In this document: positions 1-64,000 of the stretch, piece after piece
Numbering within the stretch: position 1 is the first letter of the stretch
Layout: every line of letters begins with the position of its first letter
From: Sarea resinae
Taxonomy: Eukaryota
Assembly: GCA_026026165.1 (NCBI GenBank)
Contig: JAPEUD010000023.1
Coordinates: 186,001-250,000, forward strand
Length of the DNA stretch: 64,000 nt
Reading direction: 5' to 3'
The notes under the pieces: model-generated
The model's database searches: none
What the model was told of the DNA's origin: nothing
What the model saw: only the letters and a program-made list of their open reading frames with translations
Program-made: the position numbers and the translations under genes

Positions 1-226
1 GAGACCCTGCCAAGAGTCTCTCGCGTCGTGCGCTATGCTCGCTTGCGCCTATGACATGGACACAACCATGGTGAACTGGGCCCAACTTCATGTACCCCCA
101 ATACGTTGATGTCTGAAATTACAGCGTCATAATATAGATATATTCTATTGACTGGGCTACCAGTGAGGAGGTGCTATGCCAGCGACGACGAAGCGCTCAA
201 CTAAACTATGCTCGACACCATCTAAT

Positions 227-1528
227 TCAATCCTTTTTCTCGACAGCCCTAGACGACCAGCGCTTATCGAGCTGTTTTCCATGACGCCACTCGAAAACAA
301 TGCTGAACAGAGTGGCGAAGATCATTATCCGGAGTATGCCTATGAGGCCCTTCAGAGTCAGCCGCTGTTTATCCGAGGACTCGTCGTAATGATCACAGAT
401 CTCTAAGAATCGCTTTGGGTTATCAGTAATGACGCCGTCGAGCTTCTGTCTGATGCACCACTTCATCGCGTAATCACTGTTGACAGTCCATGAGAGTATG
501 GGTCGCTGCATTGCCTGAACCTTCCTGGTGAATTTTCGGCCCGAGGGGGTCATGAGCGCATGCTGGAGGATGCTAAAGGACACATTTGGGATCGGGAGCA
601 ATCGGTTGGCGTATTTGATGGAAACCCCAATATATGCAATCGGAAAGCCGGGCAAATATTCATTGCACAGCGCTACATACTGAGCCTATCAAGATATTAG
701 CTTCAGAGCGAGATTGGGGAGTCAAACACAGTCTTGACTTACAGCCCAGCAACCAAGCACAATACGATCTTTCCAAGTCTTATCGCTCGGAGTGCACTCT
801 TCGATCGTCTGCGCAATGAGTCTCACCATATCTCTCGGGTCATCATGCAGCTGAAAGCGCCGTCAGCGATATTCACCGCCGCTAGAGCAGGACGGACTAA
901 CTTTGATGTCCAAAATAAGCCAGATATCCTCCAGACCGGGCTTTTGAAGGTAGTTCAGAACATCTTTCAGCCGGGGCATAGGCTCATGGGGCTCCGCAAC
1001 GGTCCGCACAGTACTGAGGAATTCCCAATCACAGTCGCTGATCTTCTCGTCGCGGCCAAAACATCGTTTGAGGTCGATATCCTGATAAGTTGCATTAGCC
1101 AAAGCACTCGGGGAAAAGTAGATTCGGGTCCAGCAAGAGCAATTGTACATGTGATAGCACGACCACTCCATCCCTCGATATATGCAGATCCATCTCGATG
1201 GCATGGGCACCCTCCTCCACGGCTCCCGCAAATGCAAGGAGGGTGTTCTCCGGGAACTTCGCTTTGTAGCCTCGGTGGGCAATAGCTTGAGGGGTTTGCC
1301 TACCATCTTCACCTCGCTTCGCACAGGCAAAGGGAGCTGCAGACACTGATCAGTAACAAGCTCTAAATGACGGGATGATATATCCTCACCGGGCGGAAAG
1401 GTTGGATGTTTTGGCATCTCCGGCGTCTCAGCCAATCTATCCATTAGAATCTTCACGGCCTTCCGCACGGCTGTCACGCCCTCCATGAAGGGCTTTTTCC
1501 CCTCTGGTGGTACACCTGGCGTCGACAT
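227..1528 (-). CDS. PGC1: Glycerophosphodiester phosphodiesterase / phosphatidylglycerol phospholipase C-like, multi-exon
   Basis: Spliced ORF pieces give AIAHRGYKAKFPENTLLAF, AIEMDLHISRDGVVVLSH, LILDIK and WTVN...DGVITDNP (GDPD motifs), plus a C-terminal hydrophobic anchor. An intron from the GTGAGG donor (~1389) to TGCAG (~1338) joins PTFPP to APFACAKR in frame. Confidence 0.85.
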
Positions 1529-2809
1529 GATGTCCTGGATTCCGTGCCCTTGGTTCTGACAGAAAACTCTAGATCGCAGAAAGGTGCACTGTGCGAGCCT
1601 CGTGTCTTGTGGAATTCGATGAACAATCTCAGACGTCAGTCGGGCGGAAAGATGGAACCGGTAGGCAATACGTTGTGCCTGGCTAGCAAGGAGAAGGCAT
1701 CGCTCTATTCTATGGATGAAAGATCAAGTAGAAACGGCCTCCCGCACCAGGGTCTCCAGGAGATCCTCGATCCATGAAAAGGCAGAACATGATAAGAATG
1801 AGGTGATGGCAGAGCGGAACCCTGAGGGGATCCGAGCGACTCTCAGGTCTACGCCGAATGAGTAATGTTGTCGATGAAGATCAATGACCCGTGTCTCCAC
1901 TCGCCATTAGTGATTACTATCTACGTACATCAATCTCACGGAGTAGACGAAAGCAGCATAGAAGAGGGACGAACACAACACAAAGTGCCCGGCCGCGGGC
2001 TGTACAACAAGCCGTCTGACGGGCTGCATCCGAACCTTCACCGCCCGCCACCACGCGACGGGAGGTGCTGATCCGAAGCCACAGCATTGAGTACCTAGTA
2101 TGTACTTCATCCTCCATAGTAGTCTGCACACCTCACTGATCTCCACCGAGGATTCGTAGTGGAGAGTTGGTAGGTACGAAGTACCTCATCCATCCCATCC
2201 TCCTAGTCAGAGTAGCGAGCCGAGAGGAACGAAGTGGCCGGACTGCAGACTGCCTTCACCGCATGATGTCACGACCTCTTCCGCGAATCACTACTATGTA
2301 TGGCGCTGACCTCTCCAGGGCACAACCTCTTCACCTGGTTTGAAGGAACATATCAACAGGCTGGCCAGATCCAGCGCTCTCGAACCCTTTGATGCGTCAA
2401 GGCTTGCAACAGCTTCAGCATTTTCATCTCCTTGATATTCTATTTGACTCCTAACGAAGGACCTAATCAACAGATCACTGATGTTCCCTCTGGCGCCATT
2501 CTCACATTCTTCCACCATCGTCAGGACCGAGAAAGTTTCAAGGACTTCCAGTCCCGTATTCATACCGTTTCTCCGTAGAAGTGGAAATCGCCTGGGATGT
2601 GGGTCGAGAGCAATGAAACCGACACCGTCACTGCCACGGTCTCGACGGCATTCGATTCATAGAGGGAAACATCTCACACCCTCATCCCGACATACTTTTC
2701 CCGGAGACATTCCGTGCAGCCGAAGCAGGCGCGCCAGCCCGACATAGATGCCCGCCATAGCGCAGCATCTTCAGCCGCTGCGAAGGGCTCTTCCTCAAGA
2801 GTTGCGTTT

Positions 2810-2829
2810 CACACACACACACACACACA
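2810..2829. repeat. (CA)n microsatellite
   Basis: Direct reading. Confidence 0.9.
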
Positions 2830-3441
2830 GTTGACTTGCAAGTTTTAGGGCTCTTATACACCGATGAAACAATGCGCGCATAATCTCTCTTGGGCGGATT
2901 GAGCTGGCGGCGGCAAAAGGAGTTAGATAGGACGCCTTCATTGATGGCTACCTAGGTAGTCAATCATCTGAGACAGCTTGATTCCAAAACCCCAAGACGC
3001 ACATGACACAACCAATTCGTGTACCATAGATGTCCGGCAAAAGGGTGGGTGAGATCGCCGTGCTCGTGGCAGCCGCGGCCATCGTAGCGAAAGCGCATAC
3101 CCGGTCTGAAAGTCTCATAAATGTGGCACCGCTTTCTTTTTTTTTCGAGGCCACCTACGTAGACATGTGCTCCACCTTCGCGATATACTTTGCATATCTT
3201 AAAAAGCTCAATGAAGCAAGTTCATCAACAGGAAATCATCCGCATGTGCCAAAAACGACTGCACTTTTTTAGTTAAGAAATGGTCTTGCGCACGATATTA
3301 CAGCTACGCTCGACTCAAATATCATATCATATCCACATGAACAATCATTCATTTCCAATTTTGACTTCGCATCGCCAGCCACACACGACACACGAAAATC
3401 AATAACCCCACCAACCTTACTTATTCATCCCATCTCAGAAC

Positions 3442-4902
<1,461 letters not shown>

Positions 4903-6278
4903 GATGGATGAGATGGGATGAGACGAGATAGATGGATATTTGGGGTTTGATTGTATTATGTACGGATATAGGAAATCCAAAATCGTAAGAATCGTCAAGA
5001 TGGAATGAATATGAGAGAATGGGCAACGAAATGACGGACGAGGAGCAGATGTCTAGTTTTAATATGGAACAGTTTACGGGTGGTCCAAGCTACGGGAGGG
5101 TGGGGAAGAAATACAATCGGGGAGTAGGTGAGGGGCTAGAGATGCGATACAGCACCGAGTACTCTGAGTAAGGTAGCTAGGTAGTCTGCTCGCGCTGCTC
5201 GTTCGACTCCCAGGCCCGCCTCCCCCCGCTTCAGGCAAGAGAGAGACCGGAATTACTCAGTCTCATTGTACGTTAATTTGCCAGAATCAGTTGCTTACAC
5301 GGTATCGACCGGCAATCCGCGATCTAGAAGGTGCTGGCGGGCGGGATGTGTAGTCCCATCGCAGGCATTGGAAACCGTCAGGCGCAGAGATCTGCTCTTG
5401 CCGTATTCCGAGATGATGCGGATCCGACGGTTCACGCTCTCGTCGCCTTCGAGCCATCTGTGACGTTGTCGGGTTTTGTTTGCCATTCTGGGTTCTCTGA
5501 CTCCCCATATTTGCCGAGATTCCCGAGCCCTACTGCATTCTACCGGTGATCCATCTCGACAACAAGATTCCAATCATCGATGATGCATCCATGGATCTTC
5601 ACTCTTGCCGTTTGACTGCCTGGATCTGACCGCCAACTACTACTGCAACTGCCTCATACCCTACTCAGATTTGATATGCATTTAACTTCGGCATCGCGCC
5701 AGTCCCTCATTGCGTGACTCATGGCGACTCGTGCAGCACGGATCTCCCCATGGTAGGGCTGCAAGCTTGTTGTCGCCTACCTACCTCCTTACCTACCCGA
5801 TGCTAAATCTCGTCACCACATTCTGAAAACCGTACTTTACCTCTTGTGCTCATCTGACTGGGTAGATTGAGTGTCCTGGCCCTGCATTTAATCAATTCTT
5901 TCCTCCTCGAGATTCTAGTCTTGTCGCCCGTAGACGTCTACTGGCCCATTGATGCGTACCAACGCCCGTACGTCCTCGAACAGAATCTAGGTGAAGTCTA
6001 GCGACGCCTTAGTCCTTCCAGTCCTTCCAGTCAACGGGATCATCCATCGGGTTCACGATGACCCTTCTTTCACAAGCAGAACACCTTATTAGAGATCTCG
6101 AGGCCTGCTCGATCCGAAGACTGTAGACCGAGAAATATGACCTGTGGTGGTGGATCTCTCGACACGTAGCGCCGGGGTGCTTAGAGAGGCATCTTGATTG
6201 AGAGAAACTGTACAGAAAAACCCGCATATCGTACAGACATTCCAACCTCGCCCAAACCAGATCAAACAAGCTGAAAAA

Positions 6279-6708
6279 TCATCTCCCTGGCATCTGGCCC
6301 GACTGCATCATGGCTGCGTTCTGCTCCTGGAATCGTTGGCCTAATCGCTCCGACCCCTTGAGATACTTGTCGACACATCTCATCACGCATCCCTCTTCCT
6401 TCGAAGGCAATGACTTGGTTGTGAAGTCGTTGACGCAGTCATCGAAACACTTCTGGACGAGTCGGGAATACATCTGCATGGCAACGGGGGATGAAATTAG
6501 CATGTCAATCTCGCGATGCACGTCATGTCTATATTGGGAATCCAGAGCCCAAAGGGTCTGGCACTCACATTCATGAATTCCTTCATCTGCTTTCTCTGCA
6601 TCCGGCTCTCCAGCTCACGCTGCTCTGATGCATTGAGACTGCAAAGACAAAACTAGTCAGGAACCAATCCGAGCTAGAAAGATGCATTTCGAATGCTCAC
6701 CCTTCCAT
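6279..6708 (-). CDS. TIM9: Mitochondrial intermembrane-space small Tim chaperone Tim9 (3 exons)
   Basis: Splicing gives [43 protein letters not shown]...[12 protein letters not shown] with the twin CX3C motif; canonical GTGAG donors and CAG acceptors. Confidence 0.95.
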
Positions 6709-7475
6709 ATCGAATGAACCTGAGATATAAGTTCTAGAGAGAGCCGAGGTAGACGGTTCCTGCCGTAGGCTAGCAAGGACGTAGGTGAGTGGTAGGAGGT
6801 TGATGTGCAGTTGAGAAAGGGAGTGGTCTGGATGCGGTCTTGATGCTCCAGGTGCTACCGACTGAATTATTTGGAGCTTCGCTGAGCTCGCCAAGAACTT
6901 TGGTCGGTCTTGCTCTCGCTTTCTCAATTGGACCTCGAGGTAGCACCTGGGGAGCAGCGATGGTCGCAATTCTTACTCGTTCGCTTGCCGTCGTGACCCA
7001 TACTCCGTACTCGTACTTTCAGTGGACCGGCGCGTACCTGACCCTACTGTGTTGCAGCAGGAGGTACCAGCCGATTGAAAAGGCACCTGAAGAGCTAGAG
7101 GCATCAGCATCCGCATCAACGTCACGGGGGCATCCTGGTACTTCGTACCTCTACCTCGTCCATGCTAATAAAAGGTTGGAGAACGAGCATGCACTGTGTA
7201 CCGTACCCAGGCGCCATCAGCAACCAAGGAGAAAATAGAACAAATTGATCCATACATACATGAAGTACTAGGCTACTCTGGGCAGCCTCATGTACCGCTA
7301 GAGCCCTTGAGCTGGCATGAAGAATAACTGCAAAGACCTCGAATGCAAGTACTCCACCTCCCCCGAGTCGCGTTCGAGTACTGCGAGGAAAGTACTTCGT
7401 AGATATAACGGCCTCGGGCTCTTCAGCGGTAGCTACTCCGTACTATGAGCACACGCTCTGGTGGTCAATGGATCG

Positions 7476-7513
7476 CTACCTACCTACCTACCTACCTACC
7501 TACCTACCTTACC
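7476..7513. repeat. (CTAC)n microsatellite
   Basis: Direct reading. Confidence 0.9.
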
Positions 7514-8009
7514 TTACTGTATAGGCCCTACTAACCCAAGACGAATGGAAGACTGAGGTTGAAGAGTTAACGGCCTGGAGGGTAATAATACTACTACTCC
7601 TACTAATTGATGAGCAGACAAAGTATGGTAGTAGGGACGAATAGATGAAAGATCCCACCGGTCCTTTTCATCATGATGATCCATCCAGCCAGCATCTGGT
7701 CCCTCTTCTTCTTCTTTTCCTTCTTGTTCATCCCGATCGAGATACCAGCTGCCCTCCAGCTGGAGTATAAAGAGTGAGCGTATGACGTCTAATGTGAGCA
7801 TCGCAGTACGCAGTAAAACCCTTCATTGCAGACAATACTCTCATCCCATCCCCCATTTCTACCCCCATCCCCATCCCCTCTCCCCTCTGCCCCGGACCCT
7901 TGGCCCTGCCAACAGCCTCCCTACGAGCCTTAGCTGCTGTCCGCTGCACTGCCCATCCTCGTACCTACCAAAGACCCTACGCCTATTTTACCACTTGCCA
8001 CTACCTGAC

Positions 8010-8028
8010 CTACTACCACCACCACCAC

Positions 8029-8080
<52 letters not shown>
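8010..8080. repeat. (CCA)n/(CTA)n microsatellite upstream of the RhoGAP
   Basis: Direct reading. Confidence 0.9.
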
Positions 8081-8935
8081 ATGCAAGCGAAAGCGTGACA
8101 CCCTAAAAAGAAACCGGAGTTCGAAAAGCTCCCCTCATACTCATTTCTTCCATACTTACCTGACAATACGATACCCAAGTCGCCCGAAGTGACGACCGCA
8201 CGGGAAGTCCAAAGAAAGCACGCCAAGTCGAAGAAGTCGTCGCCGTCGTTGTCGTCGTCGATAGCGTGCGCATCTCTTCCGCAGTCACCAAACATCGTTG
8301 CTTACCTTCATCGCATCGGACGACGTTTGAACGCTGCGCAGCAGTACTTTCGTCAGCTACCGTACTGACGAATCGTCGCGGCAACCGACCGAAGCCTTGA
8401 GGCTTGGACGACTATCTCACGCCCGTCTGGCCAACGCCAGCCAGCGCTCATTCTCACAACATACAACTCGCCTGCTCTTCTGATCGGGACCTTTCGGTAG
8501 CTGCAGTGCGCATGCAAAGCCGTTATATCGGTCGGATGTGCATCTAGCTCCAGCGACTGGCGTCTGTTTCAAGTGGCGGTTGTACCCGATTTTCGACTTG
8601 TCAGCTTGCGACGCGTTCTGCAACCGCCAAGTTTCAGCAGGCAGCTATCGCATAGTCGCCTTGCTCCTTTCACCAAACGCCAGCTAATAGCTGGCGCTTC
8701 TGGCCGAGGCGACATAGCTCGTCGGGCGACGTCGAGCAGTGCCTCCTAAGTCGATTTCTCGTCGGTGGATACTGGGCTGTTGGGTTTTCGCAAAGGGCCC
8801 AAAAGAGTATCTTTTCGGTCGGAGGTGCATCCGGACAAAAACATCAACTTGGAACGACTACATATTGGCTTTCATCAATTGACGGTCTAGAGTCCCGTAG
8901 AGGAGACCCTCGTGTCCCTCGGTGTTCGTCTCAAT

Positions 8936-11900
8936 ATGGTGACCGGGAATCCTACGGCGACTCCTGCGCAAAAAACATTCCAGCAGCAGCGACAGAATAC
9001 AACACATGCGCCACCACAGGCAGCTTCGCCACCGACGAAGCAAAGTCTAACTACATGGTGGAGGACGTTTAAGAAGAATGCAAGGAGAGAAGAGGAGAAG
9101 GGTGAGTGGAGACGCTCTCTGCCAAGTTCGAATGCCAGACCATCAGCATCCATCTACCCAGCTCCCTTAGAGCCGTGATATAAGCTATCGGACCTGTGAT
9201 TTCACTTTCCAGCTTCGCTCAATTTGCACATTGTATCCTGTTTTGGTTGTCAACATCCTGATGTTGGTCACTTGAACAATTACCATTTGCACTCGGTTTC
9301 GCATGGCCATTTCCATTCATCTATCAGTTGCCTTGTAACGATTCGGACCAAAAGCGTTACTAACTCTGGTCTTCACTACATTCGTCACCTGTTCCTCTCT
9401 TTTCATTGATATCTTCTTCCGTTGCGCTACCCACAGCCCTTTTTCATACCAGGCGCGCGAGTCCTAAGTCTCTTTGAACTAATGAAACCCCGTTTTAGTG
9501 GAGAATCCACCCGGAATCTTCGGTGTGCCGCTTCAGGTGAGCGTGAGATATGCAAATGTCGCAATCTCCCTCACGGACAATGATGGCAAGAGCTTCATCT
9601 ACGGATATGTTCCCATAATTGTCGCAAAGTGTGGCGTGTATTTGAAAGAGCATGGTGAGCTGCAATCAACCCTACATTGCTGAAGTCTGTGTACTCAACT
9701 GACATCTTTGTTTCTAGCTACGGATGTTGAGGGCATTTTCCGACTCAATGGGTCTGCGAAACGTATAAAGGACCTGCAGGCAGTATTTGACTCTCCCGAT
9801 CGATATGGAAAGGGTCTTGACTGGGATGGTTATACCGTGCACGACGCTGCTAATATCCTTCGCCGATACCTCAACCAGCTTCCTGAACCGATCATACCTC
9901 TTGACTTCTACGACAGATTCCGTGATCCTCTACGTCGCCATCAAGCTCAAGCTGTTGGTGATGTCGAAGGTCAAGGCCCTGAGCTATACGATTTCGACCT
10001 GGACACTGCAGTCAAGAGCTATCAGCAGCTGATCACGGAACTTCCACCACTGAATCGGCAGCTGCTACTTTACATCTTGGATCTGCTTGCTGTGTTTGCA
10101 TCCAAATCCGACGTCAATCGTATGACCGCTGCAAACCTGGCTGCAATCTTCCAGCCTGGCCTGATCTCGCATCCAGACCATGATATGGCACCCGCGGAAT
10201 ACCGTCTCAGTCAAGACGTGGTAATCTTTCTCATCGAAAATCAGGATCATTTCTTGATCGGTATGAAAGGGACTGCTGCAGACGAACAAACGGTGCAAGA
10301 AGTCTCGAATGCTACTCCACCCCGTCAGCAGACGCCGACGCCAACTGCAACGGCGCCGGCAACCCCACTACAGTCCCTTCCGATCGGACGATCTGCATCT
10401 AATGCCAGTGCGGGAGCTGACAGCATACGAAGATTTGGTGGATTGCGTAGACACGTATCTGTTACATCCAAGCACTCGATACGATCAGCCCACTCTCCCG
10501 GCCCAGGAACTCCATCATTTCCGGGCGCGTATCCTAGCAACGGAACAAGCAGTGGCGTCCACAGAAGCAATACCGTGCCTTCGAATAAGTCCCCTGCTTT
10601 ATCATCTACACGTTTCAATAAGCCATCCGATCCTCCAACACCAAGCTCTTCACTTTCGCCATCTCTTGCAGTTGCGTCTTCACCTGGTGAGGCCCAACCA
10701 AGTCCAAGCACACCCAGTCCGCAGAATTATAATAGGGAGCGACTTCTCTCGCCATCTCAACTGGAACCGCCTGCTGCAACTCAGAATCTTACTCTGAGAC
10801 CTAATGAGAGGCCCGCAGGCTCTGATCAGCAGATTCAAGAGCATGGCTCGCAACCTGCGGCTGGCGGCCCCATAGCTACTTCTACTACGCCAACCAAGGA
10901 GCGCAGCTTCCCAAACATCTTCTCGAAATCTCCAAGCAGCGATTCCGAGAGGACAAGGCAACCAAATAAATTGAGAAAGAAACGCATCCCAGGGAGTGCA
11001 AATCAGAGCGCTCAAAGCTCGACCAATTCGCTTCACGCTGCCTCAACGGATGCACCAGCATCACCGAATACTCGCCCTTTACCCTCTGCTCACCCAGTCG
11101 GTTCATATTCGCAACTTGAGACAATTGCTTCATCTCCGCCGAATCATTCGATGGCCGCACGTCCAGAACCCGAGTCTGCCCGTAATCCCTCACAAACCCA
11201 TGATGCCGCCCTAGAAAATCATCCACCTGCCCACGACTCACCTAATAATCATGTTTCTACCAACATGCTGAAGCCCACGATGTCACCGACAACATCCCTG
11301 CAATCACACTCTTCCGTTACTGATCAATCCGATTTCGACCAGTTGGATGATCCAACGGCTAAAACAGAGAAGAAAGAAAAGAGGCACCGATGGAGACTCT
11401 CATTGTCGCAAAAGAGCGATCAAAAGCACGTCGGATCTGCATCGAATGTTTCCGGGGTTGGCTCGAATGCTGGGGCGGGCCATAGCTCTAGCTCCATCGG
11501 AAGCTCCGGTCGCCAACGAAAGAGTTTCACCAGCGAGCCCCTACCGCAAAGCTCTGAGCCTTCTCTCGCGCTTGCTTCCGTTGCTCAACAGTCTAGTAAC
11601 GAATCCGGGTCTGCTGCAGCTGGCCAGAGAGATACCGAGAAGAAGGGTCCGATTGAGTGGTTTCGAGGCAAGCTTCTGGATAAGAAAGACCGTGAAGCTG
11701 GCAAGGACAGAGGCAAAAGCCCCCCTCGCAATCCGACTGATCCGGCTGGATCCCGGCAAAGCCTGGCTGCGGTTGCAGAGAACGTGCCTGCACCCGAGAG
11801 ATCAGCCGAAGCTATTGATAGTGTGCTGGAGCAGCCTTCCGTCGAAGCGCCAGCAGCTGCTGGCTCTCAGCTCAGCAAGCCAAGGGTACCATCGTCATAG
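8936..11900 (+). CDS. SAC7: Rho GTPase-activating protein, Sac7/Bag7-like (exons 8936-9101, 9499-9654, 9718-11900)
   Basis: GIFGVPL...YGYVPIIVAKCGVYLKE-ATDVEGIFRLNGS...HDAANILRRYLNQLPEP...NRMTAANLAAIFQPG; GT..AG introns keep the frame; long Ser/Pro-rich C-terminus. Confidence 0.9.
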
Positions 11901-14900
11901 GACGTATGCCCCCAAATTGTCTTTTTTCCAGAGCACTGTGGATTTCGTGATAATGTTCGATACCCATCGATGAGGACCACCTTCTACACCGAATACACCT
12001 TGTTCCTTTCTTCCTCATGCAACCATTCCCATCCGTCCTCCGCATCCTTTATGTCTTGATGTTTTTGTTATGCCCAAAACTTTTCTGCTTCGGACGGCTA
12101 GGGGTTCTTTTGGGCTGTGATTTCTTCTCTGGGTCTGGTCAAGGGATCTGGGACGGAAAATGCTCACGGGGATCATAGCAGGGGTTTATCTGTTTCTTCT
12201 TTTTCTTTTTTTTTTCTTTTTTGAAGACGAGGTTGGGCAAGGAAGATCTTCTCTCTCGCATGCACAAATGTCATTTTTTTTCTTTCTTTTATTATTACCC
12301 CACGGCCACTTTTCACATCCGGAAGGAAAAGGTCCCTGTTTTGTTCTCTCTTCCTTTTGTCCAACCGAAAGTTGTTGTTTTTTGTCGCTCCACGCGAGCC
12401 AGTCAGTCAGTCAGTCAGCCTGCCCAGTGCCGCCGCCGCCGTCGCCCCTGGCGTGCCTTCAAAATGTCGAACATGCCGTTTCGATTCACAAGTCTGTAGG
12501 AAGAGGAGATTGCCTGTAGGGAGGAGCATCTCCTCCTCCTACTCATTCTCCCCCTCCTCCCCCTATTCTTCTACTGTGTACAATTTAATCCCGACCCGAA
12601 AGTTCGACCAAACCCTTTTGCCGTGCGGTCGAGATCGATGGACATGTGATCGTGTACTTCGTATGGGCAACTTGATTACGTGGACCTGGGCCAACACCTG
12701 GCCACTCGGGGCGCCGTCTATTCCTGTATCCTCCCTGGTCCGCATCCTACCGTACCGTACCGTACCGTATAAACGTACCGTATCTATTCGTACCTTTATG
12801 AAAGTATGTAGAGTCTGTAGGATACATACGTCCACTATGATGACCTGTTCGGAGCGTTGGTCGTAGCATGCCATGCCATTCCCCCCCCATTCATCTGTGG
12901 TGCTGGGCTATCAGTACGGAGTACTCTCCTTCATACGTGTCGACTGAGCCTGAGACTGAGACATCAGGTACCCCTACCCCTACCCCAACCCCAACCCGAC
13001 CCAAAACCAGGTACCTAGGTAGTTAGGTAGGCGGAGTACTACGTAAGGTAGGTAAGGTAGGTAGGGTAGTAGAGAAGAAGAAGAACAATAATAATCCCGA
13101 CAATTTTCCTGTAATTCCAGAAATAATACTCTATTCCGTACTCAATAATCCCACAGCCTGGGGTCGACCACCACAAGGGGAGGTACCTAAGGTGAAGTAC
13201 GGCGTACTTCGTCCATCACTCTATGTATTCGTAGAGGCAGGTTTCCGGTACAGAGTAAGAAGTGCGCTTCTGCCCCCGCCCAGCCCCCGGGGCCTGTCCC
13301 GCCCCCAAATTTCATCTGGGCCGACTCAATCTCCACCAACACTGGTACTGTACGTTTGTTTCCAAAAATAGAAGAGGAAGGGAAACCACCACCACCGCTA
13401 CCACCACCACTACCACGAGGAGTGGCTGCCCGCGGCCGAGAAAAGGCTTTGGATTTTCAGCATGGCATAGCATAGGTACGCGAGGTAGGTCGGTATGAGT
13501 ACGAATGGGCTAGGTAGCTAGGGTGCTGGGTACCTACCTACGTGCGCAGGTAGAGTCGTCAGGCGATTAGGTAGACAGTCAGTCAGTCGCTTTATCAGCT
13601 GGAAGGCATTGAAAGCGCAATCCTTCGTTCGTCTACTAGGTATGGATGGTTGGATGGATGGATGGATGGATGGATGCCTTGTGGTAATGAAGAGAGCCAA
13701 GCCATGCTCATTTCGCCAATCGACTCAGCGAGGAAGCTGAGCTGGGACTGGAGAGATAGCTTAGGGTGTAGAGTAGAGCCAATTCGCTTCCGAGTATGAG
13801 TATTTCCTTGGCGGTAGTAGCCTTGGTGGTGATAGTGAGTCGGTGGATGATCGACTTCGTACATGAGTTGGCGTGGTCGGTGGTGCATCGAAATACGATA
13901 GCGTTGTCAATCAAGGGCAGGCTAATTCGGATTGACAGATAGTTCAGTGAAACTGAGGCATCGACGGCAAACATGAGATTAACACCTCTGAGCATACGAT
14001 CGATGTTTATGTCCATCTGATCTGATATTCGCAATTGGCGTCCCAATGACACATGCACGGGAAAGATGGGATGAACTGCGAGAGGATTGCCTCCCTGGGG
14101 TACCTGACTGCTGTGCTGTGCTGTGCTATGGGTGGTTGCGTTGGGAAACAAAATGCCGTCCCTTCGTATCCGGAGCACTTGGTTCTCGACGGGGATACCT
14201 GGCAGCAAGTACTGCGTGGCCCAGACAGGCGCCCGATTGCGAGGCCGGCTGACGACGACGACATGGGCCCAAGTCCTTCCTTGGGCAGTTACGTCAGGAA
14301 CGTCAAAAACGTCAAGCGTCGTCCCAAACGAGAGACACGGCAGCGACGATGGTCGAGAATGGCCATCGGGCTTAGCCACAACCGGCTGCGCTTGGACGAT
14401 ATCGAAATCCTTTTCCCTCTCCGATCGATGGCCGGGCCAGGGTCGTCGTAAGGGACGCAGTCAGACGGACGAGGGAGAGGGAAGAAGGTCATTGGCAATA
14501 ATGAGAAGAGAGATGGAAATAGAATGATGAGATGTGTTCGGGCAGGTTAGCTCAGGTCGTGAGGAAATACGAGTACTCCGTAGTCTTGCCGTCTGTACGA
14601 GAATGCATGATCGTGACGATGATGATTGCCCGGTCTTCTTGTTCTTGCTTCCTTCCCGCTTTCCTTCTTTTCTTCCCTCTTCTTCCCCTCGTCTCGCAGC
14701 AGCAATCACCATCAACCGTCCATTGTCCCCACTCAATTGTGCGTGCATCGTGCATCGTGCAGCCTGCAGCTTCCAGATTGCTTGATACCGTACCAATCTC
14801 CATTGATACCATCACCATCACCATCACCATCACCATCATCACCATCACCATTATCATCACACCTCCACTTCCCTCGTATCTCCGAATACGACGATCGCTC

Positions 14901-15324
14901 CTCGCTTGAGGTGGACCCCAACGACTACTTGCTATTCAGTGGTGCAGGACTTTACCAATTTCCTGTTCTCACCACCTTCTCACCTGCAGCGGCCCCAAGC
15001 GAGACTGTTGATTCGTTTAGCCCCTCCGCTTGTGATAAACCCTCTCCAACACCGTCTCTTTCTGCCTGAAGGTACGAAGACGCTGCTGCAGCCCGTCATT
15101 CTGTCAGCCAGCCACCAGTTTGACAATTGGCCCTTTTTCAGGTGAGTCTTGCCGTCGTCGTCCTGACCCACCTGCAAATTCTCTGTCTAATCTCCCGCAC
15201 GACAACAGCAAAGGAGGAAGTGGTTGTGGAATTGATCTTGCTATCGTCCCTTCTGTCGAATCCGTCAACTGGGCAGCTTAGCTACGAGCATCTACTGCCT
15301 TCGAGAAGCAGCATCGCCGCCACC

Positions 15325-16404
15325 ATGACTTCCTTTCGGAATATCCTCTTTGTCTCTCTCGTCTTTGCCTTCTTCGGTGCCTTCGTCTATGCCGAACAGA
15401 CGTGGAAGGACACCGAAGAGCTCCCCAGCATCGAGGTCTTCCAACAACTTCTGCAGACCGTCCCGGAAGAGTCGTTGCACGCGGCTCTCCATGACTACTC
15501 GCCCACCAAGTTCAAGCACGGCGTGTTCCGGGGTGACCGCACGGCAATGGAAGCGGTGCATAGCACCGACCCGGAAATGGCTTCCAAGCTGATCTCGCTG
15601 GCAAAGCGTCAAGCTCCAGCGAATACCAATACTACCGACACGGACACAAGTACGGCGATGAGCTCGGCCACCTCCACCACACCTGCCACCACGAGTGCAA
15701 CGTCCACCTCGCACTCGGCCACGGACACACCCGGCAGCTCAACCCAGATCCCGAGCAGCACCAGTCATACCTCTGGCAGCTCTCCTTCGACGAGCACTCC
15801 GACCTCGACCACCGCAGCGCCCACTTCCCAATCCACGTCTTCCACCTCGGATACTTCCACTTCGACGACCCCGTCATCGACGTCTGCATCCTCGACCCCA
15901 GCGTCCTCGAGCTCACCGAGTGCATCCAGCACCACGTCAACCTCTTCGACGTCCTCGGCTGCTGCATCGTCTTCCACTTCGACATCTACGACCTCATCCG
16001 TAAGCAGCACCTTCTCGACAAGCACCACCTCTTCAACAACAAGCACCACCTCAACATCAACCACGTCCTCCAAATCATCCACCAAAGCCTCCTCCAAAGC
16101 GTCCTCTACTACTTCCGACTCGTCCACGACCTCCGCCACATCAAAGGGTAAACCCAGAACCTCGACCTACTACCACACAACCACTCTACCCAATGGAGCC
16201 AAGAGCACGGTTACGGCCGTGACCGTTGTAGCTGGTGCTGCCCAATCCGGTGGCGCTTCTTCGGCCGATCCAACAGCCGCAGCTCAATCGTCGTCCACCA
16301 CGAGCGCCAAGCCCGGTCTCCAGACTGGCGCCGCACCGGCTAGAATGGGAGCAGAGATGCTGGCATTGGTAGGCGGAGCGGTTCTAGTAGTCGCGATGCT
16401 GTAA
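15325..16404 (+). CDS. Secreted Ser/Thr-rich, probably GPI-anchored cell-surface protein
   Basis: ATG in CACCATG context; signal peptide MTSFRNILFVSLVFAFFGAFVYA; KR dibasic site before a long Ser/Thr stalk; C-terminal TGAA...LALVGGAVLVVAML GPI-type signal. Confidence 0.85.
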   Translation: MTSFRNILFVSLVFAFFGAFVYAEQTWKDTEELPSIEVFQQLLQTVPEESLHAALHDYSPTKFKHGVFRGDRTAMEAVHSTDPEMASKLISLAKRQAPANTNTTDTDTSTAMSSATSTTPATTSATSTSHSATDTPGSSTQIPSSTSHTSGSSPSTSTPTSTTAAPTSQSTSSTSDTSTSTTPSSTSASSTPASSSSPSASSTTSTSSTSSAAASSSTSTSTTSSVSSTFSTSTTSSTTSTTSTSTTSSKSSTKASSKASSTTSDSSTTSATSKGKPRTSTYYHTTTLPNGAKSTVTAVTVVAGAAQSGGASSADPTAAAQSSSTTSAKPGLQTGAAPARMGAEMLALVGGAVLVVAML

Positions 16405-17467
16405 AAGCTTTTTCTCATCATCATCATTGCTCGACTTGCATTTGCATTACTTGGGAGCATGCGGGATCTTTTCCTTTTCTCTTCATTGCACACGATTTTT
16501 ATGGCTTATCCACTCTACGACGCACATGCCCGTTGAATACGACTCTCCTTAAATTGTCTGACTAGAGCTTCTATCATGGGGCGCTTTGGAATTTAGCTCT
16601 CTCTCTCTCTCCGCTATTGCTCCTTGTTGATATGGTACAGCGTCATTGAGTGCTGGTGAGACCGGAGAAGTAGAGGGTGAATTTCCGGCCAGGTGGGAGA
16701 AGGTGGTGGTGGTGGTAGTGGGAATCGCGCAGGAGGAGAGCATGGTATGGAATGGTAGGGAAGGGTAGGGAAGGGTATGGTATGGCAAGGAACGGTAAGG
16801 TCAGGGTAATGGGACAGCATGGCATTGGCATTGGCATGGCATGGCACGCGAATCGGGCGTCTTGCATTTTGTTTTTTCTTCTCTTTCAAAACTTCATTCC
16901 TTTTCTTCTTCCTTCTTGCTCGGACCGTACCAGGGCGTTTTCCCACCACCATCCCGTCGGCCGCCTGTCTAGTCAGGCAGTCGCTTATTTAATCCATCAG
17001 ATAGATTTCTCTCGTCTCGTACAGTTCAATACAATACAGTAAGCAAGCAAGCAAAGCAAGCAATACGGGGGGGGTGACAATACTAGAGCATCACATTTTG
17101 GTGTCGTTCTTATGTTTACATAGTACTGTGACACCGCCATCACCATCGCCATCACCACCACTATCACTGTCACTATCATTAATACTATCGTTGATATCAA
17201 CAGCAACATCAACTTCAGACGTGCATTTTTCCATCTCTCTATGTAAAAAAGGGACTACACATCCGCCCCACACTAAAAAGGGGGGGGCGGTCGAGGATAT
17301 CTAAAAAGGGAAAAAACAAAAACAAAAAAGGACAAGAGTACAATACAGCCTATTACGTGCTTGCCATGTTCCATGTTCCATGTTCATGCCCACACACACA
17401 CACACACACACACACCCTCTGTCTGTCTTTCTCACTCATCGCGGGCGGTCCAAGACGTCGGGTCCGC

Positions 17468-18453
17468 CTAAGCGGTCGTGGCCTCGGCCGGGGTGCTCTC
17501 GACGGCGGAAGTCGGGTTCGCAGCCGGGGCGGCCTCGACGGGGGCCTGGGCCTCGTCCTTTTTGGCCTCGAGGGCGTCCTGCTTGGCGTCGCCGTTGGTC
17601 TCAGCGGCGGCGGGGGCGGCGGCGGCGGCGTCATCGTCCTTGCGGGCCTTTTTGATCTCGGCGACAATGTCCTTCTCGAGGCTCTTGGGCGACGTGGTGC
17701 TGGCCCAGCGGCCCTTGACCTTGCCGTCGCGGCCAACGAGCCACTTCTCGAAGTTCCACTTGACGCGCTTCATGCCGAGCAGGCCGGGCTTCTCGTGCTT
17801 GAGCCACTCGAACAGCGGCTCGGCGTGCGGGCCGTTGACGTCCGTCTTGCCCAGCACGGGGAAGCTGACGCCGTAGTTGAGCTGGCAGAAGGATTGGATG
17901 TCGTCGTTGGAGCCCGGGTCCTGCGACAGGAATTGGTTGCAGGGAAAGCCCAGGATCGTGAATTCGTCGGGGTATTTGGCCGAGATGTCCTTGTACAGTT
18001 TCTCGAGCCCTTCGAATTGCGGTGTGAAGCCGCATTTGGAGGCCGTGTTGACGACGAGCACGACTTTGTTCTTCAGGTCGCCGAGGGGGTAGACTTCACC
18101 CTTTTCTGTTTTCGGTCAGATGATGGTCAAGGGGATGAAGAGAGGGGGGCGAGGGGGAGCGCGGTCGGAGAGGATGATGGGAAGAGATGTTGAAGATTGC
18201 AAAAGAAAAAGAAAAGGAAAGGTGGCGACATACTGTCCTTGGGCTCAAAGTCATAGAAGCTGGTAGCGGAGGCCATCTTGGTCGACGGATCGGTGGCTGC
18301 TTTTGAGGATGACTGATTACTCCAAAGGTTCAAGAACGGTCGATTCTTCTTCGCGATGAGGAAGCCGGGCTTCTCTGATGCTGGATGCGATAGTGACGAC
18401 GGGGAGGTTGTTCGGCGAAGGGTGGATTGGAAGAGGGAGCGCGATGCTTGCAT
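17468..18453 (-). CDS. HYR1: Cys-type glutathione peroxidase (Hyr1/Gpx3-like); intron 18106-18233; possible starts at 18453 and 18276
   Basis: MASATSFYDFEPKD-KKGEVYPL...VVNTASKCGFTPQ, LGFPCNQF, KWNFEKWL; Ala/Glu-rich C-terminal tail. Confidence 0.93.
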
Positions 18454-18982
18454 GGGATTGCAAGCGAATGGAATGAAGAGGGAGACGAAATAGAGAGGCG
18501 CCCGACGTAAGAAGAAATGATCGAATCGAATGGGCCGAGTCGAGTTCGAATGAGTGAATGAAGAATGAATAATGAGGGCCGCGTTACTCGACACGGTTAC
18601 GGTGGAGAAGGTTTCCTTCCGGGGTGGAGCAGCCGAGCACGGACGGGGAGAGGAGGGAGGTCTGGATCGTCGGGGCTTTGTCAGCGGAAGGGCTTTGTCA
18701 GTGGTGGTGTGGTTTGTGTTGATCGATGAGTTGGTACGCAGTACTCGTGAGTCTCGAGTACTCGGAGTATTCGAGCGAGTCTCTCATGCCAAGGAGGGTA
18801 CCGAGTACGAGGAGGATGAGTCCCCTTGCTCCTTCGACGGAGTACTGAGTACATGGTCGTAGGGTGGATGTATCCCGTCATGCAATATCCCATACGGTAC
18901 TGAAGTACCTACCATACCGTCGTTCCCCTTCCCCCTTACTGCCCAGTACGTCCCTCACGTAGTTGTGCGTAGCGACCGTGAA

Positions 18983-19040
18983 TCTACTCTGTACCATCTA
19001 CTCTGTACCATCTACTCTGTACCATCTACTCTGTACCATA
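18983..19040. repeat. About 4 tandem copies of ATCTACTCTGTACC near the edge of the AT-rich block
   Basis: Direct reading. Confidence 0.85.
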
Positions 19041-21279
19041 CTTGGTAGTAGGTCAGGGCTAGAGGAAGTAGGGTACCTGAAGTAGGAGGTAAGCTACCTT
19101 GGGAGGCAAAGGTAGAGTAAGGGACGCGGTACGGTAAAGGTAAGGTAAGGTAAGGTGAGTACCTCAGGGCTATCCATCAGCCTAAGGTACCTGACCTTAC
19201 CCACCAGTAGTCATGCACTGTGACATCGAGGGCTTGTCGGGTCCTCGGTCCTAGTGCCTCTAGTCCCCTTAGGTAGGTAGAGTACTGCAGTACTACAGTA
19301 CCCCTTAACTCTAGGATGTCAGGAACTTCGAGGCCTTTTTCAGTCGGGTTTGACGCTGTTTTTAGCGGCCAATGTCCTGTGGTAGTAACCAAATACTTAA
19401 GTAGTTTGTACCTAGTGACTTATTGTCCTTACCCTATACATATACTCACCCGCTGTTTTCTTGTTATCTGTCTCTCACTACTTAGATGCATAGGTCTAGC
19501 AGCAACAGAAAATAGAGACCTCTTATTACAACAGTCTCTTAGAACTGCCTATATAATCTAAAGGCAAAACTTAAGAAGATAAGTCAAGAAACTTTAAGAT
19601 AGCTATTAAGCGTTATAGTAGTAAGCAATAATACACACTTAAGCACTTAAGCTAAGAGCACTATTTGTACTACTATAAACAAGTTAAGAATAAGACTATA
19701 AAGAAATTGCACTTGCTTTTAACTAACAATTATATTTGTGCGCTAAAGCAGAAATAAACAAGGTAAGCTATTTCTTTTAATCTATATACATAATTAATAA
19801 AAGTTATAAATACTGCAAATTTATAAGATTTAACTAGCTTAACTATCTTATATATACTTATAAAGAGGATTTTATAATCTTCTTAGAATAAGACCTTAAT
19901 ATATATACACACTTAAGGAAAAAAAGCACTTTATACTTAGACTAGAAACTACTAAGTATATTATACTACAAATGCACTAGTTACAGAATTAATAAAATAA
20001 TTATAAAAGCTATCTTAAATATATACTTAGGCTATCTACTTAGGTTTAGGTACTTAGCCTAAATTAAGGTTTAAGTAAGTTAGCCTGCCTAATTATATAA
20101 TTAGGTTAGGTTTAGGTAGGCTTAATTAGCTGTAGAGCCTATAGCCTACCTATTAGGTATATACAAGTTGATTAATAAGATAAGAAGTAGATTAATAAGA
20201 TAAGATTATTAAAAGGTAATATATAGAGGTAATATCTAGAGAGTAAATGCAATAAAACTATAGGAATTATAGAATAAGAATTATAGTATAATAATACACT
20301 CTATATATTTAGTTTATAGTGTCCTACATAATCTACACTATATAAAAACCACTAAATCATTCTCTAAACCTTTATAATATAGTATGTTTTACTAGAACTA
20401 ATTCTACTCTAATAAAGATAAATATATGCTGTAGCATATACAAAGCAAACTACTATAAGTGTAACTATTCACACAATTAAGAAAGAAATAGACTAGTTCT
20501 AAAAGAGAGCCTCTATACCTTTAACCTAACAAATAAATTATCTATAGTTAAACGCAGGCGCTTTCTTTAAGACAATATAGATTAAGCGTTGTTATACCTA
20601 GAGTGTTAAAGCAAAGACTGCTGCTATAAAGCAGGTTTATCTAGCTGCACTATAGATAGAGGTAGAAGTAGTAAAGAGTGCTTATTATTAGAAAACCTAT
20701 ATAGGTCTGTGTTATCCTATATTGTAGGCCTACTATTAACTAAGGTTAGCTTATTATTATTACTAATAACAAGTAAATAATTATTAAATTCAGCTAATAG
20801 CGTGTGTAGAGTGTTATAGTAGGCCTAGGTACCTATAGGTAACCTAATTAGGCTGTAGGTATACCTACCTGCTTATATAATTAGGCGGGCCTATAGGTAG
20901 GCTTAATTAGTAGTAGGACCTATTACTTACCTAGTAGGTTATAGCAAGTTAATCTAATAAGATAATAGGTAAATCTAATAAGATAACAGAATATTCAATT
21001 AATAAGCTAATAGAATAATACATATCCTTTAGATAGTAAAGGTAGGTAATATATTAAGGTAATATTTTATAGAGAGAAAGTGAAATATTATGTACTTAAG
21101 TATTAATTTACATGTGATCTAGAAGACTAAGATAGAACTAATTGCAATAAGCTTTTTCGCTTTGCTCTTACTCTTTTAAACAAATTATTAATAGCTAGCC
21201 TCTTCTATCTTATTTGTTAGCTTAAGTTAGATGCGTTTAACAGTGAATTAGAGTAGGAAGGTATAGTTTAAGAGATAAT

Positions 21280-23930
21280 AGAGAGAGAGAGAGGTAAAGT
21301 TTACTTATCTCTTAAAAAGCTATATAAGTCATTAGATTCTATTCTCTAATTACTAAGATCTTACTCTTTAGTGTCACTAATAGTTAAAGAAGAGTCTTTA
21401 AGATTAATAAGCATTGTATAATTAACCTTATTAGTGCTCTTAAGAGCATTATTAGAGACTGTATTGCAACCCTTAGCACTAAGCTAATAACAATTAAAAT
21501 GCTTCACTATTATAACGTTCTAAATAGTTTCTACAACTAAATAGTTCCTCTAAAATATAATTAGATCTTATGCCTTATTAAAGGTCTGTTCTACTCTAAC
21601 AACAGCACTTAGAATTGCTAGAATGTCTTTTACTATTTGTTATAAGCACAGTTAATAGTAGGATCGCTAAAACTATTACTTATTAGTATTGTATATAATA
21701 AGTAGAACATATTACTAAAAAGTGTTACCTAGAGTAGATCTTTATAATCTAAGGAAAGAGATCTTAAGTATTAACTAATAGAGTCTTTTATTATTAGATT
21801 CTAGTTCTAAAGAACTTTAGCCCTTACTAGATCATTAATATTAAGAATAGATAAGGTAGCTTAAGCTGCAGTTAAAGTAACTACCTCCTTTGTCTTATAG
21901 TTTTACTAGTAGTAGTCTTTAAACTCCTACTAATATTGTTAAAGATAAGACGTCCTCTAATTATCTGACTAAATTATATAGGTTAGAATATCTCTAGAAT
22001 TGTACTAAAGACAGGCTGCAACTTACTTTATAGAGGTTAAGCTGTGTAGCAGGGTCTAGAATACATGCTATATTAAAGATAGTTCTATATAGTCCTTTAG
22101 TATTCTAATAGTATTGCAAGAGCTTAGCTTTTACAGCTTAAATAGTAGAAGTAAGCTCTTTTTTCTAGGGAATCTGTTTTAGCTAAAGCTTTTAAAAATG
22201 TAGCTTAAGATGCTTAAAGAGCTGCAAATAGATAAACTATGTCTTATAGATAGTAACACCTTTTGTATAAGAAACAGCGCGAGTCTAGTTATTAAATAGT
22301 TTTAGTAGGATAAGTAGGTAGCGCACTTAATCCTAACCTGTAGCTAATACCCTAGCATAGCAGATTGTACTTTTATATTTGTTAATAAGGAACGTCTAAA
22401 TAGAGTCCTTTAGTCTCTAGGCACGCGCTAGCATGTTATAAGTTAAGTTCTATTAAGTCTTTACATCTTAGATTATGTTTATAGGATTAGCCTAATGCTC
22501 TTAAAAGCGTGTAGATCGCTATAAGAATGCTGCTATATAAACAGCAATAGTCTAGATCTAGAAACATTAGTAGTTATATATAAAGAGATATAACGCACAA
22601 ACCTTTTAAAGTGTGCTGTTAAATAAATCTTTAAGAGAGAGGCTAGTTAGTGCCTTATAATCTTTATTAGACTAGGTGTCTTAGATTAACTTATTAGATA
22701 CAGTGATTTTTAATGCTTTATTAAAAGCAACTACTGCAAGCTGTATAACATAGGCTATACATAGCATATAAGCGACATTATAATTCTAGAATATTTAGTG
22801 TCTTATCTCTAAGAGTATAGCAAGTTCCTTCCTTATAGTGTTGTTATTACTAGTATTATCTGTTGTAATTGCAAGCACTTAGTCCTATATAAAATGTTAC
22901 CTAAAGGTGTTACTAAATGTAAACAGACTTACCTAGATATTAAAGCACTTTAATCGCTTAAGTAGAAGCTTAGCTATGTTTTTCCTAGTGTGCTTACTAC
23001 TAAGGCGCTTAAAGCTAAGTAAAACCTCTTAATAGGTCTAGTCCTTATTAATAAAGTATCCTATAATTAAAAGGAATAATATCCTATTTAGGCTCTGCTA
23101 AGTATTAAAGGCAATAGAGATCTTTGTTTTTAGCTCTAGCTTTTCTAGAATTAGAGGCACAATCTCTATATAGCGATTGTATATCTTGTTATGTATCTAT
23201 TGCTGACTAGGTATCTTAAGGTCTAGCCGACAAATTTTAAAGGACTGCTAAAGCTAATAATTCTTAACAATCCTCTATAGTAGATTTACAGAGATAATTA
23301 TCTTTAGCAAGATACTCTTCTATCTGTTAGTTAAGAAAGGCTCGCTTACTAAGGCAGAGTTTTATAGTTGTGTAGTTCTCTAGAGATAAATTAATATAAA
23401 TGTTACTAGAATGTGTTACTAGAGGAACTCACCTTAGCCTATAGTAAATCAAGCCTTTACAACAAATTTAATAGAGTAACTTTCTAACAATTAACAGATC
23501 TATAGTGCCTTTTTATAGCAGATATACCTAGGCCTTTTACACTTAGATAGCTAAGTCGCTTAGTATAGCTCTTACATACAATTCCTAGTAGGCTAGACTT
23601 AATATCTGCGACCTATAAGAAGTAGGACTATGCTTTACTAGTCTAAGTCTTAGAGCTCTACTAAGGGTTTCTACAGTTCTTAGTTCTTCTATAATCTGTG
23701 GTTTTCTACTAAGAATTAAAGTTATTCTTATAGAAACTTTGCTAGATAATGCAGTGGTTTAAAGAGTTGTGTTAAAGAGAGGAAAGAGGTTGTTAGGTTA
23801 GGTATAAGATAGTTGTAGTAGAGTTAGAGTTAGAGAATGTAGAGAGTTTAGTGCTAGTAAACGACTTATTACAATTAGAAGAAATATCTGTAGAGATAGT
23901 AAGGATTTTAAAGGACCTTAAGTTTAACAT
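21280..23930 (-). pseudogene. hAT transposase of element B (RIP-inactivated, with introns)
   Basis: Back-read motifs ISIAF(D)T(W)QS, AITTDN(A)SNN, C(M)A(H)VIQLAV, II(Q)DVKT(RW)N(S)TY and the dimerization motif DILAI(P)SAVV(G)VE.TF. Confidence 0.88.
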
Positions 23931-24199
23931 GCTAAAGTGAAATAAGGTGCAGATTAGAACGTACAATCACTAAAAAAACCCTTAACATTGTTTAACTAGG
24001 AGTATATATATTGTTTTAAATCTATACACTAGAAAAAACCTAAGGGCAGAGAGGAATAAAGTAGATAGGTAAAAAAACAAGAAATTGTAAAGCGAGATTT
24101 AAAGGAATAGATTTGCATTTTAATCTCCTAATGTTACTAATTTATGTTACTAAGCATTCCTTAGAAAATAACTAGTATATAGGCTAAACTAAAACTATA

Positions 24200-26350
24200 A
24201 CTATAGCTAAGCACTATTTAGCTTAGAGCTTGCACTCTCTTTCTTTACTATAGCTAGAAGACCTATCTCTAGCAACATTTATAGTATCTCTCTCTACTAT
24301 ATTGCTAGGATGCTCTAGAGCTACTGCATCCTATTCCTTTATACTCTTCTAGCTAGCTAAATTAAGAGAGGAATGCTCTAGGACTACTACCTCTTATTCT
24401 CTAGTGCTATCCTAGCTAGTTAGGTTAAGAGAGAAATGCTTAAGAATAGTTGCCTCTTATTCTCTAGTGCCTTTCTAAGTAGTTGAATTTAGAGAATTAA
24501 TCTCTACCTTCTCTTTAATATCCTTAAGCTCTTTTTAGTCTTTAGTAGTCTCTTTAATAAAGTTAATATTAGATTAAAAGGCTGTATTATCTTCTTTATT
24601 ATTAGAAATAACTACTTTAGTTTCCTCTATACTAATTGCAGCAAACTTATCCTCTTTATCTATGTCTATAAAATTAGAGAGTGTATTAGGATTGTCTATA
24701 TTTAAGAGAAATTCTATTATAGTTGCTGTTAGATTATTATCACTAGCAGCGATAAGGTTATTATAGCTATACTTATAGATATCTTATTTATAGCGTCTAA
24801 TAACCTTCTTTAATCGCTATCTAATGCGCTTACCCTAAGCTTTAAAAGATAGATCTAGTGAATTAGGCTTTTCTATATCTATAGGCTATAAACTTAGTTA
24901 GATCCTCTCTTTAATAATATAATATTACTAAAGAGTGTTACCTCTTCTTTAGTACCTTTCTTATCCTTCTTATTCTTTTCTAGTAAAAGAAGATTTACTA
25001 CATTAGTAATTATCTCTTTGTTCTTATTTGTATGTCTAGCTAATCTCTTTAAAGATAAGTTCTAGCGTGACTCAATCTATTTAGCTAACTAATAGTTAAA
25101 GAATCGACGTTCTATTAGCTTTGCTAATTTTAGTTCTATAATTTGCTTGTTAAAGGCTATATAAGTAGTAGAGTTAAGGCTTTTATAGCTAGATTCTTTG
25201 TGTAGCTTGTAGTAGAGCTTTGATTTTGCTACACAGTTAGCAGCATCTGCGCGCTTTACCTCTAACTTATAGGTATTGTTATTTAGAGCTAGAGCTGCTC
25301 TTTCTAACTTAGTTGCCTTGTCTTTAGCTTTCTTAAGCTATACTTTAGCTACCTTTTATTTAACACTATAAGGAATAACTCCTAGCTAAAGTTTAGGTGC
25401 AGTATAAGTGTAAGGAGATTTCTTAAGCCTTATAACAATGCTTAAGATCTAGGTATTACACTTAGCAGCTCTCTTAATAGTTGTATCTGCAGCTAATAAT
25501 CTAAGGACCTTATAACAGTGTAGTAGGATATCTTCTTCTTTAGATGCATTACTAGAGCTGCTGTATATAGTTAGTAAGTATCTAGAATAATAATGTTACT
25601 AAAATGTGTTACCTTTCCTAATTCTAAGGTATCTTTATAAGAGCCTTACAGCAGCGACTAAGAGTGATTTCTTTAAGTTTAGGAACCTTATAGCAGGTAG
25701 GAGTAGCGTTTCTAGTCTTAACAGCCTTGTAGTAGCAGCTAGAAGAGATTTCTTTAACAAGCAAATCACTAGAGCTAAATAAAGTAGTTAGCAAGTATCT
25801 AGAATTATAATGTTACTAAAAGGTGTTACCTTTCTTTACTCTAAGATTGTTAAGTAATAACTAGGCTGCTATTTGTCAGAGTATTCTAATTAGCAGATGC
25901 GTTACTAGAGCTTTAATCTAGTTAATAGGTATTTAAGACTATAAAGTTACTAAATTGTGTTACCTTTGCTCTTCTTTAGGCTGCTCTTTTAATAGAGGTG
26001 TAATCTCTTAGTATCTAGAAGAGTTAGAATTATCACTGCTATTAGAGCTTAACTTGCTATTATCTGCTCTAGTGACACTAGATTTATAGTCCTTAGAAGG
26101 ATTTATCTTATCTAGCTTTTATTGTTTGCTTTAAAGTAATAAGTTAGTTATTAGAATACTAAAATACTACTAGAAGGTGTTACCTTATTATATTAGGTAT
26201 TAGGCTAAGTTCTTTAAAGCCTTTCTTTAGTATTTTTATTGAAATATTTAATAGTTCTAGCTAGCTTCTCTTACCTCTTATTCCTATTACCTTCTCTACT
26301 CTCTTTATTAGAGGCTGTATTATAGGGCAAATCTATCTTAATATTAGAGT
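24200..26350 (-). pseudogene. Unknown multi-intron accessory ORF of hAT B
   Basis: Short GT..AG introns; peptides AKLIERRFFNY and A(W)GKRIR.RLK match those of the equivalent region in element A. Confidence 0.55.
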
Positions 26351-26372
26351 AAGATTTAGCTATAGTAGCAAG

Positions 26373-26510
26373 GTAAAAGGTCTTAATACTAATAAAAAGG
26401 TCTTAATATTAATAAAAAGGTCTTAAAACTAATAAAAAGGTCTTAAAACTAATAAAAAGGTTCTGAATAAGATAAAAGAGTCTTAGAAGTAATAAAAGAG
26501 TCTTAAAGTT
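26373..26510. repeat. 20-bp tandem repeat (TAATAAAAAGGTCTTAAAAC-like, about 6 copies)
   Basis: Direct reading; lies between the accessory ORF and the H3-like gene. Confidence 0.85.
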
Positions 26511-27645
26511 AATAATTAGGCTCTTAAAGCAGATAAGATAGTCCTAGCAATAATAGAAGTGCTTAAGAAGTAATAGAAACACTTAAAAATTAATAAAATA
26601 GGTTGATAACTAATAGAATTCCTTTAAAGTTAATAAAAAGCTAGGTTAGTAATAGTATATAGGTAGTTAGGTGCTGCTTCCTATCCTATTACTATAATAT
26701 ACAGCTTTATATTCACTGAAAAAGGTATGTACTTTCTTATTAACTAATCTTATTAACACCTTATATTTACCTTAACTAGTATATACTAACTGCATTAAAT
26801 GTGCCTAACTATAGAGTATATAGATTTCTACTACTTAGTTGCTTCTAACTTCCTACATCTTACAACTTAGTGTATATTAATGCTAATAAGGTGTAGCATT
26901 AAATTCTATTAGTTTTTAATAACTTTTTATTAATCCTTTGCTTATACTATCTAATTACTACTCTTATAGTAGTCTCTAGTGATTTGCAGACTCTCTACAC
27001 AACTTTTTAAAGTGAGGTAAGTTAAAGAAAACATTTTAATATATTCTCTATAGTAGCATAGATAGCTAATAGCCTTAGACAAAGAAAGAGGTTTATAAGA
27101 TACTACTCTCTTATTAAACTTAAAGTATATTAAGACAGACTCTACTACCTAGTAACACCTTTAGGTAACATTTGCTTTTAGAATGCCTTAAGCTTAGACT
27201 ATATTAGTAGCAGCCCTATTTTTTACTTTATACTCTAACATCTATTAGCATGCCTAAGACAGGTTAAAAAACAGCTTGTAAGACTATACCTACTTCTAAA
27301 ACTAGTTGCAAATCCACTAGCAAAAAGCTTATTGCAGCGCAAAGGAAAGTTATTACTAGTAGTAGTAATTAGGCTTGTAAGAACATTATAAGGCTAGGTT
27401 CTTATAAGAAGGCTAGTAGTAAGCGCTTTAACACTAGCACTTTTACCTATTGTATAGCAGAGTATAATAAAGCTATAACTATATAGAATAAAGAGAAGGC
27501 TAATACTACTATATATAGAGCAAATTTCACTAAGGTAAAGCTAGTCTATCTATTCTAAGCTAAGCCTAGCAGTAAGTCTCTCTATCTACTAGTAACACTT
27601 TAAGGTAATATTTTTAAAGCTAAAGCTTTATTAGAGATTTAGCGT

Positions 27646-28049
27646 TGTAGAGGAACAAAATAGACGCACTAAATCAGTGCTAAAGCAGAACACCTAGATA
27701 GTCCTAATAACTCCTTATGTAGTCGACAAGATAGCTATAACAACTACTTAACAACCTACTACTAAGGTATAATCAGTGGAATAGCACAAAGCAGAGGGAT
27801 TAGAAGGTGACTGCTCCTCTAGGAAGGAAGTAGTAGGAGAACTCTTAATTAATTGATTTAACTGAATAATAAAGAACTGCCCTGCGCTTAAAAGCTGCCT
27901 GAAAAACTAAACATAACTAAACTAACAAACTTCTCTAAATTTTGTTCCTTACCCCTTAACGTAACACTATCCTCCTTAAACTACATGCCCTAAGAACAAT
28001 GCACGTGATTTGCTGACTAATCCTAACCGAACTATTCTGACCTATAATA
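27646..28049 (-). repeat. 3' LTR
   Basis: Colinear with 39100-39503; followed on + by TCCTTCCCCTC (28050-28060), a polypurine tract on the minus strand. Confidence 0.95.
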
Positions 28050-28080
28050 TCCTTCCCCTCTACAAAGTGAAAGTTGCCTC

Positions 28081-31000
28081 TTAACTTTCACTACTATTGT
28101 TATTGTCTTTGTTAGAGTGTGCAGCTCTTATTCTAGAGGATTGTCTAACACGCTTTAGATTAGGTGAGTCGCCTAAGTCTGACCTAGCTTGTTTATTTCT
28201 GTTTTTGCCTAGTTCTTCTTCTGATTCTTTATCTGATTCCTTTTCTAATAGCGTAGCTACAGCAGACTGTTAGAGAGCAACGTCTAGTTCTATTTCCTTA
28301 GCGCCTCTTGTTATCTGTTAAATAGTCTTGTTATAGACATCTTTTTCTGCAAGAGGTAGTGCAGAGGAAGTTTTAGAGATTTCTACTAGTTGTAGTGTGA
28401 TGCGACGCAGAACTAAACTACTAAACTAAGGAGGACTAGTTATTATAGCGAACAAAGCAGGATAAACAGTTAGTGATGTAATCTTAGTTAGAGAGAGAGC
28501 TGTAGTTAGTTCTGCTAATTGCTGCTAAGCATTCCTAGCTTTGCAAATAGCTTGCGCAACTGTCTTAAACAGGGTCTGCTTTGTTGACAGAGATTTAGAG
28601 AGTAGGCAGAATAGCGATTTCATGACTAGAGTAGTAGGGAAACTCCTAGACAGTCTAGCTGTTTCTTTAGCAGGTTTATCGCTGTTGTACTTAAAGTCAG
28701 ATAGCTTAGGGTCCTTATTATTGCTAATAACAATCACGTTATAGTCCTAGGCCTAAAAGAACGATTTCTGACTGTAGATGCATCGCTTCTCTTTCTTAAC
28801 TAAGGCCTAGTTCTTCTTAATTATCTTTATAGCCGTTTCGCGCTAGTCTTTAACAAACTCTCTTAGCTTTTACACCTTGCTCTTTAAGACAATATCTTGC
28901 TCTTTAACAACTGCTAGGTTATCCTATTAGCGTCGTCCTACTAGTGCGTCTAATAAGGCGCTAAGTCCTATTATTGCTACACTAGCTAGGAACTTATACA
29001 GAATTAACCTATAAGTGTTTAGATTTCTTAATAGTGAACTAGGCCCTAGTACTATATCTCTGTGTGCAATTACTAGATTATTCTAGCTGCCTGATTCTAG
29101 TATCTCTAGTGTATTATAATCTTGTTTAACTTTAACAAGCTAAGAGAAGATTACTCGCCAAACTTTTGTCGGATTTAGGGCTAGCCTATAAGGAATTGTA
29201 GGCATAGTGATCCTAACTCTATATTTCAAACAAGGCTGTCTTTGCACCTTTAGTCCTAGTTTAATCTTGTCAGCCTTTGTCTATAGTTTTATGTCTATGT
29301 CTTAGATTTTTCTAGCTTGCTAGTATCGCTTTAGCTCTTAGACAGCAATCTCTTTTACCTAATCTCTAATTTTAGCATGCATACCTAATAGAAGTCGCAC
29401 GCAATTGTTATTATCTTCTTTATCTATAGAGACAGCTACTTGCACTATGTTAGCACTGTAGTTTTCCTTAACAATCTGTCTAATGTTCTAATCTAAGTGG
29501 AAAAACATAATCTAGTTGTTTAGGTAGGCGTGACAAGCGTAATACAGGTAGGAGACAAGGCTTATAGTATAATCAGGCCTGTGCAATACTGTGATTGTGT
29601 AAACTATAGGATCCTGCCTAATAACTTGTTGTACAATCGAATGCATTATAGCTTAGTTCTAACCTATATCGCTAGCCCTGTTCACAGATCGCTAATAATG
29701 CTAATAGAGGTCGAATTTGTCGTCTACTATATGCCCTATTCTAGCCTTCTTAAACTAGGCTATGACATTAGGAATTATCACTAAACTATCCTTATTCTAC
29801 TTAGAGTGCATGTTAGCTATAAGTTGGCTCTAAATTCCTTGCAGACTAGAGACGTAATTCTAGCTCTCTTGTTCTAGTTTTAGATAATAAAGGCCTCTCG
29901 CGTCGCTTTCTTATTTTAGTTAGTGATCCTTTAGAAACTAGTAGTAAGTTTCTCGCTAAACTTTTAGCCTAATTAGGTCTCTAGTTGTCTAGATAGTCAA
30001 CAATCTCTCTATTAGCTCTTTGTCTTATCTTAACGTCTGTAGACTAAACTTTCTAGCTAGTGCATGTAGATAGTTCTAGCACAGTGTTGCATTCTTTTCT
30101 TTTATCTATATAGCCTATTAATCGACATATCCTATTGCTGTAGTTGTAGACACCTCTTTTTTGCTAGTTATGTTAGTCTTAAACTCAGTGGTTATAATCT
30201 TTAAGCATTAACAATCTTTTAGAACTTCTTATTTCTTATCTAGTGTTTCTATGTCCTTAGACTTCTAGACTGTCCTAGTGTTTAGCGTGTCTTTTTCTAG
30301 CAGATCTGCTTTATAATTAGATTTATAGTCGTCTGCAACTTCTAGACTGTCCTAATGTTCTGTAGTATCTGCTAGCTTAATTTCCTAGGTCAAAAATATT
30401 TGTCTTCTGTTATACCCTAGTTCTGCTTTTCAAAGGATGCTATAGCTGTTAATATAACTATTGAATTTAGCGAGTTCTGCGTCAGTGATGTCTATAACTG
30501 TTAGAGTCTGATTTTTAGCCTTTACAGCTGTAGCTACAGCTGTCTAGTCAGCGGATATTTGTCCTACAACTATTAGATTAGCGCTACAGCCCTTTCCCTT
30601 CTGTAGTCTTATAATAGCTGTAGAGTTTACTATCTTTATGCTTTCCTTAAAGGAATGCTTTAACGCAACAGCTTTTATAGCGTCTAGAACGTTCTAGGCT
30701 ATTTTGTCTAGGGGTAGTAGCTTTGCTAAATCTTTAAGTCCCTATTCCTTTTGTATAACTACTCTAGCCTTAGCTATTCTCTTGTGTGCAGTCCTGCCTG
30801 TGGCTGCCACACATTAAAACTCTTGTATAGAAGCGTCTTTGCTATTTAGTAGCGTAATAAGAGCTAGGTACTGCTGAATTCTATCCTCTGCTAGTGTAAA
30901 CAGGTAGGCAAACTCTATAATCTTGCTGCTTATTTCCTCGACAAATCTTAAGAACCACTCCTTTTGCAGTTCTATATCTAGGGTCCTAATGTATAATAAA

Positions 31001-31374
31001 AAATGTTCTACATTTTAGAAATTTACCCTATGAATTGTAAGCATCGACTGTGCAGTAGGTAGGAGAGGCTGCGCAACATTAGTAGGAGCAAGGGCAAGCT
31101 CTGCAGCTAGATTATTAGTTAGTTCTTCTTAGCCTTAGCTTTCTAAAGTCCTAGACTGTCCTAATGTTTCTAGAATAGACTCCTAGGTTTAAGAGGGCTC
31201 TTTAGGCTAAGCTTCTGCTACATTTGCTAGATCTTTAGCTATGTTAACATTATTATTGTTGTTTTGCAGTAAGAGAAGGTTAGGCGTAAGGAAAAGGCCT
31301 TAGCTGTCTAAATAAGAAGATATAGATTGCAGCGCAGGAGTAGATAGGATAATTGTGTCCTAGCTGTTAGACAT
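28081..31374 (-). pseudogene. Extra ORF of the Gypsy (about 1,097 codons) with a PhyH-like 2OG-Fe(II) dioxygenase domain
   Basis: The ATG (31374), HLD (29491-29499), P(H)(G) (29185-29193) and TAA (28081) are all in one frame; context FFHLD(W)N...NIVQVAVSID.ED.NNC...GMH and RITMPTIP(HG). Confidence 0.7.
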
Positions 31375-32649
31375 TTCTTAATTAGTAACTATTAGACTGT
31401 CTAGAAGTTGCTGAATGTGATTTTAACAGCAGTTAGAGAAGGTGCTTGCAACTAGATTGTATAAGTAGCTGTAATGCTTTAGAGGATATTTCTAGAAGAT
31501 GCTAGATTAAGCGAACCAATTAGGGTGAAGTAATTAACTAAGCTAATAAGGATAGTGGCTAAGCGAACAAATTAGGAGACAGCGTAGTAAGCAGGCTAAT
31601 TAGAGAGAAGCTATAAGCAAGCTAATAAGAATCAAGTATAAAGAATCAGTAAAAAAAAAAGAGAGAATAGAGCAGCGGCAGGCAGTTATTAAGAAGAAGA
31701 TGTAGGAAGTATGTAGGAAGGATAGAGGCAGGTAAGGTCGGCCTAATATTTATACTCCTTGCTTAGCTAGCTTGATCTAGATATCTAGACAATTATTGTC
31801 AAACATTAGTAGTAAGAAACTCTTTTTCTTTGTCTTTTGTTGATTGCTATAGCGGTTGCTAGCGTGCTATAGCTGATTCTAGGTGTGTAGTAGTTGCTTT
31901 GTTGTTGTTTGTTTATCGCTTAGCCTTACCTTACTTTTTAGTGAGGAACGCTGCAAAAGGTAAGGTAAGGTTAAGCCACATATTAATCGCGTGTAATCTG
32001 TGTGTAAATCGCGTGCAATTTGCTGTTGCTGCTTAAGCTGCTTAAGTAGGACTATTGCTAGCTTATATCCTATTACTTAGTTATGCTACGAGTTAGTTAT
32101 GCTATGTAGTCTCCTATATACTAAGTTATAAGTGCTGGCTTAATAAGCAGTCGTTTGCGCCTTTAATTGCCTTATGCTACTATACTAGTAGGTTGATGCT
32201 AGTAGTAACCTTATGTTGCACTGATTGCCTAAGCTTGTAATACTGTAAATAGGTTTCTATTAGTAGTTTTAATCAGGTATAAGTAGTTGTATTATAAGGT
32301 GTTATATATAGCGTTTGTAGGTGGTTTTAATTGAGTTTCCTTGCATTAGTAGTGCATATACATGCACCTCTACCCCCCCCTTTTTCTTAGAAACTGCTAG
32401 GCAGTCTAGTAGTTTCTAATAACCTAGCTTATTATAGCTAGCAGTGAATAACTACTTCTGTAGCAAAGCGACAGCGTTGTAGCAGCATATATACTTAAAG
32501 GGCTTCTGCATCCTTAGCAGTGATTTTATTGTTGTTATCTCTTACATCACTATTAATTAGTGTTTCTTACAAAGCTAGCGTGTTAGGATTCTGCAAGGTG
32601 CATAGTGACTAAGAGGTTTGTAGACTGCAAGGAATAGTCAGACGTTAAT

Positions 32650-35600
32650 CTCAATTAGGACTGCTAGGCGGCAGCAAAGAGGCTCTAGAGTCTGTCTTAG
32701 GCTGAATTCGTTGAACAAATAGCTTTAACCTGTTGCTATAAACTGTGCTAGCTAGAGAGCTGCTATCTAGCTCTTCTAATTTGTGCGTTCCTCTGTCTAG
32801 GTCTACCTACATGACCTAATAGAGTCCTATCTAATAAAAGGCAAGCTTTGACATGTAATTGTTGTCTAGCTTAGTATCGTGTAACAATACTATATTCCTA
32901 ACTATAAAGGGTGTTTGACAGAGCTAATAAGAGTCGTCAAATAACTCCTTATTTTCTTCTTAGATTCTTTGTAGGTAGAGCTATATGTTCTTAAGGTCCT
33001 TAGTATAGCGTTCTAGTTGATAAGCTTAAAGAGCTAAGAGGTTAGCAGTGCTACACACTAAACCCTAATCTAGTATATGCTATATAGGAAGTCTAAGTTC
33101 AACAAGAAGGACAGTATTATAGCTATATAAAACTTTGTACAGTGTTTTGCTAGTGCTAGTATAAACAGTGGTTCGATCTGCCTATAAGACTGTAGGAAGG
33201 TGTTCGACCTAATTATTTCTGCTGCCTTCTGTCAATTTAGATAAAGCATTAACAATAGAGGTATAGCCTCTTTCTACAAGTCTATTTGCCTAAGGGTAAT
33301 AAGTAGAGACAACTACATAATTAATCTTATACTTTTTAGCGAGAATTTCTACAGCGCGTTTATTCTCTAGTCCTTTGTCTGTTACAAGTTTCTAGAAACA
33401 TCTGTGTTAACAGATAATATCCTCCTAGAGGAACTTTGCAACTAATTCTAAGGTTGTATTAGTTAGCGCCCTTGCTTTAACCTATCTAGAGAAATCATCG
33501 CGAGCTACTATAATATTTTTCTTCTGATTGCACTGCGGCATGTGAATTATGTCTAGTCTGATTTTCTTAAAGCATGCAAAGGACTATATAGGGTGTAAAG
33601 CTTCTTCCTAACAGTTTAGTTTCTGCTGTTAACATTCTACGCAGCTGCAAACATACTGTGCAACCTTAGAGAACAGTTTTAGCCACTAGTATTTATCTGC
33701 AATCCTTTAGTAGGTTCCTTCCTAGCCTCTATATCTACTATTATTATGCGCTTCTTTAAGGACTTAATAGCGATCTTGTTCTTTATCTACAACTCTTTAG
33801 AGAGGCATGTTCTTTAAGGCTCTCTTAAACAGATAGCAGTCGCGTACAAGGAATTTAACTGCATAGTTTTTAAAGTGTCGAAATTCCTTGCTATCTATAT
33901 CTTCTAGACAGTCTAGATATATAAGCTAGCGCGCGATCTGTTCTGATTCTTTAGAGTAGAGTCCTTCTTTAAAGACAGGTCCTGCATCTCCTTCTACTAA
34001 TATAGGAAAAACTCTTATAGGATATAGCTCGGCATTAATAACATCGTTAATATTAGGCTTGTTCTTTATTTCTACAAGGTCCTCTGCTGTTGCAGGTTGT
34101 TGTGACAAGCTATCCGCGGCTCTATACTTCTGTCTAGGAATATAGCAGACTATAAAGTCAAATAGCTGTATCTAGGCTAGCTAGCGCGTAACTAGTGCTC
34201 TAGAGAGGTCTGATACTAGTATGTTTAGTTAAGCTACAAGCGTATTAGCATCTGATTCCACTGTAAATTCCTAGCTGTACAAATAGACTTGTACTTTCTT
34301 TAACGCTTTAAGTAGTCCTTAGCATTCTTACTTCCTAGCATTATACTTTGTTTCAGCATCATTCTACAGACCACTTTCAAACTAGATAGGGTGTTGCTTT
34401 CTAGTATATAGGTTGATCTGTATTAGCACTGCTCTCTAACCTAACAAGCTTATGTTAACAGCTAGGATTATCTCTTCTCTTTCTAGTCTATAGACTATTG
34501 TAACAAGCGCAGGTGCAGAAGTTAGAGCGTACTTTAGTTAGTCTATAGCGAAAATCTAGTCTTATCTCTAGGTAAAATCGATATCCTTCTTAAATAGGAT
34601 AAATATTAGTCTAGCTATAATCGCGAAGTCCTTAATAAAGATCCTATAGTAGACGCAAATTCTAATAAAGGCCTAGGCTTCTGTGACGTTCTTACATTCT
34701 AGCTATTCAACAATTTTTAAGACCTTAGTGCTGTTAGGATACCTGCTGTCTAAGTCGCATACATATCTAACTATTTTTATGCCACCTATGCTGAACTATG
34801 ACTTTTCTCTAGAAACTGTGCATCTTAACCGCTTGATATTAACAAGGACCTTATCTAGTGCCTGAATATGTTCTGCTATAAAGCGCCTTATGCTAGGTAG
34901 GATCTCCTTATTGTTGTAATTTGTCTTTAGCCCTTTTACACTGATATTGTTAAGGAACAGCCTAGCTAGTCTTAGTATATAGTCGGCTAAGATTTTAGTA
35001 ACAATCCTTACAAACTGTGCTACTAAGTTAGTTGCCCCTTATAGTAAGGTAGTCTGACATAGCAGGCTAAGTAGTGTTATAAACGCGGTTAAATCTTAGC
35101 AATGCTTTGCTAACTTGATTTAGTTGTATCTAGAGAAGAAATCAATTAAAGAGGCTACCTGTATTCCTACAAATTCCTCTAAAAACTCCTCTACTAATAG
35201 TAGGAGGTTTGCATCTTGTATTGTAACCTTGTTGATTGCTATTGCTGCATTTACTATGCGATATTTCTTGGATTTCTTCTTCACTAGGAACTAGGGGTTT
35301 TAGTAAGGCCTATAGCAGGGTTTAAAGAGACTATTCTTAAGCCTTTCTTAAAGCATCTTAATAATCGTTTTAGTTAGTGCCTGCAGAACTAAGAAGCTGC
35401 TCGCCTGCTATGCCTTATGTAGAATAGTTTAGATCTCTTATAGAGGTGTAACCTTAGGACAAACCCTTCTAATTTCTAAGAACTCCTATGCTAGTGCCTT
35501 TTCGCGGTTATAAAGCATAGCAGTTAGCATCTCCTTTTCTTAGTCAGTTATATTATCGCTAACAATTATCTTTCCTAGTCGCTCTAAGGTGAGTCTTATT

Positions 35601-38600
35601 CTTTGTAGAAGGTCTAAAAACTTCTCGATTAATAGGGCGTCGAAATCCTAAGCTTCCTAGCCTAACTCGTCTCCTCTAGGCTTCTTTAGCTCGTCCTAAT
35701 CAGCTTCTTCTATAGCCTTTTTCTAATCCCTTGCTCCTCCTAGCGTGCTCCTGTCTGAGGTTAACTAATTGACTAGTTTCACCTTCACCTCTTTCTTCTT
35801 ATATAGCGTTTCTACACGAACAGAGTCTTTTCTAGGTCCTAGATTAAACTTAGAATCTAGCATTCTTTTTAACATCTAAAATGTCTCCTCTTCTTCTACC
35901 TTCAGCGCCTAGAATTGTCTGATTAGGCTCTCTAACTTCTAGTTAGTCTAGGAGTTTATGTCTAAACTTTATAACATCTGCGCTGCCTTATCTATTCGCG
36001 ATACACTTTCTATTAAGTCTTCTTCTATGTTTTTCCTAACTAGTCTTATAGGCGCTACAGACACCTGCTTAAGGTGATGCCTGCCACCTAGTTTTTTAAA
36101 TAGTTAGGAAACACATTGTTATACGTATAGTCTAAAGTGCTCTCTATCTAAGCAGCGCTAAACATCCTTAACCTCTTCTAGTCTTTAGAGAAGACAGTAC
36201 ATATAGTTGTCCTATCTTCTCTAACCTCTGTTCTTATCTAGGATGCTATCTAGTACAGCTGTCTAAGAACAAGCAGTCGATTAGAATAGTCTGCTATAAA
36301 AATCAGCACTCGTGTAATAACCCCTCTAACTTTAACTTTAACTGCTTCTATATATCTAACAAATGCTGTAGGTTTTCTGTTGATGCTAACTATAGTGGTA
36401 GCTAGATTCAGAGTCTAGCTAATACTAATGTTCTATACTATCTTAAGACTTATTAGACAGATCTTAGCTCTACTATCTAGGAGGGCCCTAGTCTATAGGC
36501 TTCCTTCTATGCTTATATCTGCTATTATACACCTAGCTGCATACAGCACATCCTTTATCAGTTCCTAATCCTAATAATTTGAGCTAGACACCTTTCTAAC
36601 TATTACTAGTCTTTAAGAGGCATTCCTTTTTAGGTCCTATAACCTGTTTTCCTCACTTCTAGACAGCGATTAATATGTTGCTTTAATCTAGTCTTCTGCT
36701 AGCTGTTTAAAGAAAATCTTTTAGACGTCTAGAGAACATCCTAAGAGCTCTTAAACAGTTACATATGCTAGCAGTTGATTAAGGATCCTTCTAACTAGTC
36801 CTATAGGATTTGATTCTTCTTTTAGCATGTCTAATAGTTGCCTTTGCCTTTGCTTCTTATTTAATACTTAATCTATTTCTATCTCCTCTAGGACTTTAAA
36901 CTTTACCTCTTTTAAAGTCCTAGATAGTCTAGATGTTTGTCGATCTTTGTCTGTCCTTATGTATACAATATCTCTCTCCTCTGTATACTAGTTTCTCTAA
37001 TAGGTTCCTAGGCAGATGTTCTTTACAGCTAGGAGTTTGTCTTCTTTCTTAATCCTTTGTTTCTGTACTCTACTCTAAGGGTTAAGAACCTTCCTACTTT
37101 AAGTAGAGTCTGATCTGCGTCTTAAAATCTTCTCTAGTTAATGTGCTGCCTAAACTAAGGCAGATTTTTCACTGTCTTCTACCTCCTTATTAGTATTATT
37201 AGCTTGCAGGTCCTTTGCACTAATAGAGGCGATGCGAATAGAGTTGACTCTGATTTCTTGTTTGCGCTAATTGTACTACTTCTTATATTCTTGCTTAGCA
37301 AACACAGCGCGATATTCTCCTCTAGGAATCCTTAATTCAGGTCTGCCGCTTTCTTTAGGTCCTAGGCACATTCTGTTTCGCTTGTTAAAGTGGATTTTAG
37401 AATAGGCAAGTAACTGTCTAATTATAGGGCAATTAGCAACGCTATAGTCAGTTCTTCTACACCCCTAACATCCTAGCATAGGCAATTCGCTATCGTTCCT
37501 AGCTGAGGCTACTGCAGCACTAGGTGCTAGTTAAGCATTTGCTGATCTATTCTGTGCTGCGCTTTAGTTCTACAATATAGGTAGAGAGGCAAGCAGCTTA
37601 GCTATTATCATTGCATTCTTGTTTGCTACTTTAACTAGCAGGACAAGATTTGCAAGCTAGGTAGTAATATCCTTAATAGCCTTGTTAGTCTTAGCAGTAG
37701 TTGTTGCCTGAGTTAGCTTAGAAGTTACTAGCAGCTTAAGCAGTTTAGCAGAGTTAGTCTTTAGGACTAGCTTCTAGTTCTTAATCAACAGTTGTATAGT
37801 CTTTGTCAGTTCCTTTTCATTGAGTTTTTAAAGAGCGCAGATAGATTCGCATTGTTTAATAGCTAGGTTGTATACTTTCTTAAAGTCTAGGTTAGCAATG
37901 CTGTACTTGTTAAGGTTAATGTGTCTTTAAGAAATAACTTTTACTTGTATAGTCTCTAGAAGACCTTGTAGAAACTAAAGGAGGCAAGAGTATCTATTAA
38001 GTTTATTCTTCTAGATAAGACTGTAGGAGATGCTTATGAATTAGCGGCAGTAATAGCGAATTTCCTTAGCTGTCTTCTAGGCTCTAGTTCTGTTCTTTAA
38101 TGCTTTAAGATAGGTATAGGAGTTGATCTGTTGTTCTATATCTTGATTAGCGTATTCCCTTAGCAAGGATTTCTTAAATTCTTCCTAGTCAGTTTTAAAT
38201 TCCGGTATAGTCTTAATGTTCCTAGCTACAATGCTCTTACAGTAGCGTGGCAGCCTCTTAAATGCTTCTTTAAGGCTAAGCTAGTAGTCTATACACATTC
38301 CTTTATATCGCTTAAGGAATTTAGTAGCATTAACTCTAGTGAAGTAGGGCACGCTATGACTTCTAGGAGAAGGCATAGGCTGTAAGTATCAAAGGCTAGA
38401 AGACTCTATAGTGCTTTCTCCTAGCAGAGTAGACACTGCTAGAGTTAATCCTACAACAAGACTTGCGTTTGATTTAGTAGATAAGGCAGATATAGCAGCG
38501 ATAATAGCTAGTGTAATAATTCTTATAGTTTCTTAAACGATCTAAAGGACAAGCTTTTTCAATATGCAGTGGCAACTTTTTCTTCTTATCCTCTCCTTCT

Positions 38601-38760
38601 CTTAAGAAGTCTCTCTCTCTGCACTCTGCTGTCGCTGTTTTTTTGTGTTGTTTTGTTAGGGGTACCTCTTTACCTTAGAGAGGTTCGCGTGAGAACTCTG
38701 CTTACTTGTTTGCTAATAACAGCAAAAAACTTGTCTAATCTATTAACGTTGCATTATGTC
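32650..38760 (-). pseudogene. Gypsy gag-pol relic
   Basis: gag PSP(G)SH..PYF (~38350); Zn-knuckle-like segment (~37450); protease ALLDS(G)A(E)IC (~36470); RT FL(DD)I.VKG (34946-34957); RNase H LAV(D).S..G(WG)AVL.Q (~34450); integrase HHCC (~33620-33750); no chromodomain seen. Confidence 0.9.
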
Positions 38761-39099
38761 GTTCAGCTTCTTGTTTAGTTATAGAGTTAAGTTCTACAAT
38801 AAGTCTAGGTTGTTGTGTAACTATTAGACTGTCTAGAAGTTCGCTAAGAGCGCAATCTCTAATCTAAATCTAAAGCACTCCTTCTCTAATTTACAGGGTC
38901 TCTAGCAGCCCTGTCTAAATAGCTTTAACTAATCTGATCTGTTTAGCAGTTAATAGTATTAATATCCTGTCTTCCTTACTAATATATCACTCTTTCTAAT
39001 TCAACGTGCTGTTTCAATCTATATTGTTATGCGCTTAGTAGCATTGCACTTAACTGCAAATCAAGTGGTTGCAGGTTTAAGCCCTATGTAGGTCACTAA

Positions 39100-39503
39100 T
39101 GTAGAGAGACAAAATAGACGCACTAAATCAGTGCTAAAGCAGAACACCTAGACAGTCCTAATAACTCCTTATGTAGTTGACAAGATAGCTATAACAACTA
39201 CTTAACAACCTACTACTAAGGCATAATTAGTGGAATAGTATAAAGCAAAGGGATTAGAAGGTGACTGCTCCTTTAGGAAGGAAGTAGTAGGAGAACTCTT
39301 AATTAATTGATTTAACTAAATAATAAAGAATTGCCCTGCGCTTAAAAGCTGCCTGAAAAACTAAACATAACTAAACTAACAAACTTCTCTAAATTTTGTT
39401 CCTCACTCTTTAACGTAACACTATCCTCCTTAAACCACATGCCCTAAGAACAATGCACGTGATTTGCTGACTAATCCTAACCAAACCATTCTAACCTATG
39501 ACA
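39100..39503 (-). repeat. 5' LTR
   Basis: TGTAG...TGACA ends; differences from the other LTR, where compared by eye, are C/T or G/A transitions; a PBS-like T(G>A)GTGACC lies immediately inside. Confidence 0.95.
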
Positions 39504-40259
39504 GTGTATCTAAAAGAATGTAGATCTTCTGCTTATAAAGCTGCCTTTCTAGCGTCTTATAAGAGAGATTGCTTAAGATATCTAAAATACTAATAACACT
39601 CTTTACTTCTAATCCTTTACTATTAGTGCCCTTTAAGAAGCTGCTAAAGCTTACCTTATAGGCCTTTTTAAAAGTAAGTACAGCTCTTATTATTACCTTT
39701 CTATACTAACTCTAAAAGATATTTAGTATACTGCTATCTACTATAACTAGGTTACTATTAGCAGTAAAGACATGCAATTTATTAAGTCTCTTATAAAGAG
39801 ATAGAACCTTCTTATTAGCGATAACTAGTTAATACTAGCTTCTATACTATATAGGCTTTTCCTTTTAGATTTAGGTTTAGGGTCTAGGTTTAGGCTTACT
39901 AGGCATTCTTTAAGGGGTGCACTAATTAATCTTAGCTTTTACAATAACAATAAAGCTATATATCTAATAAGTAACACCTTTTAGCACTATTTACACTGTG
40001 CTCTTAATTTAGTGCTCTTTTATAGTAACACCTTTAGGTAATATAAACCTTCTCTTTAACACTTTAGCAACTATATACTACAGCATAGAATAATTACTAT
40101 TTTAGTATCTTATAAGTTATATAGTAGGTAACCTAACCTAACCTAGGTATACCTACTAGGCAGGTTCATTAGGTTATAGGTACCTAATACCTACTAGTAG
40201 GTAGGTAGAGAGTGCTTAACCTGCCTATAACCTAGCCTAGTTAACAGCCTAAGCGTGTG

Positions 40260-42745
40260 TTAATAATTAGTGTCCTTAGAAATACTATTAGATTTATCTT
40301 TACCTATATAGAAGCAGAGTTTATCGCAATTAAAGTGCTTTACAACTATAGTGTTCTAAACTGTTTCTACTAAAAGGCGACTTTAATAAAAGGTAATAAG
40401 GTCTTATACCTTATTAAAAGTCTGTTTAACACTAATAGCAGCTTTAGGTATAGTAAGAATGTCTTTTGCTATTTGTTTAAGCAAGAGCTAGTAGTGTGAT
40501 CGCTAGAACTAGTAGAATATCAGCACCTATATATAGAAATATTACTTAAAAGTGTTACCTACAAAGGATCCTTATAATCTATAGCTAGCAAAGATAGATA
40601 CTAACTAACTAGATCTATAATAGAGCGATGTTGTTTCTAAAGCGTCTTAGCCTATACAAGTGAATTAATATCTAATGCTAATATAAAGAGTGTAGCAATA
40701 TCTAAAGAGGCAACTTTAGTTCTTATATAATGCAACTAATAATAGTCCTTAAATTCGCGCTAGTACTTTTATAAATATTTATAGCCCTAGTTATTAGACT
40801 TCTTAGCTATTAGCAAAACATTCCTAGAGGATAAGGTAAAGGTAATAGATTTAGATAATATACTTTATATAGATTAAGCCTTATTAAAGGATTAAAGATA
40901 CATGCTAAATTAAACATTCTCTCTTATACTCTTTTAGTATCTTAGTAGTACTTAAAGAGCTTAGTCTTTGCTGCTTCTATAGCAGAAGTAAGCTCTTGTT
41001 TCTAAGGTGTCTGCTTAGGCTATATCTTGTTTAGATGCTTCTCTAAGTGCTTAAAAATCTAAGAGTATATAAACTAGGTCTTATAGATAGTTACGCCTTT
41101 AGTCTAAGACACAGCTCTTATCTAATTATTAAATAGCTTTAGTAAGACAATTAGATAGCAAATATAGTCCTAACTAGTAAGAGAGACATAAGTTCTACGT
41201 ATAGTAGGACTAGTTTTACTAATAAGAAATATCTAAAGAGTATCTTATAGCTGCTAGGCTTGCTTTAGCATATTATATATTAAGTTCTATTAAGTTTTAA
41301 CATCTTAGATTATATTAACTAGCGTTAGCTGCAGATTATAAAAGCGCGTAGTTTGCTATAATAAAGTAGCAATATAGATAGCAAGTGTATAAATCTAGAA
41401 ACTTTAGAGGTAGTAATAGATAAGGGTTGTTAGCACTTACCTTTTACAACGTGCTGCTAAAAGAGTCTTTAGAAAGAAGCTGCTAAAGCAGCTCTTAGTT
41501 TGTATCTAACTATGTATCTTATATAGACTTGTTTAAAGCAGTAATTTTTAGGCACTTATTAAAAGCCATAACTGTAAGCTAAATGATATACATAAGGCAA
41601 GGTATATAAGTAACCTTATAATCCTATACAATCTAATAGTGATTAGCAAGTAGACTTATTAGCTCTTAACGCATTATGTTGTTATTACTTGCGTTATCTG
41701 TTATCACAACTAGTATACAATCCTACAATGTAATGTTACCTAAAAGCATTACTATAAACATTAAAGACAAACCTAAATGTTAGAACACTAAAGTCAATTA
41801 AGTAGTAACATAGCTATGTTACAACTAGAGTGCTCTTTAGTTATCTTTTTAAACTCTAAGAGGACTTCCTAGTAATTCTAGTCTTTGTCAATAAAATACC
41901 CTATTATAGAAAGAAAGGATATCTTATTTAGACTCTACTATATATCTAGTGCGATAGAAATTTTAGTTTCTAGGCCTAGTCTCTGTAGAATCCTTAGTAA
42001 GATCTTTGTATATTGATTATAAATGTTATTATAAACCTATTATCGCCTTAGAATTCAAAGGCCTAGCTAGTAAAGGAGGAAGCATTGTTTAAACTAGTAG
42101 TTTTCTATAATCTGCTATAGAAGATTTGCTAATAGAATTATCTTAAGGAAGAGGTGTTACTAGCTTAACTAAGAGAATAGCTCTAAGGTTTAGAGAGTCT
42201 TTAGTGCTAAAGTATGTTGCTAGCATTAAGGATAGAGGTATTAGTTAAAAGATCTATTATATATAGCAATATCTTACTATAGTCTAAAGAGCCTTAAGTG
42301 TGTGTATTGTGCCTGCTATAAGAGACTAAGCACACTCTAGAGAGCTATAGTGCTGTTTTATTGCAGAAGTGCCTATCTCTTTAAGACTAGGATGCTCTTG
42401 CTAACGTCTGCATTATTAATACATTACTCTTAGGCAGCTAGTTATAACATTAGCAACTTAGTAGAAGAGAGACTAGGTTGTGCTTTTCTACGTCCTAGAA
42501 TCCTATTAAGGGCTTCTATATTAACCTATATCTGTATAAGCAGTCTGCTACTACTAGAAGATAAAAGTATTATAATATAATTGCTGCTAGATAACTATTC
42601 GCTATGTAGGATCTCTTTGTAACACCTCTAGAACATAGTAAATTAAAGCTAAAGTAATAGTTGTAGGTTTAGACTTAATAGCTATAGACCTTTATATACT
42701 ATCTCTAAGTTCCTTATAGTCTAATGTTTCAAACGAATTAGACAT
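40260..42745 (-). pseudogene. hAT transposase of element A (its C-terminal tail continues at ~20500-20798)
   Basis: ISIALDI(W).S, VITDNASNN, CL.(H)II.LTV, DVKT(RW)N and KDIL.IP.AA..V..TF; introns at the same positions as in the B transposase. Confidence 0.85.
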
Positions 42746-43049
42746 TGTAAAGGAGAAATTTACAGCGATAAGAAAGTGTAGAAGGCCTTAGAATGTATAG
42801 CAGAGTGAAGAGGTAGAAAGTGCCTTTAACTAGAGAAGTATTTGCTTAAATATTAATATTAAAGGTTGCTAGGTTTAGCATAACTAAATAAACACAGCAG
42901 AGAGACTATAAAGAGAGTAATATAATACAGCTATCTACTAGAGTTATTAGGAGAGAGTTTATACAGCTAAAATTTAATTAAGAGAATATGCATTCCTAAC
43001 GTGATTAATATACACAATGTTACTAGTAAGTGTTACTTTTTTAGTAAAC

Positions 43050-45050
43050 TAAATTCTAGAGAAAAAGTGAAAATCTACCCCTAGGCAGACACAGACTAAT
43101 AAAGAAAAGCCACTTAGCTATAACTACCTCTCTACTTATTGCTATCCTTAGCAGCACTAGAACTAGAGTCCTTCTCTTTAGCATTATTAGTAGAGTTATT
43201 CTTACTCTCCTTTGTATTAATAGGAATATTCTTAGCTATTGTTAGCAGAGCCTTCTCTATAGCAGATCTAGTAATAGCAGGGTCCTCTCTTTTAAGAATG
43301 TCCTCTAGCTAAGTTTTCTCTCCTATAGTTAGCAGTATAAAGTCTTCCTTATCACTTAAGATTAGGTTAATATCCTTATTAGATAATAGAAACACTTCTG
43401 CTTCTAAATTGCTAAACCTAGTAAAATTAGTCCTAGCCTCTGTGTCACTATTAGAGAGAGTTGTATAGTCTTTAACCTGCTCTATAAACTCTAATATTAC
43501 CTCCTTTAGATTAAGATCACTAGCTTCTACTAGATTATTATAGCTATAGCAGTAGATATCTCTCTTATAGTAGCAGACTACTTTTAGCAAGCGACTTCTA
43601 ATGCGTTTGCCCTATACTCTAAATAACAAGTTAGGCTTATTTAAATTTTATCTCTGCTAAACTAATTAGACAAATGCTGTAAAGAAACGTTACTTAAAAG
43701 TGTTACCTTAGGATTAGCACTACTATTAGGTTAGCTATCTCTATTGTCTTTAAGTAGTAAGATATTAACAATATCCTTAACTATCTGCTTATTATCCTTA
43801 GCCTTTGCTTTCTCTACCTTAATAGCCTTTTACTGCTATATAGTAACCTACTTAGTAGACTAGTAGAGGAAAAAGCGTTGTTCTATTAATTTGTCTATTT
43901 TAGAGTCTATAACAGTCTCTTTAAAGTCTTATTGTTATGCTGTTATTATACTAGCGTAATTATTCTTGCGATAGAGTTTACCTCTTAGAGTAGATTTTGC
44001 TTTCCTATCTGCTCTATCTGCTTTTTTTAGTGTCTTCTTAAACTTAGTATTGCTAAGTTTACTATCTAGCTCTAACTCTAATGCTTTAGACTTTGCTTCC
44101 TTAAGCTGCGCTCTAGCAATCTGTTGTTATTTGCTGTAGAGAACTATCCTAAGCCTTATCTTACTAGTATAATGTCTTTATAGGCAGGCTTTCACACGTT
44201 CTACTAGGCTAGCTATCTCTAGGTTAAATATTCTCTTAGGATAAGAGGATGTTATAAGGGTTGCACTATAAGTTGCACTAATATTAGTTACTAGCAAACA
44301 ATGTTACCTAAATGTATTACCTTAGATATCTCTTTCTAAGAGCAAGAGAGTCTAAGCTCTCTAGCTTATTATTAAGGTTAGTCTCTTTCTACTTCTATCT
44401 CTTAGATATAGTCCTATTATATTATTAGCTTTATATTTAGAATTGTTACTAGGATGTGTTACTACTTCTGCTTCTTATATACCTTTCTTACTTTGTCTAA
44501 GAACTTTGCTTTTCTAACCTTATCTAAGAACTTTACCTTTATCTTTTTAACTATAAAGACTATCTTAACTTTATCGCTGCTACTATTACTAGAGTAGCAC
44601 TACTAGCAGATATTTACAGATATTGTTACCTAAATGCGTTACCTAGCCTTACTATCTATCTTCTTATTACTACTTCCTTTCTAACTGCTGCTACTATATA
44701 GAGAATTACTTATAGCCCTATTATTAAGATCTATAGGCAGTTAATTATTGTCTTTATATTCTTCTATCTCTAGATTTAGCTTAGTTATGCTAGATTTTGC
44801 TTTCTTAAGCTTTTATTGTTTCTTACACTAATATAAGCCTTCTATAGTATTATTATTACCTTAATATATTACCCTTAGACCTAAGCTGCTAGTAGGCTAT
44901 AGTTTTTAAGAAGAAGTTAGTTTCACCTTACTCTATCTCACTTAGAAGTTTAAAACTTACCTCTTCTTTATAATACTAGTATTCTCTATAGCTGCCTTAT
45001 TCTAAAAGAAGCTTATAGGTGATATAAGTAATTTAGAGAGTAATTAGCCA
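43050..45050 (-). pseudogene. Unknown multi-intron accessory ORF of hAT A
   Basis: DKLIEQRFFLY and V(W)GKRIRSRLLK, similar to the B accessory ORF; several short introns. Confidence 0.55.
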
Positions 45051-45249
45051 CCTATCTTATGACTTTCTACTGCCTAAACAGTTAAGAAAGTTAATAGGAT
45101 TAATAAAATTAATAAAATCTTAATGATATTAATAATAGAAGTAATAGAGTTGATAAAAAATAGCACTTCTCTTTATATAGAAGAAAGTTGCTAATAATAT
45201 AGGTAGTAAGGTTGAATTATATAGTAGAACTAGGCATATAAGATTTAAG

Positions 45250-45400
45250 CAGAAGGTATATACCTTATTAAACAGTTAATAACATTTACTGCAAGGTACA
45301 TACCTTATTAATTAGTTAATAACATTTACTACAAGGTACATACCTTATTAACTAGCTAATAACACTAACTAAGGTATATACCTTGCAGTAAATGTTTACC
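45250..45400. repeat. About 41-bp tandem repeat (AAGGTA(C/T)ATACCTTATTAA...) in the divergent intergenic region
   Basis: Direct reading, 3-4 copies. Confidence 0.8.
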
Positions 45401-45850
45401 TTAATATTATATAGGTCTACTACTTAATTTAACCTTACTACCTACATTATTAGCAACCTTCTCCTATAGCAAGAGGATTGCTCTCTCTTATTAACTTTGT
45501 TACTTCTGTTATTAAACTAATAAGACTTAATAAACTTTATCACTTCTATTATTAGTATTATTAAGATTTCTCTCTTAGTGCTCTTTAAGTTTTAAGGTTA
45601 AGGTGAGTTTAAGAACTACTACTTAATAGTAACACATTTAGGTAACATTTAAGACTATAAAGGCACTTAGCTAATAATTCCTAACTACAGACAACTCTCT
45701 AGATTCTTTCTTTAATACTAACTAAAGATTCTCTTTTAGCACTCTCTACACTACACTCTTACTCTCTTAACATAATTATAGTCACTAATACATTAAGTTA
45801 TTCTTTCCTACCTCTACTAGTAACACTTAATAGTAACATTTTACTAGACA

Positions 45851-46600
45851 ATAGCTTGTACTAAGCGTACCGCCTGTAAGACTGTCTCTAGTACTAGTAG
45901 AAAAGGAAAAGGAAAAGGTAAGAGAATATCTGCTGCTAAGGCTTATTATATTACTAGTAGCAAATCCCTATGTAAGAACTTAGCTAGTATAGCAGCATAT
46001 AAAGGTTGTCTTGCTACTAGACAACGCTTTACTACTAGTATATATGCTAAACGCTAAAAGGCCTATAAAGATGCTATAAAAGCATAGGTTTATAAGGATA
46101 CTACCTTTTATAGTTGTAGTAAGGTTTATAGTGTGCCTAAACTAATCTAACTCTATTGCACTTATCTAGGTAGTAAGTCTTAGTCTCTAAACTCTAAGAG
46201 TAACACATTATAGTAACATTTAAACACTATAGCATCTGCACTCTATAAAATTAAGAGATTGTAAAAATCTATTAATTTAGTCATTCTAAAGCTCTCTTTC
46301 TAGCGCCTAGTCTGCAAGGTTATATCTTATTACTACTACCTCTCTAGAGAGCTCTATTTTTAGTTATTAGCTATATATGCCTTGTAAGAAGCTACTAAGG
46401 CTTTTATAGTTAGGTTCTTTAAAAGTGAGTTTTTCTATCTCTTCTTCTATCCTATACTTAATTTTTCTAGATGTGCTTTAGGCCTGTATTTATTAGAACT
46501 ATATAACTATTAATTATAAAGACACTTAGTTTATTAAGGCTTTAATAAAGGGCTTTAGTATCTAGATCTCTAGTAACATATAGGTTAAGTTTCTATAGCA
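45851..46600 (+). pseudogene. Histone H3-like gene of hAT A
   Basis: (M)A(R)TKRTA(R)KT...T(GG)KS(PR)KNLAS.AA(R)K; ASAL(RE)IKRL(Q)KS..LVI(P)KL.F(Q)RLV(RE)V; AL(Q)EA.(E)AF.V.FF(E); two short introns. Confidence 0.88.
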
Positions 46601-48423
46601 TTAGCTCTAAGGTTTTACTAGTTCTAGTAGCGCAATTAGAGATGCAATTAGAGATGCAGTTAGAGATGCAATTAGGGCTTTTCTAGTCTTCTAGTCACAG
46701 GTTATAGGAAGTTATAAGAGGCTTATAGTTTTTCTCTGCCTTTTAGCATTTTTAGTCTTTACTTTACTTAGTCTACAATAAAGACTTAATAGACTTAGTA
46801 ATATATATAGGTAATATTTGTAGAGTAATAGCAGCTTTTTAATGCTCTATAAAACATGCCCTACAATCTATACTATTTTAGCTACTATCTTTATATCATG
46901 TGATAGGTACCTACACCTACCTACTAGGTCTTATTAGGCAGGTTAATTAGGGTATAGGTACTTAATACCTATACCTAGGCAGGTTCTTCTACCCTTACCC
47001 GCCTAGTAGGTACCTAAGTAGACACTCTAAGCTTATTATCTATAACAAAACCTAAGTCTTTTTCTTCTAGGTAGCTCTTTAATTTATCTAATAAGAGTAT
47101 AATCTCTAGTTGTTTATTAGAGTCTATAATAGTGTTAGTATTAGTGTCTTTAGTCTAAGACAGTGTCTTAGGATTGTTAGCGTTGCAAAGGAAATTTTCT
47201 ATTAATTTAAGTAGATTAGAGTCGCTAGCTTTAACTAGATCATTGTATCTAAAGTAGTAGATTTCCTATTTATTGCAACAAACTACACAACTTAATTATT
47301 GCTTAATATCTTTTTTTATAGAAGCTAGGCCTTTCTAGTAATTAATAACAATTAAGTCGTTCTATATCTAAGTTAGCATGCAAAATAAGGATCTGCATTG
47401 TTACTAAAATGTGTTACCTTATCTTCTTTACTTTCTTAAGTGTCTTTATTTAATACATCTACTTACTCTTTATCTTAGGATTCTTAACTAACTAGTCTTT
47501 AAGCCCTTAACTCTTGCTTTGCCTTTGCTTTCTCTTCTAACTTAGCTTTATTCTTCTTATACTCTCTCTTCTGCACAGCCTCTTTATTGTAAGCAAGCTT
47601 CTTAAAGTATTTAGCAGACTTTCTACTTGTAAATTGCTTTTTTATTAAATGTATTAGTGCTAGCTTAATTACCTTGTCATTAAACTATGCTTTCTCTTCT
47701 GTAGTTATATTATAAGACTTTATATCTTTCTTTAGTTTTGCTTAAAGCTTTAACTTAGCTGACTAGTTAGCTCTATCTTTTTTAGTGTATATAGATTGCT
47801 AGTTTTCTTTGTTATTCACTTTAGTTTTAGCTTTTTTATTAGACTAGAGCTTATAATACATAGTGTTAGTCGCTCTAATAACTTCTAAACTGCTATAATT
47901 TAGTATAGAACGTTACTACAATGTGTTACTTACTTGCTTAAGACTAATAATTGTTTGTCCTTAGACCTTAACTGCTTATCTAATGCTATAAATATATTGA
48001 CCCTATAAGATATAAGTACTTCGCTAGAATAAGTGTAGTATTAAGTACTAACACTAAGATTTTAGAACTTGCTTTAAAGCTTAAGATATTGCTTAAGTTA
48101 CTAGACTTCTCTTTAGCTTTAATATTCTAGTATTTAGCTGCTAGTAAAGTCTTAGTCGCTTTAGAAATAGTGTCTAGAACTAGACTTTACTATCTTTTAA
48201 CTCGCTTTATTAAATGTGCTATACTAGTAAAGTTAGTCTTAGGCGCTAATTAAAGTGATATTACTAATAAGTGTTACTTTGCTTAGCTTATACACTTAAG
48301 TAGAGTTAGAGAGCGTAGACTAGTTATCTTCTTAGCTTCTTACTTTATAGATTAAAGTAAAGCTTACTGCTTGTTATAAGTTCTGTCTATCTTAAGATAC
48401 AAGCTAGTTACAGCTAGATAATT

Positions 48424-48645
48424 AAAAGTTAAAGTGTTAGTTGCATTTATATCTTTATCTGTAACTTAGTATATTAACTTATAATTCTTATTAGAATAAA
48501 GACTAATTTAGTATATAAGTATAAAGATAAAGAAGTAGCTAAAGAGTTAGAAGTTAAAAGTGTTAGTTGCATTTATATCTTTATTTGTAACTTAGTATAT
48601 TAACTTATAATTCTTATTAGAACAAAGACTAATTAAGTATATAAG
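48424..48645. repeat. Two-copy tandem duplication of about 127 bp
   Basis: AAGTT(A)AAAGTGTTAGTTGCATTTATATC... at ~48426 and ~48552. Confidence 0.85.
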
Positions 48646-49256
48646 TAAGTAAAGAAGAAGAAGAAAAAAAAGCTATAGTAAGAAGCAGCAGATAAGTATA
48701 TACTCTACTATACTAGTTTGCGCTAGCACTTGTAATGCTCTATTAATTAGTTTATTAATAAGTTATAAATAGCTTCTAGCAGCTAGTTCTATCTACATGC
48801 GTAAGAAGTTATATAGTTAACTTCTGCACTTACTAACAGCTTCTTTTCTTCTATACTTCTTTATTACACTAACTACTTAGCTAGTTTTAGTAAGTAAGAG
48901 TATATTAAGCAATATTTGTTAAATACAAGCATTAATAAGACTTACTAACTATACTAAACGTTTATAGGCTAGAGCGACTTCACTTTCTTCTTTAAATGTA
49001 AGTTCTCTCTAGTTTAAATTAAGCTTAAAGCAATAGAGTCACTAACTAAAGTAACAGTCTGTTTATTAAATTATCTATGTTAAAGTAAGTTAAGTGCTTT
49101 AAACTACAAGTAACACATTTAAGTAATGTATTGCTTAGATATCTAACCTGCTAGACTCTTCTTAATTCACTCTATATATATAGCGAATTAAGTTCACTAT
49201 ATTAAGACAGCTATCCTTAGCTTCTTACTAAGTATATATAGAGAACAATAATAAGA

Positions 49257-50086
49257 ATGCTCTCTCTTTACCTAACTACACTAGCTCTAAAGAAGTTAAA
49301 GAAGAACCTAATAGGTTAGTGTATCTTACTTTACTGCTGCACTTATATATTGCTTACTAAATTATCTAGCAGTAATAGTAGTAGAGAGAAGACTTAAAGC
49401 GCATGCACTTGCCTATAGACTGCTTGTAAAAGTCTAATTTAAACAGCCTGTAAGTCTACTAGTAGTAAGGTCCTTTATAAGAATCTACGCTCTAAAGCTG
49501 CTTGCACTAATAAAGCGTGTATATATAAAGTAGAAAGAGCTAGCTTTTTTTAATGTATAGCTAAGTATTGTACCTTAATTGCTGCCTAGAAGTAAGAGAA
49601 GACTATAGCAAAGCGAAATAAACAAGCCTTCTATAAAAGCAGACCACTCTAGCTGCGCTATAGGACTAGACTAAAAAGTGAGTAATACTTTACTCTTATA
49701 GTAACACATTTTAGTAACGCTTAGTAGTTGCTGCGCTTAAAGAGATCTATTGCTACTAGAAGAGAGCTAAATTATTGCTTTGCAAACTGCTTTTCTAGAG
49801 GATTGTTTATAAGATAGTATACAACTTTAGCTTAATTAAAGACGTGCGTTTTTAGGCAGCTGCTCTATATGCTGTGTAAGAAGCTGCTAAAGTGTTCTTA
49901 GTTAGTTTTTTTACAAGTAAGTTTGTAAAAATCAGCGCGCTTTAGTACTACTAACATATAGATAGACTTAAACTTAGCTGCAATCTATGCAAAGCGTATT
50001 ACTATCTAGGTAAAAGACTTGCAATTAATTACTAACTTTATAAAGCAGTTTAAATTAAGCTTTAGTTATAAGAGCAAGAAGAAGTA
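49257..50086 (+). pseudogene. Histone H3-like gene of unit C
   Basis: (Q)TA(R)KST(GG)KV(PR)KNLRSKAA(R); AALKEI..Y(Q)K..LLL(R)KL(P)F(Q)RIV; DVRF(Q)AAAL.AV(Q)EAA; LNLAAI(H)AKRITI(Q)VKDLQL. Start position approximate. Confidence 0.9.
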
Positions 50087-50659
50087 ACTAATTTAAGTAA
50101 CGTTTCTTTGTGTTAGTAGATTGTAGTACTATTTAAATAGCAAGGTAGCTAAATTAAATTTAATTACTTTTAATATTATGTAATGCTCTTATTATTCTCT
50201 ATATCTTTGTGTTACAATACAAAGATTATCTAAGATAAGATTAAAATGCAAGCCTGCTTAGTAATACATGCTATTAATAGTAAAATAGTTACATGTTATA
50301 GTAAAATAGTTATATATTAGGTAACCTAACCTAACTTGCTAGGTTTACTAGGCAGGCTGCTCCTAGCTATAGGTACCTATTACCTAGCGTTAAGTAGGTC
50401 TAGTCTTAGCAACCTGCTCTATAGGTACTTAACTTAACACTCTAACTCTATCTCTCTTCTCTTTCTTCTAGCTTTATAAAGAGAGATTTAATTAAAGTTG
50501 TGCTAAAAAAATTGTGTATATAATAAACTTAGTGATAATAATAAGTTAGTTGTTAAAGGCTAATATATGTATATATATAGTACGCTTAATATTCTTAATA
50601 GCCTAGCCTAACTCTCTCTCTTATCTCTAGGTTATCTATATATATATATATATATATAT

Positions 50660-51010
50660 ATTATCTAGTCTGCTAGGCTTCTTAGGGTATAGTAGTGTAG
50701 GCTATTAACAATATAGCTAGCTAAGAGCGGCGCTATAGCTGCGAATAGTATAGGAGCTGCTAGCACCTTATTATATAATTAAATATATATAAGAATAAAG
50801 AATGTTCTGCTTAGTAGAATTAATTGCTAGTAGGCACCTAATATTCTATTACACTAATCGCTAGCTTCTTAGCTGCTAGCAATATAATAGCTATATAAGG
50901 TATCTATATAGTAGAGTAGCAGCTATAACTAAACGTTGCTAGGTATAGCAGGCAACAAGCACCCTAGGTGCTGCTGCTATACAGAGCTGTATAGAGCCTC
51001 TTACACACCT
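50660..51010. mobile_element. Probable degenerate solo LTR between (TA)n tracts
   Basis: Shares TTGCTAGTAGGCAC...TTACACTAA.CGCTAGC and TAAACGTTGCTA with the LTR-like sequence at ~58545-58655. Confidence 0.5.
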
Positions 51011-51179
51011 ATATATATATATATATATATCTACCTGTGTTGCATAGACTTTGATTAAAGGGCACAGGATAAGAAGAGAGAAGGCTACGTTGATTAGGAA
51101 ACAAATGTAATTGATTAATTATATAAATAATTTTGTTCTATTAACCCCTAACCTAAGCTCCCTAAAACAAAACAAAACA

Positions 51180-51877
51180 AAAAAAAAGCAGCGAACGCTG
51201 CCTAATCGTCTTTCTGTTGCGTCTGTTAGCATCTCTCTTACTCTCAAGTTCTGGCCGCGGTTCAAGAAAAGAGTTTTATAAAGGGGTGAATAATGAGCAT
51301 AGCAAATAGAGGTCAAGGCAGAGAAACCCAACGATTTAGAAAGGAGGAATAAACTTACATCGCGAGCAGCAGCTCCGACTAAGCCCGAGAGGGCCCGGCC
51401 AATGTCCTGGAGTGGTGTGCGAGGGCGTCTCCGCCACTTGCCCATTAGGGCCCTTACTGGGGTTCCAGCCCACGGCTTCTTTGCTACCCAGTCCAAGAGA
51501 GCGGCGCAAACCCATAACACAAGGTCAAGCTATATCAACATGTTAGTCTTACTCTTTCTATTGCTTGAGACAAGGTTGTTTTGTCTGCCATCAGAGATAG
51601 ATGCCTTACAGCAAAAAAAATCGCCTCCAGGACGGCCGCTACAGGCCGGCGGCCCACGAGCACAAAGCACCACAGTTCTAGGGCAGCCGTCCCTAGTAGG
51701 AACGAGAAGAGCCCGACGACCCACCAATCGACGATGGCCGCGATGGCCGAGCGCGTGCAGTCCTGTGCGCACTCCAACTTACGTTAGCTTTCCCGACCCT
51801 CAATCTTTACTAGAACGCTACTGTGTACGTACTTGGCTGGGAGCAGGAGTCGTGCCGTTCCATGAGAGTGCTGGCAT
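51180..51877 (-). CDS. Small multi-exon putative membrane protein at the RIP border (3' end uncertain)
   Basis: Phase-0 introns with GTACGT, GTAAGG and GTAAGT donors and CTAAC branch sites join MPALSWNGTTPAPSQ / CAQDCTRSAIAAIVDWWVVGLFSFLL...IFFA / LDLVLWVCAALLDW...AARD. Confidence 0.5.
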
Positions 51878-51941
51878 AGTGGCTGCGAGGGGGCGGACGG
51901 GCAGCGGAGGGGGCAGGCGGACGCGCGGCGGAGGGAGAGCT

Positions 51942-52093
51942 TGCTGTTGCTGTTGCTGTTGCTGTTGGGGTTGGGGATGTGGATGTGGATGTGGATGTGG
52001 ATGTGGATGTGGATGTGGATGTGGATGTGGATGCGGATGTGGATGTGGATGAAGATGAAGATGAAGATGAAGATGAAGATGAAGATGAAGATG
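51942..52093. repeat. Compound microsatellite (TGCTGT)n(GGATGT)n(GAAGAT)n
   Basis: Direct reading. Confidence 0.95.
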
Positions 52094-52288
52094 GGGACGG
52101 GGACTGGGACGGACGGGGTTAGAGAGAGGGATCACAACAATCACTGACTCTAGTGACAACAGCATTGATAGCTCGACACGATAATAAGACTTTTGCTTTG
52201 ATTGATACTGCCCACAACGGAAGGAACGAACGAACAAGACGCGACCACAGGCATACAATTTCAGCATACTGCGTTCATGGAGCAGACT

Positions 52289-53194
52289 TCATCCATCAAG
52301 AGAAACTTCCCTCCTTTGCACGGCGGCTCCCTCCTGCGCTGACCTCTGTTGAGAAGGCTTCTCATGATATCTGACTTCAAAAGACTCTTTGATAGAACGG
52401 GCTTCTTCCCCACTGTACCCCAGAGGGCTTAACACTGCGATGAGAGCGAAAAACAGAACAAGCCAAGTAATGAAAAGACCTCCGGATCGGTGCCACAGAT
52501 TTGACGATACGTAGTAATCGTTCTGCTTGCTAGAGCCACATTTCGGTATTGCAACAAGCTGGAATCCAAAGAATTGGGGTAGAAGCCAGGCCATGTGAAG
52601 CGATAGACGAGTTAGGTAGAGTGACCACAACACAGACAGTCTAAAGCAATCGCGAATCGCAGCTTCCCGAATTATCTCTGATGGTACCACGTTGATCGGC
52701 GGATTGTAGAAGTTTGTTGGTTTTGCATTCATGGATATCATCACCCTTTCAGCGATGAATAGACCAAGCACCATGGCCCAAAAGACTAGGGACGCGACAA
52801 CGAACACCCCGATTAGGGCGCGACTGAACCAAGAGCGCTCCATTACCCATACCAGAACACTGGCATCCGGATAGCGCTCTGGTCCCTTAATGATTGCCTC
52901 CAGCAGGAAATCCTTGACGAGGCCAAATCCATTGAAAAGCGACGTTATTGCCATGACCACAATGGCGACAATCTGGGCGGCTGCATGGCTCCTTGGTGTA
53001 GGGTTGTTGACTGTACAGGGAGGACAAGCCTCGGTCATGAGGTAGTAGAGATAGACGACTGCCAAATCAATCCCGAAAGTGGCGGGTAGGTCGGATGTGA
53101 TTACAGTAAGAATTCCGTCGGTGTCGAGACCTAGCATACGAACGATGGTCTCCGCCAGGTTTGATCGACGACCGAACTGACTGAACACTTCCAT
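52289..53194 (-). CDS. Hypothetical multi-pass membrane protein (301 aa)
   Basis: Long intact ORF in non-RIP sequence with about 5-6 hydrophobic segments; no family recognised; start and introns uncertain. Confidence 0.55.
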   Translation of the reverse strand: MEVFSQFGRRSNLAETIVRMLGLDTDGILTVITSDLPATFGIDLAVVYLYYLMTEACPPCTVNNPTPRSHAAAQIVAIVVMAITSLFNGFGLVKDFLLEAIIKGPERYPDASVLVWVMERSWFSRALIGVFVVASLVFWAMVLGLFIAERVMISMNAKPTNFYNPPINVVPSEIIREAAIRDCFRLSVLWSLYLTRLSLHMAWLLPQFFGFQLVAIPKCGSSKQNDYYVSSNLWHRSGGLFITWLVLFFALIAVLSPLGYSGEEARSIKESFEVRYHEKPSQQRSAQEGAAVQRREVSLDG

Positions 53195-56100
53195 ATTGGT
53201 ATCGCGGGCGTGTATGAGACGGAAGGAAAAGCCCTTCTGGGAAGTCGATTATTGAAGCGCCGTCGAGGAACTGATCGTTGACTAGTACGTGATCGATAGG
53301 ATGCCTTTGTGGAGTGCTATCTGCAGCTGCGGCTTGCCTTGGTTTCCCCAGGATTCTGGTGTCTCGGTTCCTTGAAGTCTTAGGTATTAGTCTTAGGTAG
53401 TTATTCCATAGAAACACGTATGCGAGGCTGCCGAATGGATTGGGTGATAAGGCCACAGTGGTTGTGGTTAAGATGCCAATTTTGTCCGTAAACGGTCAAG
53501 CACTTTGGCATCAAAGACAGTTAGTGGAAGTAATGCCAGATCCACAATCCCATCACTTCCTTCTCTTCCGGAGAAATTGCGTATTGCACATTCCAGACGA
53601 AGACACTGCTATGCGTGATTTGCTTCTTTGAGAAGGTGTGATGCGATAACCACAATTGTGATTTTTATGAGAATCACGGTCGCCTAGTATGGCGGACTAT
53701 ATTGAGCTTGCAGCCAATAGCCACTTTTGCGAAACCGACCCCACGAAAACCACCCTGCTGAACGCAAGCATTGCTTGCTTACTACTGCACTCTCTATCTG
53801 CTGTTGCAATACCTGGTGACTACAGTAATGTCTGTCTACTACTTTACTGCTGTATTGCTACTGCTATGCCTATGTAGATATCTATTTATTGTTATATAGT
53901 GTCTGTTTACAGCAATAATCTTGAATCGCAAAACTACACACTTAGTCTTTAATAAAGGCTGTACTATAATCAGGTATAGCAAGTAGTACTAATTTGCTTT
54001 ATTAGTATAGTACCTTGCTTAGATGTTTTAAAGAAGGTACTTTCTTTAGCACTTTATTAGAGTTACTAGACTAAGTAGTATAATCTATATAGTAAGAGCT
54101 TTAATACAAGTATAGTACACACTATATAGCTACTTAGTACACTGTAGTTAAGCTGTATTAGCTTTTAGGCCTTACTTACTTAGAGAAATAGCTGTTAGAA
54201 CTAATTATAGTAGTAAGTAGTATGTAATACAATATTAATACAGTGTAAAGAATTGTAAAATAGTAGTAGATTAGTATTATCTTAGTAGGTTAGCCTTTTA
54301 GCAGCAAGTAGTATTATAATAAGATGTTAAAGTTGCAGTATTAAGCAAGCATTGCTTATATTTAGCAAGGTATTTTTTTATAAAGTGCTCTTATAAAATA
54401 GCTATTAAAAGGAAGCTTAATATAGTCTGCTATACTAATAAGAAAGAAATCTTAGTTTATGCTTTAATGCTTTAGTTATTAACACTCTAGCTTCTTAAAT
54501 AGAGAAATTTAAAGATTCACTCTATATAATACTTATACTATATCTTCTTTATTTCTCTTTACTTTCTTTCTACTTTCTTTACTTCTTACTAAACTCTATA
54601 ATCAATCTATATATAAACTAACCTCTTATACACCTTTATCCTCTTAACATTCTTAACGCTCTAGACTGTATTAGTAAGCCTAACACGCTTGTCTTTAGAT
54701 AAAGTAAAGAGAGTGTAGGTATAGGTATAGAATGTAAAGAGTAGTGCCTTATTATTCTCTTCTTACTTTTCTAGTATAATAGAGAGAGAGATTTAGTAGA
54801 GGGTTTAGCGCTTAATGTAGAGATAAGATTAAGGGTTAGGGTTTAAAGTTTATAGTTATAGTTGTAGTAGTAAGAGGCTAGAAGAATTATTAGTAGTAGT
54901 AGTAGTAGTAGAATAATAAGACAAAAAAGTGTCACTGTTTAAGGTTATAGAAGCAGATAGTAAGAAAGAAGAAGATATATAAGAAGGTCTTAGTGTAAAA
55001 AGCATTGCTATAAGCGTAATAGTCTACTAAAATATCTGCTTTAGCTTTATATTCCTAGCTAAAGAAATCTAAAAACTAGCAGAAAAAGAAAGAGAGGAAA
55101 AAGAAAAAGCAAAGAGAAAATAAGAAAACTTATATTTGCTCTCTATATCTACTATCTAACCTCTAACTACCTAAAGAACTAATCTATACTCTTTTATAAC
55201 TTCTTTATATATCCTAGTATAGGTGTGTAGATAGCAGCAAGTGTAAGGCCTAGTTTTGCGTGTAGAGAGAAGCTTAAGAGGAAATAAGTTGTATATACTT
55301 AGAGAGTGTAGGGCTATAATTCTTAAGAGTTAGGTGTAGCTGCTGTAGTAAAAGAGGTAGATATAGTAGTAGAGGTGTTAAGAGAGGTAGTAGAAGAGGA
55401 TAATAGCAAGAGAAATAAAAGATCTTTGTTAATAATGCTGTTAAGGATTCTAAGAGCGTTAAGAGAGTTAGAGAGTAGAATAATTAGGTTGATATTGTGT
55501 GTAATAAGGTTATATAAGTAGTTTTTCTCTACTTTCTCTTTCTCTCTCTTATCCTTATTAGATACGTTGTCTTTATCTCTATTATCTTCTTTCTTTACTT
55601 ACTTGCTATCTCTAGAACATAGTATAAACATAGTTAAAAACCTTATTAAGAGATATATACCTATAAGCTAGGTATAGAAGTAGTTAATAGCAGGTTTAGC
55701 GACTAGATTAGCAGCTAAGATAGTAGAGGTTTTAGTCACTATAAGGTGTTTTTAGAGCTAGATATATAAGAGGTATATGTTATTAATTTAAATAAGAGAG
55801 AAGAGTTTAAGGGATTAAAAGGCTAGAGTTTATTGTTATTAAGTGTGAATATAGTAAGAGAATATAATATAGCAGCTAGTAGAGAAGACATTATATAAAA
55901 AGATTAGATAAGGGTCTGTAGCTGTTGTATAGATATACTTATTATAAGGTAAAACTTAGGCTTAAAAGGCTGTAGTTATAGCAGTTCTGTTATAGCGCAA
56001 TTAAAGTCTTTAAGAGGTTTAATAGAGAGGTAGCTATATATGCTATCTTATAATATTCTAGGACTAAGTCAATGTTTCTTACTAAAGATAGCCTGTAGGT

Positions 56101-56799
56101 TTATAAGATAATGTTTAGAGAATAGAATGCTTATAATATAGATATATAAATCACCTTTAAAGAGATACTATATCTCTTAAAAATTAGGATAGTAAGGCTT
56201 AAGAAGGTAAGCAGCAATGCATAACTAATGCTAGACATGTTTCTGCTATGCGCTAAATTCTTTCTTATATAGATACTTAATCTAGATCTAAACTATGCTT
56301 ATTTAAACAAAGCTTAAATACAATTGCAAAAGAAACATATAAGTAACTATATATAGGTTAATAAGCAAGTGTAATATTAGATGTAAGATATTCTAGTGCT
56401 AGTTATAGAAGAGCTATAATGTTAAGGCTATTAACTTTGCTATTAATCTTACTAGGTTAAGTGTAGATTAGATTACTATTAATCTATATATAATACTAAG
56501 CTAACTAAGTAAGTAAAAACATAGAAAAAAGAGAAGATAACTAAGCAAGCTAAGCGAGATTAGCTGCTAAGGCAGTATAAGCTAGGTATATAATGCAGTT
56601 ATATACCTAGTAGTAAGTAAATACTCTAACACTCTTACCTTATAAGCAAGCTAAGTATAGAGATACTAGAGAATATAGCTAAAAACAAGCCTAAAAAAAG
56701 CATATATCTCTATAAAATTCTTGTAAGAAGTTGATTCCTAACTGTGTAATTGCGCTCTTTTTTGCAGCAATATTAATGTTAAATTAAAAGCAAAACACA

Positions 56800-58165
56800 T
56801 GCTTTTAGCAATAATTTTTTATGCTAATTTGCTCTAAGAAGGCCCTGAATTTAACGACTAGCAAAGGCTTTATTAAGCTATTAGCTAGTATAAAATTAGT
56901 TGATATATATAATAAGGTGATTTGCTTATTAGTAATAGCTTCTTTAGTGAAATAGTAATGTATATTAACGTGTTTAAATTAAAGTTAGAAGCTTAACTAC
57001 TTAGTTAAAGCAATAGCCTCTTAATTGTCGCTATATATAAGTATAAGATTGTTAGATCTTAATCTAATTCTTATTTTACATAAGAGTATACAGATCTAAA
57101 TAGCTTCTTAAGCAGCAAGAGTCTGCGCTATATATTCTGCTTTATAAGTAGATATAGCAATAGAAGTCTACTGTTTTAATACCTATAATACAGAGCCTCT
57201 AGCAAGTAAGAATATATATCTTAATATAGATTTTTAAGAGTTAAGATTACTTCTATAATTAGCGTAAGAATAGCCTTGTATACTTAAAGCCTTACTGCTA
57301 TTAAATATAATTCCTAGGTTGCAACTACTAGCTAAATATTGCAGACAACGTTTAACTGCAATCTAGTGCGCTAAGGCTAGATTTTTATTATATTAAGAGA
57401 GTTTCCTAACAGTATAAGATAAATTAAGTCTAGTCTAATAAGACAGCTAATTAAATAATCTTATAATTAATTAGTATAACGTTTTATTAGCCTTAGTAGC
57501 TTAATAATCTTTAGAGTCTAGGATAGGATTTTTAAACATAAGAGTATTAGCCTCTTTTCTTATTTTTATACCCTGTTAATTAAAGAGTTGTTTAATAAAG
57601 GCAGTCTGTAATAATTAAGTGATTTTATTAGCTTAATTGCGTTAAATTTGCAACCCTAAGTAGGTTTGTGTAAGGCCTAGATCTATTATCTTATATTAAG
57701 TAGAAAGTCAAATTTTTAGGTCTTAGAGTGCTTCTGTTTTAGGCCTAATTAATAGTAGATTATCTATATAAATTGTAATAAAGATCTAATGTTCTAGATC
57801 TATAAAAAGACTAGGATTGTAATTAGATTGCTTTAGGTTTATAGACTTTAAGAAAGAAGATAAGGTCTTAAACTATTTGTAAAGAGATTGCTTTAATCTA
57901 TATAGAGCCTTTTTTAACTTATAGATAAGTTACTATAATAAAGATTAATAATAACTAGTTAGTTGTTGTATATATATATCTTTGTTAATAAGACTGTTTA
58001 AGAAGGCTGTTTTAACGTCTATTTAATCTATTTCTTAGTTATACTAGGTAGCTAGAGTAATAAGGATATATATAGTAGTTATATAAATAACTAAAGTATA
58101 TATCTCTTTATAATTAAGACTGTATATCTGTTTATAACTGCGTACAACCTAGCGTGCTTTTATAA
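56800..58165 (-). pseudogene. Ty1/Copia RT-RNase H relic
   Basis: IDVKTAFLN, LKKALY.LKQS, ITIY(V)D(D)LLL, KHV(D)I.Y.F, LA(DG)L(T)KPL; the upstream part of pol stops near 58165. Confidence 0.88.
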
Positions 58166-58414
58166 GGACTGCAAACAGGCAAATCAGTACCTAGCTGAGT
58201 TAAAAAGACTACTATAACTAGCCCCTAGGCTAGTTATACCTGTTTACCTACTATATAGCAGCAGTTGTCACCTAACGTAGGGAACTGCACTGTCGGCACG
58301 TTCCGCGGCACTTACTACCAGTACGTAGCTACGTACTCTGGTGGCCCCCTCAGGTACGTTGCGCAAGTACCTCTGTACCTCAAGTACCTCTGTACCTGCG
58401 CTCCTAACAACTAA

Positions 58415-61400
58415 TTGTTAGACCGCCTTCTAGACTTCTAGTTATAGTAGAGTAGGTAGGAATAGCACAATCAAATAGGCTAGTGCACTGCGGCGTGCTG
58501 GCGTCACTCTAGCGATGCAGAACTAATACTATAGATATAGATATTGCTAGTAGGCACTAACTTTGTAATTACACTAAACGCTAGCCCTAATAGCTAGCGC
58601 CTCTATTAATCTATATAACTAATAACCTTACTTAGCTTACTTAAACGTTGCTAAACTACACTAGGTAGTTACTCTACACTATACTAAGCTGTATACAGCA
58701 CCTCTATTAGTAGTAGCCCTTATAATTACCTTCTCTCTTAAGACCTAGTCCTTTAAGTCCTTTGTTTATAATGTATAACATTATAGTGTTAAGTCTTTAT
58801 CTTACTAGCGCCTTAGTAGTGTTGCTATTCGCTATAAACAATGAATTTATATAGATAATAAAGAGAGTTCTTTATCCTATTTACTTAGTTTACTAAACGC
58901 TGCGCTAGAGTAGCAGCAATAAATAGATAGAGTAAATGCTTTAAACTATTTGTATTAAGTATTCTCTCTATTGCTTAGAGGTTGCTTAGCTATAGGTGTG
59001 TAGGTATAAAACATAGGTAGTCTAGTGCACACACACACAATTAAACTTTTCGCACTATGTTTTTAGGTACGTTCTATATACTTATCTGCCTATTATAAAC
59101 GTTTTTAATCGCGCCTCTATTGTTCTACTATGTACCTATAAGCCCTATCTAAACTTAAAAGAGCCTCTTAAGCTCTATTAAGAGCTTTATCTACACTGTG
59201 CTAAGTGCCTTAGTGCTATCTTAGACATTGTATATAGCTATCCTAGCTCTTTAGCAAAGTGTATACACTGCGCCTAGCTCTATAAGAAGTGCGATAAAGT
59301 AAGTAATGCTCTTAATATAGCTCTAGGCAGACTCTAACTAGGCTCTATATAGGTGCTATATAAGTTCTATAAGCAGTTTAATTAGCTAGCTAAGGCAGTA
59401 GATATAGTAGCAGCTTTTACAGATAATAACCTAGCTAAAGAGCCTGTGTTAGGTGCCTTTTAAGCTAAACAGCAGCGTTTTACAAGGAGTGTTAAAGCCT
59501 ATATTAATGCTACTAACTGCTATCTCTTAGATAACACTCTATGTATTGCTATCACTACTAAGCGCCTAGCTAACAGTGTTAAGAGACTAAATAACATTCT
59601 CTACTATGCTATAAGCTAGCCTAGCTTATTACTAGCTTAGGGCTACGCTAACTACAGCTTATAGTTTAACCTGCCTTTAATTACACACACTAGTAAGAGT
59701 AAGGATAAGGATAATAACAATATAACTACACCTCTAGAGGGGTCTAGCAATTAGGCTAGTTAGGGCTAGGTAGAGTAGAGCAGTTAGTAATAGAATAGTA
59801 GTGTTTTTATTTTGTTTGTATACTAGATAGCGTTAGGTATACACTAGGATAGCGCTAGAGTTTAATTTCACTTTTCTTTTCTATAACTTTATCTCTCTTT
59901 ATAACTGTAGCATTATAGCCCTATAGCCTAATAGCCTTCTATAGAGACTATACACTGTTAGCATACAATTATATTATAGGCCTACCTCTATATTAGCTTG
60001 CTAAAACCACCTAAAAACCTTTGTAGGTAAAAGAGGTAGAAAGAGTTCTAATAGTAGCTCTTTACTAGTGCTATAACAACATGTCCTTTCTAGGACAGCT
60101 ATATAGTCTCCTTCCTATAATTACTTACAGCTTTAGGCTATACTTCTATAGCCTTCCTTATAGGCGTTTTGTTACTAGTATCTCTAGGCTAGCTAGAGGT
60201 TCTTTATAGAGTAGTAGATTCTTCTTTAGGCAGTCTTTTAGCCTCTTAGCTGTCGCCTCTATAGCGCTATCACTAAGCAGTCACTTCTTTAGTTAACTAT
60301 AAGGCTTAGTTAATAATATACTAGCATTCTATTCCTTGTTTACTAGGCCCTTATACTAGTTAGAGAGTAAGTGCTATTTATATTCTTATACTAGGTCTAT
60401 AGCGTTTGCTAGGTGCTTTGCTAGCTCCTAGCTAGTGTTATCTACTAGAGCTTCTTTCTACTTAACTAGATATTATCGCTCTCTCTTAAGTACTCTATAG
60501 CCTAGGATTTTCTTAACAATCTACTTAACCTAGCTATTAACTAGCTTAAAGTGCTAGTCTAAGGTATTGCTATTGCTATAGTAGCGCTTAAGCAGCAATA
60601 TATAGAATATAGGATAGATAGATCTATAAGCCTTAGAGAGCTATAACTAGTAGGCTTGCTTACCTACAGAGTTAAGTACTATAAATAGGCCTATATAGTA
60701 GTGTTCTAATTTCTTACTTAGGTGTATAGTGCTAAGGTTGCACGCTAACAGCATAACCTTATTACCTCTTTTGTATTGCATTAGCTTATGTTTCCTATTA
60801 TACTACTTAGCTTAGTACTACTATACCTTAGTAAGATCCTCTTCTAGTCTTTGTCTTACCTTTTAGAGGATATTAAGGCGCTTGTTTACTGCTAGCACCT
60901 CTCTCTCTATAGCATTGTTTATAATATTAAGTTGTAGATCTAGGTTGTAGCTATATAGAGCATAGAAGAGTGACATTCCTATAGATAAATATATGCTATT
61001 ATTATATATATACTTAGCTATAGGTAATAGCAGAGCCTAGTTGTCCTAGCAGCTGCTTATATAGCATTATAAGTAGTGTTCTAATATCTAGTTTTACCTC
61101 TTAGTCTAGCTATCTATCTGCAAGTAGAAGGCAGTGCTAAGCTAGTTCTTAATTTGCATTTAATAGTATATAGCTAACTAAAACTTACTTGCAAATACAC
61201 TGCCTCTATCTAACACAATGCGCTTTAGATTGCTATACACTGTTATTATAACGTTAACAAATATATCTATAAGTATAGCAGTATTTAGATTTGTCTAGTA
61301 TAGAATATATTTCGCTATCTTTATATAGCAGTTAACTACTACTATTATTATGTTGCAGGCCTTACAATCTCTTATGTTGCTTAGCAGCAGGCCTATAATA

Positions 61401-64000
61401 AAATCTATAGTGATTTCTTTAAACAGCTAGTAGGGTATAGGTAATGACTGTAGCTCGCTATATAGGCGATACCTAGGCACCTAGACCCTTTAATATATAT
61501 TACACTTATTAATATATTCTTTAACATCCTTAGCTAAATTAGTCTACTAGTATTTACACTAGATCACTTTTGTTATTCTCTTAGCGCTAAAGTAGCTACT
61601 AAACAGGTTATTATAGTTTATCCTTATAATTTCTAACCTAATAGCTGTATTATATAGTATATATACTTTGCCTTCTAGGCGCAGCAAGCCTATAGAGTCT
61701 ATTTTCTACTTTTCTTAGCCTGTAACCTCCTTAGTAGGAATGCTTTTAATCTTTTCCTTAGTAAAATAATCTTCCTACTAAGTCCTAAGGATAATATTAA
61801 GCAGCTAGCTTATTAGCAGCTTATACACTCTTTTATTAGCAGCTGCCTTATACACTACTTATCTTATATAGAGGTGTTTAAACTTATCTCCTAATACTAG
61901 CTTATTAGCATTATTATTTAGGCTAGGCCTAGGTGTTACTCTAGTGCCTCTCTATCGCTCTTTAATATTAGGCTAGGTGTTATCCTATAACTTAGAAAGG
62001 GTTTTAATCCTTTATAGATATATATTATCCTTTACACTTAAACTAGGTGTTATTCTAGTGCGCTGCTATCGCTTATTAATAGTAGGCAAGGTGTTATCCT
62101 CTAACCTAGAGAGGTTTTTAATCCCTTATAGATGTATATTATCCTTTAGCGTATTAGCACCTATTTTACCTAGATACTTATTATCTGTTCTAGTAAGAAG
62201 GTTTTAAATTACTAGCGTAGTGCTATCTCTCTTTAACATACATAGGTTCTGCAGCTTCTGCTATAGAGTAAGAAGTATCACTTCTAGACTCTATATCTTT
62301 ACCTTATAATTAGGGCGCTACAACAGCTTGTTAGCTAGATTAGCTTTCTCTACTCTATATATAAGTTTAAAATTATACGCTGCTAGCTGTTTAGCCTATC
62401 TAGCCTAGCGACAGGTTAACTCCTTTGTTGTTATAAAGTAGTGTAGATTTATATAGTTAGTTAAGACCTTAATAGAGTAATTAGCCTCTTCTAAGTAGTA
62501 GCGCTATTGCTTAAAAGCTATTACAATAGCTAGCAACTCTAAGTCATGCACTTTATATCTCGATTTAGTATTAGTAAGCTTTCTAGACTAGTATGCAACT
62601 AGGTGCTACCTTAACGCTGTTATTACACCTTATTTATCCTTAACTAGCTAGGATAAAATTGCTGTAACAGCAAATCTAGAAGCATCTGTTTCTACTTGTA
62701 TCTACCTCTTTAGATTATAGTAGTGTAGTATAGGCGCTATTGTAAAAGCTTCTTTTAAGGCTTTAAATACTTCCTTAGCTTCCTTAGAGAAGTAGAATAG
62801 ACTGCTTTTCTTTCTGTTCTTACTCCTAGCAAGTAGGCTAGTTAATAATAGCGCCTTAACAAAGTATTTCTCTATAAACTATTAGTAGAAATTTGTAAAT
62901 CCTAGGAAGACTTAGAGGTTATAATAGGTCTTAGAGGCTAGCCACTCTTTTATAGTGTCTACCTAGCTCTTCTCTATTGCAATACTATTAGTCCTAATAA
63001 CAAATCCTAAGAAATCAACTTCCTACACTCTAAAGACATATTTTAAGGGCTTTATATATAGGCTATAAGTTGATAGCTGTTTAAGGACCTAGCGTATATA
63101 CTTCTTATACTTATTAGGTAAATTAGAGTATATAAGAATGTTATCTAGATAGATAACACAGCAGACATTAACTAGGCCTTATAATATATAATTAATATAG
63201 CTCTAAAATGTAGCAGGTGTATTAGCTAATCTAAAGGGCATAACCTTATATTCGAACTAGCTATAACAAGTGCAGAACGCTGTCTTATACTTATCGCCTT
63301 TGCAGATCCTTATGCAGTAGTAGGTATCTCTTAGGTCTAGTTTTAAAAAAACTTTAGCACTGTTTATTTAGTCTATAAGCTTAGAAATAAGGGGTAATAG
63401 GTATTGATTCTTAATAGTAACCTTGTTTAACGCCTAGTAGTTAATGCAAAGTTGTAAGCTACTATCCTTCTTAGGCATAAATAAGATTAGCGCACTAATA
63501 GGGCTTATAGTAAGAGTGATCTACCTCTTTACTAAGTTATTATTAAGGTATCCTCTTAGGACGCCTAATTCCTTTTAGGATAATAGGTATATAGGTCTAT
63601 AGAGAGAGTCTTTACTCTCTATCTCTATAGTATAGTTAGCTAGGCTATGCTTAGGAAGCTAGCTAGCTTTCTCTTTACTAAAGACAGAAGTAAATTCCTT
63701 ATACTATTTAGGTATCTTATTACTAGCGCTAACCTAGCAAAGCTTTACTACCTCTATAAGTTTAGGCACTACTATAATCTCTTAGTAGTTTAGCTAACGT
63801 TTCTTCTAATGTTTCTTGCTAAGCCTAGGCTTATCTACAGGCTTAATATAGCTGAATTTACCTTCTAACTAACGCATATTATAGCAGTATAAGGATAGCT
63901 ATAGATACCTAAGTAAGAATAGAGGACTATTAAAGTTGTAGGTAAGGAACTAGCACTACGCTATCTTTCTCACGCTATTACTATTAGCGACTTGTATTTC
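58415..64000 (-). mobile_element. Chromodomain-bearing Ty3/Gypsy relic running off the window end
   Basis: RT VIYLD(D)ILIYS (~63135-63160), RNase H VETDAS.FA (~62680), integrase core (~61000-61450), chromodomain KILG.R....YLVK(W)K...S(W)E...HLANA (~60385-60525); LTR-like start TGTTAG at 58415. Confidence 0.88.
59120..59750 (+). pseudogene. Antisense Zn2Cys6-like ORF in the 3' region of the chromovirus
   Basis: (C)LHCAK...V(C)...KCIHCA.L.KKCDK followed by a GTAAGT...CTAAC...TAG intron. Confidence 0.5.

Follow-up and report, generated by a model that had tools for sequence, protein, structure and literature searches.

A RIP-mutated, AT-rich block was found at 20028-50444 of the window (the whole 64,000-nucleotide stretch of Sarea resinae DNA analyzed here). 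It holds three copies (A, B, and C) of one hAT DNA transposon family, elements of about 7.5 kb each with one H3-like gene (H3L) per element (Table 1). No fourth H3-like copy was found when the whole window was searched. Copy A spans 20807-40251. Copy B consists of 20028-20806 and 40260-47029, so that copy A sits within its left end. In copy C (47030-50444), the left part is missing and the right end is the only end present. A 20-nt GTAAC motif fills the introns and the non-coding DNA and is dispersed over the whole element.

Table 1. Features of the transposon block, in positions of the window.
Feature	Positions	Strand	Details
Copy B, left terminal part	20028-20806	+	TIR TAGGCTATCTACTTAGG starts at 20028; stretch closes with the 8-nt target site (20799-20806) duplicated by copy A
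Copy A, left TIR	20807-20819	+	TAGAGTGTTATAG; preceded by the 8-bp TSD AGCGTGTG at 20799-20806
Copy A, hAT transposase relic	21430-23700	-	48-nt in-frame intron at 22885-22932
Copy A, central ORF relic	24424-25457	-	Exon X ~25337-24945, motif-bearing intron, exon Y 24879-24424
Copy A, region between central ORF exon X and H3L	25458-27249	.	More motif-bearing intron-like segments; short tandem array ~26336-26653
Copy A, H3L, first part	27250-27645	+	Exon 1 27250-27571 (107 codons + 1 nt), intron 1 27572-27619 (48 nt, GTAAGT...AG), first 26 nt of exon 2
Ty3/Gypsy-type LTR retroelement in copy A H3L exon 2	27646-39507	-	LTRs 27646-28045 and 39100-39499; span includes the duplicated target
Copy A, H3L, second part	39508-39804	+	Exon 2 remainder 39508-39673, intron 2 39674-39718 (45 nt, GTAAGT...TACTAAC...AG), exon 3 39719-39804
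Copy A, right TIR and TSD	40240-40259	+	TIR ends ...AACAGCCTA at 40251; TSD AGCGTGTG at 40252-40259
Copy B, transposase relic	40260-42400	-	50-nt intron at 41723-41772; tblastn of P0151
Copy B, central ORF relic	43216-44225	-	Includes a 100-codon open stretch, 43312-43611
Copy B, H3L	45851-46565	+	Exon 1 45851-46172, intron 1 46173-46232, exon 2 46233-46424, intron 2 46425-46470, exon 3 46471-46565
Copy B, right TIR	47018-47029	+	...GTAGACACTCTA
Copy C, left-truncated	47030-50444	+	Central ORF fragment 47313-47158 (minus), H3L, right TIR ending at 50444
Copy C, H3L	~49401-50087	+	Exon 1 ~49401-49677, intron 1 49678-49724, exon 2 49725-49916, intron 2 49917-49965, exon 3 49966-50087

Nested hAT elements and their transposases

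The units do not lie side by side but are nested, A within B. The left boundary given in a preliminary description of this DNA, 20028, is a real element end, but one belonging to copy B and not to copy A. The stretch 19941-20326 aligns with the left end of copy A (20732-21121). Right after the right duplication of copy A, position 40266 of copy B aligns to position 21430 of copy A. Thus, 20028-20806 and the sequence starting at 40260 belong to a single element. Judging by the nesting, copy B would have come first, followed by copy A, which entered the left subterminal region of B with an 8-bp duplication, and then by the LTR retroelement in exon 2 of the copy A H3L. An insertion of copy B into copy C was rejected, since the left flank (19450-20027) had no similarity above shuffles to the interior of A and B; against copy C, the same flank scored 26, slightly above the shuffle maximum of 23.

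The target duplication at the two flanks of copy A is a perfect 8-bp match. The 8-mers flanking copy B differ (TATATACT vs AGCTTATT) and form no matching TSD, and copy C is without a left end. Thus, the TSD proof holds for copy A only. The left ends read TAGAGTGTTATAG (A) and TAGGCTATCTAC (B), and the right ends read ...AACAGCCTA, ...GACACTCTA, and ...AACACTCTA for A, B, and C. These short TIRs fit the (T/C)AG(A/G)G type of hAT elements (the TAGAG type in A), although at positions 4-5 the match between the repeats is not perfect.

Further left in A and B lie the minus-strand transposase relics, where the preliminary description had placed them. In copy A, tblastn of P0151 residues 100-495 matched 23310-22027 (30.5% identity, 436 columns), and a C-terminal dimerisation motif lies at 21639-21493. 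In copy B, the frame shifts by 2 between the tblastn HSPs, agreeing with the 50-nt intron; a dimerisation motif lies at 40481-40329 and a BED-like N-terminus at 42397-42332. Direct matches to Pfam PF05699 were weak (E 0.15 for A and 0.026 for B), and the region of the PF05699 dimerisation motif aligns in both copies. A profile made from the two relics gave 996 matches at E<=1e-3, the best being P0001 (E 7e-44). PF05699 was found in five of the eight top long profile matches scanned, and P0001 carries it at E 3e-14. The 8-bp TSD of copy A, the TIR type, and a transposase with a dimerisation region show that the elements belong, by sequence, to the hAT superfamily, and the proposed hAT identity is thereby borne out. 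The window transposases are dead, with reading frames full of RIP stops, which affects their activity but not their family membership. Word-index protein searches with the transposase core and with the H3L exon 2-3 relics gave no matches (for H3L, two word-sharing candidates), and the 120 P0151 relatives listed included no protein from Pyrenophora.

The H3-like gene, the central ORF, and RIP

In every copy, H3L lies near the right end on the plus strand, is interrupted by two phase-1 introns whose positions are the same in all three, and has an exon 2 of 192 nt. The intron signals are GTAAGT/GTGAGT...AG in all three copies, and exon 1 has the same length, 322 nt, in copies A and B. Removal of the predicted introns leaves coding lengths of 600 (A), 609 (B), and 591 (C) nt, all of which are multiples of 3. 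Pfam PF00125 (gathering score 26.4) was run on exon 2 with stops read as X. Copy A (39508-39672) scored 30.3-34 bits and copy C (49727-49915) 29.2 bits; copy B (46235-46423) scored 20.1-21.7 bits (E 2.6e-4 at 21.7 bits), which is under the gathering score. In phmmer searches against PDB chains, copy A aligned to H3 residues 56 to about 109 (E 4e-11) and copy C to residues 46-104 (E 9e-9). Among the matches listed (best 60 each), all were H3 or H3 chimeras, and the best were H3.3 and H3.2, not CENP-A. Loop L1 carries an insertion of three residues in A, three in B, and two in C, and ARTK..TARK(S/T)-like motifs are kept at the extreme N-terminus. These matches show an H3 histone fold in the predicted products of the window H3Ls.

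All three H3-like relics had been recognized beforehand, with fold and intron placement described as kept, and both points agree with the PF00125 and phmmer matches and with the common intron positions. The reported split of copy A between 27645 and 39508 is exact and corresponds to the insertion site of the retroelement. Each relic lies inside the right TIR, and that of copy A is TSD-bounded, as had been claimed for the family. The start of copy C had been set at the ATG at 49257; the H3 N-terminus instead begins near 49401.

Copies A and B also have a central (accessory) ORF on the minus strand, divergent from the plus-strand H3L as first noted. The two ORFs are alike at the protein level (98 and 83 bits). 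No Pfam family was found for this ORF in relics or in intact copies, and the protein atlas gave a score of 0.85 at best, too low to be of use. In copy A, the start position of the central gene is uncertain within 25458-27249.

The LTRs of the retroelement are 400 nt long and 95% identical, with transitions accounting for 21 of the 22 differences, and RT_RNaseH, Integrase_H2C2, and rve domains (Pfam) were found on its minus strand. Once the retroelement is excised together with one target duplication, the copy A H3L reads in frame again. The TpA/ApT ratio is 1.7-2.2 in the elements vs 0.72 in the genic part, and all 34 internal H3L stops (10-13 per H3L) are TAA or TAG. Judging from these signatures, RIP has mutated all three copies and the retroelement.

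The window copies are about 55-64% identical to one another in nucleotide sequence. They had been said to differ beyond RIP transitions, and transversions in fact exceeded transitions in all nine exon-by-exon H3L comparisons. By codon position, the transversions were most frequent at the third base and numbered 93/62/147 in the transposase (p=1e-8), 19/11/36 in the H3L fold region of A vs B, and 16/8/25 in the ungapped H3L exon 2 of A vs B (p=0.012); the ungapped tests of A-C and B-C were not significant (p=0.22). This substitution pattern shows that the window copies had diverged before RIP.

Intact relatives in metagenomes

I found an H3-like gene adjoining the hAT transposase in 8 of 80 metagenome hAT loci. 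Of the 15 loci whose sequence extends 1.8 kb or more upstream of the transposase, 7 have such a gene. An earlier metagenome scan with P0151 alone had given 52 pattern matches and no confirmed loci. A homologue of the central ORF was detected by tblastn in seven loci, and L024 has an unaligned acidic ORF at the same position. In each locus with visible context, H3L and the acidic central ORF are paired as divergent genes. PF00125 scored over the gathering score in five of the six intact exon-2 pieces scanned. Six metagenome contigs yielded no clean TIR pairs, and H3L was placed there by gene adjacency; the L067 contig ends inside subterminal repeats. Homology between the window and the intact central ORFs is suggested by a single hhalign match (E 0.0025, probability 12%, 46 columns).

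Nei-Gojobori dN/dS was calculated with a custom script for one close pair, L030 vs L051. Over 69 codons of H3L exon 2 the ratio was 0.18, and over 192 codons of the central ORF it was 0.21. In this one pair, the values show both genes of the intact relatives to be under apparent purifying selection. The neutral evolution that the preliminary description had raised for intact relatives was not seen, with dN/dS of about 0.2 for both genes.

The conserved part of H3L comprises the histone-fold helices, not the tail alone. Loop L1 is longer by 2 to 10 residues in the intact relatives, the tails are highly variable between lineages, and several intact H3Ls are without the canonical tail motifs. Intron 1 is missing in L067 and L073. 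In a rough transposase tree, the window copies and P0151 were in a different clade from six of the seven H3L-bearing loci placed. Thus, a single origin of the histone cargo is not established. Intron 2 has a 4-nt offset between the two groups.

A histone gene as transposon cargo

Why selfish DNA carries a core histone has been a question since 2013, and accidental capture is the published answer. According to Manning 2013 (PMC3538342), a transposase, a central ORF, and H3L between TIRs were already described in Pyrenophora tritici-repentis, in elements of about 5.6 kb and a deleted form of 2.3 kb. That H3L, with insertions in its N-terminal tail and in variable regions of the fold, can be assigned neither to canonical H3 nor to CenH3. 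By the published description, the layout is the same as that of the window elements. In contrast, the Pyrenophora copies are near-identical, unmutated, and expressed, while those in the window measure about 7.5 kb, share about 60% identity with one another, and are RIP-dead.

In Mycosphaerellaceae, the available text of Dhillon 2019 (PMC6710886) reports RIP-inactivated H3-like sequences inside hAT elements, with 8-bp TSDs and in AT-rich blocks only. These traits are shared with the window, as are TIRs starting TAGA/TAGAG. CCTAA-type subterminal repeats at one consensus end (Additional file 2) were counted as a further likeness. The Mycosphaerellaceae copies are reported to be retrocopies lacking introns, with each 9.5-kb element holding one or two, whereas the window has two introns in H3L and one H3L per 7.5-kb element. 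No central ORF is described in that text. The consensus of C. zeae-maydis shares only the first five bases, TAGAG, with the window termini. In the six consensus sequences of Additional file 2, where line breaks may hide matches, none of six window TIR 9-mers was present, and one of six GTAAC-motif 8-mers occurred, once. A search for later literature on hAT-H3L elements found only Manning 2013 and Dhillon 2019; PMC4994206, in the part available, touches the subject only through its reference list.

CenH3/CENP-A/Cse4 and the replacement H3 variants resemble the window H3Ls in a lengthened loop L1 and a divergent, extended N-terminal tail. Against CenH3, the longer L1 loop is the only CenH3-like feature of the window H3Ls, which have an H3-type ARTK..TARK start and best PDB matches to H3.3/H3.2, lie inside a transposon, and are paired with an acidic ORF.

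As far as the two sources go, the three-gene hAT-H3L layout and RIP-killed hAT-H3 elements are already known. New are the intact metagenomic relatives, the pairing of H3L with an acidic central ORF, and the dN/dS of about 0.2 for both genes in one pair. The window alone would be one more dead example, and the intact environmental relatives extend it. Since these relatives carry the same genes with dN/dS of about 0.2, and the window copies have derived characters in common (intron positions, the 192-nt exon 2, and the L1 insertion), the stable three-gene cassette first proposed gains support. It is very probable that these are hAT-H3L elements and that H3L is maintained cargo rather than a series of one-off captures. 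H3L and the central ORF would then be working genes of the transposon lineage, not captured debris.

How such cargo may act is less certain. In the likeliest mechanism, which falls somewhat short of an even chance, H3L would pair with host H4, the acidic central protein would escort it as a dedicated chaperone, and variant nucleosomes containing H3L would keep the element expressed or help it evade H3-tail-based silencing. A broader reading can be offered tentatively. H3L and the acidic central protein may together form an ancestral two-gene module, kept by selection in one whole clade of fungal hAT transposons, with the genes for a histone variant and its chaperone placed divergently as in the H3-H4 pair of the host. 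The Pyrenophora and Mycosphaerellaceae cases would then belong to one old lineage, and the module would allow the element to assemble chromatin of its own or to weaken silencing that depends on the H3 tail. In this case, the GTAAC motifs in introns and spacers could be an address or a splicing control. Whether a family of transposons supplies a nucleosome component of its own, together with a chaperone, has become a testable question. Effects on silencing, RIP, or transposition are the consequences to ask about, and intact natural sequences can replace reconstructions from RIP-damaged copies.

A conserved cassette could also hold an H3L that acts outside nucleosomes, either as a tail decoy for host H3K9/K27 methyltransferases or readers, or as a histone-fold protein with an architectural role in the complex that carries out transposition. 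This is unlikely but worth keeping in mind. The ARTK..TARK(S/T)-like start of the window copies would suit a decoy, the otherwise variable tails are more in keeping with an arms-race interface than with a structural role, and the dispersed GTAAC motifs are element-specific. On the other hand, conservation extends to the histone-fold helices, and the canonical tail motifs are gone from several of the intact H3Ls.

Accidental transduplication, once or repeatedly, is improbable. In this model, each element lineage picked up an H3 gene or transcript from its host, and the copies are passengers with no function. Dhillon 2019 (PMC6710886) makes the case that an H3 transcript without introns was captured in Mycosphaerellaceae and takes the Pyrenophora event as independent. 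The occurrence of H3L carriers in more than one clade of the transposase tree, the offset of intron 2, and the absence of intron 1 in L067 and L073 are consistent with it. However, the window H3Ls have introns, contrary to a retrocopy model. The window copies are old subfamilies by their identity and excess of transversions, yet their intron positions, exon lengths, and L1 insertion are common. The divergent pair recurs in every locus with visible context, and the dN/dS of 0.18-0.21 (one pair) also argues against passengers.

Finally, ordinary host H3 pseudogenes or fragments merely adjoining transposons, a reading favored only by their presence in a repeat-rich block, are refuted practically beyond doubt by the position of H3L inside the TIR/TSD boundaries: the three copies lie at homologous positions inside TIRs, that of copy A within a TSD-bounded unit, and the same arrangement is found in unrelated metagenome contigs.

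Three H3-like relics in nested hAT elements

It had been claimed in the preliminary description that the three hAT copies A, B and C each carry a relic of a histone H3-like gene (H3L), and all three relics proved to be real when exon 2, translated with X at stop codons, was compared with Pfam and PDB. Exon 2 of copy A scored 30.3-34 bits against the Pfam histone family (PF00125, gathering score 26.4 bits) and matched PDB H3 chains with an E-value of 4e-11. Exon 2 of copy C, in the correct frame, scored 29.2 bits and matched PDB H3 chains with an E-value of 9e-9, and that of copy B stayed under the PF00125 cut-off (20.1-21.7 bits, E 2.6e-4). No further H3-like sequence was found across the window. 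The similar intron placement also held, and reading of the DNA revealed one gene structure common to the three copies. Exon 1 is long, with 322 nt in A as in B. The short intron 1 interrupts the codon equivalent to Thr45 of H3 in phase 1, just 5′ of VALREI, and exon 2 then has exactly 192 nt in A, B and C. Intron 2, also of phase 1, interrupts the codon equivalent to Asp106; it has GTAAGT or GTGAGT at its 5′ end and a TACTAAC branch site in A and C, and precedes exon 3. After intron removal, the coding lengths are 600, 609 and 591 nt (A, B and C), all in frame, and they are broken by nothing other than internal stops (13, 10 and 11, respectively), every one TAA or TAG. The extreme N-termini still resemble ARTK..TARK(S/T), the tails exceed the H3 tail by about 70 residues, and loop L1 has 3, 3 and 2 residues more than in H3, respectively.

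The copies were defined by self-comparison of the window and by reading of the element ends. The sequence directly after the right target site duplication (TSD) of A matches the interior of A from position 21430 onward, and the stretch to the left of A (20028-20806) is similar to the left end of A itself. Thus, with the alignment of B resuming after A, copy A is nested in the left subterminal region of B. The 8-mers flanking B (20020-20027 and 47030-47037) differ, TATATACT versus AGCTTATT, and no hAT interior sequence was found in the left flank of B. These unmatched flanks, together with the stretch separating B from C, suggest a rearrangement or deletion at the B/C junction. A run similar to the subterminal AACCTAACCTAACC repeats ends one Pseudocercospora consensus, just before '>Smu_cons' in Additional file 2 of PMC6710886. 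The tandem array in A shows internal matches to itself and, once translated, recurring peptide strings.

Features of the hAT block and of the neighbouring AT-rich DNA (window coordinates)
Feature	Position	Strand	Description
Copy A	20807-40251		starts TAGAGTGTTATAG, ends ...AACAGCCTA; about 7.58 kb without insert
TSD of copy A	20799-20806 and 40252-40259		perfect, 8 bp, AGCGTGTG
Copy B	20028-20806 and 40260-47029		about 7.55 kb; inverted ends TAGGCTATCTAC... and ...GTAGACACTCTA
Copy C	47030-50444		begins within central ORF; right end only (...AACACTCTA)
Stretch between right end of B and first alignable base of C	47030-47144		115 bp
Subterminal regions	40100-40251, 46900-47029, 50300-50444		rich in TAGGTA/CCTAA-type repeats, e.g. 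AACCTAACCTAACC
Transposase relic of A	23310-22027		aligned with P0151 residues 100-495
Short tandem array in A	26336-26653		spacer between central ORF and H3L; period about 60 nt (rough estimate)
LTR retroelement in A	27646-39507	minus (pol)	Ty3/Gypsy-type, 11.9 kb, within H3L exon 2
GTAAC motif sites	21046-49720		27 sites
G+C-higher island	50.4-54 kb		long GC/CA/CT microsatellite-like runs
Open frame in island	52292-53248	minus	319 codons
AT-rich block	54-64 kb		further RIP-type block

In the window, the central ORF, an accessory gene divergent from H3L, and then the transposase lie to the left of H3L on the opposite strand. The transposase relic of A aligns in a single frame with the intact protein P0151 (30.5% identity over 436 columns), and the C-terminal dimerisation motif can be aligned in both A and B. 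Direct Pfam matches of these relics are weak. A profile built from the relics of A and B had 996 matches at E ≤ 1e-3 among 1.84 billion representative proteins, the best being P0001 (E 7e-44); the hAT dimerisation domain was present in five of the eight long matches scanned, and the named relatives, from Penicillium and others, are designated 'HAT C-terminal dimerisation domain' proteins. The central ORF is conserved at the protein level between A, B and partly C (98, 83 and 44 bits), and no Pfam family was found for it.

The retroelement, with Pfam matches to RT_RNaseH, Integrase_H2C2 and rve on the minus strand, lies between the EIRR and YQK codons of the H3L of A, and its excision restores the frame. 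It is long for its type and may contain further insertions. The two 400-nt LTRs are 95% identical and differ at 22 sites, 21 of them by transitions. Thus, repeat-induced point mutation (RIP) acted after the arrival of the retroelement.

RIP and the older divergence of the copies

The G+C content is about 52% up to about 19.4 kb of the window and 28-37% from about 20 kb to 64 kb, except for the island at 50.4-54 kb. TpA/ApT is 1.7-2.2 in the elements versus 0.72 in the genic part, and (CpA+TpG)/(ApC+GpT) is 0.43-0.84 versus 1.17; the AT-rich parts bear the dinucleotide signature of RIP. A host RhoGAP-like ORF places the organism in Ascomycota.

RIP does not make transversions. The H3L exons of the copies are about 53-64% identical, and transversions exceed transitions in all nine exon comparisons. 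Thus, the copies differ beyond RIP transitions, as had been proposed; their divergence long predates RIP, and they are not a single sequence altered by RIP. The transversions concentrate at third codon positions. For the transposase, the counts at positions 1, 2 and 3 are 93, 62 and 147 (p = 1e-8). In the fold region of H3L they are 19/11/36 (A-B), 22/13/37 (A-C) and 28/12/32 (B-C), in protein-guided alignments, which favour a third-position pattern. The ungapped exon 2 of H3L gave 16/8/25 for A-B (p = 0.012) and p = 0.22 for A-C and B-C, and the signal of the central ORF is weak (p = 0.03 for exon X and 0.16 for exon Y).

A histone and an acidic partner in intact relatives

Scanning metagenomes with P0151 aligned to eight named fungal hAT transposases yielded 80 loci. 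By local tblastn, an H3-like gene adjoins the transposase in eight of them (L024, L030, L032, L051, L060, L061, L067 and L073), and a homologue of the central ORF is present in seven (L027, L030, L032, L051, L060, L061 and L067). Most contigs are too short to display the neighbourhood; where 1.8 kb or more lies upstream of the transposase, H3L was found in 7 of 15 loci. PF00125 was over the cut-off in five of the six metagenome exon 2 pieces scanned. L067, L060, L030, L051 and L061 mirror the window, with H3L(-), the central ORF(+) and the transposase(+) in that order. The H3L-central pair sits differently relative to the transposase in L032 and L073, and is still divergent in L032. In L024, the position of the central ORF is taken by an acidic ORF in which a similar motif occurs. 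In L067, CGAGCC-type subterminal repeats at both contig ends enclose all three genes.

The intact central proteins have 180-230 residues, with a conserved N-terminal part followed by an acidic tract; their pI is 4.6-5.7, and the most acidic 60 residues contain 21-31 Asp/Glu. The central relic of the window matches this family weakly (hhalign E 0.0025, probability 12%). The preliminary description had pointed to dN/dS in unRIPped relatives as a check. In the single close pair, L030/L051, Nei-Gojobori dN/dS is 0.18 for H3L exon 2 (69 codons) and 0.21 for the central ORF (192 codons; 0.12 in its N-terminal part). Synonymous sites are saturated in more distant pairs. The suggestion that the histone is maintained cargo is supported by this evidence for a conserved, selected module of histone and acidic partner in intact relatives.

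Exon 3 extends about 70-120 residues beyond the histone fold in L060 (245-673), L030 (362-649) and L061 (525-803), all on the minus strand; this C-terminal extension is charged, whereas canonical H3 has no such extension. In L073 (2374-2480, minus strand), the frame stays open past the H3-like fold and enters a stretch much like the canonical H3 N-terminal tail (..SARKSTGGKSP..KLLAKAARR). A second H3-like gene in tandem may begin here, which would resemble the reported two-copy Mycosphaerellaceae elements.

According to Manning et al. 2013 (PMC3538342), Pyrenophora tritici-repentis carries a 5.6-kb hAT element whose H3-like gene contains insertions in the tail and matches neither H3 nor CenH3. 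The three-gene cassette proposed in the preliminary description is the layout given in that paper. In six Mycosphaerellaceae, Dhillon et al. 2019 (PMC6710886) describe hAT elements with H3-like copies killed by RIP; they read these as the capture of an intronless retrocopy, and hold the P. tritici-repentis event to be independent. The terminal 9-mers of the window copies occur in none of the six Mycosphaerellaceae consensus sequences (0/6); TAGAG alone is shared with one of them. Literature searches on hAT-carried H3L found no work later than these two papers. The window elements are dead additions to an already known element type; what is added is evidence that intact relatives keep the histone and the acidic partner gene together as a conserved module under selection.

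In a rough FastTree tree of transposases (query-anchored fragments, RIP-laden branches), six of the seven H3L loci placed form one clade with L027. Its sister clade contains the window copies, P0151, L024 and Penicillium-type hATs, for several of which no H3L was seen. All intron 2 sites fall within one five-codon linker, but occupy two positions separated by 4 nt. In L024 and the window copies, the intron precedes the AIH codons by 14 nt; in L030, L060, L067 and L073, the distance is 10 nt. The two transposase clades divide in the same way. The window copies, L024 and the L060 group have intron 1, which L067 and L073 lack. The clade and intron pattern fits co-divergence of H3L and transposase with some intron change, and more than one capture of H3L is compatible with it as well.

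A GTAAC motif in introns and spacers

A 20-nt motif, GTAACAC-N-TTT-W-R-GTAACAT (GTAACACNTTTWRGTAACAT), occurs 27 times in the window versus 0.21 expected by chance. All 27 sites are within hAT units, with none in genic DNA, the retroelement or other AT-rich DNA; from 50445 to 64000, both the motif and H3-like sequence are absent. The local gene strand carries 25 of the sites, the two exceptions being 2-mismatch matches. Most sites lie in short introns after GTAAGT or GTGAGT, or form an intron-like 5′ end (AG|GTAACA...) with a CTAAC branch site and AG downstream. Others are in UTR-like segments, and all three genes are concerned. The motif core is common to intron 1 of H3L in A, B and C and to the transposase intron of A and B. 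This latter intron is independently supported by a 48-nt in-frame insertion in A relative to P0151 and by a 50-nt segment in B that accounts for the frame change between HSPs.

The GTAAC motifs may be protein-binding DNA sites or RNA hairpins controlling splicing, both being candidate roles. The relatives have lineage-specific GTAAC/GTGAC versions, TGTAAC(G/A)CCCAAAT in L067, CATTGTAACGTGAAA in L030 and L051, and ATGTGACGGGAAAA in L061, often arranged in inverted orientation to each other, two by two, within introns, spacers and 3′ flanks. The transposase intron of L067 starts with GTATGTAACGCCCC, and an inverted copy follows 20 nt later; one pair encloses the 5′ splice site region of this intron.

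Follow-up and report, generated by a model that had tools for sequence, protein, structure and literature searches.

Within the analyzed window, i.e., the whole stretch of 64,000 nucleotides from Sarea resinae, we found three related units (A, B and C) that, as judged from their sequence, are three decayed copies of one fungal hAT transposon family. The genes of every unit run outward from a central region in which tandem and inverted repeats abound; terminal inverted repeats of the hAT units could not be defined. The RIP-degraded transposase remnant of unit A (21493..23310, minus strand) was recognized with a read-through query against P0001 (E 5e-31), a protein in which PF05699 is present. 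In tblastn, P0001 residues 71-466 map to 23310-22027, and the hAT C-terminal dimerisation exon is located at 21639-21493. The transposase remnant of unit B (40329..41994, minus strand, tblastn) shows 67.6% identity to that of unit A across 1854 aligned columns; unit C is without a transposase. The accessory (central) ORF, on the minus strand as well, was located at 24517..25448 in unit A (P0151 residues 1-116 and 149-253, in frames that differ by 2), at 43180..44216 in unit B (P0151 residues 1-148 and 149-292, 70-75% identity) and, as a fragment, at 47083..47313 in unit C (P0151 residues 150-227, E 4e-4). For all 80 of the 80 codons mismatched between P0151 and the unit B ORF, C>T or G>A changes can account for the difference. 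No recognizable RNA- or DNA-binding domain is present in the accessory protein.

On the plus strand, each unit carries an H3-like gene. In unit C, the histone-fold exon (49727..49915; Pfam PF00125, E 5.4e-9) precedes a C-terminal exon that starts at about 49962 and has a weak PF00125 match (E 0.13). Alignment to unit C places an N-tail exon, a motif-bearing intron and a histone-fold exon of unit B at 45848..46424, where 45848-46057 is a stop-free ORF resembling an H3 tail, as judged by eye. The histone-fold exon of unit A (39511..39672; PF00125, E 1.1e-4 and 22.8 bits, the gathering score of 26.4 not being reached) is parted from the 5' portion of its gene by a nested element (27646..39499, 11,854 bp, no strand assigned) bounded by 400-bp direct repeats (27646-28045 and 39100-39499, 95% identical). 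This LTR-bounded element and an AT-rich RIP-type stretch (54000-64000) served as motif-free controls. TpA/ApT is 1.77-1.93 in units A, B and C and in the two control stretches versus 0.69 in the host DNA; the motif-bearing region is heavily RIP-mutated.

Sequence, spacing and distribution of the motif

The exact pattern GTAACAC-N6-GTAACA has 11 matches in the 64-kb window versus 0.00 expected, and GTAAYRY-N6-GTAAYR has 29 matches versus 0.09 expected, the largest count among shuffles of the whole window being 1. In a second control, a first-order Markov model built only on the element DNA (18,545 bp; 300 simulations), the mean was 0.037 and the maximum 1. A position-weight scan added four degenerate copies (25945, 26165, 39971 and 50084), giving a total of 33, which paralogy reduces to roughly 12-14 independent intron positions; a weak match at 40842 (13 bits) was left out of the count. 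The first-pass annotation had reported more than 25 copies, and all 28 coordinates that it listed were recovered, 27 of them as strict matches and the one at 25945 with a single mismatch (second half GTAACT). Its list lacked the strict copies at 24132 and 44854 and the degenerate copies at 26165, 39971 and 50084.

All copies are located in the three units (20.0-27.6 kb and 39.5-50.4 kb; strict copies, 11 in A, 13 in B and 5 in C), and they are spread across the entire 7-10 kb of a unit, not clustered towards the ends. The motif was found neither in the 22.6 kb of host DNA (1-19000 and 50400-54000) nor in the 21.9 kb, RIP-mutated to the same degree, that the nested element and positions 54000-64000 make up. 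Its reported absence from the host genes and the nested element is thus borne out, and it is not equally frequent in unrelated RIPped DNA.

The spacing is strict, as had been claimed. When gaps of 0 to 30 were tried between the half-sites, gap 6 gave 29 matches and each of the other 30 gaps at most one (one each at 7, 12, 20, 25, 28 and 29, and zero at the remaining 24). The spacer, previously described as variable, is in fact conserved as NTTTWR, with T at position 8 in 27 of the 29 copies and at position 9 in 22 of 29; it should be noted that identity among copies is partly circular, because the copies were found by motif search, and that only the synteny comparison given below escapes this. 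The consensus is WR-GTAACAC-NTTTWR-GTAACA-TT, i.e., two repeats of a 13-base unit, and TRF reports a period of 13 with 2.5 copies at 20214-20246. The flanks of GTAAC are constrained as well (R precedes, AC or AT(T) follows); together with the conserved spacer, this makes the motif a sequence of 21-23 nt, approximately two copies of a 13-mer. The variants of GTAATAT type are RIP products of GTAACAC. Half-sites almost never occur singly: within the elements there are 33 paired sites versus about 10 lone GTAAC[AG], a lone density equal to the background of host DNA and control repeats. Pairing is therefore obligatory.

Introns carrying the motif

The double GTAACA motif is present in nearly every short intron predicted in the three hAT units and seems to function as a splice signal. 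The motif-bearing introns are 47-62 nt long, with the motif in sense orientation, and fall into two classes. About a dozen introns open with the motif (at +1 or +5) and have a normal CTAAC branch site further downstream. Another dozen start with a normal GTRAGT donor, and the motif takes the place of the branch site, 7-23 nt ahead of the 3' splice site. At least 12 copies begin exactly at the exon-intron junction or 4 nt after it. We also divided the 33 copies by rule, the sole criterion being an AG directly preceding the motif. CTRAY and YAG follow downstream in 8 of 13 AG-preceded copies (background 0.097, binomial 6e-6), the other 5 being exceptions, and GTRAGT is present 5-36 nt upstream in 7 of the 20 other copies (background 0.017, 3e-8) versus 0 of the 13 AG-preceded ones, with 13 of the 20 lacking a strict donor.

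Along the minus strand of unit A, the copy in transposase intron 1 (23401..23419; intron 23380-23432) is at the branch-site position; in the unit B paralogue of this intron the motif is lost, with CTAATA in its place. The same position is taken in transposase intron 2 of unit A (22895..22913; intron 22885-22932, 48 nt), where the P0001 alignment is gapped and the two GTAAC are the only branch-site-like sequences, and of unit B (41734..41752; intron 41723-41772, 50 nt). In transposase intron 3, the motif lies at the 5' end (21710..21728 in A, with the next exon starting at 21666 and running into the hAT dimerisation match; 40540..40558 in B, with the downstream exon confirmed). The proposal that the motif forms the 5' splice site itself agrees with the start-of-intron class; however, in this intron AG|GT breaks the frame, and it is a GTAGGT donor 4 nt upstream in unit B that keeps it (60-nt in-frame reading). 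The companion proposal, a GTAAC at the branch-point position, agrees with the branch-site class, e.g., the copies at 22895 and 27152.

In the accessory gene, the motif is at the 5' end of an intron in unit A (24923..24941; intron 24886-24941, 56 nt), unit B (43688..43706; intron 43657-43706) and unit C (47399..47417; intron 47362-47417). Further minus-strand copies stand at the 5' ends of upstream introns: in unit A at 25594..25612 (intron 25561-25612, CTAAC 19 nt past the motif), 25811..25829 (intron 25775-25829) and, in degenerate form, 25945..25963 and 26165..26183 (22.8 and 23.5 bits in the position-weight scan); in unit B at 44302..44320 (intron 44266-44320) and 44624..44642; and in unit C at 48259..48277, with GACTAAC and TACTAG downstream. 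The copy at 44444..44462 is inside an upstream intron of unit B with a GTATAT donor 20 nt upstream, and that at 47911..47929 in unit C is overlapped by a GTAAGT donor 4 nt upstream. In the interval from the accessory ORF to the transposase, one copy is located in unit A (24132..24150), where a clear donor is absent, and one in unit B (43018..43036).

Around the H3-like genes, on the plus strand, the motif is at the branch-site position in upstream intron 1 (27152..27170 in A, with donor GTATAT; 45629..45647 in B; 49110..49128 in C, intron 49085-49138) and in the coding intron (27592..27610 in A, intron 27572-27619; 46200..46218 in B, intron 46173-46232; 49701..49719 in C, intron 49678-49724, followed by the histone-fold exon). 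Upstream intron 2 of unit B contains a copy at 45820..45838, and its end directly precedes the H3-tail ORF. The last intron is without the motif; in unit C (49917..49961, plus strand) it has a canonical TACTAAC and is followed by the histone C-terminal exon, and its paralogues are at 39674-39718 (A) and 46425-46470 (B).

Protein alignments place three motif copies in introns without which the frame would be lost; the homology-backed introns are transposase intron 2 in unit B, the accessory-gene intron in units A and B, and transposase intron 3. For example, the P0003 matches stop at 41812 and resume at 41722 with a frame shift of 2, and the 13 unaligned residues correspond exactly to 41811-41773. 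The interval of the P0151 frame shift contains the motif in both A and B; the shift requires an intron in both units, and removal of 50 nt keeps the frame in B. In the public gene model of P0151, the intact accessory homologue, residues 148 and 149 are joined; transferred to unit B, this junction corresponds to an intron of 161 nt and not to the motif intron of 50 nt.

The claim that the motif is embedded in introns is thus upheld for the short introns, three of them homology-confirmed, but it is absent from the last H3-like intron of units A, B and C, and six to eight copies are outside recognizable introns. These comprise copies of GTAATAT form near the left edge of unit A (20216..20234 and 21046..21064, both plus, opposite to the strand of the neighbouring gene) and in the central region of unit B (44854..44872, minus), and plus-strand copies downstream of the H3-like genes of unit A (39971..40043, with a degenerate copy at 39971 and a strict one at 40025), unit B (46798..46816) and unit C (50084..50102, degenerate, 19.0 bits in the position-weight scan). 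Orientation was said to follow the gene, and the intronic copies are indeed in sense; however, this argument is weaker than claimed, because the genes of each unit diverge from its central region, so that sense cannot be distinguished from pointing outward from the element centre.

The 20 candidate host introns have CTRAY-type branch sites and none has GTAAC in this role, so the motif differs from the branch site normally used by the host. It is not required for splicing in the hAT family either, given the motif-less H3-like intron and the loss from transposase intron 1 of unit B. In RNA folding of 14 introns, Z-scores ranged from -2.55 to +2.13 and no consistent secondary structure was shared; the motif is mostly unpaired, which fits a linear recognition site.

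Constraint on the motif and its interpretation

In the regions that precede the accessory start codon, blastn and tblastx detect no similarity among the three units except for the motif copies. In 13 syntenic pairs, identity is 82% for the motif, compared to 62% and 56% for the 30-nt flanks and 55% for random 30-mers. Elsewhere in the introns, similarity is at the level of random sequence; thus, the motif has outlasted neutral decay. This persistence between diverged units, while the flanks randomise, would fit selection on a cis element.

We consider the best explanation, with a probability of about 0.45, to be a conserved intronic RNA element that resembles a branch site plus a 5' splice site and would be bound by a trans-acting factor. 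The putative cis element, of about 21 nt, would act in short spliceosomal introns of the transposase, the central ORF and the H3-like gene, as two tandem R-GUAAC-A-Y placed 13 nt apart with a U-rich spacer between them. Either half looks like a branch site as well as like an intron start, so that the motif could double as the intron's own splice signal. UAGUAACAC matches UACUAACAC, the ideal partner of the U2 branch-recognition sequence, at 8 of 9 positions, each motif half having a G where this partner expects a C; AG|GUAA can pair with 6 bases of U1, and with its C at +5, GTAACA makes a poor 5' splice site. Because both halves, the gap and the spacer are kept, though a splice signal needs one half, we infer that a trans-acting factor reads the whole element. 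Such a factor, possibly a branch-site or U1/U2-associated protein or an element-specific regulator, would act on the pre-mRNA and couple the splicing of all element transcripts to one input. The double motif may therefore mark a splicing code private to the hAT element. The cis-code suggested by the first-pass annotation is in this respect partly supported: the motif is element-specific, strictly spaced, intronic, in sense, and at the intron 5' end or branch-site position, and the coordinated control would follow if it is recognized in RNA by such a factor.

We consider it less likely that the introns are instead a private family of duplicates, introner-like but restricted to transcripts of the element itself. 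From one or two founders, introns would have spread to about 10-12 positions per unit, a possible founder being a longer GTRAGT-motif-CTAAC-YAG intron, later trimmed from either side, so that the motif survives only as a 5' splice site or branch site and no dedicated factor is involved. Consistent with duplication, the neighbours at 25594, 25811 and 25945 are alike over their full length (83% and 63% over 81 nt), and a few copies, e.g., 44444, still have donor, motif, CTAAT and YAG all in place. In the H3-like gene, a single canonical intron without the motif stands beside several that carry it, two of which precede the start codon; this suggests that a captured gene acquired introns with the motif. 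Relevant passages of two papers describe introner-like elements of fungi decaying to ordinary introns (PMC3609843, PMC4457414). Conversely, trimmed duplicates would need only one half as splice signal, yet the complete paired structure, with gap and spacer, is retained in both positional classes. The background density of lone half-sites, the random level of similarity outside the motif, the ordinary intron length and the lack of any copy in the window's host DNA also argue against duplication. Moreover, stable folds have been reported for introner-like elements, whereas the motif introns here are without such folds.

Even less probable is an array of DNA-level binding sites for the transposase (BED finger), the central-ORF protein or a host factor, held in introns and untranslated DNA since coding sequence cannot hold them, with the sense direction keeping the sites compatible with splicing. 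Direct repeats at a fixed distance are typical of sites for dimeric DNA-binding proteins; some of the copies outside recognizable introns (20216, 21046, 40025, 46798 and 50084) lie within about 70-220 bp of unit boundaries, and the outward direction of copies from the repeat-rich centre of every unit is also what end-directed DNA sites would produce. However, the outermost left copies (20216 and 21046) point inward and break this symmetry, the copies are not concentrated near the ends, terminal inverted repeats are not definable, and such an array leaves the precise placement at exon-intron junctions or shortly before 3' splice sites unexplained.

Finally, accidental pairing of GTAAYR-like words through chance, low complexity or RIP-driven AT enrichment, which the heavy RIP mutation of the region and the RIP-derived GTAATAT variants might suggest, is refuted by the composition (0.037-0.09 expected), RIP-DNA and gap controls, gap 6 alone being enriched.

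Spacing and distribution of the motif

We detected 29 matches to the motif GTAAYRY-N6-GTAAYR in the window, versus 0.09 expected and a maximum of 1 after shuffling; the exact form, GTAACAC-N6-GTAACA, was found 11 times, versus 0.00 expected. Because the region is AT-rich, the control was rerun on element DNA alone (18,545 bp, 300 first-order Markov simulations), and the simulated counts averaged 0.037 and never exceeded 1, compared to the 29 copies observed. When the gap between the two GTAAC-type halves was varied from 0 to 30, a gap of 6 yielded the 29 matches, six other gaps yielded one match each, and the 24 further gaps yielded none.

Self-comparison revealed three related units, i.e., decayed copies of a hAT transposon: unit A (~20084-27645, resuming at 39500 after an interrupting element whose 400-bp direct repeats share 95% identity), unit B (40095-46870) and unit C (46871 to ~50307). 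All strict copies of the motif lie within 20216-49719, and units A, B and C contain 11, 13 and 5 of them, respectively. No copy was found in host DNA (1-19000 and 50400-54000; 22.6 kb), in the nested LTR-bounded element (11,854 bp) or in the AT-rich stretch 54000-64000. The index of RIP (mutation of repeats of the C>T/G>A type), TpA/ApT, is 1.77-1.93 in the units, the nested element and 54000-64000, compared to 0.69 in host DNA. The first-pass annotation had described a fixed 13-bp period, absence from the host genes and the nested element, and a variable spacer. The first two descriptions agree with the counts, in that only gap 6 is enriched (29 matches versus at most 1 elsewhere) and both host DNA and nested element have 0 copies in the window, and the motif is not just general to RIPped DNA, given that equally RIP-mutated control stretches have 0 copies; the third has to be given up, the spacer being constrained in the profile of the 29 strict copies. 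Chance and RIP artefact are excluded by these controls.

The profile reads W R G T A A C A C N T T W W R G T A A Y A T T, so that the motif is a direct repeat of WRGTAACAY with a 13-nt period and a T-rich link. GTAATAT-like variants are C-to-T forms as RIP would make. A position-weight scan added four more credible degenerate copies (25945, 26165, 39971 and 50084), for a total of 33, from which a weak match at 40842 was left out. Neighboring copies are 134-1185 bp apart and are spread over each unit. One copy, at 20214-20246, was reported by TRF as 2.5 units of period 13, and none of the copies forms an array with three full 13-nt units. Lone GTAAC[AG] half-sites number about 10 in the elements, a density equal to that in host DNA and in the control repeats, which indicates that the functional unit is the pair. 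Several other origins were dropped: a pre-RIP form TGGTAAC, because 12 TA-preceded copies show no unmutated TG; hAT excision footprints or target-site duplications, which do not fit the same sequence at 33 sites; and a presumed likeness to transcription-factor sites (forkhead, Yap, Myb).

Placement in predicted introns

We split all 33 copies by a single rule, i.e., whether or not AG directly precedes the motif. Among the 13 AG-preceded copies, 8 have CTRAY 8-30 nt downstream followed by YAG (background at random positions within the elements, 0.097; binomial 6e-6), and none has an upstream GTRAGT. A strict GTRAGT lies 5-36 nt upstream of 7 of the remaining 20 copies (background 0.017; 3e-8), 4 of the 20 having downstream CTRAY and YAG; it should be noted that all these copy counts are not independent, the units being paralogous, and correspond to an estimated ~12-14 distinct intron positions. 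This outcome defines the following two layouts: (i) the motif opens the predicted intron and is followed by a normal branch site and 3' splice site, with a total length of 50-62 nt; (ii) a normal donor is followed by 7-21 nt, the motif, another 5-21 nt and the 3' splice site, such that the second GTAAC is 7-23 nt from the 3' end of a predicted intron of 47-60 nt. For example, intron 22885-22932 (48 nt) has no branch-site-like sequence other than the two GTAAC.

Three motif-bearing introns are backed by protein homology. The first is intron 2 of the transposase in unit B, where matches to protein P0003 end at 41812 and restart at 41722, in frames that differ by 2; the 13 unaligned residues of P0003 fill 41811-41773 exactly, which leaves a 50-nt intron at 41723-41772. 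The second lies in the accessory (central) gene. In units A and B, the matches to library protein P0151 for residues 1-148 and for residues 149 onward differ in frame by 2, so that an intron is required, and the motif is found inside the required interval at 24923 (A) and 43688 (B), as well as at 47399 in unit C. Removal of the motif intron, 50 nt in unit B or 56 nt in unit A, restores the frame. The public gene model of P0151 joins residues 148 and 149 directly, equivalent to a 161-nt rather than a 50-nt intron in unit B; both versions keep the frame, and the motif is intronic in either. The stretch skipped by that gene model includes 37 in-frame codons and the 50-nt motif intron.

The third case is transposase intron 3, whose downstream exon encodes the hAT dimerisation domain. 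The read-through frame needs a length divisible by 3, unlike the 56 nt (B) and 62 nt (A) that result from the AG|GT start. An in-frame length of 60 nt is obtained in unit B with a GTAGGT donor located 4 nt upstream, and the motif therefore begins at +5; the copy at 47911 is likewise overlapped by a GTAAGT donor. The earlier proposal that the motif forms the 5' end of introns or occupies the branch-site position is upheld, both layouts having been recovered and enriched over background. Its more specific form, an intron that begins AG|GTAACAC, fits the 8 of 13 AG-preceded copies with downstream signals and fails at transposase intron 3, where it breaks the frame.

Motif introns also occur upstream of start codons; the accessory ORF is preceded by three or four of them and the H3-like ORF by two. 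In three similar upstream introns of unit A (25900, minus strand, and its neighbors), the exon after the 3' splice site begins CTCTAGTAAYGC, which places a third GTAAC-type half-site 7 nt past the intron. The last intron of the H3-like gene is motif-less in all three units (39674-39718 in A, 46425-46470 in B and 49917-49961 in C, plus strand), where its donor is canonical and its branch site is of the TACTAAC type; in each unit it follows LF(E/K) of the histone fold. In the unit B paralogue of intron 23380-23432, the motif is lost, and CTAATA, the C>T (RIP-type) form of the normal CTAACA branch site, is found where unit A has the second GTAACA. Six to eight copies are outside recognisable introns (20216, 21046, 44854, 39971/40025, 46798 and 50084), those at 20216 and 21046 being on the plus strand and adjoining a minus-strand gene.

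Two explanations of the placement were rejected. GTAAC is not the usual branch site of the host: the branch sites of the 20 candidate host introns in the window are of the CTRAY type, and GTAAC serves as the branch site in none of them. The center of the motif reads TTTAG|GTAAC; a recursive splice site or a spliceosomal twin intron was rejected given that introns of 47-62 nt are too short and would leave a nested piece of 13-14 nt.

Constraint and candidate readings

Upstream of the accessory start codon, comparison of units A, B and C by blastn and tblastx revealed no similarity except the motif copies, and every motif copy there matches each other copy. Identity across 13 syntenic pairs is 82% for the 23-nt motif window, compared to 62% and 56% for the 30-nt flanks (gapped) and 55% for random 30-mers of the elements. 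Checks of synteny found the motif at the same intron in the paired unit, with the sole exception of transposase intron 1. RIP yields transitions only and cannot have randomised the flanks; thus, the motif has outlasted real divergence. No common or unusually stable structure was found in 14 folded introns of 47-60 nt (Z-scores from -2.55 to +2.13, one of the 14 below -2), and the motif is mostly unpaired.

The ideal partner of the U2 branch-recognition sequence would be UACUAACAC, and UAGUAACAC matches this partner at 8 of 9 positions, with G replacing C. Each half, R-GUAAC-A-Y, resembles an extended branch site, and a half preceded by AG also resembles the first four bases of a 5' splice site. 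Because of this dual character, the motif could stand in for either splice signal. The dual character leaves the retention of both halves, the gap and the spacer unexplained. Our main reading, tentatively held at a probability of about 0.45, is that the motif acts as a linear RNA element that would be read whole by a trans factor, linking the splicing of all transcripts of the element.

Two known systems resemble such a linear RNA element. The Mer1-dependent meiotic introns of budding yeast form a regulon defined by an intronic splicing enhancer, and the third intron of the Drosophila P element is under pseudo-5'-splice-site control, so that a transposon gates its own splicing by splice-site-like sequences. 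As in both, a short conserved sequence common to the introns of a gene set is located beside or across weak splice signals; here, GTAACA at the intron start differs from the GTRAGT consensus. Unlike these systems, the element here is bipartite with fixed spacing, is found in nearly all predicted introns of three genes (~10-12 per unit), and takes the 5' end or the branch-site position. The Quaking response element, ACUAAY-N(1-20)-UAAY, is a bipartite site of STAR proteins with two branch-site-like UAAY-type half-sites that are recognised jointly on RNA, as would be the case here, whereas the spacing of our motif is fixed; we know of no STAR-family dimer in these fungi.

The linear RNA element can be set against a history of intron multiplication, in which the motif introns would be a private family of duplicated introns and the core would survive only as a splice signal, a reading we regard as unlikely though worth weighing. 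The mixture of one canonical intron with several motif introns in the H3-like gene and the near-identical trio of adjacent introns at 25561-25963 both favor duplication; as history, such an origin is compatible with our main reading, but it leaves the maintenance of the pair unexplained. Introner-like elements of Dothideomycetes are described as multiplied introns that decay towards ordinary introns (PMC3609843, PMC4457414). The introns studied here resemble those described there in being many, with a common sequence, and probably multiplied, and differ in that only 21 nt are common, that they are of ordinary length without stable folds, and that copies within the window are limited to the transposon's own genes (PMC3609843, PMC4457414). 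Whole-intron similarity, a hallmark of introners, is confined to the trio, likeness being otherwise limited to the motif, and the extra length and stable folds of introners were not found in 14 introns of 47-60 nt. Introners are also present in hundreds of copies in unrelated host genes; in the window, the 22.6 kb of host DNA contain 0 copies of the motif.

We give somewhat less credence still to a DNA binding-site array tolerated in non-coding DNA only, which would accommodate the copies outside introns and the outward-pointing symmetry of each unit, but neither the exact placement of copies at junctions nor their spread over the whole unit. The subterminal transposase-binding repeats of hAT and CACTA elements, i.e., the AAACGG hexamers of Ac and the 12-bp motifs of En/Spm, cluster within a few hundred bp of the ends in both orientations. 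Our motif resembles these repeats in that it is short, occurs many times in one element and is absent from its surroundings, whereas its copies span the whole element and are placed precisely within introns; inverted clusters near both ends of the units were not found.

The most doubtful proposal is a private splicing code of the hAT/H3-like transposon lineage, read by a dedicated reader that would license or block the splicing of all transcripts. Two mimics of the branch site and 5' splice site would have been installed in almost every intron of all three genes, including the 5' untranslated regions with their arrays of motif introns, the reader possibly being the domain-less central-ORF protein of the element itself. 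Transposition would thereby be licensed or blocked as a block, and the same core may let introns copy into newly captured genes, e.g., the H3-like gene.

An intronic cis element common to a gene set is of a known kind; what appears to be new, judging by the predicted introns, is that this one is private to a transposon, bipartite, and doubles as a splice signal. Fungal DNA transposons usually have few introns, with only generic splice signals. In the one family described here, each unit has ~10-12 short introns, and almost all of these contain the same 21-nt element of strict spacing, which can take the place of the 5' splice site or of the branch site. If read by a factor, this element would be a compact natural case of a transposon that gates its own expression through splicing, and a ready cis tag for work on the recognition of very short introns in fungi. 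Should it instead mark duplicating introns of a private family, the gain of introns by a captured gene could be studied in a system that is small and datable. No description of the motif was found in the titles and abstracts of the best literature matches listed, which is weak evidence that it is unpublished. A metagenome scan for GTAACACNTTTWRGTAACATT found 11 loci with a single match each in unrelated contexts, four of them being one repeated sequence and one a leucine-rich-repeat-like array, and a scan of viral contigs found 2 single matches.

The units and known H3-like elements

Identity between units A and B is 67.6% over the transposase region. When 21952-23121 (minus strand) was translated with X in place of stops, matches at E<=0.001 were obtained to 537 library proteins, led by P0001 (5e-31), which has the hAT dimerisation domain PF05699. 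By tblastn, the minus-strand transposase was located at 23310-22027 in unit A, with the dimerisation exon at 21639-21493, and at 41994-40329 in unit B, with the dimerisation exon at 40484-40329. Units A and B carry a homologous transposase with a C-terminal dimerisation domain, as is characteristic of the hAT superfamily. Members of this superfamily also have short terminal inverted repeats flanked by 8-bp target-site duplications; no convincing inverted termini and no definable target-site duplications were found at the units. Unit boundaries are marked by palindrome-rich repeats of ~110-135 bp, all in direct orientation (20084-20213, 20864-20998, 40095-40206, 46871-46984 and 50308-50399), which are of two types and 76-79% identical within type. 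The layout looks like a tandem array rather than independent insertions.

Also on the minus strand is a second gene, with a match to P0151, a hypothetical protein of 307 aa in a public assembly. Compared to P0151, the accessory ORF of unit B (43180-44216, minus strand) differs in 80 of 292 aligned codons, and all 80 differences are explainable by C>T/G>A, versus 8% for a random codon. Because all codon differences are RIP-type, unit B is taken to be a RIP-mutated copy of a family that retains an intact member, and the public assembly contains this intact copy, which is possibly active. No Pfam family, no usable Atlas look-alike (the Atlas's own model has a pTM of 0.24) and no match among viral contigs was found for P0151.

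Each unit has an H3-like gene on the plus strand, with a match to Pfam PF00125 in unit C (E 5.4e-9) and in unit A (E 1.1e-4, below the gathering score); the C-terminal exon in unit C matches PF00125 weakly (E 0.13). A transposase, an ORF of unknown function and an H3-like gene make up the three-gene set of transduplicating hAT elements, and all three were found here. Six-frame Pfam searches of read-through translations recovered the histone domain only, the transposase having emerged only from an exhaustive HMMER search. A search for homologous proteins found none for the H3-like N-tail and, in one search mode, none for the transposase; no Rfam families were found in the window. Among the sequencing runs listed for words sampled from the window, none is an RNA run; one DNA run contains 0.69 of the sampled words, and two runs of the same study contain next to none.

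Elements with a hAT transposase, a central ORF and an H3-like gene (H3L) are described in Pyrenophora tritici-repentis, with expressed relatives and a 2.3-kb form without transposase (PMC3538342), and hAT-borne, RIP-degraded H3-like copies in AT-rich blocks are described in Pseudocercospora fijiensis and relatives (PMC6710886). Our units share the three genes and a shorter transposase-less form (unit C versus the 2.3-kb form) with the former (PMC3538342), and RIP degradation in AT-rich blocks with the latter (PMC6710886). The available text of neither paper mentions the intronic motif; in that of PMC6710886, "motif" has 0 uses and "intron" has 7, none on such a signal. According to the same available text, the P. 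fijiensis copies are intron-less retrocopies, unlike the H3-like coding region here, which is interrupted at least twice (PMC6710886). A motif intron precedes and a canonical intron follows the histone-fold exon in A, B and C. The kept ordinary intron is at odds with an origin as intron-less retrocopies, as was proposed for the copies of P. fijiensis (PMC6710886).

The nested element (27646-39499), a candidate Gypsy by the label of the first-pass annotation, interrupts the H3-like gene of unit A at a point 26 nt past the motif intron; it is LTR-bounded, has no ORF of at least 110 aa, and its 7 ORFs of at least 70 aa have no Pfam match. The stretch 54000-64000 is a heavily RIP-type, AT-rich block (GC 0.27-0.36, TpA/ApT 1.90). 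The center of unit A (26375-26528) contains 7.7 copies of the 20-mer AAAAGGTCTTAAAACTAATA, and that of unit B (45129-45515) contains 3.4 copies of a 40-mer with flanking 104-nt inverted arms that are 83% complementary; located between divergent genes, these central arrays may be promoter or protein-binding arrays. Past the accessory ORF of unit A, on its downstream side, ~2-3 copies of a 63-mer are found at 24310-24495; unit C has 1.9 copies of a 126-mer at 48422-48663, with 92% matches.
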